Of a stretch of DNA of 64,000 nucleotides, positions 1 through 64,000 are shown piece by piece (position 1 is the first letter of the stretch; every line of letters starts with the position of its first letter). The position numbers were made by a program, and so were the translations under genes. The DNA comes from an uncultured Alphaproteobacteria bacterium. GTDB lineage: Bacteria > Pseudomonadota > Alphaproteobacteria > RF32 > CAG-239. The stretch covers positions 17,727-81,726 of the forward strand of contig CAKQMD010000003.1 in NCBI GenBank assembly GCA_934254925.1, given 5' to 3'. The notes under the pieces are model-generated. The model did not search any database. It saw nothing but the letters and a program-made list of their open reading frames with translations, and was not told the origin of the DNA.

Positions 1-608
1 TTGTTGTACGCGGCTTCGACGCGATCCCAGCGCTTGTCACGGTCCATAGCGTAAAAGCGGCCGGCGATGGTGGCGATTTTAACGTTTTTGCAGTCTTTTA
101 CCGCCGCTTCAAACTCTTGCAGATATCCGGCGGCCGAAGTCGGCGGCGTGTCCCGTCCGTCAAGGAAGGCATGCACCCAAACCCGAATGCCTTTGTCGTT
201 GAGAAGCTTGGCCAAAGCGACGATATGCTCTTGCGAAGAATGCACGCCGCCCGGAGACATCAAGCCCATCAAATGGCAAGCTTTGCCGTTTTTCTTCAAA
301 ATCTCGATTAATTCTGTTAAAACCGGATTTTGTTGGATGGATCCGTCTTTGATCGCCTGGTCGATGCGCGGCAGATCCTGCATCACCACGCGGCCGGCGC
401 CGATGTTCATGTGTCCGACTTCCGAGTTACCCATTTGCCCTTCCGGGAGCCCCACTGCCAAGCCGTAGGTTTCGATCAAAGAATGCGGATTTTCTTGATA
501 CATCCGGTGCCAATTGGGCGTATGTCCCATTTCAATGGCGTTGTCTTTTTTCTCGGCCCGATAACCCCAGCCGTCCAGAATCATCAACAGTAACGGTTTT
601 TGTCTCAT
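1..608 (-). CDS. gpmI: 2,3-bisphosphoglycerate-independent phosphoglycerate mutase, N-terminal part (gene runs off left edge)
   Basis: My reverse-strand translation from ATG at 608..606 reads MRQKPLLLMILDGWGYRAEKKDNAIEMGHTPNWHRMYQENPHSLIETYGLAVGLPEGQMGNSEVGHMNIGAGRVV... This is the canonical iPGM N-terminus (DGWG, GNSEVGH). It is absent from the ORF track because there is no stop inside the window. The + strand ORFs 67..593 are its shadows. Confidence 0.9.
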   Translation of the reverse strand, partial: MRQKPLLLMILDGWGYRAEKKDNAIEMGHTPNWHRMYQENPHSLIETYGLAVGLPEGQMGNSEVGHMNIGAGRVVMQDLPRIDQAIKDGSIQQNPVLTELIEILKKNGKACHLMGLMSPGGVHSSQEHIVALAKLLNDKGIRVWVHAFLDGRDTPPTSAAGYLQEFEAAVKDCKNVKIATIAGRFYAMDRDKRWDRVEAAYN

Positions 609-703
609 CTTTTTTCCTCTTTCTTAAAAAATTTTTGTTGTCGTAATTATATATAATAAAAGATTTTAGAAAAGCACTAATTTTGCCTTTTGCGGTCTAA
701 TTT

Positions 704-2533
704 TTATTCTTGTGCTGCCAGCATGATTTTTTTCCAAATTTCTGCCGGCAGATTTGCTCCCGAAACGCCTTTCATCGGCGAATTGTTGTCGTTGCCGAGC
801 CAAACGACGACGGTATAAGCGTCGGAATAACCGGCGAACCAGGCGTCGCGGTTGTCTTGGGACGTTCCGGTCTTTCCCGCGGCAAAGAAGGGCAAACGCG
901 CTTTTTTTCCTGTTCCGTCGCTAATGACTTTTTCCAGCATTTTGCTCAAAGTTTCAATGTCTTCTTCTGCCACCGCCTGATTGTCGTAGTCGATTCCCCG
1001 TTGATAGAGTTGATACCCGTCTCTGGTGTAAACTTCGCGAATGCCATATGGCCACACGACGCGTCCGCCGTTGGCGATTGTCGTATAAGCCGTGGCCAGG
1101 TCGATGATCTTGACTTCCGAACTGCCCAAAGCCAGGGCCGGAGAATTGTCCAAAGGCGTGGTGATGCCCATTTTTCGCGCATTGCTGATGATTTTTCCGC
1201 GCGAAATCTGCTCGGACAAGTTGATGGTCGCCAAATTGAGCGAATGGGTGAGGGCGTATTCCAACGTTACCTCGCCGTGATATTTTTTGTCGGCGTTGGC
1301 CGGTTTCCAGCCGTTGATCTCCAACGGTCCGTCAATAATCTTGTCGTTCGGGCGCCAACCCTGCTGCAGGGCGGTCAGATAGACAAAAGGCTTGAAGGCG
1401 GATCCCGGTTGCCGCAAAGCCTGGGTGGCGCGGTTAAACTGACTGTGTTGATAATCGATGCCGCCGACCATGGCCTTGACCGCGCCGGTCCTGTCCATAA
1501 CGATCACCGCCCCTTGGGTGACGTTTTTGTTTCTGTTGGCTTTGAGCGTTTCGCTCAAAATCCGGTAAGCAGCTTCCTGAATGTGTTGATCCAGAGTTGT
1601 CGCCACGTAAATGTCGTTGTCGCGTTCGCCGATATAGGCGTTGACTTCGTTATAAACCCAATCGGCAAAATAGTTGGCCTTCTCCACGCGGGAAGGTTTT
1701 TCTGGGCCGATTCTCATTTTCAGGGCTTTTTCTTTTTCGTCCTTGCTGATGCAGCGGTTGTCGACCATGTTTTGCAGCACGACTTTGGCCCTGGCCACGG
1801 CTCTTTCCTCCGAGGCCCGCGGATTGTAACGCGACGGCGCCTTCAACATGCCGGCGATGATAGCCGCTTCAAGCAAATTGAGGTCACGCGAAGATTTTTG
1901 AAAATATTTTTGACTGGCCGCTTCAATGCCGTAAGTGCCGGCGCCGAGATAAACTCTGTTCAGATAAAGCGTTAAGATCTGTTCTTTGCTGAATTTGTGC
2001 TCCAACCAAAACGCCAGCATCAATTCCTGGGTTTTACGCTTGAGGTTTTTGTTTGGTGTCAGAAACAAGTTTTTTGCCACCTGTTGGGTAATGGTACTGC
2101 CGCCCTGCACGTATCGTCCGGCAAACAAATTGGCCAACATGGCCCGCCCGAAGGAAATGGGATCAAAACCGAAATGGTCGTAAAAACGGCGGTCTTCGTT
2201 TGAGATGATCGCTTCCGTGACGTATTTGGGCATTTCATCTTGGTGTACAACTTCGGAATAGACGCTGCCGAAAGATTTTATTTCGTTGCCGTTTTCGGCA
2301 ATCAGCGTCGTTGACGGTTGGCGGGTACGGGCAACCGCTTCGTTGATGTCCGGCAGCGTTAAAGCGCAATAACCGAGATACATGAGCAAAGTTATCACCA
2401 GCAAGGCAAAAAAATTATAGATAAGGTGCCGATTCGCAACCCGTTGTTTTGACTCTTTTTTTCTGCTTCTTTTTGTTTTTTTCTTAGCTTTGGCCACGAT
2501 TTCCGTCCATTTGTTACTTGCCTCGAGTCGCAA
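704..2533 (-). CDS. class A penicillin-binding protein (bifunctional glycosyltransferase/transpeptidase, PBP1A-like)
   Basis: 609-aa ORF with a basic N-terminal tail and one TM helix. Glycosyltransferase motifs EDRRFYDHFGFD and GGSTITQQVAKN. Transpeptidase motifs SAFKP (SxxK), SLN (SxN) and KTGTS (KTG). Confidence 0.9.
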   Translation of the reverse strand: MRLEASNKWTEIVAKAKKKTKRSRKKESKQRVANRHLIYNFFALLVITLLMYLGYCALTLPDINEAVARTRQPSTTLIAENGNEIKSFGSVYSEVVHQDEMPKYVTEAIISNEDRRFYDHFGFDPISFGRAMLANLFAGRYVQGGSTITQQVAKNLFLTPNKNLKRKTQELMLAFWLEHKFSKEQILTLYLNRVYLGAGTYGIEAASQKYFQKSSRDLNLLEAAIIAGMLKAPSRYNPRASEERAVARAKVVLQNMVDNRCISKDEKEKALKMRIGPEKPSRVEKANYFADWVYNEVNAYIGERDNDIYVATTLDQHIQEAAYRILSETLKANRNKNVTQGAVIVMDRTGAVKAMVGGIDYQHSQFNRATQALRQPGSAFKPFVYLTALQQGWRPNDKIIDGPLEINGWKPANADKKYHGEVTLEYALTHSLNLATINLSEQISRGKIISNARKMGITTPLDNSPALALGSSEVKIIDLATAYTTIANGGRVVWPYGIREVYTRDGYQLYQRGIDYDNQAVAEEDIETLSKMLEKVISDGTGKKARLPFFAAGKTGTSQDNRDAWFAGYSDAYTVVVWLGNDNNSPMKGVSGANLPAEIWKKIMLAAQE

Positions 2534-2585
2534 GATGATTTATAACATTTTCATAATTTATCACCAATAAGTTAAGGAACATTTT

Positions 2586-2786
2586 ATGAGCCGGGTTTCG
2601 ATTGATCTTTCTGCAAAACTTCATCATCAGCTTGCCGAAATTGCCGACAGACGGGGAATCGGCATGGAAGAATGCCTGCTCAACGCTTTGAAGGCTTATG
2701 CCGAACAAGAGGCAGACGTTTATAAAACGGATCTTTGCGCCGTTGACAATTTGGAACGGGCATTTTTTCTTTCGGTCGCCGAATAA
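2586..2786 (+). CDS. small hypothetical protein, possibly ribbon-helix-helix fold
   Basis: 66-aa ORF. The N-terminus MSRVSIDLSAKLHHQLAEIADRRGIGMEECLLNAL has a beta-strand then helix-helix pattern typical of RHH/CopG-like proteins. No partner gene is present. Confidence 0.35.
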   Translation: MSRVSIDLSAKLHHQLAEIADRRGIGMEECLLNALKAYAEQEADVYKTDLCAVDNLERAFFLSVAE

Positions 2787-2789
2787 GGG

Positions 2790-3359
2790 TTAATCATTGA
2801 GGCCGCGCTGTCTTGCCGCGAAACCTCCGTTGTTAAGGCCGTCGCGATGTTGCTTTTCAAACAGGCGTCGCGGTTGTAGACGATAAAAGTTATTGTCCTT
2901 TGTCAAGCCGTTTTCAAACCAAAATCTTTCCGCACGAACGATTTCATAAGTTTTCATTTTGTTATTTTTGTAGATAATTTGCTGTGCGATGCGTTCTCTG
3001 CTAACGCTTTTGATGATTTTTTCAAAATCAAGTGCTGCCGGATTAACCAGAATATGTTTGCCGCGAACTTCTATGTTTTGCTGATAAAGTTCCAAGATGT
3101 CCTGCGGCCGACGGCAAGGATCCCGCAAGGCGTAACTGAAGAAAATGTCAATAAGATTTGCTTTAAATTCTTCGCGAACCATTACCGGGTAATTATGGCG
3201 GGTTGCCAAAGGAGATAGAGCCGTTTTGGCGATAACGTTGAGCTTGAGGTTTTTCAGCCAGCGGAACTGTTCGGCACAAAACGGCACATTCGACCAAATG
3301 CCTTCGTTGTTGGTCTTTTTGTACATAGCTTGCTTTACCTGTTCCAGTTCTGCCTTCAT
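2790..3359 (-). CDS. hypothetical protein (189 aa)
   Basis: Long ORF. I prefer the internal ATG at 3359 (MKAELEQVKQ...) because GGAGA lies 6-10 nt upstream. I recognise no motif. Confidence 0.5.
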   Translation of the reverse strand: MKAELEQVKQAMYKKTNNEGIWSNVPFCAEQFRWLKNLKLNVIAKTALSPLATRHNYPVMVREEFKANLIDIFFSYALRDPCRRPQDILELYQQNIEVRGKHILVNPAALDFEKIIKSVSRERIAQQIIYKNNKMKTYEIVRAERFWFENGLTKDNNFYRLQPRRLFEKQHRDGLNNGGFAARQRGLND

Positions 3360-3497
3360 CAGAGTGTCTCCGGCTGTTGAACTGAAGTGAATATAGCATA
3401 TTTTTTTGCCTCCGTCTATGTAAAAAAGCAAGATATTTCTTGGTCAAAAAGGTTTTTTTGTATATATTAAAAACAAATTGCAAAAAAGGAGGCCGCG

Positions 3498-6245
3498 ATG
3501 GCAAAAAAAGTGTGTTTGATAGACGGATCCGGATATATCTTTCGGGCGTTTTACGGCTTGCCGCCGCTGACGGCTCCCGACGGAACGCCGGTTAATGCCG
3601 TTTATGGCTTTACTAATATGTTTTTGAAGCTCACGTCAAAAATTCAATGCGACTATTGCCTGGTGCTGTTTGATGCCAAGCGTCAAAACTTTCGCAATGA
3701 CATTTTTCCCGATTACAAAGGCACACGCAAAGAGATTCCCGAAGACCTGATTCCGCAGTTCCCTATTATCCGCGAGGCGGTGGAAGCCCTAAACCTCAAT
3801 CATTTGGAGATGGAAGGTTATGAGGCCGATGACCTGATAGCTTCTTATGCGGCTTCGGCTGTGGCCGGTGGCATGGAAGTTGTGGTCGTTTCCGCAGATA
3901 AGGACCTGATGCAGCTGATTCGCCCCGGCGTTGAATATTATGACCCGATGAAAGACAAGTTTTTTACCCCTGAAGACGTCAGGGAAAAATTCGGCGTTTA
4001 TCCCGATCGGGTCGTGGACGTCCAGGCTTTGGCCGGCGATTCGACCGACAATATTCCCGGCGTTCCCGGAATCGGGCTTAAAACCGCCGCTCAATTGGTG
4101 GAGGAATATGGCTCCTTGGAAAGTGTTCTGACTCATGCGGCGGAGATCAAACAAAACAAGCGCCGCGAAGCGTTGTTGAACAACTTGGACCAGGCGCGGG
4201 TTTCCCTGCAATTGGTAACGTTGAAAGACGACGTCCCTCTGTCTCGGGAAATAACCGCCTTCGGCTGTGCCTGCCCCGAACACGAGAAGCTGATGTCCTT
4301 TGTCGACAAATACGCTTTTAACAATTTGCGTCCCAGACTTGAGAAATGGGAGATTGAACGGTGTTCAAACCTGACGGAAAGACGGACTGCGAACGCTGTA
4401 TTTAAAAATTATGAACTGGTAACCGACGAAGCGGGACTGAAAAGCTGGGTAAAACGCATTACCGAGGCGCGGGCCTTCGCCTTTGATACCGAAACCACAG
4501 GTTTTAATCCGGTTTTTGACAAGATCGTCGGTTTTTCTTTGGCCGTGGCTCCCGGTCAAGCCTGCTATGTGCCGCTGAATCATCGTTCGGCCGCTGCGCA
4601 TCCGGATTTGTTTGCCGCCGACCCGCAAGAAAAAATCCGCCAATTGGATCCTGCCGTGGTTGCCAAATGCCTCACACCGGTTTTTGCTTCCAAATCCATC
4701 TTAAAAATCGGTCATAACATCAAGTTTGATCTCCATTTTATGGGTCAAGTTTTGGGAAAAGACGTTCAAATTTTTCCTTTGGAAGACACTGCGATTCTTT
4801 CTTATGATCTGGACAGTTCCGAACACGGCCACAGCCTGGATGAGTTGGCAGCTTTGTTTTTGGATTATCAGACGATTCGTTATGAAGAAGTCTGCGGCAG
4901 CGGCAAAGACAAATGCACTTTTGATCTGGTGCCGTTGGACAAAGCCTTAGATTATGCGGCCGAGGATGCCGACATAACGCTGCGGCTCTATCAGCTGTTC
5001 AAACCACGGCTGCTCAGGGAGCGTCAGGTCGCCGTGTATGAAAATTTTGACCGGCCACTGATCTCCGTTCTTAAAAAGATGGAAGAAAGGGGCATTATGG
5101 TCAATGCGCCGGCTCTGGTCAGGCTAAGCGCGGATTTTGAAGGCCGCCTGCGTCAATATGAGGCGGAGATTTATCAGCTGGCCGGCGAAGAGTTCAACAT
5201 TGGTTCGCCCAAGCAAATCGGCGCGATTTTGTTTGACAAGCAAGGCATAAAAGGCAAAAAGACGCCGACCGGTGCCTGGCAGACCGGCGCGGACGTTTTG
5301 GAACAATTGGCCGAAGACGGCAACCTTTTGGCACAAAAAATCCTCGACTGGCGAGCGGTAAGCAAGCTAAAGTCCACCTACAGCGATTCCTTGATCGAAC
5401 TTCTGGACAAGGACAGCCGCGTTCATACCACCTTTTCGCAGATCGTAGCCAACACCGGACGCTTGGCGTCGTCTAACCCAAACTTGCAAAATATTCCCAT
5501 TCGAACGGAGGAAGGCAAAAAAATCCGCGAATGTTTTGTCGCAAAACCCGGGCATAAGCTGATTTCCTGTGATTACAGTCAAGTAGAGCTGCGCTTGCTG
5601 GCCAGTATTGCCGACGTTAAGGGACTCAAACAGGCTTTTGCCGAAGGGGTTGACATTCACCGCGCTACCGCCTCCAAGGTTTTTGGCGTACCTTATGATC
5701 AGGTGTCGTCGGATCTCCGCCGTCATGCCAAGGCGATTAATTTTGGCATTGTCTACGGCATCTCGCAATACGGCTTGGCCAAACAGATCGGCGTCAGCAG
5801 CGACGAGGCCAAGGCTTATATCGATGCTTATTTTCAACAAATGCCGGAAATCAAAGCCTATATGGAAGAAACCGTCGCCTTCGCCCGCAAACACGGCTAT
5901 GTTTTGACGCCGTTTGGGCGCAAATGTGCCATTGCCGGCATCAACGATAAAAACAAACGTATTGCCGCCAACGCCGAGAGGGCGGCGATCAATGCTCCGA
6001 TCCAAGGCGGCGCTGCCGACATCATCAAACTGGCGATGAATAAAATCGGCGGCGTTTTGCAAGAGGCAGGGCTGAAGGCCGAAATGCTGTTGCAGGTTCA
6101 TGACGAGTTGGTCTTTGAAGTTCCTGACGCTGAAGTCGAAGCCGCTTCGGCGCATATTAAACAAACTATGGAAACCATCGTCGATTATGAGGTTCCTCTG
6201 CTAGCGGAAGTCGGCGTCGGCGACAATTGGGCCGCTGCGCATTAA
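3498..6245 (+). CDS. polA: DNA polymerase I
   Basis: 915 aa. 5'-3' exonuclease N-terminus (LIDGSGYIFRAFY), 3'-5' exonuclease block (FAFDTETTG) and polymerase motifs (DYSQVELRLLA, RRHAKAINFGIVYG, QVHDELVFE). Confidence 0.97.
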   Translation: MAKKVCLIDGSGYIFRAFYGLPPLTAPDGTPVNAVYGFTNMFLKLTSKIQCDYCLVLFDAKRQNFRNDIFPDYKGTRKEIPEDLIPQFPIIREAVEALNLNHLEMEGYEADDLIASYAASAVAGGMEVVVVSADKDLMQLIRPGVEYYDPMKDKFFTPEDVREKFGVYPDRVVDVQALAGDSTDNIPGVPGIGLKTAAQLVEEYGSLESVLTHAAEIKQNKRREALLNNLDQARVSLQLVTLKDDVPLSREITAFGCACPEHEKLMSFVDKYAFNNLRPRLEKWEIERCSNLTERRTANAVFKNYELVTDEAGLKSWVKRITEARAFAFDTETTGFNPVFDKIVGFSLAVAPGQACYVPLNHRSAAAHPDLFAADPQEKIRQLDPAVVAKCLTPVFASKSILKIGHNIKFDLHFMGQVLGKDVQIFPLEDTAILSYDLDSSEHGHSLDELAALFLDYQTIRYEEVCGSGKDKCTFDLVPLDKALDYAAEDADITLRLYQLFKPRLLRERQVAVYENFDRPLISVLKKMEERGIMVNAPALVRLSADFEGRLRQYEAEIYQLAGEEFNIGSPKQIGAILFDKQGIKGKKTPTGAWQTGADVLEQLAEDGNLLAQKILDWRAVSKLKSTYSDSLIELLDKDSRVHTTFSQIVANTGRLASSNPNLQNIPIRTEEGKKIRECFVAKPGHKLISCDYSQVELRLLASIADVKGLKQAFAEGVDIHRATASKVFGVPYDQVSSDLRRHAKAINFGIVYGISQYGLAKQIGVSSDEAKAYIDAYFQQMPEIKAYMEETVAFARKHGYVLTPFGRKCAIAGINDKNKRIAANAERAAINAPIQGGAADIIKLAMNKIGGVLQEAGLKAEMLLQVHDELVFEVPDAEVEAASAHIKQTMETIVDYEVPLLAEVGVGDNWAAAH

Positions 6246-8111
6246 TTAAAGGCTCTGTCCGCCTTTGTTTTTCAGGCCGAGCAAAACCTCCCAGGCGGCA
6301 ACGTCTTTGTTTTGCAAGAACTTTGCTTCCAATTCATCGCGATACCGCTCTTCATAACGGGTTTGCGGCGCTTTGAAATACGTTAAGGCCGAGATTTCTG
6401 CCAAAAGGTTGCCGGACCAAAATTTCTTTTGTCTGTTTTCATAAAGTCGGTTGATTTCCGCTTTTTTGAACTCCTTTTCTTCCAAGGAGAGCGAAGAAGC
6501 CTCGATGGACTGCAGATAGGCGGCATGGCGTTTTTTGAGCTCGTCGCTTTGTGCCGTAATTTTGGGGTTTTGACGGCTTTGCGCCAGAATATAGGCGGCT
6601 TTGGGATCCGGTGCCGCGCGCAGCTGCCGGCAAAAGGCGTCAAACTCTGTTGGATCAAAGCTTTGTGCGCCGTAGGTCAAATCGGCAAATTTTAAGACTT
6701 CCGCAAACCACGGCTGTTGATAATCGCCGATTTGGTCGTGAAAAGTCCTTTTTTGCAAAAACTTTTTGCATATGTCGTCGGCCAGCAAAATCAATTTAAG
6801 GTCCGTCGTCGGAATGCCTCTTTTGCCGCTTTGCATGCTTTTCAGCAAATGAGCGTTGAATTGTTGCAAAAAGGCCGCAAGGTTTTCCGGCGTTTTTTCC
6901 GCGTCAAATGCCTCTAGAGCCTTTTTCAGCTTCGGCGGCGTTCCGCGGGGAATTTCCCGACCGACGGCGGTCATGTTTTGGTTGAGGCGCCGCAAAACAT
7001 CAATCACTTTTTCCCCGCTTGGCCGATCTTCCCAAACGGTTTCCCGGTCATAAACGCTGCGGTTTGTATACTCGGGATAAAAGTCCAAATCCGCCGCATC
7101 ATTGATGGTTTCCCGCAAAATGTCAGCCTTTTCGTCTCTCAGACGCTCAGGAGCGTTATAAAAGTCAACCATAGCCGCAATCACTTTTTCAACGTCGGGA
7201 ACTTCGCGGTGGATGGCGTCGCGCAGACCGATCAATCCCATGCCGTCGATTTCAATGCCATCACGGCGGTTTTGTTCGCGACGCTGCATGTCGACGGCCG
7301 GCAATTCTTTGGACAACAAGGCCAGTTCGCACAGGTTTTCCGGGGTATAAGGATTGGACATCCGCTTCATTTCAAAACCGAAAAGACCGTAATATCCGGT
7401 TTTAATTTCATGATCACCGGCCAATTGCTCAATTTCAAAATTGTCTGCAGCCACGGCCGGAATCACCTTTTCTCGGATTCCGGTGGTGTCTAATTGCTGT
7501 TCGTTTTCATACAAGACGATCAGGGCTTTGCTGAACGCCGCCAGTTTTCCGCTGTCGGGAAATTCGCGGATTGCCGCGGTCATAATCGGCAAACGTAAGG
7601 GGAGGGACGCCGGCGTTGCGGCATAAATGTCCGCCAGCAATGAAAATTTTTCGGAAGGGCGCAATTGCGGTGTTGCCGTGACGGTGGTCAGATTTTTCTC
7701 GACGGCGGCAAGAAAAGCGGGGTCGGAAAGCAGGTCGGCCTTTTCTCCTTGTCGCATGGCATGGGCAAATCCGACCCGAAACAAGGCTTTTTCTTTATCG
7801 CTCAAATGCTGAAAATCGGGATTCTGAGCAAATTTTGCCGCTGTTTTCGCGGCCAAAGCCAGGTTTTTCGGTTCAAGACGGGCAATTTCGCAAAAACATT
7901 CGCGCCAGTAACCGAGTTGTCGGTTTTCTTCCAAAGAGCCGTCAAAAAGGCTTTTCAGTCCAAGGTGATGCGCCGTTTCGGCAAAGTCCCTCGTCATGGA
8001 AAACAAGTCGCTTTCTTTTCGCCGTGGGTGAATGGATCGGATCAGCATAACCGTTTTGGAAAATTGCGGAGATTGTAAAAATTTTTTGTAATCTTCTGTA
8101 AAAGGAGCCAT
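6246..8111 (-). CDS. hypothetical soluble protein (621 aa), orphan
   Basis: Uninterrupted 621-aa ORF with no signal peptide or TM helix and no motif I recognise. Its stop codon abuts the polA stop within the palindrome TTAATTAA. Confidence 0.65.
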   Translation of the reverse strand: MAPFTEDYKKFLQSPQFSKTVMLIRSIHPRRKESDLFSMTRDFAETAHHLGLKSLFDGSLEENRQLGYWRECFCEIARLEPKNLALAAKTAAKFAQNPDFQHLSDKEKALFRVGFAHAMRQGEKADLLSDPAFLAAVEKNLTTVTATPQLRPSEKFSLLADIYAATPASLPLRLPIMTAAIREFPDSGKLAAFSKALIVLYENEQQLDTTGIREKVIPAVAADNFEIEQLAGDHEIKTGYYGLFGFEMKRMSNPYTPENLCELALLSKELPAVDMQRREQNRRDGIEIDGMGLIGLRDAIHREVPDVEKVIAAMVDFYNAPERLRDEKADILRETINDAADLDFYPEYTNRSVYDRETVWEDRPSGEKVIDVLRRLNQNMTAVGREIPRGTPPKLKKALEAFDAEKTPENLAAFLQQFNAHLLKSMQSGKRGIPTTDLKLILLADDICKKFLQKRTFHDQIGDYQQPWFAEVLKFADLTYGAQSFDPTEFDAFCRQLRAAPDPKAAYILAQSRQNPKITAQSDELKKRHAAYLQSIEASSLSLEEKEFKKAEINRLYENRQKKFWSGNLLAEISALTYFKAPQTRYEERYRDELEAKFLQNKDVAAWEVLLGLKNKGGQSL

Positions 8112-8252
8112 TGCCGACCTCGTTTCGTTCTGTCTTTTTTCATTTTATCACAAAAAAGTTTTTTGTCTATAAATTATCCGGTTTTAAGCGAGAAACTATG
8201 CACAAAATTGGTGCAATTTTTGAATTATTGCTTGGTAAAAGAAAGATATTAG

Positions 8253-10748
<2,496 letters not shown>

Positions 10749-10761
10749 AAACAAAAAACTC

Positions 10762-10800
10762 AAAAACATCCCGAATTTTGTTCGGGATGTTTTTCTTTGC
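10762..10800 (+). terminator. rho-independent terminator downstream of gyrB
   Basis: Perfect 14-bp stem: AAAAACATCCCGAA (10762-10775), loop TTTTG, TTCGGGATGTTTTT (10781-10794). The stem runs into a T-rich tract. Confidence 0.8.
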
Positions 10801-10859
10801 CTTTTATTAACCGGTTTTATGATTAATTATAAGAGTGTTTTACAAAAAAACGGGAAACC

Positions 10860-11960
10860 TTGATGATGTTGAAAAGATTTTTTCTCGCCGGCTTTTTCTT
10901 TTTGGCGGCATCGCCGCTTTGGGCGGCGGATTGGAGTTACGACTACTCCGGAAACCTGCAGGGCTTTTATGGCTATGGCGACTTAAGCAACCGTTTTCAA
11001 ACCGGCCGCAGCCGCAATCATCAAAATGCCAAGGGAAACTTTTCCGTCAGTCTCAGCTATGATTCTGTTTTCAGCCTGAATATGGATTTGATGGCAGGAG
11101 TCAATCAGGAGCTTAAGGATTATAACCAAGGCGAATGGGGCGAAGAAATTTATGCCGTCGGCGATACAAAATACGGCCGTCTGATATTGGGACAAACCGC
11201 TAATATTGCCGAACAACTGAGTGTCGGCGCGCCGGACTTGGGCTTTAAAAACCGCGACATTGTCAATTTCATCCGCAATCCCAATTGGCAGCGCAACAAG
11301 GAGGGAACGCGTTTTGCCACGCTGAACGCCGCTTATGTCAATACTGACGGCGTTGCGACGAAAATCAGCTACATGACGCCGGAATTTTACAACACTTACG
11401 TCGGCTTTTCTTATGTGCCGGATATCTATAATCGCCGCGGTCTCGTCAGCCGTGAGGCGGATTATGAGCATGATGACGGCTATGTTGCCGGTCTGCAGCA
11501 TTATCGGGAGATCGGACCGGTAGAATTGACGTTCAGCTTGGGATACGCCTTATATCATCGCGATGATCAAGAGTTTTCGGGAGGCTTGAGTCTAAACTAC
11601 GGCAATTGGACGTTAGGCGGAGCATATCGCCGGACTTACGTCGACGGGACGGATTCCCCCCTTGCCGATTCCCGCGGACTTCCCGCATTTTTTGACGGCT
11701 ACCGCGAGGGCTATGCTTGGGACGTCGGCTTGGGGTATGAATTTGGTCCTTACAAAGCGGCGTTAAGCTATTTTGCCTCGCGAGCCGACAACCAACCCAA
11801 CAAGGACAACGTGGTGATGTTTTCCAACACATATCGCTACAACAAATGGCTTGAGTTTTATCTGATTGCCGCTCATGTTGACTTTAAGGGAGAAACTGCT
11901 AATCTGGAAGCTAATAACCAAGGCTATGCTTATGTCGCCGGGGTTAGCCTGGATTTTTAG
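10860..11960 (+). CDS. outer-membrane porin-like beta-barrel protein
   Basis: 366 aa. Signal peptide (MMMLKRFFLAGFFFLAASPLWA/AD), alternating aromatic/Gly-rich strands, and a C-terminal ...GVSLDF ending in Phe as in OMP beta-barrels. Confidence 0.6.
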   Translation: MMMLKRFFLAGFFFLAASPLWAADWSYDYSGNLQGFYGYGDLSNRFQTGRSRNHQNAKGNFSVSLSYDSVFSLNMDLMAGVNQELKDYNQGEWGEEIYAVGDTKYGRLILGQTANIAEQLSVGAPDLGFKNRDIVNFIRNPNWQRNKEGTRFATLNAAYVNTDGVATKISYMTPEFYNTYVGFSYVPDIYNRRGLVSREADYEHDDGYVAGLQHYREIGPVELTFSLGYALYHRDDQEFSGGLSLNYGNWTLGGAYRRTYVDGTDSPLADSRGLPAFFDGYREGYAWDVGLGYEFGPYKAALSYFASRADNQPNKDNVVMFSNTYRYNKWLEFYLIAAHVDFKGETANLEANNQGYAYVAGVSLDF

Positions 11961-11969
11961 GAAAAACGA

Positions 11970-12602
11970 ATGCCCAATATTTTATTTTTGTCGGAAAAAG
12001 AAGCTTTTGCTGATGATTTGAGCGCTCAAATAGCGCTCTATGCGCCGGATTACACCGTTTTTCGGGAAGATGACGGTAAGACGATGTTTGATCTTCTGAT
12101 TGTAGACGAGGATGTGGAGCAGGGCAAACGCCTGATACGCAATGCCGTTGCCGCGCCGATATTTTTGCTGACCTCGCTTTCCGCGACCGAGCTGGTAGAA
12201 GAGCGTTTTAATCATGTTTTGTTCAAGCCTTTTCGGCTGGAACAATTTTTGGATGAACTGCAATCCGGGATCAACCGTTATGAAAACAGTTCAGATGGCT
12301 ATCTAAAATTTAACCGTTATATTCTCAAACCGGTGAAAAAGGAAATTTATAATCAGCGCAATAAAGAAACCGTCAAATTGACGGAAAAGGAAGTGGCGGT
12401 TATCAAATATCTCTACAAAGCCAAAGAAAGAATTGTCGGCAAAAACGAGTTGCTGCAGGAAGTCTGGGGATATAGCCCCGACGTGACGACGCATACGATC
12501 GAAACGCATATTTACCGTCTGCGGCAAAAAGTGGAACACGAAGATCCATCGGCCCAGTTGATCATGACTTATGAGGGCGGTTATAAGCTTAAAACAGTCT
12601 AA
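11970..12602 (+). CDS. OmpR-family response regulator with atypical receiver domain
   Basis: The C-terminal winged-helix reads LTEKEVAVIKYLYKAKERIVGKNELLQEVWGYSPDVTTHTIETHIYRLRQKV. The receiver keeps the phospho-acceptor context (DLLIVDED), LLTS and KPF, but the N-terminal acidic DD pair is replaced (LFLSEKE). Confidence 0.75.
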   Translation: MPNILFLSEKEAFADDLSAQIALYAPDYTVFREDDGKTMFDLLIVDEDVEQGKRLIRNAVAAPIFLLTSLSATELVEERFNHVLFKPFRLEQFLDELQSGINRYENSSDGYLKFNRYILKPVKKEIYNQRNKETVKLTEKEVAVIKYLYKAKERIVGKNELLQEVWGYSPDVTTHTIETHIYRLRQKVEHEDPSAQLIMTYEGGYKLKTV

Positions 12603-14424
12603 GGATTGACTGCGAAGCCTGAGAGGCTAAGGAAAGGGAATTGACCGCCAATTGTTGCCGGGTTTGCAGGGCCAGCATATTGGCCGATTCCTCGTTCATA
12701 TCAGCTAAGGTTAATTTGTCGGCGCCCTCGGTGAGGACATTGATCAAGTTTTGGGTGAAATTCTCCCGCGTGGTGACGATAGAGTAATAGTTGCCGAGTT
12801 CGGAGCTCATCTGCCGGATCTGATTCAGAGCTTCGGTCAGTTCTTGAATTGACTTGACCACGTCTCCCTGATTTTGCCAATCAGTCGTCACCAACCCCAA
12901 AGTTTTGGCCGAAGCGTCTTTTCCTTGCACTGACAACTGTGCCGAACGGTTTTCATTAAACGTCACCGTCAAATCTTGCTCTCTTAGCAAGTTAATTCCT
13001 TTATAAGAGCTGTCTTTGATCAGCAAATCATATTGCTTAATAATCTCGCTGTACGGCTTGTCGGCAGTCTTTTTCTTATATGTCTGTTGAGTTGCTAAGT
13101 TATCCAACCAATTTAAATCCGGCTGTGTATATGTTTCTCCCTCAACTTTTTGATATTGTGGCGGAATTTCATTCTTCGTTGTTGTATGGTCAACATCTTC
13201 CAATAGTTGGTAAACTTGACCTTTGACGCTGATTTTGCTTCCCGCCGCGGCTTTTAACGTCGTAGAAGCGTTCAGAAGATAAGTGTCATTAACGTTAATT
13301 GCCGCTTCTGCAGAATTTATGATCAGATTTTTTACGCCCTGTACGGAGGCATTGTCAAGCCGACTTTGGTCATTGAGCGTCAGCGTGCCGCTGTTAACCC
13401 GCGTCCCATTTAGCAAAGTTGCTCCGTTGCAGGTAACATCACATGCGCCAAAAGCAGAAGAAGAGTTATGAACATTAACAACAGTATCATTAAATTCGCA
13501 GCGACTCAGCTCGAAAATTGTGTCATCGTTTTTTATATTTAGAACTGTTCCCGGATCGGTAACAACGTAACAATGCTGAAAAACTTTTCCTAAATGCGTT
13601 CCCGTAGGATCGTCCATGTAAAAATTGTTAATGCCTGAAATATTGATCACACGATCTGAATTATTGCCATTTAAATTACTTCCATAAATCAGTTTATCAT
13701 AATTTCCTCTGTTTTCTATTTTAGAATAGAGGTCCAGGTTTTTCAGCGTTATTTTACTGTAATTATTGCCACTGATTAAAAAAGTGTCTTTCTTTTGAGC
13801 GTCCCCGGCCACATGAATACTCAAGTCGGAAATGCTTCCTGTCGAGAGTGTGACCATCCGCATTGAAGCCGCACCGGTCACGTCAAATTTGAGAGCCGAG
13901 AATTTGCCGCGTTCATTGTCGGCAATGCCGTAAGTGCCGATTCCGGTCAAATTTTGCCCTTCTTTGAGGGTAATTGTCGTGTTGCCCATATCAATCTGGC
14001 CATAAATGACGATGTCGCCTTTTTTGCCGGAATTAAGCGCGGCCAAGAGTTCTTCTTTGCTGGAAACCACCGCAGCCACGCCTTCTTGCTCTTCAAACCA
14101 AGACTTGGCGGGAATATGATTCGTTTCCAAAGCTTGGGTCGCCGTGGCGGCAGCTTGTTCCAACAAACTTGCCCCTGCCTGCAGACCCTCGGTCGCGGCT
14201 TTGATTGTCTGAATCCCTTGCGCCATGGAATCCAACAAGGCCGACAAGTCACTGGCCCGGTTGCTTAAAGAAACCGCGGTATAATAGGAAGAAGGGTTGT
14301 CGATTGCCGAATTGACTTTCAATCCGGTGGAGAGACGATTTTGCGTCAAGTCAACCTGTCCCGTAATATTTTGCAGGCTCAGCAAATTTGATCGCATTGA
14401 GGCGGTTAGACTGATGCTGTTCAT
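12589..14424 (-). CDS. flagellin with large central insertion (611 aa)
   Basis: N-terminus MNSISLTASMRSNLLSLQNITGQVDLTQNRLSTGLKVNSAIDNP... and C-terminus ...NMLALQTRQQLAVNSLSLASQASQSILRLF match the Caulobacter-type flagellin D0/D1 helices. The start is set at ATG 14424, preceded by AGGAGAG. About 330 central residues form a non-flagellin domain rich in N, S, T and G. Confidence 0.85.
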   Translation of the reverse strand: MNSISLTASMRSNLLSLQNITGQVDLTQNRLSTGLKVNSAIDNPSSYYTAVSLSNRASDLSALLDSMAQGIQTIKAATEGLQAGASLLEQAAATATQALETNHIPAKSWFEEQEGVAAVVSSKEELLAALNSGKKGDIVIYGQIDMGNTTITLKEGQNLTGIGTYGIADNERGKFSALKFDVTGAASMRMVTLSTGSISDLSIHVAGDAQKKDTFLISGNNYSKITLKNLDLYSKIENRGNYDKLIYGSNLNGNNSDRVINISGINNFYMDDPTGTHLGKVFQHCYVVTDPGTVLNIKNDDTIFELSRCEFNDTVVNVHNSSSAFGACDVTCNGATLLNGTRVNSGTLTLNDQSRLDNASVQGVKNLIINSAEAAINVNDTYLLNASTTLKAAAGSKISVKGQVYQLLEDVDHTTTKNEIPPQYQKVEGETYTQPDLNWLDNLATQQTYKKKTADKPYSEIIKQYDLLIKDSSYKGINLLREQDLTVTFNENRSAQLSVQGKDASAKTLGLVTTDWQNQGDVVKSIQELTEALNQIRQMSSELGNYYSIVTTRENFTQNLINVLTEGADKLTLADMNEESANMLALQTRQQLAVNSLSLASQASQSILRLF

Positions 14425-14550
14425 TTCTCTCTCCTGAATTTCAATATATGCAGTATACTGCAAATCCCGAGAGTAAACGACGTTTTGTCAACAGCGATGT
14501 CAATGATTGGTTATTATTGTCTCAATTGCAGCGATCAAAATTAAAGCCAT

Positions 14551-14588
14551 TTAAAATGAAAGAAGTCTCCGTATTAACGAAGACTTCT
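14551..14588 (-). terminator. possible terminator of the oxidoreductase gene
   Basis: 8-bp inverted repeat AGAAGTCT (14561-14568) / AGACTTCT (14581-14588) with a 12-nt loop. On the minus strand it is followed by UUCAUUUU. Confidence 0.4.
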
Positions 14589-14653
14589 CAGGGGTTGCCA
14601 AATTTTTGGCCGCAGGAATGAAATAAATAATCGTTCAAAGACAATAATTATTT

Positions 14654-16042
14654 TTATTCGCCTTTTTTGATTTTGTCAATCAATTCTTTAACCGAAGGAA
14701 TACCGTTGCGATACAAAGGATCTGTTGCAAAACGATAAACCTGGTGGCCGGCAAACAGCAAATGGTCTTTGACGCTGCCGCCGTGTCCGACTTCATACAA
14801 CGTCTTGTGAATGCAATAAGAACGCGGATCCGGCAAACGTCCGGTCGTACCGTGAGCCTGAGACCAAGTGGAAAATTGGCATTGCGATAAACAGCCGACG
14901 CAGTTGGCCCGGTCCTCTTTCATTTGCTTCCAGTCTTCCGGCGTCATAAAAACCACCGTCTGATCCGGCGTTTCCTTAATCTCCGTTAGGCCGGCCTTGA
15001 TCTGGTTCATGGCCTTTTCGCCGTCTTCGGGACGAATGAAAATGATTTTGCTTTCACTCATGTGCAACGGCTGCGAAAACTCGGCAGTTGCCTCATGAGA
15101 AAAGGCGATTTCTCCATTTTTGCGGGCAATCAGTTTTTCCAAAAAGGTGTTTTTGATAGCCGAAGAGAAAAAACCTGTCGGGCTGAATTTTTGCAAAATA
15201 ACGTCGCCTTTTTTAACCTGCATCATCACTTTTTTCCAGGCGTCGCTGATCGGACTTTCTTTGGTGATCATCGGTCTGGTGCCGAATTGGAAAGCGATTT
15301 TGCCGATGTCCGGATTGTCGATGTAATCTTCCCAGTCTTTGAGCGCCCAGACGCCGCCGGCCAAAATGATCGGTTTTTCCTGCAGGCCGAGGTTGTTCAT
15401 AACCCGTCGCAATTCCACCAAACGCATGTACGGCGTTTCCGGATGATTGGGGTCTTCGGCGTTGGACAAGCCGTTATGCCCCCCGGCCAGCCAAGGGTCT
15501 TCATAAACCACGCCGCCGAGATATTCGACAAACTTGTTGTAGGCACGCTTCCACAATACCTGAAAAGCCCGTGCCGAAGAAACGATCGGATAATAATAAA
15601 CGCCGAATTTGGAAGCCAGTTCACCCAAGTGGTAAGGCAGACCGGCGCCGCAGGTCACGCCGTGAATAAGCCCCCGGGTCCTTTCCAGCACACCGGTCAG
15701 AATTCGTTGAGAATCCGCCAGCTCCCACAGCATATTCATGTGAATACGGCCGTTTCCGCCCGAAACCTCGTGTGCGACCTGAGCTTGAGCAACACCGCCC
15801 TTAATGGCATATTCCACCATTTCTTCATGCCGGTCTTTGCGTGCCTTTTTGAAAAATCTTTCTAAAATGACGTTCCCTGTCGAATCATAAAAATCCGGAC
15901 TGACGCCGGAAAAGGTCCCGACGCAGTTTTCATGAGCCCAAGCGCCCGAACTGCGCCCGTCGCTTCCGTTGATGCCTTTTCCGCCCTCGATCAAAGGCAG
16001 AACCTCTTTCCCGGAAATCATGATTGGTTTTAATTCTTTCAC
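14654..16042 (-). CDS. NAD(P)H-dependent flavin oxidoreductase, nitronate monooxygenase (2-nitropropane dioxygenase) family, long form
   Basis: 462 aa. Family-like blocks IEGGKGINGS, HGVTCGAGLP and PIILAGGVW suggest a TIM-barrel FMN enzyme. There is also a Cys-rich C-terminal segment (CVGCLSQCQFS). The family call is from memory of these motifs only. Confidence 0.5.
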   Translation of the reverse strand: MKELKPIMISGKEVLPLIEGGKGINGSDGRSSGAWAHENCVGTFSGVSPDFYDSTGNVILERFFKKARKDRHEEMVEYAIKGGVAQAQVAHEVSGGNGRIHMNMLWELADSQRILTGVLERTRGLIHGVTCGAGLPYHLGELASKFGVYYYPIVSSARAFQVLWKRAYNKFVEYLGGVVYEDPWLAGGHNGLSNAEDPNHPETPYMRLVELRRVMNNLGLQEKPIILAGGVWALKDWEDYIDNPDIGKIAFQFGTRPMITKESPISDAWKKVMMQVKKGDVILQKFSPTGFFSSAIKNTFLEKLIARKNGEIAFSHEATAEFSQPLHMSESKIIFIRPEDGEKAMNQIKAGLTEIKETPDQTVVFMTPEDWKQMKEDRANCVGCLSQCQFSTWSQAHGTTGRLPDPRSYCIHKTLYEVGHGGSVKDHLLFAGHQVYRFATDPLYRNGIPSVKELIDKIKKGE

Positions 16043-16235
16043 TCTTTTTCCCTCTATATTAAATTTTAAGTTTTCATCAAACTCCGCAACAACATAACAC
16101 AGAAATTCATGTTTGTGGAGAGTTTTTTACTTTTTTTGCCAACAAATAATTATTAATTGTCATTTTTTCAAGAGGTCAAGGTTGCGTAATAAAAATTAAA
16201 GTCTATAATTTGGCAAAAAACAACGGAGTGTGGCA

Positions 16236-17999
16236 ATGCAGACAAACGTCTTCAAATTTTTGTGGAAATACCTGTCGAAGCTGAAGTTTTTGTTTTTCAG
16301 TGTCCTGCTGATGATCTCTTTGGGAGAAATCTGTACCCGGATTGCGCTTTATTACGGGGCGGAAATCGTCAACGTCATCTCGGTATCTGACAAAGACGCC
16401 TCTCTGCTGCGCCAGGCTTTGGCTTATGCCGGTCTTGCCGCCGTATTCCTTTTTGGCAAAGGTTTTCTGCTAAACGTTATGATTTTTCTGGAAGCGCGTT
16501 TCCTTCCCGTCTACATGAGCCGTATTGCCAAAGACTTGTTTGCTTATGCCCATAACCATTCCACGGCCTTTTTTGCCGAGGAGATGGCCGGGAATATTTC
16601 CGGCAAAATCAAAACCATCATTGACAGCAGTTACGGCATTTATTATCAGGTTTTGTGGGGCTTCATTTCGCCTCTGATTGCGCTTGGCACCAGTTTTTTG
16701 TTCATTTATCGCATCAATGTCGAGTTGTCGCTGATCATGCTGTTTTTAAATATTGCCCTGATCGTCGTCCTATGGTTTTTAAGCCGACGTTTGTCGCCTT
16801 ATTCCGAGACGCGTGCCCGGGCCATGAGCGAGGCTAACGGCATTTTGGTCGACAGCATCACCAATTCCTCCCTGGTCAAAAACTTCAGCAATTACCTTTT
16901 TGAGAAGAAGCATTATTATGCAGCCATGAAAAAGGCTGCTCTGGCAGATCGTCGCGAAACCCGCCAATTTGCCGTCCTCTTCATTTCTCAGGGAACAATC
17001 CGTTCCACGCTGCAGGCCGTTTTTTATGCCCTGCCTTTGTGGTATTGGTACCAAGGCGAAATAAACGTCGCCCAATATGTGCTGATTCAGAGCCTTATCC
17101 TTACCCTGTCAAATATTTACAACAACATTTCCATGAATTTTCTGCAGTTTTTCAAGAACTACGGCGGCATTCGCGACGGGCTGATTTTGTTGTCAAAACC
17201 CTGTGAGGTCCTTGATTGTCCAGGCGCGGCGGAACTCCGTCCGAAAGAGGCTTCGGTTGATTTTTGCGATGTTTATTATCACTACAAAGGCAATAAGCCG
17301 CTGTTTGAAAATTTCAGCCTGCAAATCGCCGCCGGAGAAAAAATCGGTTTGGTCGGCCGTTCGGGGTCTGGAAAATCAACCTTGGTCAAATTGCTGTCGC
17401 GTTATTATGACGTGCAAAAGGGGGAAATCTTGCTGGGCGGCGTTAACGTCTCCCGCGTAACGCAGGATTCTTTGCGCCGGCAGATTGCCTTTATTCCTCA
17501 AGATCCCAGCCTGTTTAACCGCACGATCATGGAAAACATTCGCTACGGCAACCTCAAAGCCACGGACGATGAGGTGATTACCGCTGCTAAAAAAGCCTAT
17601 TGTCATGATTTTATCATGGCTTTGCCGCACGGGTATCAAAGCAAGGTCGGCGAGCGCGGCGTCATGCTTTCAGGCGGGGAACGACAGCGGATTGCCATTG
17701 CCCGTGCCATTTTGAAGAATGCTCCGATTCTGGTGTTGGACGAGGCCACCTCAGCTTTGGACAGTGAGAGCGAAAAGTTCATTCAGGATTCGCTGAAAGA
17801 ATTGATGAAAGGCAAAACTGTTATTGCCATCGCCCACCGTTTGTCGACCCTGCGCGAAATGGATCGGATCGTTGTCATGGATGCTGGACGCATTGTCGAA
17901 AGCGGCAGTCACAAGGCCCTGATTCGCAAAAAAGGCGCTTATTGCAGTTTCTACCGCATGCAGGCCGACGGTTTCTTAAAATCGGACCTTGCCGGTTAG
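16236..17999 (+). CDS. ABC exporter, fused permease/ATPase (MsbA-like half transporter)
   Basis: Six predicted TM helices, then Walker A GRSGSGKST, signature LSGGERQRIAIARA and Walker B ILVLDEATSALD. I prefer ATG 16236 to GTG 16230 because GGAG lies 7 nt upstream. Confidence 0.9.
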   Translation: MQTNVFKFLWKYLSKLKFLFFSVLLMISLGEICTRIALYYGAEIVNVISVSDKDASLLRQALAYAGLAAVFLFGKGFLLNVMIFLEARFLPVYMSRIAKDLFAYAHNHSTAFFAEEMAGNISGKIKTIIDSSYGIYYQVLWGFISPLIALGTSFLFIYRINVELSLIMLFLNIALIVVLWFLSRRLSPYSETRARAMSEANGILVDSITNSSLVKNFSNYLFEKKHYYAAMKKAALADRRETRQFAVLFISQGTIRSTLQAVFYALPLWYWYQGEINVAQYVLIQSLILTLSNIYNNISMNFLQFFKNYGGIRDGLILLSKPCEVLDCPGAAELRPKEASVDFCDVYYHYKGNKPLFENFSLQIAAGEKIGLVGRSGSGKSTLVKLLSRYYDVQKGEILLGGVNVSRVTQDSLRRQIAFIPQDPSLFNRTIMENIRYGNLKATDDEVITAAKKAYCHDFIMALPHGYQSKVGERGVMLSGGERQRIAIARAILKNAPILVLDEATSALDSESEKFIQDSLKELMKGKTVIAIAHRLSTLREMDRIVVMDAGRIVESGSHKALIRKKGAYCSFYRMQADGFLKSDLAG

Positions 18000-19471
18000 G
18001 GGGCCAGCTGAAACAGGTTTTTGGGAATGTCGTTAATGGAGACCAAGGCAATGATGATGCAAATCAAGGCATAAACCTGCAGCATTTGCGCCAAGGCCCG
18101 GTTTTTAAGCGGCGGCAACCGATCTTCATAACGATGGATCAGGGTGTAAATCAGCAGCATCAGCCCGGTGGTGATAATCGCCTGTAACCCGAGACCGATC
18201 TTGGGAATCTCTTCCGCCCAAGGCTGCAGGATTTTATACAAGAAGGTAAAAAACAACATGTAAACGGCAATCAGTACTGCCGAGATTTTTTGCATCTTAG
18301 TGTCTATAGCGGCCTTTTCCAGCTTTTCCTTCTTGAGGTTTTCGACCGAAATCTGCGAAACCTCCATTCCGCGCACCATTTGCGGCGTTTCCTTTTGTTT
18401 TTTGATTCCCTGCATGTCGGTGCGAAACTTTTCTTCCGCAATGCACAAACCGCAGCCTTTGGCGGTGAAATAATCATGGTCGTGATTTTTTTTGCAGGGT
18501 TTGAGGTTGTGTAAGATCTTCCACAGATGGTCTTTCCATTCCTGAGCGCTCGGCCGCGTTGCGCCTTTGACAAAGGCCCTTTCAAACATTTCCAGGGTCT
18601 GCTTGTCAAAATATTCGTGAATACTGTAGGGGTGCGGCGCCTGGTAGCTGTCCGGCCACAATCCGTATGCGTAATGATATTGCTCAATACGGTTTTGAAT
18701 GGTCAGCATGTCGCCGTCGCTTTTGCGCGGCACGCCGGAAAAAGGATGGATGCCGTTGTTGAGAAGCTTGAAGATGATGACTGCCAGGGCAAATTTGTCT
18801 TGTTCTTCGCCCATCTCGTCGCAGGTTTGGTCCATGCCTTCGGGGTAAATATATTCTTCGCTGACAAATTCCGCCGGATAACGGTTGTTGTTTTCGCCCT
18901 GGATGGAGAATCCGTCGCAGTCTACCATGGCAACCATCATCGATTCTTTGTAGACCGTAATGTTGGAGGGCTTCATGTCCACGATGTAATGGCCGCACTG
19001 ATGCAGCGCCGCCGCCATGGAAGCAACGTTATAGGCGGCGAAAACCCGATAAGCGTATTTTTCCGGCAGTTTCAACTTCTTGCGAATGGCTTTTTGCATC
19101 AAATGGTCAAGAGAGACTGCCTCATCCATGTTGATCAAAGGCATCAGATAACCGACGCAAAAGCCTTTGTCGTCTTCCAGCAGCGCCGTCGGCCAGGCAA
19201 TTTGCGGATATTCTACGCCGTTTTTGACTGCCGGCGGAAAGTTTGGTCGGTTGAGCAGCATGGCTTCCAGTTTTTTGCGGTTTGTCGCGCTTTTGTTCAA
19301 ATTGTGAAAAATCTTGGCCACCACGCCCGGTTTACCTTCCTGACGATAAATTTTTCCGGCTGCGCCGCCGCGGTTGATCAATTCTCCGAGGCGGATTTTT
19401 TCAAAACTTCCGTCGGGATAAATGGCGTTGTAATAATTTTCGCTGGCGGTTTCTATCATAGTTTGACCCAT
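17996..19471 (-). CDS. membrane-anchored Ser/Thr protein kinase-like protein (third gene of vWA-PP2C-kinase operon)
   Basis: Gly-loop/Lys region GGAAGKIY...VVAKIFH. Catalytic loop IVDMKPSNI. DFG-like VDCDGFS. Zinc-ribbon-like CKKNHDHD...CGLC. Two or three C-terminal TM helices. Confidence 0.8.
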   Translation of the reverse strand: MGQTMIETASENYYNAIYPDGSFEKIRLGELINRGGAAGKIYRQEGKPGVVAKIFHNLNKSATNRKKLEAMLLNRPNFPPAVKNGVEYPQIAWPTALLEDDKGFCVGYLMPLINMDEAVSLDHLMQKAIRKKLKLPEKYAYRVFAAYNVASMAAALHQCGHYIVDMKPSNITVYKESMMVAMVDCDGFSIQGENNNRYPAEFVSEEYIYPEGMDQTCDEMGEEQDKFALAVIIFKLLNNGIHPFSGVPRKSDGDMLTIQNRIEQYHYAYGLWPDSYQAPHPYSIHEYFDKQTLEMFERAFVKGATRPSAQEWKDHLWKILHNLKPCKKNHDHDYFTAKGCGLCIAEEKFRTDMQGIKKQKETPQMVRGMEVSQISVENLKKEKLEKAAIDTKMQKISAVLIAVYMLFFTFLYKILQPWAEEIPKIGLGLQAIITTGLMLLIYTLIHRYEDRLPPLKNRALAQMLQVYALICIIIALVSINDIPKNLFQLAP

Positions 19472-20202
19472 AAAAGCGTTTTGTCGTCAGAATTGAGCTT
19501 TTGAGCCCGCGGCGTATTGAGCGTATTGCGCAGGGCCCGTTCGGATTTTGATTTAAGAGAGCTGTTGCAGAGAAAGTCATTGATCGGCGGAATAAAGCCT
19601 TTGTCGATTTCCTGGAAGTCGTTACAGAAGGAAAAATTCGTCAGCCCGTCGCTCATCAAAAACAGGTTTTTGGCGTTTTCAAATTCCGTAAACCGCAGAT
19701 TTTCGAGCCATTCGTTTTGCGTATAAAAATAGGTCTCGCAGGAAAAACGGCCGTTTTCCGGCCGGGAAACGACAAAGTTGTCGCAGGCCTGGTCATAAAT
19801 GGCAATCGCCGCGCCGTCGCCGATGTGGAAGAAAAGCCCCCGATTGTCGTGAACAACCGCCCCGACGACCGTTGCGGCAAAATGCTCAATATTTTCATCG
19901 TTTTTTCCGGCGTTGAGACGATGTAGGGAAAGCCTTTGCCGAGCGGTGGCAATGGCTTTGGTAACATAAACGCGCATATGGTTGAAGTCGGCATTTTTAA
20001 GCATGTTGCAGACGATTTCGCAGACGATTCTGGCGCCCACTTTGCCGTATCTGGCCGACCCGGCGCCGTCCGATACCACGGCGACAAAGTTTTTCCCCCG
20101 CGCATGCTGGTAACAATCCTGGCAGGCCAGGCCCATCGTGCTGTGCAGGGGGCCGGTGACGCTGGCGGCGGCCACTTTGATATGTGCCGTCTTACTCTTC
20201 AT
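19456..20202 (-). CDS. PP2C-family protein phosphatase
   Basis: ACQDCY...VAVVSDGAGSARYG, HIGDGAA and LMSDGLTNF match the bacterial PP2C_2-type pattern. It overlaps the kinase gene by 16 nt and the vWA gene by 11 nt. Confidence 0.8.
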   Translation of the reverse strand: MKSKTAHIKVAAASVTGPLHSTMGLACQDCYQHARGKNFVAVVSDGAGSARYGKVGARIVCEIVCNMLKNADFNHMRVYVTKAIATARQRLSLHRLNAGKNDENIEHFAATVVGAVVHDNRGLFFHIGDGAAIAIYDQACDNFVVSRPENGRFSCETYFYTQNEWLENLRFTEFENAKNLFLMSDGLTNFSFCNDFQEIDKGFIPPINDFLCNSSLKSKSERALRNTLNTPRAQKLNSDDKTLLWVKL

Positions 20203-20881
20203 CCCAATCGCCTGTATCTTCGAGTAAGTCCGGAACGTTCGGAGCGGCTTTTGAGATGCAGGAAACGCTGCGGCTGAGCCAAAGGAAAAATTCGGTAAAT
20301 TTCAAGCCGGTAAGTCTTTTCGGCGACATTAGCGAGAACTTTGCCAACTTGTCGAGATTGGCACCTTGAGTTCCCACCGCATGCACCACGACTTTTTTGT
20401 TTTTTTGCGCAAACCGGCATTTTTCCGCCACGATTTCCCAGTCATAATCCGTCGGTTCACCGTCGCTGATAAGAAAAATCCAGGGCCTTTTGGAAGTAAT
20501 GCCGCAGCTGTCATAAAGACATTTCTGTTCTTCGATTTTTTGCAAAGCCAGTTCCATGGCCTTGCCCAGCGGGGTCAGTCCGCCGGCTTCCATGGTCGGC
20601 GCTTCAAAGTTCATGGCGTCAATCCAGTCCGAGGAAATGACCGCTTCGTCTTTTCCGAAAGCTTTGATGATCAGCAATTGCACGCGCGAACTGGCATCGA
20701 TGTCTTCCTTAAGCTCTTTTTCCAAAGCTTTCAGACCGGCGTTCAGTTGTTTGATCGGTTCGCCGCGCATAGATCCGGAACAGTCCAGTACCAGGACACA
20801 GGGCGTTCTTTCGTTGGCGTTGTCGGCAAATTCCACATAAGGGATCATCTCCTCGCCGAAATTGTTTTCTTGCGCAACCAT
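20192..20881 (-). CDS. von Willebrand factor A domain protein (TerY-like)
   Basis: MIDAS motif VLVLDCSGSM (DxSxS), then later ...LISDGEPTD. First enzyme-less member of the triad. Confidence 0.85.
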   Translation of the reverse strand: MVAQENNFGEEMIPYVEFADNANERTPCVLVLDCSGSMRGEPIKQLNAGLKALEKELKEDIDASSRVQLLIIKAFGKDEAVISSDWIDAMNFEAPTMEAGGLTPLGKAMELALQKIEEQKCLYDSCGITSKRPWIFLISDGEPTDYDWEIVAEKCRFAQKNKKVVVHAVGTQGANLDKLAKFSLMSPKRLTGLKFTEFFLWLSRSVSCISKAAPNVPDLLEDTGDWDEE

Positions 20882-20899
20882 GTTTTTAGCCTCTTGTTG

Positions 20900-21025
20900 T
20901 TAACGACGCGGATAAATGTGCGGATAACCGCTTCCCGGCACCGGTTCGGGACGAGAGGTTTTTCCACAGGCACTTAATGACAAAAGCACTGCCAAAACTG
21001 CCGCAAACACACATATAGATTTCAT
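20900..21025 (-). CDS. small lipoprotein (41 aa)
   Basis: Internal ATG 21025 gives MKSICVFAAVLAVLLSLSACGK... with lipobox LSAC and an AAGGA RBS. It lies 18 nt upstream of the vWA gene. Confidence 0.45.
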   Translation of the reverse strand: MKSICVFAAVLAVLLSLSACGKTSRPEPVPGSGYPHIYPRR

Positions 21026-21110
21026 AGCTTCATCCTTATCGCTTGTATCTCTGATATTTCTGTTTATATTATACGGATAAGAGTTAAGCAACAATTAAGA
21101 GGCCGGAAGC

Positions 21111-21641
21111 ATGTTAAAAAAATATCTAACGGTTTTGGCTGCGTCGCTGCTGTTTTTTCCTTGTGCGGCTGCGGCGGAAAGCAATTTAAACATTTATGAC
21201 CAACCGCGGGAACTCCCTTCCACGCCGATCACCCATGAATCCGGCAAAAAACTGAAAATGACCGATTTTCAGGGCGATTTTGTCATTCTGGTCATCTGGT
21301 CGCGCTATTGCGCTCCTTGCGTCAAGGAGTTGGACAATCTGCAAATTTTTGCCGACAAAGTCAAAGATGATCGGATTCGGGTGGTGTTGCTTTCCAAGAC
21401 CAGCGAATGGAACAACCTGGACGAAGAACGCCGTTTTTTGAAGAAATATGACGCCGCCGGCTTGGAGATTTATAACGACGATCAAGGCAAATTGGCGGAG
21501 AACTTGGGTATCTTCCGCTTTCCCAATACGGTGCTGATCAATACCAAAGGGCAGGAGATCGGACGGATTCGCGGTTCCGTGGAATGGGACGATCCAGATG
21601 TTATCGACTATATCTACAAACTAAAGGCTCAACACGGATAA
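21111..21641 (+). CDS. periplasmic thiol:disulfide oxidoreductase, TlpA/ResA-like thioredoxin
   Basis: Signal peptide, then a thioredoxin fold with WSRYCAPCVKE (CxxC). Confidence 0.8.
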   Translation: MLKKYLTVLAASLLFFPCAAAAESNLNIYDQPRELPSTPITHESGKKLKMTDFQGDFVILVIWSRYCAPCVKELDNLQIFADKVKDDRIRVVLLSKTSEWNNLDEERRFLKKYDAAGLEIYNDDQGKLAENLGIFRFPNTVLINTKGQEIGRIRGSVEWDDPDVIDYIYKLKAQHG

Positions 21642-21644
21642 GCC

Positions 21645-22079
21645 ATGAAGGACAAACAATACATCAGCTGGGAAGAGTTTCACCGTCACGTCAAACAATT
21701 GGCCGAAAAAATCAGAGAGGAAGGCGTTTATCGCCAAATCATCGCCGTCAGCCGCGGCGGTCTGCTTCCGGCCGGAACTTTGGCTTATGAATTAAACATC
21801 AGAAACTGCCAAAGCCTGAACATGGTCAGTTATGACGGTGCTGCCGCCCGTCGGGACGAAGACGTGGAAATTTTGGATACCGGCCTGCAGGCGGATGAAC
21901 AAACGCTGATTGTCGATGACCTTTCCGACAGCGGCAGGACCTTTCGCCTGTTGCGTCGTTTGTATCCCAAGGCCCGTTACGTCACGGTTTACAGCAAACC
22001 TGCCGGCCGCAGCCAAGTGGATCTCTGCGCCGTCGAATTGCCAGACCGTTGGGTAGTTTTTCCTTGGGACGTCGAATAA
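21645..22079 (+). CDS. gpt: xanthine-guanine phosphoribosyltransferase
   Basis: Collinear with E. coli Gpt: IIAVSRGGLLPAG, the PRPP loop LIVDDLSDSGRT, YPKARYVTVYSKPAGR and the C-terminal FPWD. Confidence 0.9.
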   Translation: MKDKQYISWEEFHRHVKQLAEKIREEGVYRQIIAVSRGGLLPAGTLAYELNIRNCQSLNMVSYDGAAARRDEDVEILDTGLQADEQTLIVDDLSDSGRTFRLLRRLYPKARYVTVYSKPAGRSQVDLCAVELPDRWVVFPWDVE

Positions 22080-22089
22080 GCCCCAAAAG

Positions 22090-23052
22090 TCAAATATCCG
22101 GGAAGAGGCTCATGCCGCGGCTCATGCGCGTCATCTGCATTTCTATGGACGTTGCCAGATTGAGGCGGCCGCTTTTGATAATGCCGCGTACCTGGTCGCC
22201 TTTTGTGGTGTCCGGATTGGCAAACAAAAAAGTGGTTGCCGGTTTTTTGATGGTGACCCCGGCCAAAACCTGGTGCAAAACGCCGAGCATGCCGCGGGAG
22301 AAGAGGTCATAAGCCAACTCTTCGCTCATGGAGGTTGAGGCAGCATATTTCACTACCGAGGTAATGGCATCGGTGACGTTGTTGGCATGAATCGTCGACA
22401 AAACCAAATGCCCGGATGTCGCCGCCCGCAGAACTTCGCTGGCGGTTTCCGGCGTCAGGATTTCGCCCACCAAGATATAACGCGGCTTGGAACGCAGGGC
22501 CGATTTTAAGGATTCGCCCCATTGGCCGTTTTCCGGCACGGTTTGCTTACAAAGTCCGAGGCCGCCTCGCAGCGAGTGATAAACGCCGTCCAACGGCTGT
22601 TCCGTCGGGTCTTCAATCGTGTAGGCGAAACCGCCTTCGGTATTAAGATATTCTTTCAGCAGACTGGAGATGGAAGTCGTTTTGCCTTGTCCTGTCGGTC
22701 CTGACCATAAGATCAAGCCGGAGGTGTTGCTCAGTGACAGCAGATAATGCGCCAATTCCGGCGGAAAACCGAGGGAACTGAAAGCCGGCACCTGCGGCGG
22801 CATTTTGCGGGCGCAATATTGAATACCGTAAATGCTTTTTGTTCGTTCAATGCGGTAAAACAGGCCTTCATACAAAATAGAGTAGCTGGGGTTTTCGCCG
22901 TCCCAGGTCTTTTCGAGCAGTTCGATGAACTCTTTCAGATCGTCCGGTTCGATAATTGCCAGGCCGTTCGGCGTCCTTTTGTCTGAAATAAACGCTTGTT
23001 TGTCCGGCGTAATATAAATGTCGGAAAAGACGATGTCGTTGATTTTTGCCAT
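22090..23052 (-). CDS. stand-alone PilT/DotB/TraJ-like secretion ATPase (320 aa)
   Basis: Walker A GPTGQGKTT, Asp box YTIEDPTE, Walker B RYILVGEI and His box GHLVLSTIHANN. It has no N-terminal GspE-type domain and no Zn-binding cysteines, so it is the short hexameric PilT/VirB11-superfamily type. Confidence 0.85.
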   Translation of the reverse strand: MAKINDIVFSDIYITPDKQAFISDKRTPNGLAIIEPDDLKEFIELLEKTWDGENPSYSILYEGLFYRIERTKSIYGIQYCARKMPPQVPAFSSLGFPPELAHYLLSLSNTSGLILWSGPTGQGKTTSISSLLKEYLNTEGGFAYTIEDPTEQPLDGVYHSLRGGLGLCKQTVPENGQWGESLKSALRSKPRYILVGEILTPETASEVLRAATSGHLVLSTIHANNVTDAITSVVKYAASTSMSEELAYDLFSRGMLGVLHQVLAGVTIKKPATTFLFANPDTTKGDQVRGIIKSGRLNLATSIEMQMTRMSRGMSLFPDI

Positions 23053-23157
23053 ATTTCACCTCGAATCAAAAATTTTCTGAGTATAAGTCTAGCAAAACTA
23101 TCTTAATAAAACTTAAAAGACGTTAAGATAACGCATCAACCAGTGACGCAGGAAAAA

Positions 23158-24597
23158 ATGCCGCAGACTTTGTTGTTTTTGTTTATTGTCAGTTTAGAAC
23201 CGCTGCTGATGCATTTGCAGTTGTTTCCGCATATCGATTTTGGCAGCGCTTATGCCTTTGTCGTTTATTTTCAGGCATTGTTGTTTTTCGGCTTTTTGCT
23301 GACGCTGCGGCGACGTTGGGGAATTACCTTTTTTGTTGCGGAAGCGTTGGTCTTTTGGCTGTTGTTGCTTTATCATCGTCATTTTGAAGATCCCCTGACG
23401 CTGACGATTGCGACGACGCAATTATATGAAGGGCTGACTTTTGCCGGCAAGAGCCCGCGGTCTTTATGGAATTGGCAGATCGGACTTGTATTGGTCGCGC
23501 TGCTGTTTAAAATCGTTTTCATGAAGCGTTGGTATCGCCCCTTATACCCGGCCGGTTTGTTTCGCTTGGTGTTTTTTGTGCCTTTTCTGGCCTTGGGCGT
23601 CGTCACTTTCCGCAACTTTCACCGTCAGCCGTTCTATAACATGGATTTTCGGATTTATGCTGCCAGTCTGGGGTATCCGCAAGCCTGGATTTATGAGGTC
23701 TTTACTACCCTGGACCGCAGCCTTCTGATCGACAAGACCGTGGAGGCCTCCGCCGAAACCCTTGAGACCTTGCCGCCGGAACTTCAAGGCTTGTCCCTGC
23801 CGAACAACGTTTATTTGATTCAGGTGGAAAGTTTTGACTACCAAGCTTTCAGCGCGCGGGTCAATCAGAAGCCGCTGATGCCTTTTTTGAACCAAATCGC
23901 CGATTCCGCGGTGGTCTACCACTTGACGGATGCGCCGCATTATGCCTCGTCCAACGTTGATTTTACGATTTTGACCGGCGCGACCAATTCCCGAGATTTT
24001 TACATGGTGATGTATTACCTGCATCCCTGGAAGGTTTATCGGGAAGTAGAAACCCTGCCGAAGATCATGCGACAAAAGGGCTATTATAACAGTTTTTACC
24101 ATGGTTTTACCCGTCGTTTTTATGAGCGCGGCGTCAATTATGAACGAATGGCCTTTGATCGCCTTTATTTCAGTGAAGACCTGCCCATAACCGCAAAAGA
24201 AGGCAAATGGGGTTACCGTGATGCGGATCTTTTGTCCTTTGTGAGCGAAGACAACCGCAAAAATCCGGCGCCCAAGAAGTTCAATTTCATCATTACCGTC
24301 AGTTCACACGAACCTTTTGAAGTCGGCGAAATCCATCGGAAACCTTTTTCTCGTCCCGGAAATCGCCGAGAGCTCTATTATAACAGCATGAATTATGTGG
24401 ACCAAGCGCTGCAACGTCTGATAACCCAAGCGCCGAACGATTCTTTGTTTATTGTTTATTCTGATCACGCGGCCGACGTTCTGGAAAAAGAAGACACGCT
24501 GCTGCTGATTTATGACAAACGCGCCACGCGCCCTCATCGCAGTACCTATAGTTTTTATAAGATGCCGTTGCTGATCAAAACCTTGCTCAAACAATAA
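23158..24597 (+). CDS. LtaS/OpgB-like membrane-bound phosphotransferase (alkaline-phosphatase/sulfatase superfamily)
   Basis: About five N-terminal TM helices, then VYLIQVESFDYQAF, ASSNVDFTILTG (nucleophile region), WGYRDADLL and VSSHEPF. I prefer ATG 23158 (AGGAAAA RBS) to GTG 23143. Confidence 0.8.
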   Translation: MPQTLLFLFIVSLEPLLMHLQLFPHIDFGSAYAFVVYFQALLFFGFLLTLRRRWGITFFVAEALVFWLLLLYHRHFEDPLTLTIATTQLYEGLTFAGKSPRSLWNWQIGLVLVALLFKIVFMKRWYRPLYPAGLFRLVFFVPFLALGVVTFRNFHRQPFYNMDFRIYAASLGYPQAWIYEVFTTLDRSLLIDKTVEASAETLETLPPELQGLSLPNNVYLIQVESFDYQAFSARVNQKPLMPFLNQIADSAVVYHLTDAPHYASSNVDFTILTGATNSRDFYMVMYYLHPWKVYREVETLPKIMRQKGYYNSFYHGFTRRFYERGVNYERMAFDRLYFSEDLPITAKEGKWGYRDADLLSFVSEDNRKNPAPKKFNFIITVSSHEPFEVGEIHRKPFSRPGNRRELYYNSMNYVDQALQRLITQAPNDSLFIVYSDHAADVLEKEDTLLLIYDKRATRPHRSTYSFYKMPLLIKTLLKQ

Positions 24598-24624
24598 GCC
24601 TAAGTTTCAGCAATATATTGTCCT

Positions 24625-24651
24625 AAAAAAGCCCTGCCACAAGGGCAGGGC
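24625..24651 (-). terminator. rho-independent terminator of pilin gene 1
   Basis: The minus strand reads GCCCTGCC-cttgt-GGCAGGGC followed by TTTTTT, 25 nt after the stop codon. Confidence 0.8.
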
Positions 24652-24675
24652 CGGAGAAGATCCGCTGACGCGAGG

Positions 24676-25287
24676 TTAGTAATAGGTCCAAAGAATGCTG
24701 TTGTTGGTGTCCTTGGAGGCGCATTCGGCTGCAGCCTGTCCCAGCGAAATGGGGAGCTCGGTCGTAAGGGTTGTGCCGCCGGGTGTATGAACATTACCGC
24801 CCCCGGAAGAAACGTCCTCATCCCCTCCGTCGGAAGAGCTGCCGGAAGAACCGCTGCTGACTTGAATACTGTACAAACCTTCAGTACCCCAGTCGGAAGA
24901 TGCCAGAGAAGTACAAGTTTCGCGTCCCAAGCCTTTGAACTCGATTTGGAAACGTGCCACGTTGCCATCCTGAGCCTTGACGACAACGTCACCGCCGAAG
25001 GCATTGACGAACTTTTTGGAAGTTTGCACCATGTCTTGCGGCAAAATATTGTATTGATAAGCCGTTTCCGTGGTCAAACCCGCATAACTGGAAGCCGTGG
25101 CATAGGCCGTCCGAATGTTGATCAATAACATCGACATTTGATCCTGCGCCTTGGTCAGCTTAAATTTGGCCATGGCTTTGGAATAACCGGAAATACCGCC
25201 GACCGACAAGACACCGATAATGGCCAGCACGCCGAGCATTTCCACCATGGAACGTCCGGCTTGTTCGATTTTTGTGAATGTTAACAT
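24676..25287 (-). CDS. type IV pilin paralogue 1 (203 aa)
   Basis: Class III signal MLTFTKIEQAG/RSMVEMLGVLAIIGVLSVGGISGY, with Gly at -1, Glu at +5 and a hydrophobic alpha1-N. Two Cys flank a variable C-terminal loop. AAGGAGAAAG RBS. Confidence 0.85.
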   Translation of the reverse strand: MLTFTKIEQAGRSMVEMLGVLAIIGVLSVGGISGYSKAMAKFKLTKAQDQMSMLLINIRTAYATASSYAGLTTETAYQYNILPQDMVQTSKKFVNAFGGDVVVKAQDGNVARFQIEFKGLGRETCTSLASSDWGTEGLYSIQVSSGSSGSSSDGGDEDVSSGGGNVHTPGGTTLTTELPISLGQAAAECASKDTNNSILWTYY

Positions 25288-25327
25288 GATCTTTCTCCTT
25301 AAAAAAAATTTTTCACTCTATAGGGAA

Positions 25328-25356
25328 ATTATAGCAAAGCCCCTTAACGGCGACAA
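25328..25356 (-). promoter_or_regulatory. sigma70-type promoter with extended -10 upstream of pilin gene 1
   Basis: The minus strand reads TTGTCG-(17 nt)-TATAAT with TGc immediately upstream of the -10 (TGcTATAAT). The -10 ends 41 nt before the ATG. Confidence 0.5.
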
Positions 25357-25414
25357 TATCTCCTTAGCCATAAAAAGGGATCAGAGGATTATAACTTTAG
25401 TTATTCCGAAGTTA

Positions 25415-25441
25415 TAAAAAAGGCCCTGATAAAACAGGGCC
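25415..25441 (-). terminator. rho-independent terminator of pilin gene 2
   Basis: The minus strand reads GGCCCTG-ttttat-CAGGGCC followed by TTTTTT. Confidence 0.7.
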
Positions 25442-25464
25442 CGATCAGAGGAGTCAAAAAGAAA

Positions 25465-26046
25465 CTAGTAATAATACCAGGTAATGGTGTTGGTGGCGTC
25501 TTTGGTGTCGCAGTAGCCTTCACTGTTTGCGTCTTTTAAAGTGATCGGCAGTTTGCCTTTGGCTCCGTCACCGCCGCCGCCGGGCGTATGATAACCGGCC
25601 GTTCCCACCATAATACCGGCCAAACCTTCGGTACCCCAGTCGGAGGAGGCCAAAGAAGCACAGGTTTCTTTACCTAACCCACTGAATTTTATGTAAAAAC
25701 GCGAAACATCGGCGGCATCGGTTTTGGAACCTGTTCCGATCTCTACCGCACCGCCGAAAGCGTTGACGAAAACGCTGGAAGTCTGAACCATGTCTTGCGG
25801 CAAGATATTGTATTGATAAGCCGTTTCCGTTTCCAAACCGGAGTAACTGGAGGCCGTGGCATAGGCCGTCCGAATATTGATCAACAGCATCGACATTTGA
25901 TCCTGCGCCTTGGTCAGCTTAAACTTGGCCATGGCCTTGGAATAACCGGAAATACCGCCGACCGACAAGACGCCGATAATGGCCAGCACGCCGAGCATTT
26001 CCACCATGGAACGTCCGGCTTGTTCGATTCTCGAAAACTTTAACAT
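25465..26046 (-). CDS. type IV pilin paralogue 2 (193 aa)
   Basis: MLKFSRIEQAG/RSMVEMLGVLAIIG... The first ~100 aa are nearly identical to paralogue 1 and the C-terminus is divergent. GAGGAGAA RBS. Confidence 0.85.
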   Translation of the reverse strand: MLKFSRIEQAGRSMVEMLGVLAIIGVLSVGGISGYSKAMAKFKLTKAQDQMSMLLINIRTAYATASSYSGLETETAYQYNILPQDMVQTSSVFVNAFGGAVEIGTGSKTDAADVSRFYIKFSGLGKETCASLASSDWGTEGLAGIMVGTAGYHTPGGGGDGAKGKLPITLKDANSEGYCDTKDATNTITWYYY

Positions 26047-26200
26047 ATTTTTTTCTCCTCATCTTAATAATTTGTTTTGTGCAACCGTAAGACGGCACAA
26101 CCTTTTCTTCCGGTTTGCTTGCCGAAAAAGAAGGAAAAGCGTCAAATCTTATTTTCAATTATAAGGAAAATAAATTAAGAAATCATGAACGTTTGATAGA

Positions 26201-26226
26201 CAAAAAGCCCCGCGAAGCCACGGGGT
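26201..26226 (-). terminator. rho-independent terminator of pilin gene 3
   Basis: The minus strand reads CCCCGTG-GCTT-CGCGGGG (with one G-U pair) followed by CTTTTTG. Confidence 0.6.
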
Positions 26227-26254
26227 CAATTTGAGGAAAGACCATGGAACGATG

Positions 26255-26839
26255 TCAGTAATAAGTCCAGCGAATGGCATTTGTCGCGTCTTTTGAGGCA
26301 CATTCGATATTTGCCCGTGACAAGACGATCGGCAGGCTGCGCTCAATATCGTCGGAATATTGCAAAGTGTGGGATTCGTTAAACGTCGGCGCCGCCGATC
26401 CGTCGGAAGCTGTACCGACTTCAATGCTGTGCAGACCTTCGGTACCCCAGTCGGAAGTCGCCAGGGAGATGCAGGTTTCTTTACCCAGGCCGCGCAGTTC
26501 AATCGTAAACCGGGAGTCCGTATCCGTTCCCACCACGATTTCACCGCCGAAAGCGTTGACGAATTGGGTTGAGGTTTGAGCCATTTCCTTGGGCAGAATA
26601 TTATATTCGTAAGCCGTCTGCGTCGTCAGCCCGGCATAGCCCGAAGAAGTGGCATAAGCCGTCCGAATATTGATCAACAGCATCGACATTTGGTCTTGTG
26701 CTTTTGTTAACTTATACTTGGCCATGGCCTTGGAATAACCGGAAATGCCGCCGACCGACAAAACGCCGATAATGGCCAGCACGCCAAGCATTTCCACCAT
26801 GGAACGCCCGGCCTGTTCGATTTTTGCGATTGTAGACAT
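26255..26839 (-). CDS. type IV pilin paralogue 3 (194 aa)
   Basis: The start is set at ATG 26839 (MSTIAKIEQAG/RSMVEM...), preceded by AGGAGAAAG. The 16 extra codons in the ORF-track start are not conserved in the paralogues. Confidence 0.85.
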   Translation of the reverse strand: MSTIAKIEQAGRSMVEMLGVLAIIGVLSVGGISGYSKAMAKYKLTKAQDQMSMLLINIRTAYATSSGYAGLTTQTAYEYNILPKEMAQTSTQFVNAFGGEIVVGTDTDSRFTIELRGLGKETCISLATSDWGTEGLHSIEVGTASDGSAAPTFNESHTLQYSDDIERSLPIVLSRANIECASKDATNAIRWTYY

Positions 26840-26931
26840 GGTCTTTCTCCTGCTTAAGTCACTCTTTTCAGTATATAGTTTAACCAATTAACAAAGTCTG
26901 AACAAGAGTATCTTTAGTCATAAAAATTTAG

Positions 26932-26963
26932 CTGAAAAATCCCCGGAAAACGGGGATTTTCAG
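26932..26963 (-). terminator. rho-independent terminator of pilin gene 4
   Basis: 10-bp stem AAAATCCCCG / CGGGGATTTT with a 5-nt loop. A U-run continues from the stem on the minus strand. Confidence 0.7.
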
Positions 26964-26977
26964 GCTGAATATAAACT

Positions 26978-27556
26978 TTAGTAATAAGTCCAGCGAATGG
27001 CGTTCCCCGTATCCTTGGAGGCGCATTCCGTCGCAGCCTGGCCTAAAGGAATGGGAAGTTTCGTCGCGTCAGTTGTACCGCCGGGTGTATGAGCCGGCGC
27101 CGTATCGGCGGCAAAGGTTCCCGTGGCGTTCACGTCAACGCCGAGCAAACCTTCAGTACCCCAGTCGGAAGATGCCAGAGAAGTACAGGTTTCGCGTCCC
27201 AAGCCGCGGAAGATGATCTGAAAGCGCGCTTTGTTGGTTGGGGTCAAAACTTCTACCTCGCCGCCGAAAGCGTTGACAAAAACGCTGGAAGTCTGAACCA
27301 TGTCCTGCGGCAAAATATTGTATTGATAAGCCGTTTCCGTTGTCAAGCCGTCATAACTTGCCGCCGTGGCATAGGCTGTACGGATATTAATCAGCAGCAT
27401 CGACATTTGGTCTTGCGCTTTTGTCAGCTTAAATTTGGCCATCGCCTTAGAATAGCCGGAAATACCGCCGACCGACAAGACGCCGATAATAGCCAGCACG
27501 CCGAGCATTTCCACCATGGAACGGCCCGCTTGTTCAGTTTTTCTCCATTGCTTCAT
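26978..27556 (-). CDS. type IV pilin paralogue 4 (192 aa)
   Basis: MKQWRKTEQAG/RSMVEMLGVLAIIG... The architecture is the same and it ends in IRWTYY. CAGGAGA RBS. Confidence 0.85.
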   Translation of the reverse strand: MKQWRKTEQAGRSMVEMLGVLAIIGVLSVGGISGYSKAMAKFKLTKAQDQMSMLLINIRTAYATAASYDGLTTETAYQYNILPQDMVQTSSVFVNAFGGEVEVLTPTNKARFQIIFRGLGRETCTSLASSDWGTEGLLGVDVNATGTFAADTAPAHTPGGTTDATKLPIPLGQAATECASKDTGNAIRWTYY

Positions 27557-27606
27557 GTAAAAGATCTCCTGATATATGTAGTCAAAGTCTGTGGCTTTGT
27601 TCTTGA

Positions 27607-28191
27607 TTATTCAACACGCCAGAGCAATGTGTTTTTCTCAATACATATATCTTTAATCTTTTTATAATTAATTGGCAACTTCTTTTTACCCCCCCAAGTA
27701 TAATTTTCTTCAAATTTTTTATTGAAGACACTGAAGAGGACCACGTTCAACATGAAGCTGTCGTTGAAGTTGTGGGCTGCAAGAGCCTCGCAGTTTTTTT
27801 TGTCAAGACCTGTGAGGACAATGTCAAAAAAACGGCTCCCCGGCATAACGGTATAACCTTCTTTGCCGGTACCGATTTTGATTTCCGTCTGAAAAGGGCT
27901 CAACAATCGGCCGTCAACCGCCATTCCTTCGGGATATAACCGATTGTTGAGAACTTCTTTGTTGTTAAGGCCCCAATAGCTGGGACGATTGCGGTAAAAG
28001 CGCTGTATCTTCTGTTGCAGGGCTTCTATCTGAGCAGCCGCGACCTGAACTTGGGTCGATTCTCGCGGCGAAGAGCAGGTAAAGGGCAAAACCAAGATCA
28101 GAATCAAAAGTCCGACTGCGCCTGCCGCCGCGGCACAAAGCTTTCGGCGGCTGATGAAACGGATTTTGCTCACAAATGCCGAGACGGACAT
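27607..28191 (-). CDS. pilin-fold paralogue without prepilin cleavage motif (194 aa)
   Basis: It starts at ATG 28191, with GGGAG upstream and 4 nt after the platform-gene stop. N-terminal anchor RRKLCAAAAGAVGLLILILVLPF with no G/xxxxE. The rest aligns with the pilins: QIEALQQKIQRFYRNRPSYWGL vs QMSMLLINIRTAYATASSYAGL. Both Cys are conserved (KKNCEAL / DICIEKN) and it ends in LLWRVE vs IRWTYY. Confidence 0.6.
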   Translation of the reverse strand: MSVSAFVSKIRFISRRKLCAAAAGAVGLLILILVLPFTCSSPRESTQVQVAAAQIEALQQKIQRFYRNRPSYWGLNNKEVLNNRLYPEGMAVDGRLLSPFQTEIKIGTGKEGYTVMPGSRFFDIVLTGLDKKNCEALAAHNFNDSFMLNVVLFSVFNKKFEENYTWGGKKKLPINYKKIKDICIEKNTLLWRVE

Positions 28192-28195
28192 TTTT

Positions 28196-29317
28196 TTAAG
28201 CTCCCATACTGCTGGTAATTTGGTCTTGCATCTCAAAAGTACCCATCACCGCCCAGGCGATGACGCCGGCAATGGCCAATAACGCAACCATGTTCAAGAT
28301 GGAAGCTTTCTGCTCAATCAGATAAACGGATTCCTCCAGCCATTCGTTTGCCAAATTTTCCAGGGCTTCTTCAAAATTGTCCAGTTCGGAATAGATTTTC
28401 AAATCGGCGATAATCTCGGGATCTGGAAATGTCAGGCCGGTTTTGCTTAACGCCTGTCCCAGGTTGTCACCGTTGTTGACGTAAATCAGCGTCTTGTCGA
28501 TCCGTTCCTTCAAATACCGGCTGGCGTCTCGCCGCAAAGCGCGCATGGCGGTGGAGACCGGCGTTCCGCCCTTAACTAAGGCCGAAAGTGCCAAAAGCCA
28601 GCTGATTCCGGTAAAAATCTTATACAGGGACCAAGGCGGAACATGATCAAACCAAGCGCGGATTTGCCCGGTCCAAACGCCGATGGTAAAATAAATAATG
28701 GCCATGATCACCGGCAAGGTCGCAAAAGCCACCATCCAATATTTGCTGATCCAACCCGACAAATCGACCAAATTGCGTGCCAAACCGGTCCAGCGGACGG
28801 AAGGTGCCGCGTCGACCATCGGCGGCACCATGTAAACCCCGATGGCATAAATGATCAAAACCGCCATCATAAACAAAAAACTCGGATAAGCGATGGCGCC
28901 AACAATCGGACGAATCATCTTGGTGGATCCTTCGGTCACGCGGATCAAGTTCACCAAAGCTCCTTCCAGGTCGGAAACGTCGCCGACGGAAAGCATCAGT
29001 CTTTCCCGGTCAGGCGCCCAACCGCGCAAAGCGTCGGAAAAAGGTTCGCCGTTTTGCAGCGAACGGCCCCAATGGGCCAAAGCGATGGCCAAAGGTTCGC
29101 CGGGATTCTTGCCGCCGTTGCTGGCACTGTCGTAAAGCATGTCAAGCGCGTTCATCAAAGAAAATCGGTTGCGCATCAGAGAAGCGATTTTGCGATAAAT
29201 TTTCAGGCGAACGCCATTGGACATCTTAATGATCATCCTTGCATAATATTCTTCCACCTTGTTAAAGCGGCGGATGGCGTTTTGCATTGCTTCCGAGCGT
29301 TTAGGTTCAATTGCCAT
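28196..29317 (-). CDS. type IV pilus inner-membrane platform protein (GspF/PilC family; PilR-like in R64 nomenclature)
   Basis: 373 aa with a duplicated GspF-type cytoplasmic domain and three TM helices, for example SLMNALDMLY...PFSDALRG...ERLMLSVGDVSDLEGAL. Confidence 0.8.
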   Translation of the reverse strand: MAIEPKRSEAMQNAIRRFNKVEEYYARMIIKMSNGVRLKIYRKIASLMRNRFSLMNALDMLYDSASNGGKNPGEPLAIALAHWGRSLQNGEPFSDALRGWAPDRERLMLSVGDVSDLEGALVNLIRVTEGSTKMIRPIVGAIAYPSFLFMMAVLIIYAIGVYMVPPMVDAAPSVRWTGLARNLVDLSGWISKYWMVAFATLPVIMAIIYFTIGVWTGQIRAWFDHVPPWSLYKIFTGISWLLALSALVKGGTPVSTAMRALRRDASRYLKERIDKTLIYVNNGDNLGQALSKTGLTFPDPEIIADLKIYSELDNFEEALENLANEWLEESVYLIEQKASILNMVALLAIAGVIAWAVMGTFEMQDQITSSMGA

Positions 29318-29328
29318 GGCCTTTTTCC

Positions 29329-30993
29329 TTAATATACCGGACGCTGGTCTAACAAGCCGGTCCAGCGTTCCACTTCGTCTAAATCAATATAGCCTTTAAG
29401 CATGCGTTCAATGGCGGCGTCCTTGAGGGTGCGTCCGTTCAGGTCGCTGGTCCAGTAGTCGATGGCTTTGCGGGTTTCGCCGTTGACCATCAATTCCAAA
29501 AACATGGCATCCGGCAAAATGATTTCCGGCACGCACATACGTCCTTTGATGCCGAGGTTGTTGCAGAATTTGCAGCCCGGACCGCGCACGAAAGTGTTTT
29601 CGATTCCGAAATCTCCCAAAGCCGTTTTCAGCCTTTTCACCGACGGGGCGTCAAGCCTTTCCTTTACCGACACCCGGCAATGCGGACAGAGTTTTCTGAA
29701 CAAACGCTGAGAGATCAGCCCTTTGATCAACTCGGGATCAAGCAGTTTAAATGTTTCCACGCCCATGTCTCGCAAACGCATCAAAATGGCCGGCGCCGAG
29801 TTGGCGTGCAGCGTAGACCACATTCCGTGACCGGAAAGCGCTCCCTGAAAAGTCAGTTGCGCCGCGGCCAAAGCGCGGATTTCTCCCACCATAATCACAT
29901 CCGGGTCGGAACGCAAAGCCGCCGAAAGCGCTTTAGTAAACTGTTCGGCCTTTTCTTCTTCGGTATTGGCGTTGGTCACCGGCATTTGTCTGGCACCGGG
30001 AATAGGATATTCCGGAGGGTCTTCCACGGTCAGAAGATTTAGTTCGTAATTCTTCTCCTGCAGCAGTTTGATCATGTTTCTTTGCAGCGTCGTCGACTTT
30101 CCCGATCCCGTCGGCCCGGCGATGATGCTGAGCCCCACCGGTACGGCGCGCAGACGATAAAACAATTCTTCCTCATATTCGCCGAAGCCCAAAGCCGCCA
30201 AGTCGCCCGAACCGTCGGGGTTGTCGTCGGCATAAAGCAGACGCATGACCAAATACTGCGATCCGAAAGCGATCGGGTTAAACTGCAGGCGGATGGCCAA
30301 AACGTTGTGCGGCAGCATCAGTTTGCCTTTGGATCCGCGCAACGGGGTCGAACCAAGCTTTTGTGCGCCCTGAAATTCGTTTTGCGCATAGTTTGAGTCG
30401 GAAATGTCGGCAGAGGCGAAAGCCGCGCGCACAAAGGATTCTCCCCATTCTTTGTTATATTCCATTTCGGTCTGCATCATGCCGTTGACGCGAAACATGA
30501 TCTGTGTGTTGTCCGCCACCACAATGTGAATATCCGACACTTTTTGACTGGCCGCCCGCGCCACGACGTTGACGAAGTCTTTCTGCATTTGCAGTTGGTC
30601 GAGGTCGGTGTCGACTTCCGCCGAGGTCTGGTTTCTTTCGCCGAAAGCATAAACGGCGTTTAATTCGTTTTGAGAAACATAGGTAGGCTTGGCGATGTTA
30701 AGCTTGCGCTTGCGGGCCAAAACCTCAAAGCTCATGACCCGGCCGTCGAATTTGTGCGATTCCGAAACCAGGAAACGCCCGTCGGTAAACAGCGCCAAAA
30801 GGCGTCGCGTATCATCGTTTATGACCAGAGACGACCCAGGCAGAGTCTGCAGCTTGTTGCCGTTGGCAAAATATTGTTCAATTCGTCCCAAGGACTTTTT
30901 TTCGGGTGCTGTTTCAGGTTGAGCTGCGGCTGCCGTCGTTTCTGCGGCACCGTTGGACGTCGTCTCTTCTAATTCCTCATTTTCCTCAGCCAT
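29329..30993 (-). CDS. type IV pilus assembly ATPase (GspE/PilB family; PilQ-like in R64 nomenclature)
   Basis: Walker A GPTGSGKSTT, Asp box LTVEDPPEYP, Walker B DVIMVGEIR and His box GHGMWSTLHAN. Tetracysteine motif CPHC...CKFC. Confidence 0.9.
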   Translation of the reverse strand: MAEENEELEETTSNGAAETTAAAAQPETAPEKKSLGRIEQYFANGNKLQTLPGSSLVINDDTRRLLALFTDGRFLVSESHKFDGRVMSFEVLARKRKLNIAKPTYVSQNELNAVYAFGERNQTSAEVDTDLDQLQMQKDFVNVVARAASQKVSDIHIVVADNTQIMFRVNGMMQTEMEYNKEWGESFVRAAFASADISDSNYAQNEFQGAQKLGSTPLRGSKGKLMLPHNVLAIRLQFNPIAFGSQYLVMRLLYADDNPDGSGDLAALGFGEYEEELFYRLRAVPVGLSIIAGPTGSGKSTTLQRNMIKLLQEKNYELNLLTVEDPPEYPIPGARQMPVTNANTEEEKAEQFTKALSAALRSDPDVIMVGEIRALAAAQLTFQGALSGHGMWSTLHANSAPAILMRLRDMGVETFKLLDPELIKGLISQRLFRKLCPHCRVSVKERLDAPSVKRLKTALGDFGIENTFVRGPGCKFCNNLGIKGRMCVPEIILPDAMFLELMVNGETRKAIDYWTSDLNGRTLKDAAIERMLKGYIDLDEVERWTGLLDQRPVY

Positions 30994-31002
30994 TTCCTGT
31001 CA

Positions 31003-32460
31003 TTACCTGATAATCATGTCATTGCCCATTCCCGGAATTGTCGTACTGGTTTTCAAAAACCTGTTTGCCGGAGAATCTGGATCGTTGTCTTCTTTGATCG
31101 CCGTTGCGTTTTCCACGGAATCCTTAAGGGTAATGTCGGTTTTAAGCGGTTCTTTGTCCAGAATGCCGCCGGCGGCGAAATAAAGATAATCTTTGATGCC
31201 GCCTTTGTCAGCCCGGATATAAGTTGAGGTAATCTCGTCGACAATGTGTCCGGTCTGTAAAGCCGTCCCGACCTTAACCATAAACGGCGTGCCGTCTTTG
31301 TTGATCAGTTTGGCAATCAGTTCGCCTCCTTTGCCGCGAATTTCCATAACGGCGTATAGGTCCGAAAGTTTAATGACTTCTTCGACGACAACCGGCTCCG
31401 CTTCGACTTTTGTTTCCTCGACGGCTTCTTCCCCTTCGGCAAACGGATTTTGTTTGGCCTGCATTTCTCTTTCCTGAGCCTCTATTCTGGCTTTCAGAAT
31501 GGAAATCTGCGTCTGCAGGTCATTAACCTGTTGGGCGAAAGCTTCTTTTGCCGCGGCCGCGTCTTGATTGGCTGTCGCAGCCAGTTGGGCGATCTCGTCA
31601 AATTTGGCGCTGATGTCTGCAACGAGTTCTTTTTTCTCGTTTTTCAATTGGTTCATTTGCAAATACAGGTCGCCGTTGTTCTTGACCCATTTCTGCGTCT
31701 CTTCCAACATCTGATTTTTATAGGCTTTCAAGAGCTTTTCCTGCCGTGCCTTTTCGTATTGGATGTCCAATTCCCGCAGTTTTTGCTTTTCCTGAATGAC
31801 TTTTTGTTCCTGCTCTTTTTCCCATTCGATCTTTTTGCGTTCTTTTTCTTCGGCTTTGGCTTTTTCTTCGTCAATGGCCTTTTGTCGCTGGTTTTTAATG
31901 GCTTCGATTTCGTTTTTCACCTTTTCGCGCCGCAGTTCCAAAGACAAAAGCGCCGTTTGTTTTTCAATGTCGGACATCTGCGAGAACAAATTATCGTCAA
32001 TCACGGCCGTTCCCGTGCCGAGAATGCCGTTGTCAGGCTCTTTTGCTGCCAAAACCGGTGCTTTTTCTTCCTCAGTTTCCGGCAGGTCTTGCGGCAGATT
32101 CAGTTCCAACCCCTGCGGTTGCGGAGCGGGGGATGCTGCCGGCGGTACCGGTGAGGGAACAACGTTGGTATTGGCGGCTTCTTCCGCGCCAAAGGGCAGA
32201 GTCCCCGAAGACGGCGGCGTTACCAGTCCCGCTGCGGGAGCGGCGGCGGGAACGGCTTCCCCTTCTTCTTCAAATAGGGAAATCTCGTCCGGAATGCTGG
32301 GATCGTCAAGCGTAGACTTGCTTTGCTGGCCGTTGGTCAGGGGAATGGTTTCTTCTTCAAGGGTGACCACGCCCTGCGCCCGGCTTTCAAAAGCCGCGGC
32401 AGCGCAAAGAACCAGAGCCAATGCGGTAGTGCCTAATGTCTTTTTAATTTCATAATGCAT
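31003..32460 (-). CDS. PilP-like pilus biogenesis protein with long Pro/Ala-rich and coiled-coil extension
   Basis: The start is set at ATG 32460 (MHYEIKKTLGTTALALVLCAAAAFESRAQG signal, GAGGGGA RBS). The middle ~250 aa are E/K/Q heptad coiled coil. The C-terminal ~90 aa (LYAVMEIRGKGGELIAKLINKDGTPFMVKVGTALQTGHIVDEITSTYI) look like the small beta domain of type IVb PilP. The call also rests on synteny. Confidence 0.45.
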   Translation of the reverse strand: MHYEIKKTLGTTALALVLCAAAAFESRAQGVVTLEEETIPLTNGQQSKSTLDDPSIPDEISLFEEEGEAVPAAAPAAGLVTPPSSGTLPFGAEEAANTNVVPSPVPPAASPAPQPQGLELNLPQDLPETEEEKAPVLAAKEPDNGILGTGTAVIDDNLFSQMSDIEKQTALLSLELRREKVKNEIEAIKNQRQKAIDEEKAKAEEKERKKIEWEKEQEQKVIQEKQKLRELDIQYEKARQEKLLKAYKNQMLEETQKWVKNNGDLYLQMNQLKNEKKELVADISAKFDEIAQLAATANQDAAAAKEAFAQQVNDLQTQISILKARIEAQEREMQAKQNPFAEGEEAVEETKVEAEPVVVEEVIKLSDLYAVMEIRGKGGELIAKLINKDGTPFMVKVGTALQTGHIVDEITSTYIRADKGGIKDYLYFAAGGILDKEPLKTDITLKDSVENATAIKEDNDPDSPANRFLKTSTTIPGMGNDMIIR

Positions 32461-33727
32461 AGATGATCCCCTCATATTCCCAAGTTTCATTACTCGGAGT
32501 ATATTTTATATTCTTAATCTCAAGTCCTGAAAATTTTGTTAACAAATCCGTCCATATTATTGGATTATACCGTGACGAGAAGCGAAAACCCAAAGCCGGA
32601 TAAACCGTTTTTTCCGGAGAAGTGTAGGATGTCCGGCTCAAAGAGATCTGTTGCCCGATGGATTGAAACAAATCATTGACCGTATTGCGCAGGTCTTCCA
32701 TATTTTTCATCGGCGGGGAAGAAATCTGCGAAATTTTGTTCAACGGCATGGTAACCGCCAAATTGGTGCCGTTGTCGGAAAACGAACGGCCCGAAAAGAC
32801 TAAGCCCGACTGGTCAAGCGCTTTTTGCGCCCAAGACAAACGACCGATCTTCATGCTCCAAGAGGTCATGACACCGTTGGCCGAACAGGCGACCGGTCCG
32901 ATCTCCCAGCCCGGCGGCATAATCTTAACCACGTCCTGTACGCCTTCGTAGCACTCTTTCATCGTCTGTGTCGGATCATTGAGCTTTTCCCAAGGTTTGA
33001 CTTCGGGAAGCTTCTCAATCTTAGGAACGACTTTGGGTTGTACCGGCACGACCACCGGCCTTTTGGTCGGAGTCAGAAAAATCTTGTCAATCAAGCTGGA
33101 GACCAGCCAAATGCCCACGACCGCCGAAATTACGACGACCATCAGCAGCTTGGCGCCGCGCAAGGCTTTGATCTTTTGCAGCTTAGACTTGACGCCTTTG
33201 GACAAGAGCCCGCTGAGCTGAACTTCTTCGGTTTCTTCGATACCCCATTCCGCCGGCGCAATTTTGCGGCCCCAATCGGGCACGGCCAGCATGGACATAA
33301 ATTGGTTTCTGGCGTCTTCCTCTTTCAAAAACAGCATATCGCCGTCGGAAAGGATAATATCGTTGCGGATACAGACATACCACCAACCTTCGTTAACCTT
33401 AAAGACGGCAATGAAAGAAGCCTTGTCCGACATGGCCGAAGCCAGCGAAACCGCCGCGACGTTTTCGCCGCTTTTGTACCCCTCGTGCGAGACGCAGATA
33501 CCGAACTGCGGCGCTTTTCCGCCCTTGATGCAAAACAGGTCGGCGCCTTCGAGAACCCCGGCGGAGGCTTCTTCCACCTCCATAAAGGGATCGTCTTTAT
33601 TCTGCAAAGGCTGCCAGAACAAGCTGGTTGCATAAGTTATGCCGTCCACCGCGATTTTGGTTCCCCAAGATCGCTTGGCGGTTTTCTCGTCATAATCTTC
33701 TTCCAATAATTTAGCTTCTTCCAGCAC
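32450..33727 (-). CDS. PilO-like (PilO2-type) type IVb pilus accessory protein
   Basis: 425 aa with one central TM helix (LLMVVVISAVVGIWLVSSLI). Its size and its position between the secretin and PilP-like genes match R64/PAPI-1 PilO. The call is mainly from synteny. Confidence 0.45.
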   Translation of the reverse strand: MLEEAKLLEEDYDEKTAKRSWGTKIAVDGITYATSLFWQPLQNKDDPFMEVEEASAGVLEGADLFCIKGGKAPQFGICVSHEGYKSGENVAAVSLASAMSDKASFIAVFKVNEGWWYVCIRNDIILSDGDMLFLKEEDARNQFMSMLAVPDWGRKIAPAEWGIEETEEVQLSGLLSKGVKSKLQKIKALRGAKLLMVVVISAVVGIWLVSSLIDKIFLTPTKRPVVVPVQPKVVPKIEKLPEVKPWEKLNDPTQTMKECYEGVQDVVKIMPPGWEIGPVACSANGVMTSWSMKIGRLSWAQKALDQSGLVFSGRSFSDNGTNLAVTMPLNKISQISSPPMKNMEDLRNTVNDLFQSIGQQISLSRTSYTSPEKTVYPALGFRFSSRYNPIIWTDLLTKFSGLEIKNIKYTPSNETWEYEGIIYAL

Positions 33728-33745
33728 TCTTTTTCTCCGTGAGAA

Positions 33746-35347
33746 TTACAGGTCTTTCATCCGCGATTCCGGGGTCAGCGGCGATTCCAAAACCACCGGT
33801 GTCAAAATGATGACCAACACGCTGCGTTTTTTTGCCGCCTGTGCGTTTCCGCCCAAGAGCGAATTGGTCGCCGATCCTGTTCCTTCTTTGGATGTTTCGT
33901 TCGAGACTTTTTCATACCCGGTCAAAATCAACGATTCTCCGGAAGTCATGGCCACTTCCTGCGTAAAACCGCGAGATTCGATCTTTGGGTTCTGAATATA
34001 TTGGTTGTCTTCTTCGTTTCCGAAGTTGACCGCTTCCAGAGAAATCAGGTCCGACAGCGTCAGGTTGAACATGATCAACATCCGGCCGTGTTCGAGAATA
34101 CGCGGCAAAACATCCAGGGTAAAGCCGTATTCGACTTCTTCCGTGGTTACCGAGATGTCATAGTTATTGCCGTCCGTTCCGCTGTTGGTTTTGGTCATTT
34201 CGGCAATGTAGTTTTCTTTGGTCATCACCTGGATCGGCGCCGGCTTGTTGTTCAGCGTCGTCACCGTACCGCTGGTGATCAAGCTGGTGGTCTTCTGCGT
34301 CGACAAAGCCTGCACGGCAGCGTCGGCCGTCCAGTTGCCGCTGATCAATCCCCAGGAAAGCGTATCGGACATTCCGTCACCGGTAGCCACGCCGGAAGCG
34401 CCGGCCATGCCGATTTTGGTGACTCCGTCGTCAAAAACAGCTTTAAGATTCAGGCCGTATTTGTCGGAATCGTCCAAAGTAACCTGCAGAATTTTAACGC
34501 TGATGGCCACTTGCCTGGATAAACGGGCATTTTGTTCGTTAATGTATTTTGCCACTTTTTTGATGTCATTGGGCGTCGCCGTCAGAGAGATCGTCCCGTC
34601 AGCCGGAGACATTGTCAGTTTTGCGCCGCTGTCGATCATGGAAGTAATTGTCTTTTCGATGTTCCCCCATAATTCAACTTCCGCCGAGCTTGACAGCGAG
34701 ATGGACGAACTGCCGCCTCCGGAAGAAGAGTTGCCTCCCACGTTCACCGACAAGTTTGGTTTTGTCGGCAGACTGTAGACGACAAAGGTCTTGGTGATGT
34801 ACTTGTAGAACATGATCTCGCCTTTTTCGTATTTCCACCAAATACCGAACCGATTGGCGACTTCATTGAGCAAACCGCTCAACGGCCCCTGATAAGACAA
34901 AAGCATTTTGTTTGGTTCCGTCCAGTCGACGTTGATGGATTCCGGCGTCGGCTTGTTGGCTTCGGCATTTTTGAAGACGTCAGCCTCCAGCTGCGGTGCA
35001 TAACGAACGCCCAGCGAGGTGATTTTATTGATCATGTCGCCGATTTCAAACAGGGTGATCGGACGATTGCTGATCAAGGTAATGCCGTCTTTGGTCTCCA
35101 AATAGGAAGGCAGCGGCTGTCCCTCATATTCCACTTCGCTGGTGTCGCCGAGCCAAATTTCGTCTTTGACCTTGACCAAAGAGTCATTGGCCTTGGTGGT
35201 GGGAATCTTCGCTTCTTCTTTTAACTTCGTTGTTGCGTCGACTTCTCTTTCCACGGTTGCGTCCATGCTGGTGGAAATGGAGCATGAAGAAAGGCTTGCC
35301 CAGGCAAATGCCGCCAGTGTCACGGTTGTAATTTTAGTTATATGCAT
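33746..35347 (-). CDS. lipoprotein secretin of type IVb pilus (PilN-like)
   Basis: Signal plus lipobox MHITKITTVTLAAFAWASLSSC. The C-terminal secretin domain reads ...VTTLNNKPAPIQV...GFTLDVLPRILEHGRMLIMFNLTLSDL...SVLVIILTPVV. Confidence 0.8.
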   Translation of the reverse strand: MHITKITTVTLAAFAWASLSSCSISTSMDATVEREVDATTKLKEEAKIPTTKANDSLVKVKDEIWLGDTSEVEYEGQPLPSYLETKDGITLISNRPITLFEIGDMINKITSLGVRYAPQLEADVFKNAEANKPTPESINVDWTEPNKMLLSYQGPLSGLLNEVANRFGIWWKYEKGEIMFYKYITKTFVVYSLPTKPNLSVNVGGNSSSGGGSSSISLSSSAEVELWGNIEKTITSMIDSGAKLTMSPADGTISLTATPNDIKKVAKYINEQNARLSRQVAISVKILQVTLDDSDKYGLNLKAVFDDGVTKIGMAGASGVATGDGMSDTLSWGLISGNWTADAAVQALSTQKTTSLITSGTVTTLNNKPAPIQVMTKENYIAEMTKTNSGTDGNNYDISVTTEEVEYGFTLDVLPRILEHGRMLIMFNLTLSDLISLEAVNFGNEEDNQYIQNPKIESRGFTQEVAMTSGESLILTGYEKVSNETSKEGTGSATNSLLGGNAQAAKKRSVLVIILTPVVLESPLTPESRMKDL

Positions 35348-36005
35348 TCTCATCCTCCATGGTTTCAATGACCAAGACGCGGTTGCCTTTGTAGAAGGTT
35401 GCTACCGGCGCCGGCTGTGCCCTGGCAAAGGCGCGGATCAATGCCGAGCTCACGTCGGCAAAGCGCCCGCGGAACATGGCGCCGGCTGTAAGGGTATAAT
35501 TTCTGTTGGTGTTCCAAATCAGTCTCCAGCCCGAACGATCACTCCATTCCGTGAGCAGGCCTTTTAAGGTTTTACCTTCTTCTGCCAACCAATCCTCGAC
35601 GGGATCTTCGCCGTTAAGCGCCTCTTCGGAAGCCGTATCGTCGCTGTTTTCGCTCATGGAAATTTCTTCTTCATAGTCAGTAACCTCTTCCTCGATTGTC
35701 GGAGGAATGGAAGCCGAGACGTTGCTTCCGGCACCGGCCTGGACAATTCTCTGGTCGCGGGGCGTTCTCTCGCCGAACTCTCGGTAATCGGCCGCCACTT
35801 GGGTATAGTTGACAAACTCGTCGTCAGGAACCGCGGCTGCCGGTGCTACCGTCCGGGTTTCTTCAATATAGATCTGATCTTCCTCGGAAGGCGCCCATCC
35901 GTCTTGAAAACAGGCGCAGCCCGCTGTCAGCGTAAGGAGCAGCAGGCCAAAAACAATCGGCACTTTCTTGTCCATTTTTTTGTTCCTTGAGTTAAATTTT
36001 GTCAT
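35334..36005 (-). CDS. lipoprotein with C-terminal TcpQ/PilL-like domain (putative pilotin/secretin partner)
   Basis: Lipobox LLTLTAGC, then an acidic linker. The C-terminus LKGLLTEWSDRSGWRLIWNTNRNYTLTAGAMFRGRFADVSSALIRAF...FYKGNRVLVI follows the TcpQ-domain pattern. It lies immediately upstream of the secretin gene. Confidence 0.5.
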   Translation of the reverse strand: MTKFNSRNKKMDKKVPIVFGLLLLTLTAGCACFQDGWAPSEEDQIYIEETRTVAPAAAVPDDEFVNYTQVAADYREFGERTPRDQRIVQAGAGSNVSASIPPTIEEEVTDYEEEISMSENSDDTASEEALNGEDPVEDWLAEEGKTLKGLLTEWSDRSGWRLIWNTNRNYTLTAGAMFRGRFADVSSALIRAFARAQPAPVATFYKGNRVLVIETMEDENAYN

Positions 36006-36061
36006 AGTTTTTCCTATCATACATATTGAAAAATAAATAATCAAGCTTCAGGCGCAACTTA

Positions 36062-37774
36062 TTACCATTGCATATAACCTCCCTGATAAACCTGACGATT
36101 ATTTCCCGCGGTCATCTCTTGGTTGTTGTTTAATTTTATGGTCCTAATAATAAAGGAATTGGGTTCCCGGTTGGTAAAAACCGTGTTGATCTTACTGTAG
36201 TCGACCCCCCGGCTGGTTAAAATGTTGTGTAGCAGGTTTAGTCTTTTTTGCTGCAGTTCCATGGCGCTTGTGCCGTCAATTCTCACCTCGATGCCGGTTG
36301 AGGCATCTTCTTTGATCTTGTTGGCAAAAGCCTGAATCCAGCGCAATGTCTGTCCCGAAATTTCCGCTCTGTTCGGCTGAAAGGACAAGCGGATTTCCAC
36401 CGGCAGAATTTTTGTGTGCCTTTTGGGGTGTTCGGTCTTTTTCTTAACGCGCCAAAAGTCAGCGGCCTGTTCTTTGACGGATTTTTTATTCTGTGCTTCG
36501 TCGGCAGTTTTGTCTTCGCTGAACAGGGAAGAGATACTGCTGATCAGATCTTTTTTGCTGTTGGTCGCTTCTTTTTCTTCCGTCTGCAAAACCGTTGCCT
36601 TCGTTTTTTCTTCTTCGACCGGTTCGGGGGCCGGTAACGGAGCCGCTTCGGCAATCGGCCTCAGAAGCGGAACGTCTTTTTCTTCCTGCTGTCCTTCTTT
36701 CATGCGGCGAATGTATTCCGCGTCCGTCCCTTTGCGCGGAGAAACGAGTTGCGGCGTCAGGTTTTTGTCGTTCAAGATATCTTCGGGGATCGGGATCAGA
36801 ATGTTGTCAATGGTTTCCGAAGCCATGGCCACAGCCTCTTCTTGTGAAATTTTAGCCTGGCGGCTCAAAGTGTCTTTGATCTCTTCCGTCGAAGGTTTGG
36901 CATAATCTTCCTGTAAAACCATGGCATTTTTGGGATGCTTGCTTCCCTTGGCTACCAGCCAGGGGTTGTCGTTGCGTCCGCTTTTTTCCGCCATGCTTTC
37001 CCATTCGGCGGCCGGAGCCGTTTCTGCGGCGTCTGCGGGCATTTGCGCCGGTGTTTCAAGGCTTTTCATGCTTGAGATCGGAATGTCGGCGTCTGCCAAT
37101 GCGACTTGGTTTTGCGGCGCTTGCTTGGCCACGCGGGCCCCTTTATCTGCAAGCAACACGTCTTCCGCGCTTTTTTCCAGGGGAATAATCAGCTGCGGTT
37201 CGTGGTTTTTCTTTTGTGGAGACGCCGCCGGCAGGGTCGGAGCGCTTTCAAGCGCAGGTTTTGCCTCCGGCGCATAAATCGGTGCCGACGCTTCCGCTGC
37301 GGCCAGTTTTATCGGTTCCGGCGGCAAAAGCGGTTTTCCTTTGGCCTTTTCCGTAGTCGGCGGCCGTTTGATGACCTCCTGAAAATTGTCGCTGATCAGC
37401 CGGTTGGGAGGGGTTGGGGCCGAGAGACGTTTTTCTGTCGGAAGTTCGGAGGGAAAATCAAGCATGTCTTCCTCGCTGACGGAAGCCAAGATAACGTCGC
37501 TTTCGGCGTTGATCGGAATAAGCTCCGCCGCGTATTCGGCTGTCGTTTGCGGCTCTCGCAAAACCGAAAGCGCAATTTTTTTGACCGGCGCCGGGCGAAC
37601 AGAGGGGGAAGTCCGCGCTTCGTCTTTCAAAAACAGCAGAATATTTTTTTCAGGAAGGTTAATTTCTTGATTTTCAAGGGATTTTTTATGCAAAAATACT
37701 CCGTTTACCGAAAAAATCAGAAACAGAGAAAAAACAAAGCTGCAAACAAAAGTTTTAAAAGCCGCTTTTTTCAT
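36062..37774 (-). CDS. membrane-anchored, largely disordered P/A/E-rich protein with degenerate OmpA/MotB-like C-terminal domain
   Basis: 570 aa with an N-terminal TM helix (FVCSFVFSLFLIFSVNGVF) and about 400 aa of low complexity. The C-terminus IEVRIDGTSAMELQQKRLNLLHNILTSRGVDYSKINTVF resembles the OmpA_C pattern (GhtD...N..LS..RA..V...L...GV). First gene of the pilus operon. Confidence 0.45.
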   Translation of the reverse strand: MKKAAFKTFVCSFVFSLFLIFSVNGVFLHKKSLENQEINLPEKNILLFLKDEARTSPSVRPAPVKKIALSVLREPQTTAEYAAELIPINAESDVILASVSEEDMLDFPSELPTEKRLSAPTPPNRLISDNFQEVIKRPPTTEKAKGKPLLPPEPIKLAAAEASAPIYAPEAKPALESAPTLPAASPQKKNHEPQLIIPLEKSAEDVLLADKGARVAKQAPQNQVALADADIPISSMKSLETPAQMPADAAETAPAAEWESMAEKSGRNDNPWLVAKGSKHPKNAMVLQEDYAKPSTEEIKDTLSRQAKISQEEAVAMASETIDNILIPIPEDILNDKNLTPQLVSPRKGTDAEYIRRMKEGQQEEKDVPLLRPIAEAAPLPAPEPVEEEKTKATVLQTEEKEATNSKKDLISSISSLFSEDKTADEAQNKKSVKEQAADFWRVKKKTEHPKRHTKILPVEIRLSFQPNRAEISGQTLRWIQAFANKIKEDASTGIEVRIDGTSAMELQQKRLNLLHNILTSRGVDYSKINTVFTNREPNSFIIRTIKLNNNQEMTAGNNRQVYQGGYMQW

Positions 37775-38105
37775 AAATTTAAACCCCTCTAAAGCCTTGA
37801 TAAATCAAAATGCGACTCTTGGCAAGAGGATATAAAAATTAGGCATTTTTTTGTGGATTCTTTTAAATTTTCCGTTTTGCGGAGCGGAGAAAAACTTTTG
37901 CGAAAAAACAAAGCCGCTGTCGGCGTTTTGCGTTCTTTACGTCTTCTTAACCAGTGTGAATTTTTTGTTACAGCAAAAAAATCCTAGTGTAAACAATATG
38001 TTAATCCTTTTTTGCTATAAGCTTTTCTGCTGGTAAAAAAAGCAAAAATCCGCTATTCTAAAAGAGTATAGAGAGTTTTGCGCAAACATTAGAAGGAGAA
38101 GTACT
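37775..38105. promoter_or_regulatory. 331-bp divergent control region between pilus operon (-) and T4SS operon (+)
   Basis: AT-rich and non-coding. On the + strand it contains TTGTTA-(17 nt)-TGTAAA (37965-37993) and an extended -10-like TGcTATAAG (38013-38021). AGGAGAAG RBS precedes the 38106 start. Confidence 0.4.
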
Positions 38106-38447
38106 ATGCAATTCTTGAAAAATAATTTTTGGACTTTCTTTTTAGTCGCAGGCTTTGCGCTGTTGGCGATGACCGGAGATGCTTCGGCTCAGGCTGCCAG
38201 TGTGATGGATACCGCTGCGCAGAAAGCCAAAGATGCCTTTGGGTCAGTCAAAACCATTCTGTTTATCGTCGGTGGTTTTGGTCTGGTCGGTGTGGCATGG
38301 GGCGCCATCTTCGGTAAAATCAACTGGAAATGGTTTGCGGCCCTGGCCGTTGGTCTGGCCATTCTGGCTGCCGCTAACTCGATCGTGAACTACGCGACCG
38401 GTAAGAGCGTCGGTTTCGAAGACTCTTTCTCGGCCGCCGGTAAATAA
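38106..38447 (+). CDS. virB2: VirB2/TrbC-type T4SS pilin (113 aa)
   Basis: Long signal peptide ending ...MTGDASA/QAAS. Two hydrophobic helices separated by a basic loop: ILFIVGGFGLVGVAWGAIFGKINWKWFAALAVGLAILAAANSIV. It is in the same transcription direction and cluster as VirB3/VirB4. Confidence 0.8.
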   Translation: MQFLKNNFWTFFLVAGFALLAMTGDASAQAASVMDTAAQKAKDAFGSVKTILFIVGGFGLVGVAWGAIFGKINWKWFAALAVGLAILAAANSIVNYATGKSVGFEDSFSAAGK

Positions 38448-38458
38448 GCGCACATGCG

Positions 38459-38497
38459 TCGGAGGGAGATTTCTCCCTCCGACCGCTTATTGCTTTT
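38459..38497 (+). terminator. strong hairpin (terminator/attenuator) directly after virB2
   Basis: Perfect 12-bp palindrome GTCGGAGGGAGA-TT-TCTCCCTCCGAC (38459-38484), followed by CGCTTATTGCTTTT. Confidence 0.6.
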
Positions 38498-38547
38498 ACA
38501 AGTTCGTCGTTTGCCGGATTTGTAAAAACAATAGGGAAACGGGAGTA

Positions 38548-39240
38548 ATGATGATGAAAAAAGGAATAATATATTTCTCTTTGCTGATGAGCATCATGCT
38601 CTTGTTTTGCAATTATAATATTGCTATGGCCATTGACGGTTTTAACAGTATAACGAGAACGTCTGTTGAGGAGAAAACCGACAGTTTTACAGTAAAGAAG
38701 ATGCAATTGGATAGTGAAGGGAATTATACAGAAAAAACTGATACCTTCTATAAATCGGAAAATCCTTATTATCAAATCCAGTTAGAGCAGGCCAACAAAG
38801 ATTCAAAAAATATTTTTGATATAGAAAAATGGAATAGCTGGATGGCTCTTTGTAAGCAAAAAGGCAACTGTAATGGATCTAGTTCAACAACAACGTCTTC
38901 TGCATCGGAAGAAAATACAAAAACGCCGGCTCCCGGCAGTTCAAACAAAACGACAAGCAATCTGGTTTTGAACGGCTGCGGAGAGGGATCGGGATTGTTC
39001 AGTGGCTTGGTCAAGACCGGGAGCAACATCTTCTTGGGTCTAAGGGATTTGATTTATGTGGTCGCCGGCTTCGGCATCATCGGCGTTGCCGTCGGCGGCT
39101 TTTTCGGAAATTTGAATTGGAAGTGGCTGGGAGCGATCATCATCGGGCTGATCGTCATTGCCTCAACCGGCGAAATCATTGCCACTGTGACGGATTGCAA
39201 ACAATTTACCTCAACCGTCATTCAGGATACTTTGAAGTAG
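38548..39240 (+). CDS. VirB2-domain protein with ~140-aa N-terminal extension (230 aa)
   Basis: Signal peptide ...CNYNIAMA/IDG, then an S/T/N-rich extension. The C-terminus LIYVVAGFGIIGVAVGGFFGNLNWKWLGAIIIGLIVIASTGEII aligns residue for residue with the VirB2 hairpin. Three consecutive ATGs (38548/51/54) follow GGGAG, so the exact start is uncertain. Confidence 0.75.
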   Translation: MMMKKGIIYFSLLMSIMLLFCNYNIAMAIDGFNSITRTSVEEKTDSFTVKKMQLDSEGNYTEKTDTFYKSENPYYQIQLEQANKDSKNIFDIEKWNSWMALCKQKGNCNGSSSTTTSSASEENTKTPAPGSSNKTTSNLVLNGCGEGSGLFSGLVKTGSNIFLGLRDLIYVVAGFGIIGVAVGGFFGNLNWKWLGAIIIGLIVIASTGEIIATVTDCKQFTSTVIQDTLK

Positions 39241-39249
39241 GAGGGCGCC

Positions 39250-42200
39250 ATGTTAAATTTTGCACGGAAAATGATGAAAAATTCAATGCTTGGCCTGCTT
39301 CTTGCCATGGTAATAAGCTCTAACTGGGCTTTTGCTCAAATCGACGTGTCGAAAATCAGAGCCGATATGCAAAATACGATTGCCGAAAATATTCGGAACG
39401 AAGAAATAGAAGCGGCAAGCGAAAAGGATAGGATCAAAGGCAAGGTTACCGGCGTTACGGTAAAAGAACCCGATATAAACAAAATGCTGGAAAACGCCGC
39501 CAAAGACATGAACAAGCAGACGCAAAAAAATCAGGACAAGGTTGTTCGGAACCAGTCTGTTGAAAAGCAAAAAGATGCGGAAGCCAAGAAAGCGGCTTAT
39601 GAAGAATTACAGAAGGCTTGCAATGATTCTCCCGATACTTGTGACGCCGAGGCTTTGGCGCAGGCAAAACAGGAAGCCGATGCCGCTGCTTCTGAATCGG
39701 CGTTATATGGAGAAGCCGTCGATTTGATTGACCACCGTTACCAAGCCGGAGATCAATATTTCTCGGATGAAGATGAATATAATGCCTATTTGCAGGAAAA
39801 CCCGATCTATGATCCCGGCAAAGAACTGCTAAGCAAGGAAACAACGCCGACTTACGTCAAAACCGGCAACAACATCTTTTCCATTCTGACGCAGCGCATC
39901 ATGCGCATTCTCTTCGGTTTGAAAAAGATTGTTTACATTTTGGCCGGTTTCGGGTTGATTGGCTTTGCCTATGCCGCCGTATTCAATAAAATCAGCTGGA
40001 AATGGTTTGCCCAGATCGCCATCGGTTTGTTCCTGGTGGCCAACATGGGACGCTTCATCGAATATTTTGTCTTCAACGGCAACACGCCGGAATCAGAGCA
40101 AAAATTAAGCTACGGCGATTATCTGCACAAAGGCTTCGGCGATCCGACGCACAGTTGGGTGGATAAGCCGGTTGATCCCAATGCCGCATACAGCGAAAAG
40201 GCCGCGGCCAACGCTCCGAGCATGAGTGAGGAAGAAGCCAAAAAAGTCGAAGAAGAGGCCGAAAAGGCCAAAACCCGGAAGTTCTGCGGCAAGACGGCCG
40301 GCGTCAGCGGGTTTAAGAACTTCACCAACTGTATCAAGGATATTACCGCAACCGGTAAAAACGCCGCCAATGCTGCCAAAACGGCCGCCCAGACCGTCAA
40401 ACAGACAGTTGCCCGCGCTGAGCTGATCGGCTCTGCCGCCAAAAACATGGCTTTAGCCGTCAAAAACGCCGAAGGCAACGGAATTCACAAGATTTTCAGC
40501 GCCACGAAAGACATTGTTTCCAGTGCCAATTATATGGTGCAGACCGGTTCTGAAATGATCAACGACGTTTACAGCGGTACATCAAGTGTTGCCAACTCTT
40601 CGCAAAATCTCGGCAAGAGTACGGATCAAATTGACGAGCTGGAAACGCTTCGCCTTTCGGGAAAGAGCACCAATGCCGTCACCGGAATTTTGTCCGGCGG
40701 CGAGAACGGTAACTTCTTTTCGAATTTACAAAACAACGCTACCAATGTGGCGACGGCGTCGCAAGATGTGAACTCTTCCCTCCAGGTTTTAGGCTCTTCC
40801 GCTTATGATATTGCGGAACTGGGAGACCAAATTTTCAAGGGTGATCAAAAGCGTCAGCAACAGATTACGCAAAACCGCATTGATCGGGAAAACCAAGTGC
40901 AAAGGGAAACGGACGCTTATGATCAAAAAGTGAAAGAGGAGTTTGAGCAACAGCAAAGAGAGGAGCGCAGTGAAAAATTCCGTCAGGAAAATACGCCCGA
41001 CAAAGTGGCCGAGCGCAGCCAGCAGGCGTTGTCTCAAGCTTCCAAAGACGTTGAAAATGCGCAAAGCGACCTGAACAATAAACAAAATATCCTGGCTGAA
41101 AACAACGCCGCTTATGAAAACCTCCAAGCAGAACTGGAGAAAGCCAAAATCGCTGCTGAAGAAGCCGCGGAAAGGGCCAAGCGCAATCCTGATGATCTTC
41201 AGGCGCAAAGAGAAGCACAAGAGGCTGCCGACAAGGTCAAACTGACTCAGTTGGAGGCAGACCAGGCCAAATTGAAGGTTGATCAGGCGGCTTCTGCCGT
41301 TGCCGATGCCCAAAAGACGCTTAACGACAAAAAAGCATATCTGAGCGAGACGTCGCAAAAAACTTATGATGACGTCATAGCCGGCGCCGCTTATGACAAA
41401 GAGCAGGCGGAAGCGGCTTCCAAGCAGGCGGCTGCCGAGCTGGAAGCTTTGGAAAAAGACCGCCAGAACCAAGAAAACAGCGTGGATCAGGCGCGCAAAG
41501 CCGCCGAAGAAGCTGAGGCCAAAGCCCGTGCTAGCGGAAAAACGGAAGATATTTTGGCTGCCGATGAAGCGCGCCGGAAACAAGCCGAAGCGGAAGAGAA
41601 GTATAATGCCTATCTGCAAGAAATTGAAAAACAAAAGCAGTTGAAATATGAGGCCGACAATAAGAAGCTTGAAGCGGAAAAAACGCTCCTTGAAGGGAAA
41701 AACAACCATCCCCTGCAAAACAAGGACAAGTCGGAAAGCGCCAAGGCTTCTGAATTGTATGACAAATACTTCAAGCCGGAAGAACCGACCAAAGGAGAAG
41801 TTCGGGAAACGCCGGTAACGCGTTCTTCGCAAAGCACGGATATAGCGCTTAAAGCCAAGGCCGAAGCAGATGAGGCTCAAGCCGAGGCGGAAAGGCTGCA
41901 AAGCGATGCCGATGACCTTGCCGCGCAAATGAGAAACAAGCAGCAAGAAACCAAGGACCTTGAAAAAGACATTAAGGCCATGAAAAAGCAGTTGAGCGCC
42001 AATCCGAATGACGCCAATACCAAACGGGCGCTGAATGCGACGGAAAAGAGACTGGGATTGCTCAACAGTGAATACAACAAGCTGTCGCATGACTACGAGA
42101 ACGTCTCTTCCCAGGCCAAAACGGCCGCTTCCAAGGCCGCTGAGCTGCAAAAACCCCTGGACGGACTGTATGACCAGGCGACAAAAGACGCCGTTGCTGC

Positions 42201-43629
42201 TGCAACTTATAACAAAGAACAGGCGCAGACCAACTATGAAAAGGCCGAAAATTCGCTGAAAGAGCTGGAAGAGCGCCGCAGCGAGGAGGAGGAGAAGGTT
42301 AATGCCGCACGGGAAAACTATCAGCGTTTGGTTGCCGAAGCGCGGCAGAAACAGGATACCGCCTCGATTATGGCCGCGGAAAAAGCGCGGACGGATCTGA
42401 ATGCGGCCGAGTTTGCCTATTCTAACTACCTCGGTGAGATTCGCAATCAAACTCAGGTAAAGCAAGAGGCGGAGCAGCAGATTTACGATGCGGACATCAA
42501 GATCTCGCAGATTGAATCGCAATTGGCCAATTGGCGTTACCAGCAGAACAGCACGCCACAAACCCGCAGCGATACGGGCAAGAGCGAAAACAAAGAGCAA
42601 AGCAAGTCGACGGACGGAGACGATAAAAAGTCTGAAACCACGACAAAAAGCCGGGAAAATGAGAGCCCGACGGCTTTGATGGGCAATGAAGGCGCCATTA
42701 GCTCCGGCAGCTCCGAAGGCAATCTCATTACGCGGAGCGGCGGCAGTGAGAGCGCGGAAACGGCCGGCGGGTCTGACGACAATGTAACGACGGGCGGAAG
42801 CTCGCAAACCGCGGGAAGCTTCGGCAGCAGACAAAGTCAGACTGGTGACGACAAAACGCCGACGATAGACAAGAGCGGTTTGTTGACGCAAAACAGCGAC
42901 GTCATCAAAACCGAAACCTTAAAAGACGGGGCATTAGTCGGTGAATCGACGGTTTACGGCGATGAAGCGACGGCGATCAATTCCACCGGCGGTGAATACA
43001 ACAGCGGCATTCGCGGCACCAACTACTCGACGGGGTCGAGATATGTCGGCGGCGGAACAGTTTACGGCACAACCGGTTCGGGGGCTTATCGCAGCTATTC
43101 CGGCAGCAGCTATGACACTTGGCGCGATCGCTCTCGCAGCCCGGCCAATATCAACAGCGGCCGTAACCTGACGGCAGAAAGCGCCGCAGCCAGAGACGCT
43201 GCCGTTCGGGCTCAGGCTGATGCCGCTCTGGCCAACCAGGCGCAGATTGAAGCCGCTGCTCGGGCTTATGCCGAAAAAGAGGCTGAGGAGGAAGAAGCCT
43301 TGGCCGCCGAAACGGAAGCCGAATACCTTCGCCGGGCGGAAGAACAGCGGTTGATTGACGAAGAAAACGCTGCTTTGGCCGCAAAGGAGGCCGGCGAAAA
43401 GAACAATCTGCAGCTTCGCGGCCGGATTACCAAGGGACGTCAGGTGATTGACGTCGGAAAAGGTGCCCCTGCCAACGACGAAGCCGCCCGAGGCGAAAAG
43501 CCGGGTGCAACCCCTGCTGCAACAACGCCGCCGCAACCGGCCAATGAAAATGCAGCGCCGACGGCCGCCCCGACGGCTGACGGAACTATTCCAGCATCCG
43601 GGCGCATCACCCGCGGCAGCCGTCGCTGA
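39250..43629 (+). CDS. giant VirB2-domain fusion protein (1459 aa): signal peptide, acidic coil, VirB2 hairpin, >1100-aa coiled-coil and low-complexity tail
   Basis: Signal ...SSNWAFA/QIDV. Residues ~225-270 (VYILAGFGLIGFAYAAVFNKISWKWFAQIAIGLFLVANMGRFIEY) are the third copy of the VirB2 hairpin, including the (K/N)(I/L)(S/N)WKW loop. The remainder is Q/E/A/K heptad-rich plus S/G/T-rich segments. A GGAGGG RBS precedes the ATG, which lies 9 nt after the previous stop. Confidence 0.8.
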   Translation: MLNFARKMMKNSMLGLLLAMVISSNWAFAQIDVSKIRADMQNTIAENIRNEEIEAASEKDRIKGKVTGVTVKEPDINKMLENAAKDMNKQTQKNQDKVVRNQSVEKQKDAEAKKAAYEELQKACNDSPDTCDAEALAQAKQEADAAASESALYGEAVDLIDHRYQAGDQYFSDEDEYNAYLQENPIYDPGKELLSKETTPTYVKTGNNIFSILTQRIMRILFGLKKIVYILAGFGLIGFAYAAVFNKISWKWFAQIAIGLFLVANMGRFIEYFVFNGNTPESEQKLSYGDYLHKGFGDPTHSWVDKPVDPNAAYSEKAAANAPSMSEEEAKKVEEEAEKAKTRKFCGKTAGVSGFKNFTNCIKDITATGKNAANAAKTAAQTVKQTVARAELIGSAAKNMALAVKNAEGNGIHKIFSATKDIVSSANYMVQTGSEMINDVYSGTSSVANSSQNLGKSTDQIDELETLRLSGKSTNAVTGILSGGENGNFFSNLQNNATNVATASQDVNSSLQVLGSSAYDIAELGDQIFKGDQKRQQQITQNRIDRENQVQRETDAYDQKVKEEFEQQQREERSEKFRQENTPDKVAERSQQALSQASKDVENAQSDLNNKQNILAENNAAYENLQAELEKAKIAAEEAAERAKRNPDDLQAQREAQEAADKVKLTQLEADQAKLKVDQAASAVADAQKTLNDKKAYLSETSQKTYDDVIAGAAYDKEQAEAASKQAAAELEALEKDRQNQENSVDQARKAAEEAEAKARASGKTEDILAADEARRKQAEAEEKYNAYLQEIEKQKQLKYEADNKKLEAEKTLLEGKNNHPLQNKDKSESAKASELYDKYFKPEEPTKGEVRETPVTRSSQSTDIALKAKAEADEAQAEAERLQSDADDLAAQMRNKQQETKDLEKDIKAMKKQLSANPNDANTKRALNATEKRLGLLNSEYNKLSHDYENVSSQAKTAASKAAELQKPLDGLYDQATKDAVAAATYNKEQAQTNYEKAENSLKELEERRSEEEEKVNAARENYQRLVAEARQKQDTASIMAAEKARTDLNAAEFAYSNYLGEIRNQTQVKQEAEQQIYDADIKISQIESQLANWRYQQNSTPQTRSDTGKSENKEQSKSTDGDDKKSETTTKSRENESPTALMGNEGAISSGSSEGNLITRSGGSESAETAGGSDDNVTTGGSSQTAGSFGSRQSQTGDDKTPTIDKSGLLTQNSDVIKTETLKDGALVGESTVYGDEATAINSTGGEYNSGIRGTNYSTGSRYVGGGTVYGTTGSGAYRSYSGSSYDTWRDRSRSPANINSGRNLTAESAAARDAAVRAQADAALANQAQIEAAARAYAEKEAEEEEALAAETEAEYLRRAEEQRLIDEENAALAAKEAGEKNNLQLRGRITKGRQVIDVGKGAPANDEAARGEKPGATPAATTPPQPANENAAPTAAPTADGTIPASGRITRGSRR

Positions 43630-43650
43630 AATTAACTTATTATTCATAAA

Positions 43651-43692
43651 AAAGCGGTATACTGGAAAGAAGAACGGGATACCGTTTTTTTA
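43651..43692 (+). terminator. probable rho-independent terminator after the giant VirB2-fusion gene
   Basis: AAAGCGGTAT (43651-43660) pairs with ATACCGTTTT (43679-43688, one G-U pair) and is followed by TTTTTA. The loop is large (18 nt), so confidence is moderate. Confidence 0.45.
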
Positions 43693-43780
43693 TGCCCCGA
43701 TACTTGTTGAAAGAAGAGGGTTTGACTTGCATAAAAAAAAGATTGAGGTATCATAAACCTGCTTAAAAGAAGAGAAAATC

Positions 43781-44071
43781 ATGCGGGAAATGATCTTAAA
43801 AGCCGTGGCCAATCCGCCCAAGATTTTGTGGGGACCCTTTCTCCCCACCATGTTGAACATGGGCGTGCAGTTCCCGTTAATGTTCATGTTTCTCGGCACT
43901 TTTGACGTCAACCCGCTGTTTTTTATGGCGTCTTTGGTCGCCGTTCACTGTTTTGTCATCTTTTTAGGTGTCAAGGAACCGCATATTTCGGCCATGATCC
44001 AGGCCTACGGCCAGACAAACCGCACTACAACCAACCTGTATAAAGTAAAGGGGAAAAAATTTGCACCCTGA
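43781..44071 (+). CDS. virB3: VirB3/TrbD-like T4SS inner-membrane protein
   Basis: 96 aa with two hydrophobic segments and an N-terminal KAVANPPKILWGPF block. It is immediately upstream of VirB4 and overlaps it by 11 nt. Confidence 0.75.
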   Translation: MREMILKAVANPPKILWGPFLPTMLNMGVQFPLMFMFLGTFDVNPLFFMASLVAVHCFVIFLGVKEPHISAMIQAYGQTNRTTTNLYKVKGKKFAP

Positions 44072-46493
44072 TTTTGATTTTTTTGCGACGTTTGTTCAGG
44101 GGCTTTCCAGTTTGGAAGTCCTGGTTGCCGTTATCGGCTTTGTTTCGGCGGCAGCATTTGCCGGATTTTGGGCTACGAAATTCGGGCATGTCGTTTTGCC
44201 GGAACCTCGGGAATCTCGTGTTTCGGACTTTTTGCCGTTTAACAAGCTGTTGTCGGACGGCATCACCATTCGTTGCTATAACGGGTCTCTGGCCCGGGTC
44301 TTCAAGGTTGAAGGAATTGACTTGGCCTTTGTTACCGATGAAAAGGTAATGTCAATGCACGAGGCGCGCAAATCTTGGATTGACGGAATGTCGGACCTCA
44401 ATGTTTCTTGTCGGGTCATCACCTTGAGAGAGCGCATTCCTTTGGAGGAAGACGCCGGAGACTTTAATAATCAACTGCTGGAAAGCATTTCCCGGACCTG
44501 GCGCGACAATCTTGATCGGGTGTACAATAACAGCCACTACATTGTTTTGTCCGTTGTCGACCGGACAGATGCCTTGAAAGACCTCAACTATGCCTCCCAA
44601 GCTTTACTGGCAACGTTGAATGATTATGGCGTCAAAAGCCTTTATGAAGATGAAAATAGCCCGGCGGAAGAAAGTCCTTTGTCGGTGTTTTGCAAGATCT
44701 GCAGCCCGATTTCCAAACCCCTGCCGAAAGTTCGCGGCGCGGAAGGTGCGCATTTGAACGAACTTCTGACGGCAGACCATATTCATTTTACCGGCGAAAA
44801 GGGGTTGATCAAATATTTTTCCGGGGATCGGGAGATTTATGAAGTCGTCATGGGGATTCGCACCTCCGGCGATTATATGGATGAGGGAATGATTGCCTCT
44901 TTGCTGTCCATTGACTGCGAACTGACGCTTCTGCACAATATTATACCGATCTTTAAACCCCATGCCCGTGCTTTGCTGATGCAGCAGCAGCGTATGGCGA
45001 CGATGACCAGTTTTTCGCAAGACGTGGTGGAACAATACAGTGAAGCGCTTTCCGCCATTGAAGACAGCGACGCCGACCACCAGGCGCTCACCGAATATGC
45101 CATGGCCATTTTGTTGCGCGGTGAAAGTCAGGAAGAAATTGATTTCGGCGAAGGCGAAGTCCAAAGAATCTGCCGTTTGTACGGCGTTACCCCGGTGCGG
45201 GAAGGCTGGGTGGCCCAAGCGACTTTCTTCAACCAGTTTCCCACTTATGAAACGCTGCCGCGTACCTATCGTTATCTGTCGCGGGTTGTGGCGACGGCCA
45301 TTTCTTTTGACAAGCCTTCCGAAGGCTTTGGCAAGAGTGACTGGGGCAACGGCGCCATCTCAATCTTCAAAACCACCTCCGGTTCGGCCTATCGTTTTCA
45401 GTTTCACGTTTCTTCCGAGGATTCGGCGGTGGCTCACTGCTGCATTATCGGTCCGACCGGCCAAGGTAAAACGACTTTGCTGACTTTCCTGGCCGGGCAG
45501 GCGATGCGCCATCGGGATCTGAAGGTCTTCTTCTTCGACCGTCACCGCGGTGCCGAAATTTTCACCCGTTCGATCGGTGGCGCCTATATCGGTTTTGACG
45601 GCGACGACAAGAACGTTTCTCTTAATCCTTTTGACTGTGAAAACACGCCGGTAAACCGGGCATTTTTGCGGCGTTGGATGCGTTCGATCACCATGGTCGA
45701 CGATGCCGTTTCTGAAAAGGAAATTGCGCGTGCCGTTACCACGGCCTTTGATTATCTGCGGCCGGAAGAACGCATCATGACCAATCTGTATAAAAGTTGT
45801 TTTTCTCCGACAGGAAACATGCGGCGCGAATTGTTCAAATGGGTTAATCCTGATCAGTACGGCAACATTTTCAATGCCGATACGGATAGCCTGGATCTGA
45901 AGTCCAAACGTTTTATGGCTTTTGACTTTACGCATATTTTTGAGGACGAAGCTCTGGCGCCGGCGGTGATCAGCTACATCATGCACCGAATTCAGTCCGA
46001 AACCGGCGAGACCGGCGTTCCGTCGCTGATTATGATTGATGAAACCGCGCCGATGCTCAAACACCCGATGTTTAGGGACTACTTTATCATTGGTCTGCAA
46101 GAAGGGCGTAAAAAGCGTCAGGCTTATCTCTGCGCTTTCCAACAGCCGAACGTAATCGATAAGCTCGGCGTCGGCGAGGTCATCCGCGGCCAATGCCAAA
46201 CCGTTATCTTTTTCCGCAATCCGCAGGCCATGCCGGAAGACTACGTCAACTGGAACCTGACCCGCAGCGAAACTGACTTCATTTTCGGCAAAAGCTATCG
46301 CGATTTTCCTTATGCGATTTTGCTGTCGCGTCCTGCTACCGGTGAATCCGTCATTTTGGACGTGGATTTAAGCGGCCTGGGCCCCTATTTGAAGCTTTAC
46401 AACTCCGGCCGGAAAAACGTTTTGCTGGTGGAAGAATTGATCAAGGAATACGGAGAAGACAACTTTGTTACAAAATATTTAAATATTGCGTAA
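44061..46493 (+). CDS. virB4: VirB4/TrbE-like T4SS ATPase
   Basis: 810 aa with a TTG start. Walker A IGPTGQGKTTLL and Walker B SLIMIDETAPML. Conserved C-terminal blocks QEGRKKRQAYLCAFQQP and TVIFFRNPQA. Confidence 0.9.
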   Translation: MHPDFDFFATFVQGLSSLEVLVAVIGFVSAAAFAGFWATKFGHVVLPEPRESRVSDFLPFNKLLSDGITIRCYNGSLARVFKVEGIDLAFVTDEKVMSMHEARKSWIDGMSDLNVSCRVITLRERIPLEEDAGDFNNQLLESISRTWRDNLDRVYNNSHYIVLSVVDRTDALKDLNYASQALLATLNDYGVKSLYEDENSPAEESPLSVFCKICSPISKPLPKVRGAEGAHLNELLTADHIHFTGEKGLIKYFSGDREIYEVVMGIRTSGDYMDEGMIASLLSIDCELTLLHNIIPIFKPHARALLMQQQRMATMTSFSQDVVEQYSEALSAIEDSDADHQALTEYAMAILLRGESQEEIDFGEGEVQRICRLYGVTPVREGWVAQATFFNQFPTYETLPRTYRYLSRVVATAISFDKPSEGFGKSDWGNGAISIFKTTSGSAYRFQFHVSSEDSAVAHCCIIGPTGQGKTTLLTFLAGQAMRHRDLKVFFFDRHRGAEIFTRSIGGAYIGFDGDDKNVSLNPFDCENTPVNRAFLRRWMRSITMVDDAVSEKEIARAVTTAFDYLRPEERIMTNLYKSCFSPTGNMRRELFKWVNPDQYGNIFNADTDSLDLKSKRFMAFDFTHIFEDEALAPAVISYIMHRIQSETGETGVPSLIMIDETAPMLKHPMFRDYFIIGLQEGRKKRQAYLCAFQQPNVIDKLGVGEVIRGQCQTVIFFRNPQAMPEDYVNWNLTRSETDFIFGKSYRDFPYAILLSRPATGESVILDVDLSGLGPYLKLYNSGRKNVLLVEELIKEYGEDNFVTKYLNIA

Positions 46494-46508
46494 CGGCCAT
46501 AATAGTCG

Positions 46509-46537
46509 TTTATTAACATCCGATAATTTGCTATAAT
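46509..46537 (+). promoter_or_regulatory. candidate internal promoter (extended -10) upstream of the VirB5-like gene
   Basis: TGcTATAAT at 46529-46537, ending 31 nt before the ATG. The -35 is weak (TTTATT at 17-nt spacing). Confidence 0.35.
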
Positions 46538-46568
46538 AAATCATAGGAAAACTGTCGGGAGGAGGAAT

Positions 46569-47675
46569 ATGAAAAAATATCAGAATGTCGGCGTCAGCGT
46601 TCTTTCCGCGGGGATTTTGGCCTTGTTAGCCGCTGTTCCGGCCCGGGCGTTTATTCCCATCCCGGTGGTCGACGTCGAGAGTACGCGCAACAGCATTCAG
46701 ACGACCCTGACGTCCATCAAGGAAACCAAGTTTATTACCGATGCCACCAAAGTGGCAAATGAAACTAGTGCCACTATCGGCAAAGCCAAAAAAACAATGA
46801 GCGAATATGCGGCGGACGAGGTCAAAAAAGCCCAAGAACTCAAAAAGAAAGTCGAAAAACGCAAAAAACAGATTGAAGCCTACCAAAAACAAGCCAAAGA
46901 ATACCAAAGTTTGGTTGAGGAAAAAGTCGATGAAGCCAAACAAACTGTTAACAGCGCCAAAGAGACCTATAACCAAGCTCAAGACACTTATAATCAAGCC
47001 AAAGAAACGGCCTCTGCCGTGACGGAAGCCGCCAGCGATAAGCTTAATGCCGCAAAGGAAAAAGTCTCTCCGTCCGGCAATGTTCCTGCCGCAGCGGAGC
47101 AAACCGCTTCCGATACCGCACCGACAACTCCGTCCACGACGCGACGCACCTTTGGCGTGCCTTATTCTGCCGTAATGACGCCTTATCCAGCTTATGCCAC
47201 GGCTGGTCACAGCGAAACTCTGGCTTTTGCGGATATTCTGAGCAGTGACGGCGGCTACAGCGAAGACGGCGACGGGATTCCCGTTTTCCCGATGGAACTG
47301 GCCTTGGAATGCGGGCTAAGCAGCGATGATGCCAAAAAAGACACCGCCATAACCGATTGCCTCGATAAGATTTGCGAAAAATACAAGGGAAACCAGCAAG
47401 AACGTTCGACGGCAATGACGTTGATGGCCAAAATCGTCAAAAGCCAGGCGGCTTACAACATTGCCCGTGCCATTAAGATTCAGGCCGATGCCGCCGCTTT
47501 TGAAAAGAATGTTCAGGAAGGAATAGACAATGCGGCACAAAAAGCCACGACCAGCCGTGACGATACTTCTGCAACCACGGCGGCAATTACGGCCGGTGCT
47601 GATTTGCTTAATCAGCTGAATATGTTGCAAAGCGGCATTATGGCTCTGGAAGCGATGGACGGCTACTGTAAGTAA
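46569..47675 (+). CDS. VirB5/TrbJ-like minor pilus/adhesin component (368 aa)
   Basis: Signal peptide ...AAVPARA/F followed directly by IPIPVVDVESTRNSIQTTLTSIKE. This is the (G)IPVxD...Q start typical of mature VirB5/TrbJ. A long helical region follows. It sits right after VirB4. Confidence 0.6.
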   Translation: MKKYQNVGVSVLSAGILALLAAVPARAFIPIPVVDVESTRNSIQTTLTSIKETKFITDATKVANETSATIGKAKKTMSEYAADEVKKAQELKKKVEKRKKQIEAYQKQAKEYQSLVEEKVDEAKQTVNSAKETYNQAQDTYNQAKETASAVTEAASDKLNAAKEKVSPSGNVPAAAEQTASDTAPTTPSTTRRTFGVPYSAVMTPYPAYATAGHSETLAFADILSSDGGYSEDGDGIPVFPMELALECGLSSDDAKKDTAITDCLDKICEKYKGNQQERSTAMTLMAKIVKSQAAYNIARAIKIQADAAAFEKNVQEGIDNAAQKATTSRDDTSATTAAITAGADLLNQLNMLQSGIMALEAMDGYCK

Positions 47676-47688
47676 CGGGAAGAAAGCC

Positions 47689-48450
47689 ATGTTGAAGGGG
47701 ATGAAGACATTTTTAGGGCTGATCTTGGGGGGAATCCCGCTCTCGGCTCTGGCGCAGATGACCAATCCGGCTGCCAATGTGCTGGATAAGCTCAGCAATG
47801 TCGATCATCAGTTAAAATCGGTTCAACGTGACTACGCCGACCAATATCAGAAATTCACCAATAAAAAAACCGGTATCATGGGTTTCGTTTCTTCGGCAAG
47901 ATCAACGCTGGAAGATGCGCAGGCTTTAAAGGAAGACGCTGAACTGGAACTGCAGAAGGTGCAGGATCTGAAAGAAAACATTGAAACGCAGGTCGAAGAA
48001 GGCAAAAATATGGTGGCAGAGACACAGCGTCAGGCGGAATCTCTGCGCCAAGCGCAGGCTGCCCTGCAGGCCAAGGCTGAAGAAGCCGCCGCCCGAAAAG
48101 AAGAGCTTATGGCTCGCAAAAATGCCGTTCAAATCCCTTCTTTAGAAAATAAAAAGGCAACCGCATCGTCCGTATCGACAAAGGAAAATCCTGCGGTTTC
48201 TTCTGTGGTAACGCCGATTCCCGCGCGTCGCAGCTTTAATCGTTCTTCAGACAAAGGCGAGACAACGCCGAGCGTTATCGATCCGGCGGCGGTTGAAGAC
48301 GTCTTGTATGCGGAAGATTTGGACGAAGAAAGTCAAACCGAAGAAAAGGCGGAAACTTCGGCGGTGGAAGAAAAACGCGTCGACGAAAAAAAGGAGAATT
48401 TAACACGACGACCTTTTCAAAAGTTTTCCGGGGAGAACGCCAATGATTAA
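47689..48450 (+). CDS. secreted coiled-coil protein (253 aa)
   Basis: Signal peptide ...IPLSALA/QMT, a heptad-rich E/K/Q/A segment and an acidic tail. No TM helix. Confidence 0.7.
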   Translation: MLKGMKTFLGLILGGIPLSALAQMTNPAANVLDKLSNVDHQLKSVQRDYADQYQKFTNKKTGIMGFVSSARSTLEDAQALKEDAELELQKVQDLKENIETQVEEGKNMVAETQRQAESLRQAQAALQAKAEEAAARKEELMARKNAVQIPSLENKKATASSVSTKENPAVSSVVTPIPARRSFNRSSDKGETTPSVIDPAAVEDVLYAEDLDEESQTEEKAETSAVEEKRVDEKKENLTRRPFQKFSGENAND

Positions 48451-48901
48451 AACAAGTTTAAGTTTGCTTTTGTTCGGCGCGGTATTTTTTCAGGCAGCTG
48501 CTCTTCAGGCTTCTTTCCTGCCGAAGAATTATCTGAGCGAAGACAATCAGGCCGATCCCGAAAAAATTCTCGAAACCAATAGCCCTTCGGTGCGCAACGC
48601 CCAAGAAGGAATCAACCAAGAACGCGAAAAGATGATTCGCAAAGGCGACCTGTTGGCGGATGTCTACGCATTGGCTATTTCCACTCGCGCCAATCTGGCC
48701 AAAGAGGAAAGCCGGGACAAAGGAGAGAAGGTGAAAAGCAAAAGCGAGCGGGAAATCAACAAGAATGAAACCGCCCATTATCTGAAAAGCATCAATAAAC
48801 GCTTAAATGAGATAGCCAATCTTCAGGCTGCCGTTTCCAACTATAAATCAACGGCCATATTGATGAAGTATGACCAATACCAGACGACAAAAGAGGAATA
48901 A
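48443..48901 (+). CDS. small secreted protein (152 aa)
   Basis: Signal peptide MIKTSLSLLLFGAVFFQAAALQA/S. Overlaps the upstream gene by 8 nt. Confidence 0.65.
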   Translation: MIKTSLSLLLFGAVFFQAAALQASFLPKNYLSEDNQADPEKILETNSPSVRNAQEGINQEREKMIRKGDLLADVYALAISTRANLAKEESRDKGEKVKSKSEREINKNETAHYLKSINKRLNEIANLQAAVSNYKSTAILMKYDQYQTTKEE

Positions 48902-48904
48902 GCC

Positions 48905-50182
48905 ATGAAAACGCCTTTGACATTGTTTCTGCTTACCGGCTTTATGATCCTCGGACCGCATGCCCTGCCGGCACGGGGCCAGGTGGTTGTTGACGCGCCT
49001 AAGGCCGTCGGCAAGGTTACGGAAGCTTTCGGCAAGGTTGAAGAAAAATTGGGCGATGCGATGGACAGTGTGGCAAACTCTGCCTTGGGCGCGGGAATTA
49101 ACAGTACGGTCGAAGGGGCTAAAAACGCCAAAAAATTTGTTGATGAGAAAGTTGAAAAACTAGAGCAAACTTATCAAAACAGCGATACTAAAAAAGCGAT
49201 GGATTTGGCCAAAGATATTCAAGCCCTGGAAAAACGGAGCGAAAGCTTAAAAGCAGAGCTGCAGGAAAAAAAAGAAGAGCTTGAACTCAATAAAAAAATC
49301 ATAAGCCAGGTTATGGACGGCAAGGTCAAAAATTTGCAGAACAATGCGCAACAGTTGGAAGACGCAACAGAGGACCCGCTGCGTCTGTCTTTGGCGGAGA
49401 CCCAAAAAGTTCAGGCTCAGGAACTGCAGGCCAAATTGCAGGATCAGCTTGGCGAGTTGGATGCTTCCTTCTTAAATGAACAGAAGAAAATCCTTGAAGA
49501 ATTGGCAGATATTGCCGAAGAAAGTACAGAACTTACCAATCGTGCGGCGGCTCTCGGCAAGGTTAACGTTGAGGTGACGATTCCCAAGGAGATTTCAGCA
49601 GTCAAACAAGACATCACCTTGCCGAATGTCGCAGACTATATTCCCTCTGCGGAGGAAATTGCGGAAGTGTTTGAAAAACGCCAAAAGAGCGCTCAAAAAA
49701 ATCGAAAAGAAAACGCCAATAAGGCCGTGGAAGCCCTTTTTGACGTACCAACCGACAGAAAAAAGGTTAATGAAACCGCCGGAGCGCAGGATGTTATGTC
49801 TAATACTTCCGATGCCGCTAAAGTCAGTACCAAAGTTTTGCTGGAACAGTTGAAGATCCTTCAAACCTATGTCAACCTAGTGGTGTTAGATTTGCAAAAT
49901 CAATCATCGGCGGCCTTGTCGAACTTAGGGGCGCAAACCAAAGATCCTGATGCAGATTACAGTCGTTTTGATTTGGAACAGTATAACCCCAAAAAAAGCC
50001 AAAACAAGCTGAACATCACGGCAGCCAAAGAGGCATTGGGCGGCTTGAGGGAAAAGATCGGCGACTATAAGGAACAAGTAGTCAATACCGTGCAGAGTGT
50101 GAAGGAACAGGTCGGTTCTCAGGAAGCGAAAAACTTTAATTTGCAAAATCTGGTATCCGGCAGCAAAGGAGGCGGCTTATGA
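48905..50182 (+). CDS. secreted coiled-coil protein (425 aa)
   Basis: Signal peptide ...GPHALPARG/QVVVDAP, then long helical E/K/Q/L-rich sequence. No TM helix. Confidence 0.7.
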   Translation: MKTPLTLFLLTGFMILGPHALPARGQVVVDAPKAVGKVTEAFGKVEEKLGDAMDSVANSALGAGINSTVEGAKNAKKFVDEKVEKLEQTYQNSDTKKAMDLAKDIQALEKRSESLKAELQEKKEELELNKKIISQVMDGKVKNLQNNAQQLEDATEDPLRLSLAETQKVQAQELQAKLQDQLGELDASFLNEQKKILEELADIAEESTELTNRAAALGKVNVEVTIPKEISAVKQDITLPNVADYIPSAEEIAEVFEKRQKSAQKNRKENANKAVEALFDVPTDRKKVNETAGAQDVMSNTSDAAKVSTKVLLEQLKILQTYVNLVVLDLQNQSSAALSNLGAQTKDPDADYSRFDLEQYNPKKSQNKLNITAAKEALGGLREKIGDYKEQVVNTVQSVKEQVGSQEAKNFNLQNLVSGSKGGGL

Positions 50183-53100
50183 TGAAATATGGCAAATGGG
50201 CGCTTGCCGCCGCAATGATTGCTTTGTTGCTGCCCGCAAAAGTCCGCAGTCAAACGTCGACGATTGATCCGGCGTCAACGGCAGCCTCTGCGGGAAAGCA
50301 GGTTGCCGGTGGTTTAACGACGGCCGGATCGATCAAGAATACTCTCACAAAAATGGCAACGGATGCCAATAAGGCCGCACAAGCCGCTTTGGGCATAACC
50401 GGAGGAGATTGGACAAGCCTTGCAAAATTTGCCAAAGGCATTCCCGGAGAAACCGGTTTTGACGTCAGTGCAACAAATTTCAAAAAATATCAAAGCAAAG
50501 AAGCCGTAAAGAAAATGTTTACCGAATATTTTCTGCGCTATCCGACCAATCCGGATTACAGCACGGCGGGAAAGCTGGAATATGAAAATGCTTTTGAGCG
50601 CTTTTATGAAGGAACTGTGCTTGAAGTCTACAACAGTTCAACAGAACTTAAAAAGTATCTGGACATAACGGTTGCCGACAAAGTGGCCGCCGTGGAAAAA
50701 GCGCTGACCGAAGGCGGTTCCGGCCTGCCGGACCCTTCGGCGGACAATGAAAGCAAATTTAATAACGCCAAGGCTTATGAAGCTTATGATCAATTGCTGA
50801 GCGTTTTGCAGAAAGCGCTGGCACTGCAGGCACAGCTTTTGGCGGCCGAAAGAGTCAAGAGCGGTGAGGTACGTCCTGTCTATATTCCGAAATCTTCCGA
50901 TAAAAAGGCGGCGCTGCAGCCTTCCGGTGCTTTTAAAATTGCCGGGATGATGCCGCTGGCCTTTGCCAAAACGGCGGAAGAGGCCGATGATCAAGAGGAA
51001 AAAACGCCTGCCGTCTCTCCTGATGAAATTAATGCCGAGATCGGCGGCACAATAACCATGGTGACGCTGCCAGCGTCGGAAAAAGTTCATCCTTTTGTTT
51101 CGGCGGCGGACAAGATTGATGCCTTGGCGGCCTTGGAAGAAGTCAACCAGGAAATTGTCGCCGCAACCCGCAGCCACAATATGGTCAACAGCCTGAAGGA
51201 TTATCGCGAAAACGCTTTGGCTTATCAACGAATGAAAAAAATGCACCAAAGGGTTTTGGAACTGCTGAAAATCTCTGATACCTGTGCTAAAAATTTTCTT
51301 GGTCGTCATTTTGAGCAACCGGAGGCTTTGTGGTCCGGCGGCGCAATAGGCGACAACGTAGCCGCGCATGAACTACGCCGCGGCCTTTCCGCCTGGGCAA
51401 TAGATGCTTATGATGTTGCCAAGGCCGCTTCGCTTTCTCCGGTTTCATATGACGACGCCGGCGCGATTTCCCTTTCTTCAGATGAAGATGACGAACAAGA
51501 CGCTGAGGAGAAAAGCCTTAGTTTGGAAGAACGGCAAGCGCAGGCCGAGAAAACCATCAATTCGCAGTCGACGGGCCTGTCCAATCCCGGAGACGAAGAT
51601 CAAATTGCGGCGGAAAACCGTGCCATTAACCTGATTTCTTGGCAAATCGGCGCCGAAGCCGTCAAGTCATTGGCCGCCACGCCCCAGACTTGGGGAGCCG
51701 TCGGCGGTTTTCCTTTGTGGACGGATACCAAACTTTTCTATAAGCAGTACCTGGACGGCAAATATGCCAATATCCGACAGTTGCTCAAGGATCAGATAGA
51801 TCTGGAGCAGGTAAAATATCAGGTGGCCGATAGTTTGAAAATGCCGCTGCTGGTCGCCTCGGAAAAAGAGATAACCCAACGCCGTGAGGACTTACAAAAA
51901 ATCGAAGATAATTTGGAAGCAGAAGAAACCCGGTTGGCCGCACAACGCAAAAGTGCCGTCGATGCCATCATCAGCCGTCGGGACGCAACGATAAAAAACC
52001 TGGAGGCGCAAAAGAAGGCTCTGAACCTGCAGCTTAATGAAATCGGCAATAAGGTGAAGCAATACAAGCAGGCGCTTGAAGATTATCAAAACCAGTTGCA
52101 GGAAGACGCAACCCAATCGTTAATTGACGAAGTAACCAAGGATCCCCTGGCCGGGTATACCGGAGCGGCTTTGGAATCCCGTTATTTTTATCGTAACCGG
52201 GAGGAAATGGCTTTTGCCGCGGTGACCGTGCAGGAAGAACAGACGGATGAAGAGCGAACGGAGGCGGAAACCGTTGCGCCGGAAGCTTCTGTCGTCATTG
52301 AGGAAAGCGGTTATGAGGCAACCGTCGGCAACAACAAGGAAATCAACCTGGATGCCAGTTACCAAAAGGCCTTGTCCCGCCTGCAATCCGGCGAAACCGA
52401 AGAAACTCTGCGCCAAGAAATCAAAAGCGCCGAAGCGGAGCTGCAAAAGCTTTCTGCCCGCGTTGAAGAAATTAACGAACAAATTCGTCAAGCCAAATTT
52501 GCCGCGCAAAACGAAATTTCCGAACAGTCCCGCCAATCTCTTGCAGCGGTTGAAGCAGCCGAAGCCCAGGCCGAGCAGGCGCGCGACGCTTTGGAAAAGT
52601 CTTATGCCGCCAAATTGACGCAGGCCGCTGCCGGCATTTTGGCTCCCCAGTTGACGCTGATCCGGCAAAATATTAATGCCGCAGCCAAGGCTTCGGTCAA
52701 AGACCTGGAAAATTTGCTGGATGCCCGCATTAACCAAGCACAAAAGGAGTTGGAGGCTTTGGGTGATGAATTGTACGATCCCCGACAACATGATAAAGTC
52801 GTCAAGATTCATCAGCGCCTGATTGATGATCTGAAAATAATGATGTTAACCGTCAAAAATCCCCTCAAAAGCGGCAATTTAATGTCTGTCCCTCTGTTTG
52901 CCGCCGTCTTGTCGGCGGATACGTCCCCCGAGACGGAGGAGTACTTTATCGGCTCCCGCGGCAAAACCCGAGATCTTAAGGCGCCGCGCCCGGCTCCGGA
53001 TTTCAATCTGCCGCCTTTGCGCGAAATTGTGCATTTTGACGAGACAGATAAGGAAAATACGCTGCCGACGATAACCTCCGGCGCCAATCGCGTTGACAAC

Positions 53101-54135
53101 CCTGCGGTGGCAACGGACGCCTTTTTGAACTACGGCGGCGAGATTCCGCCGATCTGGCAGTTGATGCTGCAGGATAAGGTGTTTGTCGAAAAAGACTTTA
53201 ACCTCAAGGCGGCCCTCAATACCGGCTGCGTTAGCGAAGCCTTTTACCGCGGCGGTATTTTCCCCTGCCGCATCAAAGACAGCGAACGGGTTGTCACTGT
53301 CAACGGCAACGGCAGTTATGTCTTTGACAATTCCGCCGCAGTCGCCGAATGTCCTTATCTGACCGTGCGCGGCGGGTCCCTTGTTTATGATACCAAAACC
53401 GAAGGCTCGGCTGTCGTGACTACCCGCGATCCTGCTCAAGCATCTGATGCCGCCTGCGAATACAGCGAACTGGGAATCTTTTTTGAAGCAGATGAGAACA
53501 ATGTCCTTCACATGCGTCCCAATGCCAACGCTGTCTTCGTCTTTTTGAAGGAGCAGGAAGACAAGTTCGGTCAAAATCAGGACCTGACAAGCGATTCCGA
53601 AAAAATCCGCAAAGGGCTTTATGACCATGCGCCCTTGTCCCGTAATCAGATCGGAGACTTTTTGACCTTTGTCGAAATGGAAGACAAATACCGCAAATCC
53701 GTGGAAGAGCTGCAGCAAAGTTATGAAGAGAACAAACAGGACCTGCGAGATTTGTTAAGCGAGTTCGGCCTGGCTCCGACCGAAGATTTTGATTTGGCGA
53801 AAGAGGCGGATTACCAACTTGTCCGCGACAAGTTGGATCGGCTTAAAAACCGCAGCATCCGCAATGCCCGCACGGCCCTTGGCACCATCGAGGCGGAAGA
53901 CGACGTTATCAACGAGCGTACCGGTCTTTATGAAAAACAGTTGAAAGCTCTGGAACTGGATAAAAACGAAATGGTGCCCGTCAGCGGCAGTGAGGTTGAT
54001 CTTGCCGCCCTGAGCGAGGAGATAAAAACCGCCGAAGCCGACCAAAACGTTGCCGACGCCTACCGTAAAACGGCTGATGAGATGTTTGAAAAAAATCTGA
54101 ATAACCTCTCTTATCCTTATTGCGCAATTTATTAA
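50179..54135 (+). CDS. giant secreted protein (1318 aa), helical/coiled-coil N-terminal two-thirds, Cys-containing globular C-terminal third
   Basis: Signal peptide MMKYGKWALAAAMIALLLPAKVRS/Q. No further hydrophobic helices. ATGA overlap with the upstream gene. Confidence 0.75.
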   Translation: MMKYGKWALAAAMIALLLPAKVRSQTSTIDPASTAASAGKQVAGGLTTAGSIKNTLTKMATDANKAAQAALGITGGDWTSLAKFAKGIPGETGFDVSATNFKKYQSKEAVKKMFTEYFLRYPTNPDYSTAGKLEYENAFERFYEGTVLEVYNSSTELKKYLDITVADKVAAVEKALTEGGSGLPDPSADNESKFNNAKAYEAYDQLLSVLQKALALQAQLLAAERVKSGEVRPVYIPKSSDKKAALQPSGAFKIAGMMPLAFAKTAEEADDQEEKTPAVSPDEINAEIGGTITMVTLPASEKVHPFVSAADKIDALAALEEVNQEIVAATRSHNMVNSLKDYRENALAYQRMKKMHQRVLELLKISDTCAKNFLGRHFEQPEALWSGGAIGDNVAAHELRRGLSAWAIDAYDVAKAASLSPVSYDDAGAISLSSDEDDEQDAEEKSLSLEERQAQAEKTINSQSTGLSNPGDEDQIAAENRAINLISWQIGAEAVKSLAATPQTWGAVGGFPLWTDTKLFYKQYLDGKYANIRQLLKDQIDLEQVKYQVADSLKMPLLVASEKEITQRREDLQKIEDNLEAEETRLAAQRKSAVDAIISRRDATIKNLEAQKKALNLQLNEIGNKVKQYKQALEDYQNQLQEDATQSLIDEVTKDPLAGYTGAALESRYFYRNREEMAFAAVTVQEEQTDEERTEAETVAPEASVVIEESGYEATVGNNKEINLDASYQKALSRLQSGETEETLRQEIKSAEAELQKLSARVEEINEQIRQAKFAAQNEISEQSRQSLAAVEAAEAQAEQARDALEKSYAAKLTQAAAGILAPQLTLIRQNINAAAKASVKDLENLLDARINQAQKELEALGDELYDPRQHDKVVKIHQRLIDDLKIMMLTVKNPLKSGNLMSVPLFAAVLSADTSPETEEYFIGSRGKTRDLKAPRPAPDFNLPPLREIVHFDETDKENTLPTITSGANRVDNPAVATDAFLNYGGEIPPIWQLMLQDKVFVEKDFNLKAALNTGCVSEAFYRGGIFPCRIKDSERVVTVNGNGSYVFDNSAAVAECPYLTVRGGSLVYDTKTEGSAVVTTRDPAQASDAACEYSELGIFFEADENNVLHMRPNANAVFVFLKEQEDKFGQNQDLTSDSEKIRKGLYDHAPLSRNQIGDFLTFVEMEDKYRKSVEELQQSYEENKQDLRDLLSEFGLAPTEDFDLAKEADYQLVRDKLDRLKNRSIRNARTALGTIEAEDDVINERTGLYEKQLKALELDKNEMVPVSGSEVDLAALSEEIKTAEADQNVADAYRKTADEMFEKNLNNLSYPYCAIY

Positions 54136-54151
54136 TCTGAGGCAAACTGGG

Positions 54152-54910
54152 ATGATGAACAAGGAAAATAACATTTTAGACGGCAGCAAGGTCCTGGCCA
54201 TTGAAGACGGTAATGCCCGCCCGGAGTTTATCGAGGAGCTTGACGAAGTCACCGAAGGCTACAAGCTCAAATATTATTTGTGGCTGTCGCGGCTGTTTAT
54301 TGTTTTGGCCGTTTCTTCCCTGCTGCTGATGACCAGTGCCTCTCTGGCTTTGTTCAAGTTGGCGCCGATGGTCAGTGTCGAACCTTTTTTAATGATCTCT
54401 CAAGATACCAGCGAAGGCATTGTCCGCGACGAACCGATTTCCTACGACATGAGCTCGCGCGAAAAAATGATGGAAACCTTCATTCGGCAGTACATCATCT
54501 TTCGCAACACCATCATTAATGACCCAATAGAAATGCGCAGCCGCTGGCTTCCCGGCGGTATTGTGAATTTTTTGTCGTCGGACGAAGTTTTTGACGCTTT
54601 TTTCCGTCAGGTATCCTCCACTTGGGAAGATATTTTTAAAATGTCGCTGGTCCGCGAGGTGGAGATCATTTCCATTGGTCGCCTCGGCGGTCCGCGCAGT
54701 CCGGTTTGGAAGGTGGATTTCCGCACGTATGACATGTACGAGGTTGAGGGCCGGGGCGTCGCGCGCGAAACCACGCTTAAAACGCGCTATTGGACCGCTT
54801 CCGTCACGCCTTATTTCATTCAGGATCGTATGTTTATGGGGCGTCGCCTGATCAATCCGCTTGGTTTTACCGTCACGCGCTATTCTCAGGCCGAAGTGGA
54901 AATCTTCTAA
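54152..54910 (+). CDS. virB8: VirB8-like protein, copy 1
   Basis: Bitopic: cytoplasmic N-terminus, then a TM helix (LFIVLAVSSLLLMTSASLALF). The periplasmic domain has ETFIRQYIIFRNT, YWTASVTPYF and the C-terminal NPLGFTVTRYS hallmark. Confidence 0.85.
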   Translation: MMNKENNILDGSKVLAIEDGNARPEFIEELDEVTEGYKLKYYLWLSRLFIVLAVSSLLLMTSASLALFKLAPMVSVEPFLMISQDTSEGIVRDEPISYDMSSREKMMETFIRQYIIFRNTIINDPIEMRSRWLPGGIVNFLSSDEVFDAFFRQVSSTWEDIFKMSLVREVEIISIGRLGGPRSPVWKVDFRTYDMYEVEGRGVARETTLKTRYWTASVTPYFIQDRMFMGRRLINPLGFTVTRYSQAEVEIF

Positions 54911-55014
54911 GCTGTTGATATATTTTTCTTGGTATTAGACTTTTAAACCAAAAGAGTTTAATTTGTATTCATCTGGATATTTGTCTTTTATATATAAAGA
55001 AAGGATAATAAGCG

Positions 55015-55203
55015 ATGTTTACAACCCTGAGACTGTTGCTGGTCGCCTCTTTGTTCGCGTTGACCGGCTGTTTTGGTTCTTATTATGAGCCGGAACCTGT
55101 CGGGATCGGTAAAGCGGCCGACGAACTCAAACTGTCTCCCTGCGCCTGTCTGCAGCTGGATCTTCCTCAGGAACTTCCGGACTGGTTTGTAGCGGTTATT
55201 TAG
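55015..55203 (+). CDS. VirB7-like small lipoprotein (62 aa)
   Basis: Lipobox LFALTGC. Its small size and its position beside VirB8/VirB9 fit VirB7. Confidence 0.5.
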   Translation: MFTTLRLLLVASLFALTGCFGSYYEPEPVGIGKAADELKLSPCACLQLDLPQELPDWFVAVI

Positions 55204-55225
55204 TTTTTTATAAAGGCGCGAGGTT

Positions 55226-55954
55226 ATGGTCAACGAGCTGGAGGGGAACAACACTTCTCAAAAATTAATCGGCGGGCAGGGACGGCGCGTCCAGTCGCGT
55301 TCGACCTCCTCTGACGTGTTCGTGGCTAATGTCGGGGAAAAGCGTTATCTTTGGACGGCGCGTGCTTTTGCCGTCATTACCGCCATCAGCTTGTGCTGCA
55401 ATCTTGTTCTGATTTTGGCGCTGTATCAGGTTTTGCCATTGTATCGCATTGAGCCTTTCTTGTTGACTTTTCAGAACCGTTCCGAGCAAGTTTATAACAT
55501 TCAGCCGCTGCAGGGTGGTCTTAAAAATGAAAAAGCCGTCACCGAGGTTTTTATCCGCGAATACGTCTTGCTGCGCAGCACTTTTGACCGTGATGTTGCG
55601 GAAATGGAAACTCGTTGGATGCCCAACGGACCGATTCAGGAAATGTCTTCGCCCAAAGTGTACAGCGATTTTCTTGAAAATACCGCAAAAAAAGCCTTGG
55701 CTGCCATTCGTAGCCGCGGTCTGATGCGCGAAGTGAAAATTCTTTCGGTTAACGAATTAAGTCCGGGATTGTGGCAAGTGGAATATGAAACCCGCGACAT
55801 GTATCCCGATTCGTCGCGGCCGGAGGTCAACTATTGGACGGCGTCGCTGCGGGTGGCCTACCGTCGCAAAAGCGTCAGATACGGCGACAGGCTCAAAAAT
55901 CCGGTCGGCTTTACCGTAACGGCATATTCGTTAACCTATAATAAGGTTGAGTAA
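55226..55954 (+). CDS. virB8: VirB8-like protein, copy 2
   Basis: Same architecture as copy 1: TM helix AFAVITAISLCCNLVLILALY, then EVFIREYVLLRST, YWTASLRVAY and NPVGFTVTAYS. Confidence 0.85.
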   Translation: MVNELEGNNTSQKLIGGQGRRVQSRSTSSDVFVANVGEKRYLWTARAFAVITAISLCCNLVLILALYQVLPLYRIEPFLLTFQNRSEQVYNIQPLQGGLKNEKAVTEVFIREYVLLRSTFDRDVAEMETRWMPNGPIQEMSSPKVYSDFLENTAKKALAAIRSRGLMREVKILSVNELSPGLWQVEYETRDMYPDSSRPEVNYWTASLRVAYRRKSVRYGDRLKNPVGFTVTAYSLTYNKVE

Positions 55955-55973
55955 GTGGGAGATATTTAAAATC

Positions 55974-57581
55974 ATGGCTCGTCATCATTTCAATACAATC
56001 CTGTTGGCTGTCGCTATTCTGGTGGCTTTCGTCCCGGGGATTCGGGCACAGGTGGACCAACAGGCCATGGATGCCAGTGCCGATCAGGCGCAGGGTAATT
56101 ACGCTCCCATGAACATGGGCTATGCCGGGTTCAACTCTTTGGGCATGACGCAGGCCGCTTGGCTTGATCCGATGCAAAATCTCGGCGAGGGACAGTCGCG
56201 TCCGGCTTATTCCCGTTATTATTGGTCGCCGGATTTGGTCTTGCCTATCCGGTTGCGCGAAGGGATGATTACCTTGGTTAACTTTCCCGAATGGGAGATG
56301 ATTGAAGATATTTATATCGGGGACAACGCGACTTTTGACGGTCAGATTTCAGGTCCGAACACTTTGCTGCTTTATCCGCGCAAAGGTGCCAATGTCGGCG
56401 TGGACACCAACGTGATCGTGTTCGGTCGCTCCGGCAACCGCTATGTCTTTTACGTCAAGTCGGAAGCCGTTAACACCGAAAGGCTGACCAACTCGATTAT
56501 TGATATTGATGTGATCGGCGGTCAAAACGGTGTCGGCGGCGCAGGCGGCATGGCGTCTCTGCGCGGCGGTGCCAACGGCGGAACGACCAGCGGCGGAAAA
56601 TCCGTTGACGCGACTTACACCCGACGTTTCCAAAAATCGGACTGGTTGAAGGAAATCCCTGTTGATCCTTCGAAGTTTCGTTTTGACATTGAGGTCTATG
56701 TTCCCAATCCCGATGATGTGGTGATTGCACCCGAACGCGTTTGGAGAGATGATATTTTTACTTATATCGACCTTGGTAAAAAAGCTTTGAACATGATGCA
56801 GCGTCCGGTTGTCAGTATGATCGTCGAACGTGTTGAAGTTCCCGTCGGTTTCCGCACCAAGGGACCGGACAACCGCCTGATCATCGTCGAAGGTGTCGGA
56901 GATATGGTCTTGCGCAACGGCAAGCGGATCATTTGTCTGAAGCTGCGTCGTTCCGGCGCCAGTGGTTTGGAATATGCCATTGATGCCTCTGACAATTTGC
57001 CTCCGACTTGGGATGTCCCGGCCCCGCTCCCCGATCAAAACACCAGAGCTTTCGGCAATCAGCCCCAAGGAATGACAACGCCGATCCCTCAACAGGGTGC
57101 GCAGATTCCCGGACAATATGACATTCAGGTCGGACAATCTCAGGTTATTGTGCCACAATATAAAGGGGTGGCTGGCGGCAACAACGGCGTTAACGTCAAT
57201 TATCAAGGAGCCGCGGCGAATTTTGATTATTCAAAGATGCAGCGGATCAGCAATTCCGGCAACTATGACGCTAATAACCCCTATAAGCAGTTTGGCTATG
57301 GGTCCGGCTTCAGCGACGGCAATTCCAATATTTCGATTGAGTTGGGCACGGACGCCAACGTCGGCAATCTTGAAAACCTCTGGAACGACCTGTCGTCTCA
57401 ATATGGGCAAGACCTTGAGCGCTATGAACCGTTTTATTCGGTAGACGCGCCGGCGGATGGACAAGGCAAAGAGCTGTTTCATTTGCGCGTCGGTCCGGTG
57501 AAAACCTTGGAAGAAGGCGATCGCGTCTGCAGTAAACTCGGACGCAACGGAATATTCTGCAGTGTGGTAAGGACCCAATGA
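55974..57581 (+). CDS. virB9: VirB9/TrbG/CagX-like protein fused to a C-terminal SPOR-like domain
   Basis: I prefer ATG 55974, which gives the signal MARHHFNTILLAVAILVAFVPGIRA/Q. VirB9 N-domain: IRLREGMITLVNFPEWEMIEDIYIGDNATFDG...NVIVFGRSGNRYVFYVKS. C-domain: VWRDDIFTYIDLG...RPVVSMIVERVEVPVGFR. A Q/G/N-rich linker follows. The last ~75 aa (ISIELGTDANVGNLENLWNDL...FHLRVGPVKTLEEGDRVCSKLGRNGIFCSVVR) fit the SPOR pattern. Confidence 0.8.
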   Translation: MARHHFNTILLAVAILVAFVPGIRAQVDQQAMDASADQAQGNYAPMNMGYAGFNSLGMTQAAWLDPMQNLGEGQSRPAYSRYYWSPDLVLPIRLREGMITLVNFPEWEMIEDIYIGDNATFDGQISGPNTLLLYPRKGANVGVDTNVIVFGRSGNRYVFYVKSEAVNTERLTNSIIDIDVIGGQNGVGGAGGMASLRGGANGGTTSGGKSVDATYTRRFQKSDWLKEIPVDPSKFRFDIEVYVPNPDDVVIAPERVWRDDIFTYIDLGKKALNMMQRPVVSMIVERVEVPVGFRTKGPDNRLIIVEGVGDMVLRNGKRIICLKLRRSGASGLEYAIDASDNLPPTWDVPAPLPDQNTRAFGNQPQGMTTPIPQQGAQIPGQYDIQVGQSQVIVPQYKGVAGGNNGVNVNYQGAAANFDYSKMQRISNSGNYDANNPYKQFGYGSGFSDGNSNISIELGTDANVGNLENLWNDLSSQYGQDLERYEPFYSVDAPADGQGKELFHLRVGPVKTLEEGDRVCSKLGRNGIFCSVVRTQ

Positions 57582-60500
57582 GCAAAGAAGTCTTAACACA
57601 TTCCGAGAAATATATTCGTAAGACCAATCGTATCATTTTGACGATTGGTATTACTTCTTTAATTATCTTTATTTTCGGTGTTATTCTTCTGATCAAGAGT
57701 AACCGTTCCGGTGAGCAGTACGAAGAGCCGGTTTTCACGGACAATGCCGATGTTTTGAATATGGAGAGCGCTTCGCCGCTCAGTCCGAGCATTGAGTTTT
57801 CTCCGGTGGACGACAGTGAAATTCCGCTGACAACCACGCCGGATCCCGTTTTGATGGGGCAAGTCGTCCTCGGGACGGATGCCAAAAACGTTTTGACTTT
57901 GGGAACAAACGGCAAAGCCGCTTTGCGAATTGTTTCGGTAGAGCTGGCGGATCCTCCGGCAGACGGTTTTAGTTTTGAGGATGGCTGTTCGGGACGCAAT
58001 TTGAACGGTGACGAAACCTGTAACGTCACCATGTCTTGGACTCCCGTCATTCCCGGAAACGTCCAAAATAACTTTATCATCACCTGGCATGAACTGAACC
58101 TCAGCCGAGAAAACGCCAAAGCGGCCAAAGTCCCGGTAACCGGCAATGCCATCCGTAAGGAAGACTGCAATTTCTGTGAGACCGCACCGACGCCTTCGGC
58201 GGAAAATGCAGCGCCGACACAAGCAGTTCGCTTGGCTATCGGTCCAAACGGTGAAATTCTCGGAACTATTGACGAAGACGGTTATGTCCGCGATGCCAAC
58301 GGTAATGTTATCGGGCGTTTGAACGGCGCCGGACTGGTCTTGGATAAAGACGGCAATATCACCGGCGTCGGCGACAACCGCCGCGTGGTTTATGATGAGT
58401 TCGGCAATATCATCGGCTATGTCAATCCCGACGGAACGGTGGTGGATGCCGACGGCAACGTCATCGGCCGCGTGCTGCCCGACGGAACGGTTGTCGACCA
58501 AAACGGCAACGTCATCGGTAAGGCTGTTGAAACAGGTTTTGTTTATGATAAGGATGGAAATATTATCGGCCGCGTGCTGCCTGACGGAACGGTTGTCGAC
58601 ATGAACGGCAACACGATCGGACGTTTGAATGCCAACGGCGAAGTCGTGGACATGAACGGTAATGTTATCGGTTATGTTACCAAACAGGGAAAAGTGGCCA
58701 TTGACGACAACGGCAATATGCTTGGTGTGGTTATGCCCGACGGCAGCGTCGTGGATCAAAACGGCAATACTGTCGGCCAGTTGAACGAAAACGGCGAAGT
58801 CGTCGGAAAGGCGGCCATCGGCACGGTCGGCGCCAGCCGCCGCTTAGCTTATGATGCCGACGGTAACGTCATTGGCTATATCGACGAGAATGGCAATGTC
58901 GTAGATTTTAACGGTAACGTCATTGGCCGCATGTTGGCTGACGGCACACTGGTGGATCAGAACGGCAATGTCATCGGCAAGGCCGGCGACGCCGCCAATT
59001 TGGTTTATGACGCCACCGGCAATGTTATTGGCTATGTCGGAAAGGATGGCAAGGTTTATGACTTTCTGGGCAATGAAATCGGCTATGTTGACGAAAACGG
59101 CAATATTATCGGCAATGACGGAAAAGTGCTGGGCTCTTTGGTCCCGCTGAACATGATTCCGATCACGCCGCAGGGCAAAATTTTGGGAACGGTCAAAAAC
59201 AACGGAACGATCGAAAATGCCGAAAAGCAGGTGGTCGGGCGTGTTTTGGCTAACGGCTTGGTTAAAGACCCCTCCGGATCACAGGTGATTGCCAAGATGG
59301 TGCGCGGCGGGTTTGTCGTTGGTTACGGTTGTAAACAGATCGGCTATCTCGACAAAGACGGCAAAGTCAAAAAAGGCAATGAAGAGACCAATTATAAAGT
59401 TTTGCCTGAAGGCATCATTGTTGCGCCGAACGGAGAATATGTCGGCGAAGTCGTCAAAACCGGCAACGTTTATGATCGCAACTGCATGTTTCTCGGTGTT
59501 GTGGACACCAACGGCATTGTTAAGGACAGGGCCAATCGCTACGTCGGCTGCGTTAACCCGGACGGCTCGGTGTTGGATGAAAAAGGCAATCATATCGGCA
59601 GCGTCATCAAATCCGGCGCGGCAATAGATTATGACGGCAATTATCTCGGCAAAGTCGCAGCGGACGGCCTGATTGTCAATGATGCCAGCTTGCCGGTCGG
59701 CTGCGTCGGGCCTTATGGCGATGTTTTTAACAAGAGCGGTGCTTATGTCGGTCGCCTTGTCGGTGAAAAATATGCCTTTGACTTGGACGGCAACTTCCTC
59801 AATCCGGTGGACGATCATGCAGAGGTTAAGATTTACGGCCGCCGTCCTGCCCGTCTGACGCCCAATAACCTGGTGATTGACGAGAAAAATCAAATTATCG
59901 GTACGGCGCTTGACGCCAAGTCCGTCATTTATGACGCGTCGGGAAAAATGATCGGCCGACTTTTCCCCGACGGGAAAGTCTATAATGAAAAAGGCGTGGC
60001 CCAGGGTGACATCAAGGGCGACGGCTTTAGCTTTTACAACCGCCGCCTCGGCGTTGTGTCGCCGCAGGGCGAAGTTGTTGACATGAGCGGAAAAATCATC
60101 GGCCGCGCCAATTATGACGGCTATGTTTTGAATCGTTTCGGGGATAATTTGGGCAAAATCAATCCCAAAGGCGACCTGATCGACCGCAAAGGCGAATTCA
60201 AAGGCGGAATTGTCACGCGCGGAGCGGCTGTCGGTTATGACGGTTCTTACATCGGTTACGGCGTTTCTGACGGCAGGGTCGTCGGATTAGACGGTGCCGA
60301 GCATGGTCGCGTCAGTTTTGACGGCAAAGTCATCGACGGCGACAATAAGGTCATCGGCGAAATCATTCCCGAAAACATTGTGACCGACATCGGAGGCCGC
60401 TACGCCGGCCGGGTCAATTCCCTCGGTGATGTTTATGACTTGAAGAACGACGTGATTACCGCCATTTTGCCGGGCGGCGCCACGGAACTGAACTTGAGCC

Positions 60501-60997
60501 TGCTCAAACGCGGAGCCGTCGTTGATTTCGGCGGCAACGTCATTGGCAGCGTTATGCCCGACGGAACGGTGATTGATGCGGAAAACATCGTGGTCGGCCG
60601 CGTTTTAAGCGACGGCAGTGTCATCAATCTGGCCGGAAAACTGATCGGCGAGGTTGTCGAGGGCGATATTGTCATTGATAATGCCGACAAGGTCGTCGGT
60701 TATGTCATGCTGGACGGAACAATTGTGGCCAAAGACGGCAATATTCTGGGTAGAACCTTGTCAAGCGGATTGGCAATTGACGCAAATGATAATATCATAG
60801 GAAAAATATTTAAGATCGGCGCCACCATTCTGGCCAACGACGGTTCCTACAAAGGACGCCTGGCTCCGGATGGCAAAGTTCTTGATGTTGAAGGCCGCGA
60901 AATCGGCAATGTCAAAAACAACGGCTCATTTATCGATCTGGATAAAAAAGTTTCCGGCTATGTTTTAAATGAAGTAGCCAAAAACCGGAGGAACTAA
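57578..60997 (+). CDS. giant bitopic repeat protein (1139 aa): cytoplasmic tail, TM helix, Ig-like beta-sandwich, ~50 short G-N-V-I-G repeats
   Basis: ATGA overlap with virB9. TM helix ILTIGITSLIIFIFGVILLI. Residues ~95-185 (VVLGTDAKNVLTLGTNGKAALRIVSVELAD...FSFEDGCSGRNLNGDETCNVTMSWTPVIPG) follow the ASH/choice-of-anchor-D-like beta-sandwich pattern. The rest is repeats such as PDGTVVDQNGNVIGKAVETGFVYDKDGNIIGRVL. Confidence 0.8.
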   Translation: MSKEVLTHSEKYIRKTNRIILTIGITSLIIFIFGVILLIKSNRSGEQYEEPVFTDNADVLNMESASPLSPSIEFSPVDDSEIPLTTTPDPVLMGQVVLGTDAKNVLTLGTNGKAALRIVSVELADPPADGFSFEDGCSGRNLNGDETCNVTMSWTPVIPGNVQNNFIITWHELNLSRENAKAAKVPVTGNAIRKEDCNFCETAPTPSAENAAPTQAVRLAIGPNGEILGTIDEDGYVRDANGNVIGRLNGAGLVLDKDGNITGVGDNRRVVYDEFGNIIGYVNPDGTVVDADGNVIGRVLPDGTVVDQNGNVIGKAVETGFVYDKDGNIIGRVLPDGTVVDMNGNTIGRLNANGEVVDMNGNVIGYVTKQGKVAIDDNGNMLGVVMPDGSVVDQNGNTVGQLNENGEVVGKAAIGTVGASRRLAYDADGNVIGYIDENGNVVDFNGNVIGRMLADGTLVDQNGNVIGKAGDAANLVYDATGNVIGYVGKDGKVYDFLGNEIGYVDENGNIIGNDGKVLGSLVPLNMIPITPQGKILGTVKNNGTIENAEKQVVGRVLANGLVKDPSGSQVIAKMVRGGFVVGYGCKQIGYLDKDGKVKKGNEETNYKVLPEGIIVAPNGEYVGEVVKTGNVYDRNCMFLGVVDTNGIVKDRANRYVGCVNPDGSVLDEKGNHIGSVIKSGAAIDYDGNYLGKVAADGLIVNDASLPVGCVGPYGDVFNKSGAYVGRLVGEKYAFDLDGNFLNPVDDHAEVKIYGRRPARLTPNNLVIDEKNQIIGTALDAKSVIYDASGKMIGRLFPDGKVYNEKGVAQGDIKGDGFSFYNRRLGVVSPQGEVVDMSGKIIGRANYDGYVLNRFGDNLGKINPKGDLIDRKGEFKGGIVTRGAAVGYDGSYIGYGVSDGRVVGLDGAEHGRVSFDGKVIDGDNKVIGEIIPENIVTDIGGRYAGRVNSLGDVYDLKNDVITAILPGGATELNLSLLKRGAVVDFGGNVIGSVMPDGTVIDAENIVVGRVLSDGSVINLAGKLIGEVVEGDIVIDNADKVVGYVMLDGTIVAKDGNILGRTLSSGLAIDANDNIIGKIFKIGATILANDGSYKGRLAPDGKVLDVEGREIGNVKNNGSFIDLDKKVSGYVLNEVAKNRRN
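58223..60970 (+). repeat. in-frame tandem coding repeats (about 17-19 codons per unit, about 50 units by manual count)
   Basis: Recurrent consensus roughly [DN]-G-x-V-[VI]-D-x-x-G-N-[VI]-I-G-x-[VL]. The 5' units are near-identical at DNA level. For example, the 36-nt stretch ATCGGCCGCGTGCTGCC[C/T]GACGGAACGGTTGTCGAC occurs at 58463-58498 and 58565-58600. Confidence 0.85.
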
Positions 60998-61000
60998 ACG

Positions 61001-64000
61001 TTGACAAAGGCCAAAAACATCATTTTCAAGATGCTGAAAACCGCGTTTTATACTGCGGTTATGGCCTTGTTGCCGCTGTTTTCGCTTTCGGCGCAGGAAA
61101 TTACCGCCATTGATTTTAACGGCGATATCTTAGGCAAAGTCATCCCCGACGGAAAAGTGGTGGGCTTCAACAATCAGCTGATCGGCAATGTGACGGCAGA
61201 CAGTCTGATTTTGAACTTTGACGGCGATCTCATCGGCGGCGTCGTGCCGCAAGGTGTGGCCATCGGCAATGACAATCAGTTGCTGGGAAAAGTCAACAAT
61301 GACGGTTCCGTGCGCATAGCTTCGGGAAAGGTTGTCGGTAAGGTCCTGCCCAATGGCTTGGTTGTAGATGATTATTTTAATATTATCGGCGCAGTTTTGT
61401 TTCCCGGTCTGGTCTATTCGGACGAGGGAAAAACCGTCGGCCGCCTGACCGGTGACGGCTTGTATACGGATTTGAAAGGCCAACAAATCGGCTTTATTTC
61501 GCCGGATGGCTATGCTTATCGCCGCGTGGGAACGGATTATGTTCTGGACGGCCGTCTGATTTCCTCTAAAATGGTTGTTTCCTTAAATGGTGACTTTATC
61601 GGTTCCGTTGTTCCCGGTGGTGAGGTTTCGGATTTTGAATCTCGGATCATCGGCCGCATCAAAGCCAACGGATTCGCCTATGATGAAAATAACCGCATCA
61701 TCGGTCGCATTGTGCGCAGCGGCTACGCTTTTGACAATTTCGGCCTGTACTTGGGTTTTGTGACCTATAACGGCGAAGTCGTTAATAAAGACAGCCTTGT
61801 CGGGCGTCAACGCGCCGATGGCCGTATCGTCAGTCCCGACGGTGCTTTGATCGGTTTTACCGTCGATATTGCGGCCACCGCGACAGATTTGAACGGCCGT
61901 TACCTTGGGCGTCTGATTCCCGGCGGTGATTTGGCCCGTGCCCGGGAGATGACCGCTCTGGTCGGTGCGCGCGGGTTGATTCACGATTCTTCCGGCAAAA
62001 CCGTCGGCCGATTGGTAATAACCGGTCCTTATTTTGATGAAAAAGGCGCTCTGAAACTGCATGCCTTGAGCAATGGAAGTGCTGTCGCCTTATCTGGGAG
62101 CCCGCTTGGCTTTGTCAAAGGTGGCGAAGCTTATGATTTTTCGGGCAAAGCTTTGGCTGCCGCAATGGGACAAAGACTGGTCATCGGAGAAAATAATCAG
62201 ATTTTGGGATTGCCGGGGATCAATGGTGTTTTGGCGGCTTCGGAGGACAAAAGACGTGTCTCTCCTTACGGTTACGTTTATTCGGCGGAAGGAAGCCTGA
62301 GCGGACGCAGCCTTTCGTTGGCGCCGTTATACGGCCAAAACGGTTTGCTTTTGGCCGAAGTGGGACTCAACGGCGAGGTAATCGGCAGCGGCGGCCAAAA
62401 TCTCGGACGATTGACGCAATCCGGTGTAGCCTTTGACGAACGTAATCAGTTTTTGGGAAAGAATATTCCCGATTTTTATGCCTTGGATGCTATGGGAACG
62501 TCTTTGGGAAATCTGTCCGAAACCAATCTGGTCCTGGATAATAACTTGGCCGTCAGCGGCCGTCTGTTGCCCGGGCATGCCGTCATTCCGTCGGACGGGG
62601 GCAATCAGACGATGCTGATGCCCGAGATCGGGCGTAGTTACAATCGGCCTTTGGCGCTGAATTTTAACGGCGACCTCTTGGGTTATGTTGGTGTTGACGG
62701 AACGGTTAAAGATTTTTCCGGCGCCGTCATCGCCAAAGTTGTCGATAATGGTCTGCTGCTGGACAATTATAATAATCTCAGCGGCTTTACGGCCTCTTAT
62801 ACCACCGTTGTCAACGATACCTGCAGTGTTCAGGGAACGATAACGCCTCGCGGTGAGGTCAGCAATTATCGCGGTGTTTACATGGGGCGCCTGCTCGGCA
62901 ACGGACAAGTCGTCGCCGGTAATGACCTGATTTCGGGTTTTGCCGTTGATTTGCAGCCGGTGATTGACAATAACGGCAGCTTGCTGGGAGCGGTAACGGC
63001 AGACGGCCGGGTTTTGAATATGGCGGACCAAGATCTCGGTTGTATTGATTATCGTGGTCAGTTACGCAATCCAGACGGTGCGGTTGTCGGCAAGATTGTC
63101 GAAACCGATCCCGTGATCGACTTTAGCGGCAATATTATTGGCCGCATTCAGGCCGACGGTAAATTTATTAATGAAGAAAGCGCTGCCATCGGCTATCTCC
63201 AGCCAAACGACAATGTCAATTCCTCCACCGGAAATCCATTGGGACAATTGTTCAAATATCGCGTGGCTTTTGACAACGACAACAAATATATGGGACGCGT
63301 ACTGCGCAACGCAATAGTCGTAGATCGGGAAAACAAGGAAGTCGGTCGGGTCGATTTTGATGGTTTCGTTCTTCGCGGCGGCCAAAAGATAGGTTACGCC
63401 CTGTATGACATGTATCTTTATAACGGCGAAGGCAAAGCGGTCGGCTATCTCTCTTCGGAAGGGGATGTCTTGGGCTTTTCCAATCAAAAACTCGGAATGT
63501 TAGATCGCGGTTTTATGTTGGATCGTGCCGGCAGCGTGATTGCCCGCGGCAACCGTGACTTTTATATTCGGGATAAGGAGCACCGCGTTGTCGGTTACTT
63601 GAATCTCAACGGCGACGTGGTTGATGCGGCCGGAAAACTTGTCGGAACCTTGGGCGAAGCCGGAGAAATCAAAAACGGCGAAGGGACGCTTTTGGCCGTT
63701 GCCACACCGTTGCAATATTATTCCAAACTGGCTTCAACCGCCAGCTATCCGCTGGTTGTGGATGCTGACGGCAAGACGGTTGGCCGCTTGGATGAAAATG
63801 GTAACATCATTGATAAAAATAATAAAATCATCGGATTTAGAGACAAGGCCGGCCGCTTGGTCGACAGTTTAAACAATTTGATCGGCCGTTTTCTGAACAA
63901 TGATCCAGTTTACGATCAAGACGGCAACGTCATTGGCACGGTCAAGGCTGACGGAACGGTAGTCGATGCCAATGGCAAAGTCATCGGTCGTTTGGATGAA
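61001..64000 (+). CDS. second giant repeat protein, secreted, at least 1000 aa (runs off right edge)
   Basis: My translation of the + frame from TTG 61001 (GGAGGAA 8 nt upstream; alternative ATG 61031) has no stop codon before the window end. Signal peptide ...MLKTAFYTAVMALLPLFSLSA/QE, then degenerate copies of the same repeat (DFNGDILGKVIPDGKVVGFNNQLIGNV..., ...DQDGNVIGTVKADGTVVDANGKVIGRL). It is absent from the ORF track because it lacks a stop. Confidence 0.8.
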   Translation, partial: MTKAKNIIFKMLKTAFYTAVMALLPLFSLSAQEITAIDFNGDILGKVIPDGKVVGFNNQLIGNVTADSLILNFDGDLIGGVVPQGVAIGNDNQLLGKVNNDGSVRIASGKVVGKVLPNGLVVDDYFNIIGAVLFPGLVYSDEGKTVGRLTGDGLYTDLKGQQIGFISPDGYAYRRVGTDYVLDGRLISSKMVVSLNGDFIGSVVPGGEVSDFESRIIGRIKANGFAYDENNRIIGRIVRSGYAFDNFGLYLGFVTYNGEVVNKDSLVGRQRADGRIVSPDGALIGFTVDIAATATDLNGRYLGRLIPGGDLARAREMTALVGARGLIHDSSGKTVGRLVITGPYFDEKGALKLHALSNGSAVALSGSPLGFVKGGEAYDFSGKALAAAMGQRLVIGENNQILGLPGINGVLAASEDKRRVSPYGYVYSAEGSLSGRSLSLAPLYGQNGLLLAEVGLNGEVIGSGGQNLGRLTQSGVAFDERNQFLGKNIPDFYALDAMGTSLGNLSETNLVLDNNLAVSGRLLPGHAVIPSDGGNQTMLMPEIGRSYNRPLALNFNGDLLGYVGVDGTVKDFSGAVIAKVVDNGLLLDNYNNLSGFTASYTTVVNDTCSVQGTITPRGEVSNYRGVYMGRLLGNGQVVAGNDLISGFAVDLQPVIDNNGSLLGAVTADGRVLNMADQDLGCIDYRGQLRNPDGAVVGKIVETDPVIDFSGNIIGRIQADGKFINEESAAIGYLQPNDNVNSSTGNPLGQLFKYRVAFDNDNKYMGRVLRNAIVVDRENKEVGRVDFDGFVLRGGQKIGYALYDMYLYNGEGKAVGYLSSEGDVLGFSNQKLGMLDRGFMLDRAGSVIARGNRDFYIRDKEHRVVGYLNLNGDVVDAAGKLVGTLGEAGEIKNGEGTLLAVATPLQYYSKLASTASYPLVVDADGKTVGRLDENGNIIDKNNKIIGFRDKAGRLVDSLNNLIGRFLNNDPVYDQDGNVIGTVKADGTVVDANGKVIGRLDE

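Follow-up and report, generated by a model that had tools for sequence, protein, structure and literature searches.

A chromosomal type IVb pilus gene cluster related to R64 thin pili and BFP, located beside a VirB-type secretion system in gut Alphaproteobacteria

Among the described type IVb pili, the thin pilus of the conjugative IncI1 plasmid R64 (pilI-V) is encoded in the order PilL (a TcpQ lipoprotein), PilN, PilO, PilP, PilQ, PilR and PilS, next to a type IV secretion system (T4SS). Chromosome-located variants of the R64 type are known from Burkholderia pseudomallei (Tfp7, BPSS1593-1601) and from P. aeruginosa PAPI-1 (pil2) (PMC3984277). Both are without a dedicated prepilin peptidase, the PAPI-1 pilin being processed by the type IVa PilD; Tfp7, which is conserved throughout the genus, has a TcpQ protein standing in for PilL (PMC3984277). 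The BFP of enteropathogenic E. coli has the core order G-B-C-U-D-E, that is, a TcpQ-like protein, a lipoprotein secretin, BfpC/PilO2, the BfpU/PilP position, an ATPase and a platform, with the small PilT-like retraction ATPase BfpF after this core. Chromosomal R64-type pili that have no peptidase of their own are already known from Tfp7 and PAPI-1; what is new in the present study is the conserved pairing of such a pilus with a non-conjugative-looking VirB-type T4SS, together with accessory parts.

In the present study, open reading frames and profile searches defined a compact type IVb pilus gene cluster at positions 22090-37774 (minus strand) of a 64 kb stretch of DNA (the window). It encodes an OmpA-fold protein, a TcpQ lipoprotein, a PilN secretin, PilO2, a long PilP, a GspE ATPase and a GspF platform, and further an anchored pilin-like protein, four tandem PilS/bundlin-type prepilins and a PilT-like ATPase. 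The operon is tightly packed with its coding space fully used, and the profile matches of its parts are at or close to curated thresholds. A preliminary description of this DNA had proposed a pilus cluster of the R64 PilL-N-O-P-Q-R-S kind placed back-to-back with a VirB-type T4SS. All the genes that it listed are present on the minus strand in the same order, the classification is upheld by Pfam and NCBIfam, the back-to-back arrangement was confirmed, and the 331 bp given for the distance to VirB2 at 38106 is exact. Its name for the cluster, R64/PAPI-1-like, fits best but not exclusively, because the core order is common to BFP and the small ATPase is BfpF-like.

The protein identity between R64 and the present cluster is only about 27-35%. 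The PilU peptidase, PilT lytic transglycosylase, PilV adhesin, shufflon and PilI/J/K/M of R64 are missing here, whereas the OmpA-fold anchor protein, the 495-aa coiled-coil PilP, the anchored pilin-like protein, four variable major pilins and the PilT-like ATPase are extra. The partner T4SS is VirB-type here but Dot/Icm-like in R64, and the present locus is chromosomal and vertically inherited rather than plasmid-borne. Tfp7 and PAPI-1 are chromosome-located like the present cluster, but they contain PilV and PilM, which are absent here, and do not have multiple pilin paralogues. As a mobile ICE, PAPI-1 differs from this fixed locus, and its T4SS is of the G type; Tfp7 is not described beside a T4SS in PMC3984277, whereas the present cluster is T4SS-paired in nearly all genomes. 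As for BFP, the structures of BfpA and BfpC are matched by the present pilin and PilO, and the candidate small ATPase corresponds to BfpF; however, BFP places the pilin gene first, has its own peptidase BfpP, transglycosylase BfpH and minor pilins BfpI/J/K, and is plasmid-borne without a T4SS partner. The best plasmid matches of PilN (29-30% identity) are found in Thalassospira xiamenensis (NZ_CP004389) and Bosea sp. pANAM02 (NZ_AP022849). As here, TcpQ is followed in their clusters by PilN, PilO2, a hypothetical gene at the place of PilP, the ATPase and the platform, and there is a small ATPase of about 340 aa, 38% identical to the present one; in Bosea a similar gene comes after the platform gene. 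These clusters differ in being plasmid-borne, with a single pilin and no OmpA-fold first gene annotated, and on the Thalassospira plasmid the cluster is moreover close to genes for an A24 peptidase, an integrase and a T4CP and to DotD/TraJ-like genes.

The first gene of the operon (36062-37774, minus strand) encodes a bitopic inner-membrane protein of 570 aa. A TM anchor at its N-terminus (residues 5-23) is joined by a variable linker rich in Pro, Ala and Glu to a conserved C-terminal domain. The protein has no match in Pfam or NCBIfam and was characterised by a structure model and Foldseek. The last 135 aa, modelled by AF2, have a mean pLDDT of 78.7 (core >90), and against the PDB the domain matched the peptidoglycan-binding domains of OprF, Pal and MotB (E 3e-6, prob 1.00). 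In a profile alignment to Pal/P6, D65 and R76, (nearly) invariant among 40 orthologues, align to the Asp of GxTD and the Arg of RRA, which we take to be peptidoglycan-contact residues. As modelled, the C-terminal domain is an OmpA-like fold of the peptidoglycan-binding type. The remaining envelope-spanning parts, all on the minus strand, were assigned by profiles. The PilL/TcpQ-like lipoprotein (35334-36044; lipobox LTAGC) matched Pfam TcpQ with 60.3 bits against a cutoff of 27, and is 39% identical over 90 aa to the TcpQ-domain protein of the Thalassospira plasmid. The lipoprotein secretin (33746-35368; Pfam Secretin 50.3 bits; lipobox LSSC) has the PilN family TIGR02520 as its best family (E 6e-82), with 275.8 bits, slightly below the curated cutoff of 287.65, against 114 bits for the second-best NCBIfam family, and is 27-30% identical to PilN/BfpB proteins of plasmids. 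The PilO2/BfpC-type bitopic assembly protein (32450-33727) matched the entire profile of Pfam PAP_PilO (PF06864) with 59.4 bits against 26.7; it has a cytoplasmic N-domain, a single central TM at about residues 190-214 and a periplasmic C-domain, and phmmer aligned it to the BfpC N-domain structure 3vhj (E 1.8e-5). An actin-like fold is known for this family (PMC3984277). The PilP-like protein (31003-32490; 495 aa) consists of a signal peptide, a Pro-rich region, a coiled coil of about 200 aa and a C-terminal PilP domain. Its match to TIGR03021 (E 1.7e-7) reaches 32.3 bits, the cutoff being 34.65; the family is also matched by 29 of 31 orthologues from the clade (best E 8.5e-10), and its gene is flanked by the PilO and ATPase genes, as in R64.

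The assembly ATPase of the GspE/PilB family, PilQ in R64 nomenclature (29329-30993, minus strand), matched Pfam T2SSE with 223 bits and the NCBIfam GspE and PilB families with 205-225 bits. It is 34% identical to a Salmonella plasmid PilQ, and 78-90% identity is kept across at least 80 species-level genomes. The GspF-family platform protein PilR (28196-29317, minus strand; Pfam T2SSF 80.5 bits in two stretches) has 3-4 TM segments. The small hexameric PilT/BfpF-like ATPase (22090-23052, minus strand; 320 aa), separate from the VirB11 of the T4SS, has its best PDB matches in PilT 2gsz/2ewv (E 1.7e-21), and pilT_fam as its best NCBIfam family with 104 bits, well under the cutoff of 319. This protein is a candidate retraction motor, and 'retraction' is an assignment by best similarity because the score is so far under the PilT family cutoff. 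Its gene lies beside the pilins in 45 of 80 related loci, and the loci without one there are put at about 20 of 80.

The four tandem major prepilin genes (26978-27556, 26255-26839, 25465-26046 and 24676-25287; block 24676-27556, minus strand) matched Pfam PilS with 48-53 bits and Bundlin with 34-47 bits, and the BfpA structure 1zwt with E 1.9e-5. Their products are 70-78% identical in pairs, and a 5' repeat of 300 nt has 82-90% DNA identity. The leader ends in ...EQAG|RSMVEMLG, and the N-terminal stretch of about 100 aa is conserved, while the segment enclosed by the two Cys is hypervariable. Three of the four genes are followed by terminator-like hairpins (26208-26225, 25421-25442 and 24630-24652). 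Relatives have 0-4 copies, with the G|RSMVEM site kept; at least five loci with intact flanks (L004, L033, L036, L043, L044) have no major pilin gene nearby. The adjacent TM-anchored pilin-like protein (27607-28191, minus strand; Pfam Bundlin 28.7 bits against 22.3) retains the pilin alpha1-C helix and two D-region cysteines; an alignment with the major pilins brings the Cys pair into register at 24% identity. The protein lacks a G|xxxxE site, its N-terminal TM anchor looks uncleavable in an alignment of 45 orthologues, and by synteny it was found in 78 of 80 related loci. The four prepilins alone carry class-III signal peptides in the window, which gives no canonical minor pilin and therefore no PilV-like one, in agreement with the preliminary description. 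A local prepilin peptidase was likewise not detected by tblastn with the A24 family; its absence had been noted earlier and stands, but it is no oddity, as PAPI-1 and Burkholderia Tfp7 are also without one (PMC3984277).

The neighbouring T4SS begins with a VirB2/TrbC pilin (38106-38447, plus strand; Pfam TrbC 39.5 bits) and includes two VirB8 genes, VirB9-SPOR (CagX+SPOR), a beta-flower protein and VirB4 (44061-46493; TIGR00929 382 bits). It ends beyond the window with a 1500-aa VirB10 and then VirB11; VirB10 and the accessory proteins are giant and repeat-rich. Linkage was evaluated in the 40 contigs found in both the PilQ and the VirB4 match lists, and in all of them the two systems are 8.5-32 kb apart. 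Thirty-one are adjacent and divergent, two are tandem, and seven are divergent with an insertion of 5-19 kb of unrelated DNA. In rearranged layouts the housekeeping flank is replaced, with the T4SS still the neighbour in two different orientations. The 331 bp divergent control region (37775-38105) was aligned from 22 species. Its pil-proximal invariant block (37782-37828) contains the palindrome CTCTTGCCAAGAG, a promoter-like pair TTGCCA-17-TATCAA and an RBS, and the T4SS-proximal invariant blocks are at 37955-37971, about 37987-38004 and 38046-38070. The pair is only tentatively read as a promoter, because a consensus sigma-70 scan gave no match. Where the clusters are separated, each block goes with its own operon, and no motif shared by both promoter modules was enriched; a common operator is thus not directly indicated.

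At least 80 species-level genomes of gut Alphaproteobacteria (CAG-495 / Ca. Scatocola-like) contain intact orthologues of the pil locus with the gene order unchanged. The housekeeping flank is common to about 45 of 80 loci, and the protein divergence of the locus matches that of neighbouring genes across species. The preliminary description was right that the left neighbours are housekeeping genes and that hallmarks of mobile elements are absent: no integrase, relaxase, coupling protein (T4CP) or att-like/direct repeat was found in the window or in the flanking 10 kb (left) and 7 kb (right), nor any tRNA gene or GC shift in the window or 7-10 kb past each end. It had named a relaxase, T4CP, integrase or att site just outside, or failure of the PilO, PilP and PilL profiles, as findings that would speak against it, and none of these was found. 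The wider search of 81 kb and of 3.26 Mb of clade loci gave no relaxase, T4CP, oriT-like feature, integrase or att site, and the clade loci no tRNA. Its words 'island' and 'domesticated' are not borne out, since GC content is flat, the chromosomal position is identical in dozens of species and no mobile-element origin is demonstrated; the locus behaves as core, vertically inherited genome.

We believe, with moderate confidence, that the locus encodes a functional chromosomal type IVb pilus of the R64 thin-pilus/BFP lineage, vertically inherited and likely grabbing target cells for the adjacent T4SS. The host clade consists of gut Alphaproteobacteria that are flagellated and uncultured. Polymerisation of at least one of up to four variable PilS-type pilins would be driven by the GspE-type ATPase and the GspF platform. 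Their precursors would be cleaved behind the conserved Gly of ...QxG|RSMVEM by an A24 peptidase encoded elsewhere, which is also the situation in PAPI-1 and Burkholderia Tfp7; priming of the fibre, like this processing, would depend on genes other than those found. PilO2, by its cytoplasmic actin-like domain and TM, and the coiled-coil PilP may link the inner-membrane platform to the outer membrane, the PilN lipoprotein secretin, aided by the TcpQ-like lipoprotein, would be the exit pore, and the OmpA-fold domain of the first gene product could anchor the apparatus on peptidoglycan. The PilT-like ATPase would retract the fibre. The hypervariable, disulfide-bounded D-regions and variable copy number of the pilins may give receptor or antigenic diversity, a role played in R64 by the PilV shufflon. 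The pilus would thus grip a target cell (host, protist or other bacterium) and draw it close enough for T4SS action, which is the most likely role because the clusters stay neighbours in nearly every genome, even where rearranged. Thin pili serve conjugation in liquid by the same grab-and-pull job. Most likely this job is reused here, for a T4SS whose cluster and surroundings contain no relaxase or coupling-protein gene; the linkage suggests joint work of the two systems in cell contact rather than plasmid transfer, and from it we infer the 'two-filament adhesion/secretion' function.

The high synteny throughout the region means that adjacency may partly be inertia, and the pilus could tentatively be an independent one for colonisation or aggregation, next to the T4SS on a small, rarely rearranging chromosome without functional coupling. 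BFP bundling, S. Typhi PilS adhesion and Burkholderia Tfp7 are models for such a pilus. This explanation, which we regard as possible but doubtful, agrees with the likewise conserved housekeeping flanks, the autonomous promoter blocks, the unrelated DNA between the clusters in seven contigs, and the R64-variant pili of other bacteria that work on their own in adhesion or biofilm formation (PMC3984277, PMC6232867). It does not fit well with the rearranged lineages, in which the housekeeping flank was lost and the T4SS retained as neighbour, or with the distance of at most 32 kb in every shared contig. Thin pili of the present family normally go with transfer systems: of 2948 plasmids carrying a PilN relative, 2478 (84%) are predicted conjugative. 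This speaks for the favoured reading as well as for a role in DNA exchange, and DNA uptake is common for retractile type IV pili. A DNA-exchange apparatus, either a fixed ancient conjugation system with relaxase and T4CP elsewhere or a ComB-like uptake system with a retractile pilus, would also agree with the VirB10 domain, which scored slightly better against ComB10 (113 bits) than VirB10 (102 bits), and with a cluster lacking T4CP as in ComB systems. We consider it unlikely, as the mobilisation features searched for are absent from the 81 kb and from the clade loci, the locus is fixed and vertically inherited, and VirB11 and the giant VirB10 and accessory proteins are unlike ComB.

Against a recently acquired ICE or integrated plasmid with boundaries outside the window stand the housekeeping or flagellin genes in the flanks, read for 10 kb on the left and 7 kb on the right, the lack of tRNA, direct repeats and GC shift, and the recurrent insertion context with divergence as in neighbouring genes in dozens of species. 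These effectively refute it and make it highly improbable, even though the gene families are typical of ICEs and IncI plasmids, and in one lineage (L002) a gene for a tyrosine recombinase is inserted between the clusters.

Three items inside 22090-38105 were absent from the earlier list, namely the PilT-like ATPase, the pilin multiplicity (4 + 1) and an LtaS/sulfatase-family gene. The last (23143-24597, plus strand), situated between the pilin and small ATPase genes, encodes a five-TM membrane enzyme of the alkaline-phosphatase superfamily (Pfam Sulfatase 93 bits; NCBIfam LtaS E 1e-11). Only about 10 of 80 related loci have this gene, each time at the identical position, and it is classed as an optional accessory.

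The pil cluster is a divergent core-genome pilus of the R64/BFP type, with novel accessories and a conserved VirB-type T4SS as its partner. It occupies the minus strand from 22090 to 37774 as one gene cluster in which nearly no non-coding space is left. The first gene, orf570 (36062-37774), encodes a bitopic protein of 570 aa in which a transmembrane anchor at the N-terminus is joined by a variable linker of low complexity to a conserved domain of about 110 aa at the C-terminus. This is followed by a lipoprotein with a lipobox and a TcpQ domain (35334-36044; 60.3 bits, cutoff 27), for which the PilL-specific NCBIfam model was unmatched, and by a lipoprotein secretin of the PilN family with the lipobox LSSC (33746-35368). 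The secretin was matched by TIGR02520 (E 6e-82, 275.8 bits) far ahead of the next family (114 bits), although it falls 12 bits short of the curated equivalog cutoff (287.65), and its Pfam Secretin score exceeds the cutoff. The PAP_PilO/PilO2 protein (PF06864; 32450-33727) scored 59.4 bits against a gathering score of 26.7 with the full profile covered; it has the expected central transmembrane segment and matched the BfpC N-domain structure 3vhj (E 1.8e-5). Next comes a coiled-coil protein with a putative C-terminal PilP domain (31003-32490) which, at 495 aa, is about three times as long as a usual PilP. It was matched by TIGR03021 (E 1.7e-7) at 32.3 bits, below the cutoff of 34.65, its position between PilO and the ATPase is correct, and 29 of 31 orthologues match the same family at E<=1e-3 (best 8.5e-10). 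A GspE-type assembly ATPase (29329-30993; T2SSE, 223 bits) and a GspF-type platform (28196-29317; T2SSF, 80.5 bits) lead to a bundlin-like protein whose transmembrane anchor looks uncleaved (27607-28191) and, 3' of it on the same strand, to four tandem PilS/bundlin prepilins (PF08805, 48-53 bits, cutoff 22). The last gene of the cluster encodes a PilT-like ATPase of 320 aa (22090-23052), and between it and the pilins an LtaS/sulfatase-family membrane enzyme with five transmembrane segments lies on the plus strand (23143-24597). Judged by these profile matches, a PilN secretin, PilO2, a TcpQ lipoprotein, an ATPase with its platform and a PilS prepilin would assign the cluster to the R64 thin-pilus variant. 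Both gene list and order of the preliminary description were borne out in full, its PilO and PilL calls scoring above the PAP_PilO and TcpQ cutoffs, and three items of the interval were missing from that order, namely the small ATPase, the sulfatase-family gene and the presence of four major pilins with a non-canonical pilin-like protein. An Rfam scan of 21900-38400 gave no significant match.

To survey relatives, the pilus ATPase was searched against one genome per species, and the related sequences were all MAG contigs. Among the 271 relatives found, the best 80 were 78-90% identical and all came from gut MAGs labelled Alphaproteobacteria, 'Azospirillum sp.', Proteobacteria CAG:495 or Ca. 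Scatocola, the hosts of the MAGs including humans, deer, mice, rabbits and chickens. When all window proteins were compared with the related loci by tblastn, one order recurred in most loci: the divergent VirB2, the OmpA-fold gene, PilL, N, O, P, Q and R, then the pilin-like gene, the pilins, the PilT-like gene, PRT, AhpC, VWA, PP2C and the kinase. The same locus with its flank was present in dozens of species. Our search of the literature on pili or T4SS of this clade found nothing relevant.

The core order of the cluster is also that of BFP, in which G-B-C-U-D-E are followed by the retraction ATPase F; therefore, no label fits better than 'R64-like', yet it is not exclusive. Identity to the nearest PilN proteins of plasmids was only 27-30%. 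The Thalassospira and Bosea plasmids resemble the present cluster in carrying TcpQ, PilN, PilO2, a gene in the PilP position, the ATPase and the platform, and also a homologous small ATPase (38% identity), whereas the Thalassospira plasmid differs from it by an A24 peptidase and Dot/Icm-like genes. Chromosomal R64-variant clusters without a peptidase of their own have already been described; Tfp7 of Burkholderia pseudomallei is conserved across the genus, and the PAPI-1 pilin is cut by the type IVa PilD (PMC3984277). Hence, neither the chromosomal location nor the missing local peptidase is new in itself. The cluster is set apart from R64, Tfp7/PAPI-1, BFP and the plasmid clusters by its first gene with the OmpA fold, by a coiled-coil PilP that is elongated threefold, by the pilin-like protein, which is anchored and conserved, by several hypervariable major pilins in place of the PilV/shufflon of R64, and by a conserved VirB-type T4SS partner whose VirB10 is giant and which has neither relaxase nor T4CP nearby.

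For orf570, no sequence profile of Pfam or NCBIfam was matched, a homology search with its C-terminus returned only unnamed proteins (45-80% identical, none with a Pfam domain), and a profile of 40 orthologues compared with the PDB found only Pal/P6 at an E-value of 0.97. An AlphaFold2 model of the last 135 residues, for which an alignment of relatives served as input, reached a pLDDT above 90 in its core, and in Foldseek the modelled domain matched the peptidoglycan-binding domains of OprF, Pal and MotB in the PDB (E 3e-6, probability 1.00, TM about 0.5-0.56). In OmpA-like domains, the Asp and Arg at the GxTD and RRA positions make the peptidoglycan contacts. In the profile alignment, D65 and R76 align to the Asp of GxTD and the Arg of RRA of Pal/P6 and are (nearly) invariant in the 40 orthologues. 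The fold comparison settled the matter where the sequence-only tests failed, and the OmpA-like call of the preliminary description holds at fold level. With its N-terminal anchor and the modelled domain, orf570 is an inner-membrane-anchored protein with an OmpA-fold domain and putative peptidoglycan binding.

The small ATPase at the other end of the cluster was best matched by the family pilT_fam (104 bits, far under the cutoff of 319) and, in the PDB, by PilT structures (E 1.7e-21). Its length of 320 aa without a PilB-type N-domain fits PilT/BfpF, and TraJ/DotB-like scores were close behind. We rejected the possibility that it is a second VirB11, because a VirB11 belonging to the T4SS itself is encoded just past the window end (TIGR02788, 146 bits), and the small ATPase resembles it in the P-loop core only. 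The sulfatase-family gene was present in about 10 of the 80 related loci, always between the pilin array and the PilT-like gene. Neisseria pilins carry phospho-form modifications made by enzymes of the sulfatase-family superfamily; therefore, it is possible that the enzyme encoded at 23143-24597 modifies pilin.

The four pilin paralogues are 70-78% identical, their first 100 residues being nearly the same, and they have in common a leader and processing site, EQAG/RSMVEMLGVLAIIGVL, with Gly at -1, Glu at +5 and an unusual Arg at +1. Divergence sits between two conserved cysteines, in the classical surface-exposed D-region, and the structure matched was that of the bundlin BfpA. A terminator-like hairpin lies 3' of each of three pilin genes out of the four. 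In comparisons of genomes with ATPases about 90% identical, pilin identity is only about 42-59%, and the copy number of the major pilin ranges from 0 to 4 across related genomes with a nearly invariant G/RSMVEM site. Frequent gene conversion among the copies was considered and rejected, since the 5' repeats of the genes are merely 82-90% identical in DNA, which makes recent or ongoing conversion unlikely. The major pilins carry all four class-III signal peptides of the window, thus no PilV-like or other canonical minor pilin is encoded in it, and plasmid PilV and lytic transglycosylase queries gave no tblastn match in the window or the 80 related loci. This signal-peptide census and the tblastn search agree with the earlier remark that no PilV-type adhesin was seen. 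The product of 27607-28191 has a pilin fold, a basic cytoplasmic N-terminus and a plain transmembrane anchor replacing the prepilin cleavage site; its orthologues directly follow the platform gene in 78 of 80 loci (the best 80 of 271 relatives), and it could be an anchored, assembly-initiating pseudo-pilin that substitutes for the missing minor pilin. An A24 prepilin peptidase, likewise noted as absent before, was not matched by tblastn with two plasmid pil-cluster A24 queries in the window, the 80 loci or the 167 clade loci (3.26 Mb). Its absence is not disqualifying, because the accepted members PAPI-1 and Tfp7 are also without a local peptidase (PMC3984277).

The pilin segment also varies in content and orientation. 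Five related loci (L004, L033, L036, L043, L044) keep the whole assembly operon and the anchored pilin-like and PilT-like genes with no major pilin gene between them, so that the pilin of those species is encoded elsewhere or lost. In three others (L023, L025, L048; 14-21 kb in each locus), the major-pilin segment is inverted relative to the pil operon, with a breakpoint adjoining the pilin genes; the inversion takes in, along with the pilins, the housekeeping flank as far as the PilT-like gene in L023 and L025, and in L048 only pilins and the PilT-like gene were detected in the inverted segment.

The start codon of the first pil gene is separated from the divergent VirB2 start (38106) by 331 bp, as had been reported, and some blocks within this spacer do not vary across 22 species. 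On the pil side, the block at 37782-37828 comprises the palindrome CTCTTGCCAAGAG, a TTGCCA-17-TATCAA pair and an RBS, and further invariant blocks lie upstream of VirB2. When scanned with the sigma-70 consensus, the intergenic region yielded 0 sites. A single common operator was not supported, because an AAWTYCACA-like motif shows no enrichment (4 found, 4.06 expected), the palindrome occurs at the pil promoter only, and, where the two clusters are separated, each block stays with its own operon. The spacer is best read, from its pattern of conservation, as two autonomous control modules that stand back to back. In one sublineage, on contig CASEYY010000015.1 (L002:99-3028 and L118), the promoter blocks of pil and T4SS have an insert of about 6.5 kb exactly between them; the roughly 3 kb read of it in L002 encodes a tyrosine recombinase of 300 aa (Phage_integrase, 157 bits) together with a 680-aa protein that has no family match. 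This may be a small integrated element targeting the divergent spacer.

R64-type thin pili are known chiefly for assisting the conjugation of plasmids and ICEs, or as adhesins in a few pathogens, and of 2948 plasmids with a PilN match 2478 were predicted to be conjugative. For the present locus, a mobile-island origin and a role in DNA exchange are both less likely, on the evidence at hand, than a pilus that serves its T4SS or acts independently. Left of the cluster lie PBP1, PolA, GyrB, a porin, a flagellin, an ABC transporter and a VWA-PP2C-kinase triad, and the window is chromosomal. The flanks were read beyond both window ends on the window's own contig, e.g. CALXVU010000039.1 (GCA_944392195.1), over 10 kb to the left and 7 kb to the right. 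The left flank consists of housekeeping genes only; on the right, the T4SS ends with a 1500-aa beta-flower/VirB10 protein and VirB11, followed by a flagellin gene and three genes without a Pfam or NCBIfam match. There are no tRNA genes in the window, the GC content (0.47-0.52) is the same as in the flanks with no shift, the longest att-like border repeats (14-16 nt) are at chance level, and no integrase domain was found among the scanned window ORFs or called flank genes. No relaxase or type IV coupling protein was found in the window, 10 kb to its left or 7 kb to its right, and T4CP and integrase queries from the Thalassospira plasmid had no match in the clade loci (3.26 Mb). With no tRNA, att-like repeat or GC shift, and with no integrase, relaxase or coupling protein in the flanks read, the mobile-element reading was rejected, as was an integrative conjugative element or genomic island, for which border features, a relaxase with T4CP, a patchy distribution and atypical composition were all lacking. 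The preliminary description had seen no mobile-element hallmarks, which remains true over the window and both flanks, and a standard ICE just outside the window was not found. Its interpretation stands, on profiles and synteny, for an R64-type cluster beside a VirB-type T4SS and falls for the 'island', since the same locus recurs in one order in most related loci and the GC is flat. As far as gene order and composition can tell, the pil locus is a vertically inherited core locus.

The relation to the T4SS was approached by a second scan with VirB4, in which coordinates were compared for contigs in both the VirB4 and the pilus-ATPase lists. On 40 of 40 shared contigs, the distance between the two systems was 8.5-32 kb (13.1 kb in the window); they were adjacent and divergent in 31, divergent with 5-19 kb inserted in 7, and in tandem in 2, where the T4SS lies downstream of the pilins, as it does in L014, a third genome outside the 40. 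Thin pili perform target capture and close apposition for conjugation in liquid. Because the linkage is conserved, we propose with moderate confidence that the pilus would capture a target and hold it close for the T4SS next door. The strongest competing explanation is a pilus for adhesion or aggregation that acts on its own and lies beside the T4SS owing to low rearrangement. Where lineages are rearranged, the opposite housekeeping flank has changed and the T4SS is still the neighbour, which is the best available argument that the linkage is selected and not merely inherited. The parts of a pilus machine were observed, and from family knowledge we infer how they would act: the ATPase and platform would build a retractile type IVb pilus, PilO2 and PilP would span the periplasm, the PilN secretin would be the exit, stabilised by the TcpQ-like lipoprotein, and the OmpA-fold protein would tie the apparatus to peptidoglycan. 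The prepilins would be processed by a peptidase encoded elsewhere, and the PilT-like ATPase would retract the fibre.

The thin-pilus machine is here a fixed chromosomal trait of at least 80 species-level genomes (the best 80 of 271 relatives) of gut Alphaproteobacteria from human, ruminant, rodent and bird hosts, and it is kept beside a VirB-type T4SS without conjugation genes having been seen. If the linkage is functional, it would point to contact-dependent biology in a gut bacterium that is common but uncultured, and nature would here have put a thin pilus to new use in effector-type secretion. A wider proposal, which we consider rather unlikely as a whole, is that the pilus and the VirB-type T4SS with its giant components make up a single obligatory apparatus ('catch, reel in, inject') which transfers no DNA and defines the lifestyle of a widespread uncultured gut alphaproteobacterial order, the multi-copy hypervariable pilins setting its target range. 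Were this true, the bacteria might, for instance, attach to other microbes as epibionts or predators, or attach intimately to host cells, and a thin pilus would have been recruited from conjugation to effector delivery and fixed in the core genome. The conserved promoter block, the pilin processing site and the new OmpA-fold accessory protein provide handles for metatranscriptomic, structural and cultivation-guided tests.

Several neighbouring genes deserve mention. A conserved triad of a VWA-domain protein, a PP2C phosphatase and a Ser/Thr kinase (17996-20881, minus strand) lies about 1.2 kb from the left end of the pil cluster; the VWA-domain protein (229 aa, 84-94% identical across species) is the most conserved of the neighbourhood. 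The triad could be a regulatory module, proximity being its sole tie to the pilus. An unusually long flagellin gene (12589-14463, minus strand, 624 aa) is found 8 kb left of the cluster, and a second one (L081:19133-21166, 677 aa) directly after VirB11, just right of the T4SS. Between PolA and GyrB, a 621-aa ORF (6246-8111, minus strand) was unmatched in Pfam and NCBIfam. The T4SS (38106-64000; L081:13454-18937) is unusual in its own right. In it, neither a polytopic VirB6-like protein nor VirD4 was recognised, and a 1318-aa protein had no family match. VirB2/TrbC-like segments occur in three of its proteins (113, 230 and 1459 aa), VirB8 is present as two paralogues, and VirB9 is fused to a SPOR domain. 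The system further includes a 1139-aa beta-flower/RHS-repeat protein, a VirB10 of 1500 aa whose first 1150 or so residues are beta-flower repeats, and a VirB4 with an N-terminal transmembrane segment.

Follow-up and report, generated by a model that had tools for sequence, protein, structure and literature searches.

Four tandem genes for predicted type IVb major pilins at the end of a chromosomal pilus operon in an uncultured alphaproteobacterium

Introduction

Why would one bacterium keep four complete pilin genes side by side? To our knowledge, each of the characterised type IVb pili (Bfp, Tcp, CFA/III, Longus and R64/Typhi Pil) is described with a single major pilin. In Neisseria, promoterless, 5'-truncated cassettes act as donors, transfer to the only expression locus is frequent, unidirectional and driven by a G4 element, and it is the variable regions that change. 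The sole bacterial type IV filament with a mixed-polymer structure is the pilus of the monoderm S. sanguinis (PMC10628169). The array described here lies in a 64,000-nucleotide stretch of DNA from an uncultured alphaproteobacterium of the gut, hereafter the window. The initial annotation had proposed that its copies form a Neisseria pilE/pilS-like variation scheme built of complete genes, or that they yield a mixed-subunit filament.

Results

Four complete genes with their own signals

As the initial annotation had claimed, four intact, full-length pilin paralogues lie head to tail on the minus strand. They are type IV pilins and, by the evidence given below, specifically of type IVb. ORF reading found no frameshifts or internal stops in any of them.

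26978-27556, minus strand: c1, predicted type IVb major pilin, 192 aa, first in the array (ORF, alignment, Pfam, AF2 model)
26255-26839, minus strand: c2, pilin paralogue, 194 aa, with the most divergent 5' half of the four (ORF, alignment)
25465-26046, minus strand: c3, pilin paralogue, 193 aa, putative conversion-tract donor in strain L005 (ORF, alignment, strain comparison)
24676-25287, minus strand: c4, pilin paralogue, 203 aa, with a Ser/Gly-rich insert in the D-region (ORF, alignment, Pfam)

The start of c2 was set at the ATG at 26839, which is supported by a Shine-Dalgarno sequence, and not at the upstream TTG at 26887. By sequence reading, the Shine-Dalgarno sequences are AGGAG for c1 (27570-27566) and c2 (26851-26847), GAGGAG for c3 (26060-26055) and AAGGAG for c4 (25300-25295). 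A G+C-rich hairpin followed by a T-run lies 3' of all four genes, with the T-run beginning 17-29 nt past the stop and folding energies of -17 to -24 kcal/mol. Each copy thus has its own Shine-Dalgarno sequence and terminator-like element, as had been noted.

26925-26970, minus strand: terminator-like hairpin after c1, with A-tract, CCCCG stem and U-tract (-19 kcal/mol, z -4.8)
26200-26225, minus strand: terminator-like hairpin and T-run after c2 (hairpin/T-run scan, folding)
25413-25442, minus strand: terminator-like hairpin and T-run after c3 (hairpin/T-run scan, folding)
24622-24652, minus strand: terminator-like hairpin and T-run after c4, at the end of the array (-23.6 kcal/mol)
25328-25356, minus strand: sigma-70-like promoter match before c4, TTGTCG-17-TATAAT with TG (consensus scan only)

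Throughout the clade, a hairpin and T-run follow 89 of 110 major pilin genes, compared with 0 of 110 shuffled controls. The spacer 5' of c1 is different: the 50 nt that separate it from the preceding accessory gene hold no terminator and no fold (-2.2 kcal/mol). The match before c4 is the only intergenic sigma-70-like promoter that the consensus scan found in the array, in agreement with the earlier remark that only the distal copy has an obvious one. Downstream of it lies a T8 tract (25308-25301), followed by the Shine-Dalgarno sequence. The length and sequence of this tract vary among strains.

The intergenic spacers are 138-208 nt long and share no homology with each other; cross-matches are confined to the coding parts. 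The four-gene order recurs in 11 contigs from independent samples, so the array is not an assembly artefact.

Identity of the four proteins

Both relevant Pfam families matched above their cut-offs. The E-values for PilS (PF08805) and Bundlin (PF05307) were 1.3e-12 and 1.4e-09 with c1, and 4.5e-14 and 1.2e-10 with c4. In these two copies PilS scored 48-53 bits (cut-off 22) and Bundlin 39-42 bits (cut-off 22.3). Precomputed assignments place all four copies in the PilS/Bundlin families. With a profile of the family, the best solved relative was bundlin BfpA (1zwt, 2e-12), followed by TcpA and PilS. [quoted passage not shown] The top 16 Foldseek matches were all type IVb pilins, with probability 1.00 to TcpA, CofA and PilS. 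Profiles and model together identify c1-c4 as predicted type IVb major pilins of the bundlin/PilS family.

The prepilin start MKQWRKTEQAG/RSMVEMLGVLAIIGVLSVGGI is found in all four copies, with an 11-residue leader ending in Gly and with Glu5. A class III signal peptide has a hydrophilic leader up to Gly(-1) and about 21 hydrophobic residues interrupted by Glu5 (PMC4471445), and all four copies have the leader, Gly(-1) and Glu5 that define type IV pilins. Alignment to mature TcpA places R12 at +1, M14 at +3 and E16 at +5. The Pfam N_methyl and TIGR02532 motif models stayed below cut-off (13.6 vs 21.2 bits) because the +1 residue is Arg and not Phe. Historically, a +1 residue other than Phe was one criterion for type IVb pilins. 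Others were a leader of about 15-30 residues and a prepilin of 180-200 aa, and the review that lists them states that the length rules no longer hold (PMC4471445). By these historic rules, the lengths of 192-203 aa fit and the +1 residue is Arg, not Phe, but the leader has only 11 residues. The initial annotation had called Arg at +1 unusual. The residue is confirmed, yet it does not set this locus apart, as G/RSM(V/I)E with Arg at +1 occurs in 111 of 111 pilins of the clade. No scanned ORF of the window matched Peptidase_A24 (prepilin peptidase).

The pilus operon and its distribution

A complete type IVb pilus operon, encoded on the chromosome, has the array at its 3' end. The machinery set comprises a secretin with a TcpQ-type partner, an R64-type PilO, one assembly ATPase and a platform protein.

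31003-37774, minus strand: upstream genes, namely a 570-aa unknown, TcpQ-like, secretin, PilO-like (R64 type) and a 495-aa unknown (profile matches; order kept in related loci)
29329-30993, minus strand: assembly ATPase, T2SSE, GspE/PilB family (profile match)
28196-29317, minus strand: platform protein, T2SSF/PilC family (Pfam)
27607-28191, minus strand: bundlin-like accessory protein, 194 aa as called (Pfam Bundlin 1.8e-06)
23143-24597, plus strand: LtaS-like sulfatase-family membrane enzyme, convergent with the array, with a putative link to the pilus (profile match)
22090-23052, minus strand: PilT-like ATPase, 320 aa, candidate retraction motor downstream of the array (best solved relatives PilT)

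The accessory protein has an N-terminal membrane anchor without a G-x4-E prepilin motif, and proteins of 29-40% identity occupy the same position in related loci. Most related loci have the PilT-like ATPase at the corresponding place, with 71-76% identity. The LtaS-like enzyme is found at the same place in about 12 related loci.

About 60 species-level MAGs, from uncultured Alphaproteobacteria of the gut and rumen, have the same operon order. Related species carry 1-4 major pilin copies, and most carry a single one. On a major-pilin profile, c1-c4 score 354-389 bits, compared with 24 for the accessory gene. Some related arrays contain near-identical copies; copies 2 and 4 of L022, for example, are 99.7% identical over 624 nt.

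Conserved and variable parts

Overall protein identity among c1-c4 is 70-78%. Apart from one F/Y difference, mature residues 1-53 are the same in all four. All copies contain the block C-x-SLA(S/T)SDWGTEGL, end in W(T/Y)YY and have two invariant Cys (C124 and C178, c1 numbering). Indels and differences cluster at codons ~100-111 and ~138-170. The latter stretch lies between the two Cys, so the variable segment does fall in the Cys-bounded D-region, where it had been placed; the shared Cys and ending had also been read correctly. Across relatives the two Cys are invariant (60 of 60), and 82 of 111 clade pilins contain exactly two Cys.

The first ~100 codons had been described as almost identical in DNA, which overstates the likeness. 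Over codons 8-99 the copies are 81.5-91.7% identical in nucleotides and 87-97% in amino acids, with pS of 0.23-0.59. The SLASSDWGTEGL block (alignment codons 121-135), which had been called near-identical between c1 and c4, is 91% identical in DNA between them. For this pair dS is 0.28 over alignment codons 116-142, compared with more than 1 for the other pairs. Among paralogue pairs dS ranges from 0.28 to 1.16 in the 5' half and from 0.87 to saturated in the 3' half. In this species dN between 3' halves is 0.31-0.49.

Alpha-1 is nearly invariant throughout the clade. Its identity among c1-c4 is therefore not by itself evidence for co-assembly.

Strain comparison and selection

Compared with the 97.8%-identical strain L006, the array differs by 46 synonymous nucleotide changes and 2 non-synonymous codons. 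The c2 protein is identical in 11 contigs, and so is the c3 protein. Purifying selection acts strongly on each copy; the decay of the other copies, which the initial annotation had considered, is not seen, as all four are intact. In 11 contigs from different samples we found no D-region variants, and each D-region stays tied to its own copy, although rare variants would not show because the contigs are consensus assemblies. Among 5.8 billion proteins, no intermediate alleles were found between c1-c4 and the next relative (59% identity).

Gene conversion between copies

Sequence comparison indicates that short-tract gene conversion occurs between the copies, mainly in the 5' half. One tract was seen in strain L005.

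25072-25128, minus strand: c3-like stretch of c4 in strain L005, c4 nt 160-216, codons 54-72 (putative gene-conversion tract)

In this 57-bp patch, 9 of 10 sites that discriminate c3 from c4 are switched to the c3 state. The nine clustered substitutions are all to the c3 base (Poisson P ~6e-19, background 3/4344 nt). The transfer appears non-reciprocal, as c4 is c3-like in the tract and c3 itself is unchanged, and it is limited to the conserved half. It brings two c3 residues into c4, A69S and T72E, so new alleles of the protein can arise by exchange; the D-regions are untouched. The tract comes from one short-read metagenome contig (sample ERZ27234887), and an assembler artefact (k=141) is unlikely because the identical flanks are only 26-36 nt. 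A comparison of strains for chimeric copies, as had been suggested, yielded one c3 patch in c4, but the D-regions were identical in the 11 contigs.

Strain SNPs affect 28 of 234 paralogue-variable synonymous sites, compared with 3 of 173 invariant sites (odds ratio 7.7, p 9e-5), and in 27 of 28 cases the new allele is found in a paralogue. Site-specific constraint could be partly responsible for this enrichment. Between sister species, the 5' halves are 89-93% identical among the paralogues of one genome vs 81-85% between orthologues, and the 3' halves are 59-65% identical among paralogues vs 69-76% between orthologues. A grouping of 5' halves by genome but of 3' halves by orthologue points to concerted evolution in the 5' halves. 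Among c1-c4 alone, the recombination signals were weak. Site patterns shift between the halves (chi-square p 0.009), PHI was weak (p 0.04-0.13), and shared-fragment tests gave p 0.005-0.02 for three pairs, which is borderline once corrected for 6 pairs. The proposal of conversion between copies is thus upheld by the L005 tract, the 7.7-fold SNP enrichment and the sister-species pattern.

Switching systems

No truncated silent cassettes or partial pilin copies were found elsewhere in the 64-kb window, and no G4 motif (G3+N1-7 x4) on either strand of 22000-31000. Only short, imperfect inverted repeats were seen, with no spacer or 3' segment flanked by any of them, and no recombinase is encoded among the neighbouring genes. 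Shufflon or invertible-element variation of the pilins is therefore not supported. Neisseria pilE/pilS-type switching is not supported either; the D-regions are stable between strains, as in a fixed subunit set.

Discussion

The best explanation, in which we place about even confidence, is that c1-c4 would be four functional major-subunit paralogues for one type IVb pilus of the Bfp/Tcp/R64-Pil kind, probably in mosaic filaments. The array would have arisen by tandem duplication. The C-terminal surface regions (beta1-beta2 loop and D-region loop) appear to have diverged long ago and to have been kept distinct. The polymerisation half (alpha-1 and alpha-beta region) may have been kept interchangeable by selection and conversion, fitting one machine. 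c1 would be transcribed with the operon, read-through would drop at every hairpin and c4 would be transcribed from its own promoter, so at least c1 and c4 would be made together. The filaments would then probably be mosaic heteropolymers with a composition set by per-gene transcription, by analogy with S. sanguinis PilE1/PilE2. The likely gain would be a pilus of mixed surface rather than switching, serving the specificity of adhesion or bundling, or escape from IgA or from phage specific to the pilus. We offer more tentatively, as a possibility that may well prove wrong, a four-component mosaic filament that polymerises stochastically through the identical alpha-1, with conversion maintaining the assembly half and four old surface types kept.

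The same machine might instead build alternative, homopolymeric pili with different surfaces, each from a condition-specific promoter and insulated by the terminators. The terminator after each gene, the clear promoter match before c4 and the non-homologous spacers, which at 138-208 nt could hold promoters, would suit such units, and two distinct pili are described for Thermus thermophilus (PMC7203116). However, just one intergenic promoter match was found, no regulator gene was seen within the array, and c1, having neither a separate promoter nor a preceding terminator, would be made whenever the machine is. We consider this arrangement rather unlikely. Improbable, in our judgement, is one major pilin with three low-abundance minor or initiator pilins for priming or the tip, like TcpB, CofB or BfpI/J/K. 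All four proteins here have the same size, invariant residues and major-pilin profile scores (354-389 bits vs 24 for the accessory protein), and a single copy suffices in most related species. The minor pilins known from type IVb systems are either larger or distinctly divergent. In its favour, a terminator after every gene would grade the amounts, no typical minor pilin with a prepilin motif was found in the operon (the accessory protein lacks G-x4-E), and type IVb systems are described as needing at least one minor pilin (PMC5207764).

The copy number of 1-4 among species and the near-identical copies of some relatives are what redundant dosage duplicates, or neutral copies heading for loss, would produce. 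In this species, however, the 3' halves stand at dN 0.31-0.49, hardly any amino acid changes per copy between strains, and the reading frames carry no frameshifts or internal stops, which makes redundancy very improbable. We give equally little credence to programmed antigenic variation of the Neisseria pilE/pilS kind, in which frequent conversion would move variable segments between complete genes. The variable segments are indeed flanked by conserved blocks, and conversion between copies does appear to happen, as in Neisseria. But the observed exchange falls mainly in the conserved half and homogenises that half, the D-regions are unaltered in 11 contigs, no intermediate alleles occur among 5.8 billion proteins, and strain differences are 46 synonymous to 2 non-synonymous. 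The regions searched hold no truncated cassettes, G4 motif, inverted repeats or recombinase. Unlike the Neisseria donors, all copies here are full length with a start, Shine-Dalgarno sequence and terminator. The Neisseria-like scheme of the initial annotation is therefore not borne out.

Returning to a mosaic filament, the best functional analogy is S. sanguinis, which also has several full-length, highly similar major pilins (PilE1/PilE2; PilA1-3). There, the pilins feed one machine, filaments are stochastic mixtures and single mutants remain piliated (PMC10628169, PMC11121087). The array likewise combines at least two full-length major pilin genes, near-identical assembly helices and a single locus, the features looked for in a heteropolymer. 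S. sanguinis differs in being monoderm, in having two or three copies and in the unrelated globular parts of its pilins, and co-assembly is shown there but only inferred here. The bundle-forming pilus of enteropathogenic E. coli is alike in sequence and fold class, BfpA being the closest solved sequence relative, and in its operon with secretin, assembly ATPase, platform and a second, PilT-like ATPase (BfpF in bfp). The bfp operon is plasmid-borne and starts with its one major pilin gene, which has Leu at +1. Here, in contrast, four pilin genes with Arg at +1 end a chromosomal operon that includes TcpQ-like and R64 PilO-like genes, and the cluster has no peptidase gene.

TcpA (toxin-coregulated pilus), CofA (CFA/III) and Salmonella Typhi/R64 PilS are alike in being the top structural matches, in the PilS family and in the TcpQ-like and PilO-like genes. 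Each of the Tcp, CFA/III and R64/Typhi pili is built with only one major pilin. In R64 and S. Typhi a shufflon varies the minor pilin PilV, but shufflon-type repeats are absent here. The Thermus thermophilus pilins PilA4 and PilA5 are dissimilar and are not in a tandem array. That system is of type IVa; it is alike in that one bacterium is described as assembling more than one pilin into filaments (PMC7203116).

The practical value of these findings is modest at present. The locus offers material for testing what degree of subunit heterogeneity is tolerated by a type IVb machine and whether a prepilin peptidase accepts Arg at +1. In uncultured Alphaproteobacteria of the gut and rumen, bundlin-like pili form a large, unstudied family and belong to the core chromosomal traits, and in one sub-lineage the major subunit gene has been multiplied to as many as four stable, selected copies. 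The copies evolve in two modes, with conversion apparently homogenising the 5' half while the 3' half stays distinct, which suggests segmental concerted evolution tied to the assembly interface. If the filaments are mosaic, the pilus surface would be mixed yet heritable without switching, which could bear on bundling and self-recognition, on adhesion to mucus or cells and on dilution of IgA and phage targets. It would then be a lineage-wide strategy of uncultured gut Alphaproteobacteria, whose pilins all start with an unusual N-terminal Arg.

Four tandem pilin genes, each with its own signals

Four pilin ORFs lie head-to-tail on the minus strand of 24676-27556 and were numbered c1 to c4 in reading direction. 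ORF analysis, alignment and hairpin folding confirmed the initial annotation of four tandem, full-length paralogues, each with its own Shine-Dalgarno sequence and terminator.

Pilin array and neighbouring genes of the pilus locus
27556-26978, minus: c1, ORF of 192 aa
26839-26255, minus: c2, ORF of 194 aa
26046-25465, minus: c3, ORF of 193 aa
25287-24676, minus: c4, ORF of 203 aa
27607-28191, minus: bundlin-like accessory protein, with membrane anchor, without G-x4-E prepilin motif
23143-24597, plus: LtaS-like enzyme, 484-aa membrane protein, sulfatase/alkaline-phosphatase family
22090-23052, minus: PilT-like ATPase, 320 aa, downstream of the array
Upstream of the array, same strand: 570-aa protein, TcpQ-like protein, secretin, R64-type PilO, 495-aa protein, GspE/PilB-type ATPase, PilC-type platform protein, and the bundlin-like accessory protein

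The Shine-Dalgarno sequences, read from the sequence, lie 7-10 nt 5' of the ATG in all four genes. Every copy is followed by a G+C-rich hairpin (-17 to -24 kcal/mol) with a U-run beginning 17-29 nt past the stop; folding of the 50-nt spacer between the accessory gene and c1 gave no hairpin of this type. The only intergenic sigma-70-type match in the array precedes c4 (25356-25328), in agreement with the earlier remark that a promoter was obvious only for the distal copy. A T8 tract (25301-25308) lies between this match and the Shine-Dalgarno sequence, in the leader and outside the promoter spacer. It varies by strain, with T>A in L003 and a loss of two bases in L006, a strain 97.8% identical to the window. 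Long antisense ORFs across the pilin genes (e.g. 27089-27667, plus) were set aside as coding-strand shadows, and an Rfam scan of 22-31 kb with E up to 1 returned sub-threshold chance matches only.

The four proteins share 70-78% overall identity. All have an 11-residue leader followed by G|RSMVEMLGVLAIIGVLSVGGISGYSKAMAK(F/Y)KLTKAQDQMSMLLINIRTAYAT, a C-x-SLA(S/T)SDWGTEGL block, a second Cys and, at the end, W(T/Y)YY. Substitutions and indels cluster at codons ~100-111 and ~138-170, the latter stretch lying between both Cys. The first ~100 codons had been described as almost identical in DNA; the measured identity is 81.5-91.7%.

Both c1 and c4 passed the Pfam cut-offs for PilS and Bundlin, and the same families were precomputed for all four copies. 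When a profile of 60 family members was compared with solved structures, bundlin BfpA (1zwt, 2e-12) came first, followed by TcpA and S. Typhi PilS. In the AlphaFold model of c1 (pLDDT 87), residues 10-61 form a helix and the globular domain has four strands; the best 16 Foldseek matches of this model in the PDB were all type IVb pilins (TcpA, CofA, PilS). In the alignment with mature TcpA, Arg12 is +1 and Glu16 is +5; it is from this homology that prepilin cleavage at G|R is predicted. A prepilin peptidase gene was not found among the window ORFs scanned.

The array ends a type IVb pilus operon

The locus makes up a complete type IVb pilus operon on the chromosome, in which the pilins come last, at the 3' end. 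Further out are housekeeping genes, polA and gyrB among them, and a separate type IV secretion cluster, and the base composition of the window is unremarkable. Most related loci have the PilT-like ATPase in this position too (71-76% identity). This conserved place suggests a retractile type IVb pilus, to which the ATPase beside the array would contribute like BfpF.

The LtaS-like gene, convergent with the array, separates the pilins from the PilT-like ATPase. Among solved structures its nearest relatives are LtaS lipoteichoic acid synthases, and it occupies the same site in about 12 related loci (L011, L015, L016, L020, L029-31, L044, L054, L058, L070, L075). The enzyme may transfer phospho-forms to pilins in the manner of Neisseria PptB, a member of the same sulfatase/alkaline-phosphatase family. 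A tie between this enzyme and Ser-rich pilins, as PptB-like modification might give, was rejected for lack of association (p 0.10).

The type IV secretion cluster (38548-61000, plus) encodes a VirB2-like protein, VirB4, two VirB8 paralogues, a CagX/VirB9-like protein with a SPOR domain and a 1139-aa protein with beta-flower and RHS repeats; two very large ORFs in it (1459 and 1318 aa) had no Pfam match. A Ser/Thr kinase, a PP2C phosphatase and a VWA protein are consecutive at 17996-20881 (minus). Near this row, a 624-aa flagellin-like gene (12589-14463, minus) adjoins response-regulator-type and porin genes. None of these genes is evidently connected with the pilus.

Distribution in related genomes

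The database search returned more than 7,800 relatives, and the named ones are all gut Alphaproteobacteria MAGs. Relatives are encoded in 269 stretches of a species-representative genome set. All 79 loci fetched came from uncultured alphaproteobacterial MAGs; where the record gives a source, it is the gut of human, ruminant, rabbit or mouse. About 60 of them have the same operon order. One to four major pilin copies follow the accessory gene: one in most loci, two or three in the relatives closest to the window, and four in the window and L022. These counts may be underestimates, because contigs break within the array; short-read contigs tend to stop within the repeated pilin 5' halves (L004, L092, L005, L006).

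A hairpin with a T-run lies 3' of 89 of 110 major pilin genes, and shuffled controls gave 0 of 110; a separate terminator for each pilin is thus a clade-wide design. Arg at +1, noted earlier as unusual, is indeed present but is invariant in the clade (111/111 pilins) and no peculiarity of this locus. Extra major pilin genes of the family occur apart from any pilus machinery in some related MAGs (L034, L037, L038, L040, L041, L043, L045, L048, L050, L061, L064, L067, L069, L076, L079, L081), so that a genome's repertoire can exceed the operon-linked array. L034 has three such genes, two of them on the opposite strand.

Conservation between strains

The same array in the same order was present in 11 contigs from independent samples. 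Compared with the window, one contig is identical, four are 99.7-99.9% identical and L006 is 97.8% identical. A search of JGI metagenomes for more strains gave two distant relatives only and zero extra strains. Between the window and L006, c1-c4 differ by 46 synonymous nucleotide changes and 2 non-synonymous codons, which indicates strong purifying selection on every copy, including the variable region. None of the four is a duplicate in decay.

Exchange between copies

Among c1-c4, codons 8-99 have dN of 0.02-0.07 and dS of 0.28-1.16, while the 3' halves have dN of 0.31-0.49 and dS from 0.87 to saturation. The closest pair shifts from c3/c4 in the 5' half to c1/c4 in the 3' half, and the two halves differ accordingly in their site patterns (chi-square p 0.009). 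Shared-fragment permutation tests reached p 0.005-0.02 in three pairs, which is borderline once corrected for the 6 pairs, and the PHI test on the four paralogues was weak (p 0.04-0.13). Recombination is therefore not claimed from the paralogue alignment alone.

In L005, a strain known from one short-read metagenome contig, nine clustered substitutions in c4 (nt 160-216, including A69S and T72E) are every one to the c3 base, whereas the remaining 4.3 kb of the contig has three differences from the window (Poisson P ~6e-19 for the tract). Compared with L006, SNPs occur at 28 of 234 synonymous third positions where the paralogues differ and at 3 of 173 where they are alike (OR 7.7, p 9e-5), and 27 of the 28 new alleles are already present in another copy. 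In the sister species L008, L009, L010 and L012, compared also at the protein level, the 5' halves of paralogues within a genome share 89-93% identity and those of orthologues 81-85%; for the 3' halves the order is reversed, with 59-65% between paralogues and 69-76% between orthologues. Near-identical full-length copies (97-99.7%) were also found in related species, in L012 (8661-9186 vs 9325-9849), L013, L018 and L022, where copies 2 and 4 share 99.7% over 624 nt with another copy between them (9220-9843 vs 10770-11392). These point to recent whole-gene duplication or conversion.

On these sequence comparisons, we regard short-tract gene conversion between pilin copies as real. The conserved blocks had been proposed as its substrates, and exchange was found; the diversification expected with it was not. 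Conversion falls mainly in the 5' half and is thus homogenising, and although L005 c4 carries a c3-like tract, D-regions, the Cys-bounded variable surface parts, did not vary between samples.

Discussion

A Neisseria-type antigenic variation scheme, as first proposed, now seems very improbable. The truncated cassettes and G4 element that are features of the Neisseria system are both absent: tblastn and blastn over the 64-kb window found no pilin cassettes outside the array, silent or truncated, and a search for switches found no simple-sequence repeats and, on either strand of 22000-31000, no G-quadruplex motif. The homopolymer scan gave only the T8 tract of the c4 leader and one G7 tract, on the coding strand of the accessory gene (27689-27695); the latter is a possible slippage site, with no length change among the strains compared. 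Inverted repeats for an invertible promoter or shufflon were not convincing, and no recombinase for inversion was present among neighbouring genes. A collection of 5.8 billion proteins had no alleles intermediate between c1-c4 and the next relative (59% identity). No D-region differences were seen across the sampled contigs, which are consensus assemblies in which rare subpopulation variants are invisible; the scheme therefore keeps a small residual probability.

The likeliest reading is that four subunits with an identical polymerisation helix are supplied to one machine. Presumably c1 is transcribed together with the operon, read-through would fall at each hairpin, and the putative promoter of c4 would add transcription of that copy. 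At least c1 and c4 should therefore coexist, which favours mosaic filaments, if the copies are co-expressed and co-assembled as we infer. The best precedent for several similar major pilins feeding one machine is S. sanguinis, which makes two or three highly similar major pilins; the two that its solved structure contains form a stochastic mixture along the filament, and piliation persists in single mutants (PMC10628169; PMC11121087). The main alternative is that the four subunits form condition-specific homopolymeric pili, for which Thermus thermophilus (PMC7203116) offers a precedent. A mosaic of subunits might be selected if a mixed surface serves adhesion or bundling, or dilutes the targets of antibodies and phages.

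The pilin family and the type of machine are already known, as are multi-major-pilin arrays outside type IVb. Our literature search on pili of RF32/CAG-239-type gut Alphaproteobacteria and on multi-copy type IVb major pilins gave nothing on this pilin family. What is new is a four-copy major pilin array within a type IVb system, its clear segmental concerted evolution, and the fact that it belongs to an Arg+1 pilin family that is very large, unstudied and carried by uncultured gut Alphaproteobacteria.

Follow-up and report, generated by a model that had tools for sequence, protein, structure and literature searches.

The window (the whole 64,000-nucleotide stretch of DNA analyzed) carries a chromosomal VirB-type (type IVA) secretion operon of a gut alphaproteobacterial lineage, CAG-495/'Candidatus Scatocola' and relatives. 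In place of the customary VirB6 gene, this operon encodes fast-evolving secreted proteins of the VirB5 type and one giant novel protein. VirB10 is split into a half anchored in the inner membrane and a half that is exported by Sec and bears the outer-membrane barrel, each carrying ∼1,000 aa of beta-flower repeats. [quoted passage not shown] The features identified are as follows (window-equivalent positions continue the numbering past the window).

38106..38447, + strand: VirB2 pilin, 113 aa (Pfam TrbC, 6.7e-10)
38548..39240, + strand: VirB2 paralogue b, 230 aa (TrbC, 5.6e-4 at aa 160-213)
39250..43629, + strand: VirB2 paralogue c, 1459 aa (TrbC, 1.3e-3 at aa 220-264)
43781..44071, + strand: VirB3, 96 aa (BLAST match to the VirB3 annotated on Microvirga pMVF16-3, 1.5e-8)
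44061..46493, + strand: VirB4 ATPase, 810 aa (Pfam CagE_TrbE_VirB, 4.2e-13; TIGR00929, 3.8e-114)
46569..47675, + strand: VirB5-like paralogue p368 (family HMM matches Erythrobacter plasmid VirB5, 8.6e-9)
47689..48450, + strand: secreted coiled-coil protein p253 (signal peptide, no TM segment)
48443..48901, + strand: VirB5-like paralogue p152 (family HMM without signal peptide matches Sphingosinicella VirB5, 1.3e-7)
48905..50182, + strand: VirB5-like paralogue p425 (family HMM without signal peptide matches plasmid VirB5s)
50179..54135, + strand: giant secreted protein p1318, 1318 aa (no Pfam, NCBIfam or PDB match)
54152..54910, + strand: VirB8 copy a (Pfam VirB8, 3.7e-16)
55015..55203, + strand: VirB7 lipoprotein, 62 aa (lipobox LTGC)
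55226..55954, + strand: VirB8 copy b (Pfam VirB8, 2.5e-27)
55974..57581, + strand: VirB9 with C-terminal SPOR (peptidoglycan-binding) domain (Pfam CagX, 2.3e-11; SPOR, 1.3e-5)
57578..60997, + strand: VirB10-N, 1139 aa (Pfam Bflower_2, 3.6e-74 in 10 stretches)
61031..64000, continuing to ∼65533 (window-equivalent), + strand: VirB10-C (signal peptide, beta-flower repeats, TrbI/VirB10 barrel)
∼65546-66514 (window-equivalent, past the window), after VirB10-C: VirB11, 322 aa (T2SSE, 7.8e-22)

Every canonical part is supported by Pfam or BLAST, and those recognized in the initial annotation (VirB2, VirB3, VirB4, a VirB5-like protein, VirB7, two VirB8 genes and VirB9) lie where it had placed them, the VirB8 pair being confirmed by Pfam. 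The closest annotated VirB4 proteins (35 to 39% identity) are encoded on plasmids of Microvirga sp. VF16 (pMVF16-3), Erythrobacter aureus YH-07 and Sphingosinicella sp. BN140058 (p1). VirB4 contains the Walker A motif GPTGQGKTT, as annotated, and has 164 relatives in species-representative genomes, the best 80 of which are 80 to 90% identical. VirB3, which has no Pfam match, is ∼71% identical across species, and the last 11 nt of its gene are shared with the start of VirB4. VirB8 copy a is ∼58% identical across species. VirB7 shares 41% identity (4.8e-12) and a PCAC motif with the small lipoprotein encoded at the corresponding place on the Erythrobacter plasmid, and the VirB9 tail likewise has a homologue on Erythrobacter VirB9; conservation within VirB9 is ∼77% in the core, ∼77% in the SPOR tail and 46% in the linker. 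The locus thus holds the type IVA components VirB2, VirB3 and VirB4, VirB8 and the VirB11 ATPase, VirB5 tip/stalk subunits identified via the family HMMs of p368, p152 and p425, and an outer-membrane core of VirB7, VirB9 and the VirB10 TrbI barrel, the barrel lying just past the window.

The first VirB2 pilin shares 42% identity with the Microvirga plasmid VirB2 and a median of ∼61% among related species. Two of the three VirB2-type pilins bear long extensions; these, paralogues b and c, were absent from the initial parts list, and their TrbC matches both fall under the Pfam gathering cutoff; the hairpin motif common to the group can be recognized in the sequences themselves. Paralogue b consists of a signal peptide, a 140-aa extension and a C-terminal pilin hairpin, which is its sole conserved part (67 loci); the motif GFG..G.A.G..FG..NWKW is common to it and VirB2. 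In paralogue c, a signal peptide and ∼200 aa precede a pilin-like TM hairpin and ∼1,200 aa of coiled-coil/low-complexity sequence. The hairpin and the next ∼250 aa are kept in 40 to 67 loci and the remainder is not, and the counterparts in seven other species examined range from 245 to 1801 aa.

Two repeat proteins follow VirB9, as had been noted. They were taken to be novel proteins filling the VirB10 slot; the second is VirB10 itself with an N-terminal extension (TrbI, 1.5e-37), an outcome that the initial annotation had allowed for as grounds for an ordinary system. The reported absence of a VirB10 barrel and of VirB11 stands within the window and fails beyond it, where the repeat protein, with the TrbI barrel at its end, runs on to ∼1.5 kb past the edge and is followed by VirB11; the apparent VirB10 gap was therefore due to the window edge. 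The 3′ end of VirB10-C and VirB11 were read from contigs carrying an identical 1139-aa protein. There, VirB10-C has a full length of 1500 aa, with Bflower_2 at 3.9e-64 and TrbI at aa 1192-1382, and its TrbI part shares 32% identity with Microvirga VirB10 (2e-39). VirB10-N comprises a cytoplasmic tail, a TM anchor, a Cys-containing Ig-like domain and ∼10 beta-flower modules. Its N-terminal layout, with the motif C..G..L..C.V...P..PG, resembles the Microvirga VirB10 N terminus weakly (Smith-Waterman z = 5.8), and the gene and its N terminus are kept in >70 loci. The split is conserved between species, with a 1- to 4-nt gap and a conserved mature N terminus (EITAIDFNGD) on the second protein. Together the two halves hold ∼18 to 20 beta-flower modules, and no DNA-level tandem repeats were found in the beta-flower regions. 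VirB11 is 40% identical to plasmid VirB11 and 88 to 92% identical in the best 80 of 332 related genome loci.

No polytopic VirB6 lies between VirB5 and VirB8, a claim of the initial annotation that holds both here and in 55 related species, in which the VirB4-VirB8 interval encodes three to seven secreted proteins and no more than a single stray hydrophobic segment. An open reading frame (ORF) for a polytopic VirB6/TrbL (four to six hydrophobic helices) was found neither in the operon nor in the rest of the 64-kb window, and tblastn did not find VirB6 in the window and 166 related loci (3.1 Mb). In the two closest plasmid transfer regions, those of Erythrobacter and Sphingosinicella, no ORF with at least three TM segments occurs within 15 to 20 kb of VirB4 on either side, ORFs antisense to or crossing annotated genes being exempted. 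The only such proteins of the Microvirga region are an unassigned one of 228 aa with three TM segments, encoded in the slot, and, ∼15 kb downstream, a transporter annotated as VUT family. On a Paracaedimonas plasmid, the next relative out, VirB6 is detected by Pfam TrbL.

The four proteins of 253, 152, 425 and 1318 aa that occupy the slot are indeed free of hydrophobic segments past their signal peptides, and the preceding p368 has the mature N terminus IPIPVVDVES, as described. Their presumed novelty is not borne out for three of the four slot families, p368, p152 and p425, which match VirB5 and, on profile evidence, are diverged VirB5 paralogues; among the proteins originally called novel, this concerns p152 and p425, and p253 fits no family. 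None of p368, p152 and p425 has a direct Pfam match. Without signal peptides, the p368 family HMM matches Erythrobacter VirB5 at 4.2e-5, with collinear N- and C-terminal matches, and that VirB5 itself matches Pfam PF07996 above cutoff (6.8e-7); hhalign gave 83.5% for p368 versus 0.1% for the reversed control. The p152 match to Sphingosinicella VirB5 spans nearly the full length, and hhalign against plasmid VirB5 gave 95.5% with the signal peptide, 56.6% without it and 0.1% for the reversed control. For p425, the HMM lacking the signal peptide matches VirB5 from Sphingosinicella at 6.6e-6, from Erythrobacter at 1.5e-5 and from Paracaedimonas at 3.7e-4, and its N terminus aligned with p368 at 92.9% by hhalign. 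p253 was a singleton in clustering with no match to any family HMM; besides contigs of the same genome, it had partial BLAST matches in only three loci, each covering at most 60% of the protein.

The giant protein p1318 is divided into an N-module, a conserved domain D1 (aa 320-545), a variable coiled coil (aa 546-860), a Cys-containing domain D2 (aa 915-1172) and a helical tail ending in PYCAxY. Across 56 aligned orthologues, 29 residues are invariant and four Cys are conserved. Among 1.84 billion representatives, matches to p1318 are confined to 250 clusters, nearly all of 1200 to 1850 aa, and in CAG:977-like genomes it is encoded by two genes. By these searches p1318 is a lineage-restricted family with no detectable relative.

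Start/stop overlaps occur at all four positions reported previously (44061/44071, 48443/48450, 50179/50182 and 57578/57581), and the slot genes are indeed part of the operon. Purifying selection acts on them (dN/dS, 0.05 to 0.18, versus 0.00 to 0.02 for VirB4; p1318, 0.05 to 0.10), which marks them as real, functional genes. The operon is kept in hundreds of gut Alphaproteobacteria species, and a split after the slot genes is already present in CAG:977-like genomes. Since the flanks are housekeeping genes (PBP1A, PolA and GyrB) and relatives of VirB4 and VirB11 are numerous in species-representative genomes, the system is chromosomal and lineage-wide. Next to the locus lies a type IVb pilus cluster that holds five pilin paralogues. 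Across the flanks, made up of the housekeeping genes and this cluster, no mobile-element domains (integrase, relaxase) were found among the proteins scanned. Cross-species conservation falls from 89% for VirB11 and 85% for VirB4 through ∼75% for VirB9 and TrbI, 61% for VirB2 and 50 to 56% for the beta-flower repeats to ∼28% for p1318 and ∼25% for p368 and p425; p152 and p253 have almost no BLAST matches beyond contigs of the same genome. A core of VirB3, VirB4, VirB7, two VirB8, VirB9-SPOR, VirB10 and VirB11 is thus paired with a fast-evolving periplasmic/surface module of three VirB2-type pilins, three or four VirB5-family paralogues and p1318.

The neighborhood lacks VirD4, relaxase and VirB1, as had been observed. 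With plasmid queries, tblastn returned zero matches to VirD4, MobA/MobL, DnaB or VirB6 in the window and the 166 related loci, so that neither the coupling protein nor the relaxase of a conjugative system was seen there. A VirD4 profile scan of the genome collection gave 62 matches, none in CAG-495 or CAG:977 metagenome-assembled genomes (MAGs); matches were assigned to MAGs by eye from contig accession prefixes, and a divergent copy might have escaped the pattern prefilter. As a positive control, VirD4 was recovered in 4/6 sister-lineage MAGs (VirB4 54 to 56% identical). T4SS genes are scattered in sister gut lineages, with VirB3-VirB4 alone and a solo virD4, adjoining recF and pheST, elsewhere on the 648-kb contig that carries them.

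The non-conjugative contact/adhesion role suggested in the initial annotation is the predicted best fit. No VirD4 was found, three VirB2-like and three or four VirB5-like genes are present, and these copies are 25 to 61% identical between species whose VirB4 is 85% identical; for Trw, which lacks VirD4, a review (PMC12857230) gives the variable copies of VirB2 and VirB5 a presumed role in adhesion, as makers of variant adhesive pili. The ancestor would have been a plasmid-type T4SS backbone encoding relaxase and VirD4, a DNA-transfer module since lost. VirB4 and VirB11 may power the building of a pilus-like fiber from the VirB2 paralogues, which the VirB5 paralogues and p1318 could cap or decorate, and the fiber would mediate contact with or adhesion to host surfaces or other cells, as for Bartonella Trw. 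The beta-flower arrays could serve as an enlarged scaffold in the periplasm, and the outer-membrane complex may be pinned onto peptidoglycan through the SPOR domain. Slot proteins or pilin fusions might have assumed the platform role of VirB6, or a gene located elsewhere might supply it. Diversifying selection is not supported, because gene-wide dN/dS is far below 1, and the neighboring pilus cluster could already supply adhesion.

The Sec signal peptides on all slot proteins would fit equally well a machine that secretes in two steps, as Bordetella Ptl and Brucella VirB do, with p253, p152, p425 and p1318 as exported effectors or toxins pushed across the outer membrane. Such a route is described for VirD4-less systems in a review (PMC12857230), no VirD4 was found in the loci or lineage MAGs scanned, and the slot proteins lack a membrane anchor and evolve fast, as secreted effectors often do. 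However, three slot families are VirB5 homologues, i.e., structural tip/stalk subunits, VirB5 being multiplied here and missing from Ptl, and all four families are syntenic and conserved genus-wide, unlike typical variable effector repertoires; we consider this machine unlikely. The scattering of T4SS genes in sister lineages also weighs against adhesion and, with the split operon of CAG:977-like genomes, speaks for a reading in which VirB6, and perhaps VirD4, would be encoded elsewhere, as in Rickettsiales, completing an ordinary T4SS that translocates cytoplasmic effectors or DNA. That arrangement seems improbable, given the VirD4 scan that, with its positive controls, was negative for CAG-495 and CAG:977 MAGs, the lack of such a multi-TM ORF around VirB4 in the two closest plasmid regions and the demonstrated ability of the TrbL profile to detect VirB6. 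A chromosomal locus in which no VirD4 was found would also suit DNA uptake or release, as by ComB or the gonococcal GGI, but ComB lacks VirB5 and VirB11 (PMC12857230), both present here, the locus has no DNA-processing genes, and the variable secreted module has no counterpart in either system, making this role very unlikely. The adhesion organelle remains our preferred reading.

Among known systems, the gene order matches that of the Microvirga, Erythrobacter and Sphingosinicella plasmid clade (B2-B3-B4-B5-[soluble secreted protein]-B7-B8-B9-B10-B11), in which the slot likewise lacks a polytopic VirB6; the backbone is thus not unique to the source organism. The VirB7 PCAC motif, the SPOR-like VirB9 tail and the Cys-containing Ig-like domain at the VirB10 N terminus are also common to both. 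The plasmid systems differ in carrying a relaxase (MobA/MobL; typed MOBQ in Sphingosinicella), a DnaB-like helicase and VirD4, and in having single copies of VirB2, VirB5 and VirB8 and an undivided VirB10 (530 to 590 aa) free of beta-flower repeats, while their 420- to 520-aa slot protein has no detectable homology to p1318.

Helicobacter pylori Cag is an expanded type IVA system with extra system-specific periplasmic and surface proteins, and its VirB10 homologue, CagY, has a very large repeat region before the C-terminal barrel. The VirB10 described here also has a giant repeat region, but CagY is a single polypeptide whose DNA repeats recombine, whereas here there are two genes, beta-flower modules and no DNA-level tandem repeats; Cag also has VirB6 (CagW) and VirD4 (Cag-beta). 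The Rickettsiales rvh T4SS is not known to encode VirB5, has multiplied a polytopic "extended" VirB6 and retains VirD4. The reverse is seen in this locus, where VirB5 is multiplied and there is no VirB6. According to PMC2653234 and PMC7648143, rvh is alike in being chromosomal and alphaproteobacterial, with a duplicated VirB8, giant atypical proteins at the VirB6 position and, in some members, paralogues of VirB2.

Like the present system, Bordetella Ptl has no VirD4, and its substrates take the Sec route into the periplasm; it lacks VirB5 (PMC12857230). The paralogues of Bartonella Trw are recent tandem duplicates, in contrast to the ancient families here, and Trw is not known to have a giant VirB10 or pilin fusions. 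VirB6 is present in both systems, as PtlD in Ptl and as TrwI in Trw, where it is amplified with VirB5 and VirB7. Trw nevertheless resembles the present locus in being a chromosomal alphaproteobacterial T4SS of conjugative ancestry without VirD4 and with several variable VirB2 and VirB5 copies (PMC12857230).

A tightly packed single operon extends along the + strand from position 38106 to the window end and encodes a VirB-type type IV secretion system (T4SS) in which VirB6 is absent from the locus, no VirD4 was found, VirB5 is expanded, pilins are fused to other sequence, and a beta-flower VirB10 is split between two genes. The initial annotation had described novel proteins in the VirB6 and VirB10 positions and read the locus as a remodelled T4SS; the observation was confirmed for the VirB6 slot and not for VirB10 or VirB11, and the interpretation is partly supported. 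The following backbone components could be identified.

VirB2, + strand, Pfam TrbC 6.7e-10
VirB2-like protein of 230 aa, 38548-39240, + strand, C-terminal pilin hairpin, TrbC 5.6e-4 (under Pfam's cut-off)
VirB2-like protein of 1459 aa, 39250-43629, + strand, hairpin at aa 220-264, TrbC 1.3e-3 (under Pfam's cut-off)
VirB3, + strand, BLAST 1.5e-8 against an annotated plasmid VirB3
VirB4, + strand, TIGR00929 3.8e-114, Walker A GPTGQGKTT
VirB8, two genes, + strand, 3.7e-16 and 2.5e-27
VirB7, 62-aa lipoprotein between both VirB8 genes, + strand, lipobox LTGC
VirB9 with C-terminal SPOR domain, + strand, CagX 2.3e-11 and SPOR 1.3e-5

Identities previously proposed for VirB2, VirB3, VirB4, VirB7, the two VirB8 copies, and VirB9 were backed by Pfam, NCBIfam, and BLAST, and all quoted motifs and gene overlaps were found in the sequence. 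The 62-aa lipoprotein was assigned as VirB7 because it is homologous to a small lipoprotein in the same position in related plasmids. The two additional VirB2-like genes had been overlooked; an NWKW/SWKW motif common to VirB2-like genes is visible in the sequence, and in the 1459-aa protein the hairpin is followed by ∼1,200 aa of coiled-coil and low-complexity sequence. A 700-aa ORF antisense to this gene (40789-42891, − strand), with 14 apparent transmembrane (TM) segments, was considered as a hidden VirB6 and rejected as an artefact, since it is the reverse strand of an E/K/A-rich coiled-coil gene. No promoter or terminator signals exceeded the shuffled background.

The interval between VirB4 and VirB8 holds five genes, whose products of 368, 253, 152, 425, and 1318 aa (p368, p253, p152, p425, and p1318) each carry a signal peptide and no further hydrophobic segment, the maximum 19-residue Kyte-Doolittle mean outside the signal peptide being ≤1.1. 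No VirB6-like ORF was identified in the operon or the remaining window. The same interval in 55 related species contained three to seven ORFs with at most one sporadic hydrophobic segment past residue 30, and the earlier statement that no polytopic VirB6 lies between VirB5 and VirB8 thus holds in the window and in all of these intervals. The slot ORFs clustered into four families, namely p368 (89 members), p1318 (n = 62), p425 (n = 50), and p152 (n = 42), with p253 a singleton.

With signal peptides removed beforehand, family HMMs matched the VirB5 of related plasmids (p368, 4e-5; p425, 7e-6; p152, 1e-7; all computed with Z = 1000), with N- and C-terminal matches in the same order along the slot protein and the plasmid VirB5. 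In hhalign, these families reached 57 to 93% probability versus ∼1% or less for reversed controls, and the Erythrobacter VirB5 itself scored above the Pfam PF07996 cut-off (6.8e-7). On these profile matches, three of the four slot families, p368, p425, and p152, are assigned as diverged VirB5 paralogues. The proposal that the 368-aa protein is VirB5-like was therefore borne out by its family HMM, and the description of the slot proteins as novel does not apply to p152 and p425 but does to p1318, for which no match was found in Pfam, NCBIfam, or PDB sequences. Against PDB sequences, the p368 family profile, like that of p1318, returned only coiled-coil noise, TrwJ (VirB5) appearing at an E value of 0.12 in the p1318/p368 searches. 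A single-sequence AlphaFold2 model of p368 was of low confidence (pLDDT of 56.2), and Foldseek found no match for it in the PDB with an E value of <1.

The p1318 protein stands where VirB6 would be expected and is conserved in both CAG-495 ('Candidatus Scatocola', the gut lineage of this genome) and CAG:977. Its two globular regions, at aa 320-545 and aa 915-1172, are conserved (∼35% identity) and its coiled coil is variable (16% identity); the protein also has four conserved cysteines and ends in PYCAxY. In CAG:977-like genomes it is present as two genes and lacks the coiled coil and second globular domain. Among 1.84 billion representatives searched exhaustively with HMMER, only 250 clusters matched the p1318 domain, almost all of 1200 to 1850 aa with the domain at the C terminus. 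Homologue searches with full-length p1318 returned p1318 alone, and two domain profiles returned two and four proteins; the candidate stage of this search is probably overwhelmed by coiled-coil words. Links to VirB5, p152, and plasmid slot proteins by hhalign (81 to 89%) disappeared once signal peptides were removed and were rejected as artefacts of the latter. AlphaFold2 modeling of the C-terminal part from five sequences was likewise of low confidence, with a pLDDT of 42.8.

Conservation differed markedly along the operon.

Identity to the window protein across species
VirB11, 89%
VirB4, 85%
VirB9 core, SPOR domain, and TrbI barrel, ∼75%
VirB3, 71%
VirB2, 61%
VirB8a, 58%
p1318, ∼28%
p368 and p425, ∼25%
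p152 and p253, BLAST matches almost nil beyond contigs of the same genome

In close species pairs, dN/dS was 0.00 to 0.02 for VirB4, 0.01 to 0.05 for VirB8a, and 0.05 to 0.18 for the slot genes. These ratios show the slot genes to be functional and subject to purifying selection, and they did not indicate positive selection; amino acid change in the slot genes is 5 to 15 times faster than in the engine.

The absence of a VirB10 barrel and of VirB11 from the initial annotation proved to be an artefact of the window edge. An exact-protein look-up with the 1139-aa protein (57578-60997) that follows VirB9 identified contigs from several samples reaching 10 kb beyond the window, which complete the truncated second ORF at 1500 aa, with a signal peptide, eight Bflower_2 matches, and a TrbI/VirB10 domain (aa 1192-1382; 1.5e-37). 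Directly after it lies a 322-aa VirB11 (T2SSE 7.8e-22) that is 40% identical to plasmid VirB11. With the second repeat protein ending in a TrbI/VirB10 domain, the VirB10 slot is not occupied by novel proteins, an outcome that the initial annotation itself had listed among those that would refute its reading.

Despite this barrel, VirB10 remains unusual. The 1139-aa protein comprises a short cytoplasmic tail, a TM anchor, a Cys-containing Ig-like domain, and ∼10 beta-flower modules (Bflower_2 3.6e-74). Its N-terminal layout is the same as that of VirB10 in the nearest plasmid systems, and sequence similarity to those N termini is weak (z = 5.8 for Microvirga and 1.6 and 0.6 for the others). Across dozens of species the order VirB9, a 1100- to 1370-aa protein, a 1420- to 1890-aa protein, and VirB11 is constant; only 1 to 4 nt separate the two repeat genes, the anchor sequence and the mature N terminus of the second protein (EITAIDFNGD) are conserved, and the reading frames of the two halves differ in most species. 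The split is therefore real, and sequencing error and stop-codon readthrough are ruled out as its cause. In this genome the halves share a reading frame with a lone TAA stop codon between them (60995-61033); given the differing frames and short gap in most other species, readthrough is not a conserved mechanism. The repeats are 50 to 56% conserved in end-to-end alignment and no DNA-level tandem repeats were found in the repeat genes; they look structural, unlike the recombination-prone repeats of CagY. The beta-flower fold was first described in 2023, and its function is not known (PMC10584680).

The earlier failure to see a VirD4 or relaxase in the window was matched by tblastn searches using plasmid VirD4, relaxase, DnaB, a VirB6, and plasmid slot proteins, which returned nothing from the window and 166 related loci (3.1 Mb). 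A collection-wide VirD4 profile scan identified 62 loci, including, as a positive control, a solo virD4 in four of six sister gut MAGs (VirB4 54 to 56% identical). None of the 62 was in a CAG-495 or CAG:977 MAG when contig accession prefixes were compared by eye. This is good evidence, not proof, that the lineage is without VirD4, because the pattern prefilter of the scan could miss a divergent copy. An ordinary T4SS with VirB6 and VirD4 encoded elsewhere in the genome, as the solo virD4 of the sister MAGs might suggest, is unlikely.

The sister MAGs (L173/L299, L182/L263, and L206/L269) have a scattered, Rickettsiales-like layout: VirB3-VirB4 are alone amid housekeeping genes, and the solo virD4, >200 kb distant on that contig (CAKQHZ010000001.1 for L173/L299), adjoins recF-like and pheS/pheT-like genes. 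In two CAG:977-like loci (VirB4 62% identical; L175, 9195-17235, and L193, 9223-17453), the operon ends after B2-B3-B4 and four or five secreted slot proteins, each with at most one, N-terminal, hydrophobic segment, and runs directly into ATP synthase genes; VirB8-VirB11 must therefore be elsewhere. Several loci with this alphaproteobacterial T4SS (L147, L221, L226, L171, and L180) belong to MAGs whose record titles read Lachnospiraceae, Limosilactobacillus, Lactobacillaceae, Mycobacterium, or Bacteroidales, probably through mis-binning or mislabelling of public records.

The nearest annotated VirB4 proteins (35 to 39% identity) are on plasmids of Microvirga, Erythrobacter, and Sphingosinicella. 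These are ordered MobA/MobL relaxase, DnaB, B2, B3, B4, B5, a soluble secreted slot protein of 420 to 520 aa, B7, B8, B9 with a SPOR-like tail, B10, B11, and VirD4. Within 15 to 20 kb on each side of VirB4 in Erythrobacter and Sphingosinicella, no ORFs with at least three TM segments were found except those antisense to or across annotated genes. The Microvirga slot encodes a 228-aa protein with three TM segments whose family is unassigned, and an annotated VUT-family transporter lies ∼15 kb downstream. The Erythrobacter slot protein (L088, 23348-24709; 453 aa) seems to have been annotated short at its start; in a relative with 93% identity (L171, 13279-14838) the ORF is 519 aa long and its signal peptide is clear. 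In contrast, a more distant Paracaedimonas plasmid (31% identity) carries a normal VirB6 (Pfam TrbL 1.1e-6). Missing VirB6 therefore appears to belong to the clade and not to this genome alone.

Related MAGs, named CAG:495, 'Candidatus Scatocola', or 'Azospirillum sp.', came from humans, chickens, ruminants, and mice; the hosts are common, uncultured gut Alphaproteobacteria. The flanks are chromosomal (PBP1A, PolA, GyrB, porin, and flagellin), and the operon is located between a type IVb pilus cluster and long flagellins. The complete pilus cluster (22093-37774, − strand) is divergent from the T4SS operon and encodes TcpQ, a secretin, a PilO-like protein, a T2SSE ATPase, T2SSF, a second small T2SSE ATPase, five tandem bundlin/PilS-type pilin paralogues (24679-28236), and two large proteins without a Pfam match (31006-32490 and 36065-37774). 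The flagellins, unusually long at 624 and 687 aa and carrying large central inserts, lie on either side of the region, at 12592-14463 (− strand) and, beyond the window, just after VirB11 (19103-21166 of L001, a longer contig carrying the identical 1139-aa protein); the downstream one was at that position in only 2 of 80 loci and is not conserved there. A further − strand cluster, at 17999-20881, combines a PP2C phosphatase and a VWA-domain protein with a Ser/Thr protein kinase that has three TM segments at its C terminus.

The observed facts fit a plasmid-derived chromosomal T4SS minus its DNA-transfer module. Such a system would have originated from a plasmid-type backbone with relaxase and VirD4 and then been fixed as a chromosomal organelle of the gut lineage with loss of the DNA-transfer module, after which the periplasmic and surface parts may have been elaborated. 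To our knowledge, VirB6 forms the inner-membrane and stalk platform in every T4SS studied; the R388 model has VirB5 and VirB2 assembling on it. A recent review terms VirB6 "highly conserved among all T4SSs" (PMC12857230). Candidates for its assembly role here are p1318 and the pilin-fusion proteins. It is conceivable, if somewhat doubtful, that the entire VirB-type clade, gut chromosomal systems and relaxase/VirD4 plasmid sisters alike, functions with no VirB6 homologue, in which case soluble VirB5-like paralogues, a lineage-specific p1318-type protein, or pilin fusions would form the inner-membrane and stalk platform. If so, pilus and channel assembly would have two architectural solutions instead of one; a widespread lineage-core T4SS and sister plasmids with relaxase and VirD4 but no VirB6 seen in a complete transfer region would test the essentiality of the platform.

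Literature searches turned up no relevant work on T4SS of RF32, CAG-495, or Scatocola and, in the papers covered, no description of this system; nor was one found for the VirB5 family expansion, pilins fused to >1,000 aa of coiled coil, or a two-gene beta-flower VirB10. A conserved T4SS whose secreted module evolves fast could plausibly determine contact with the host or with microbes. A Ptl-like two-step route, in which the T4SS would export slot proteins delivered by Sec, is favoured by their signal peptides and opposed by the VirB5 homology of three of the four slot families; it seems improbable, on a par with an ordinary system whose VirB6 and VirD4 are encoded elsewhere. A contact or adhesion fibre is the most likely role for the plasmid-derived organelle, with about an even chance of being correct. 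The closest functional analogue is the Trw system of Bartonella, which is likewise without VirD4 and whose variable VirB2 and VirB5 copies are thought to serve adhesion (PMC12857230).
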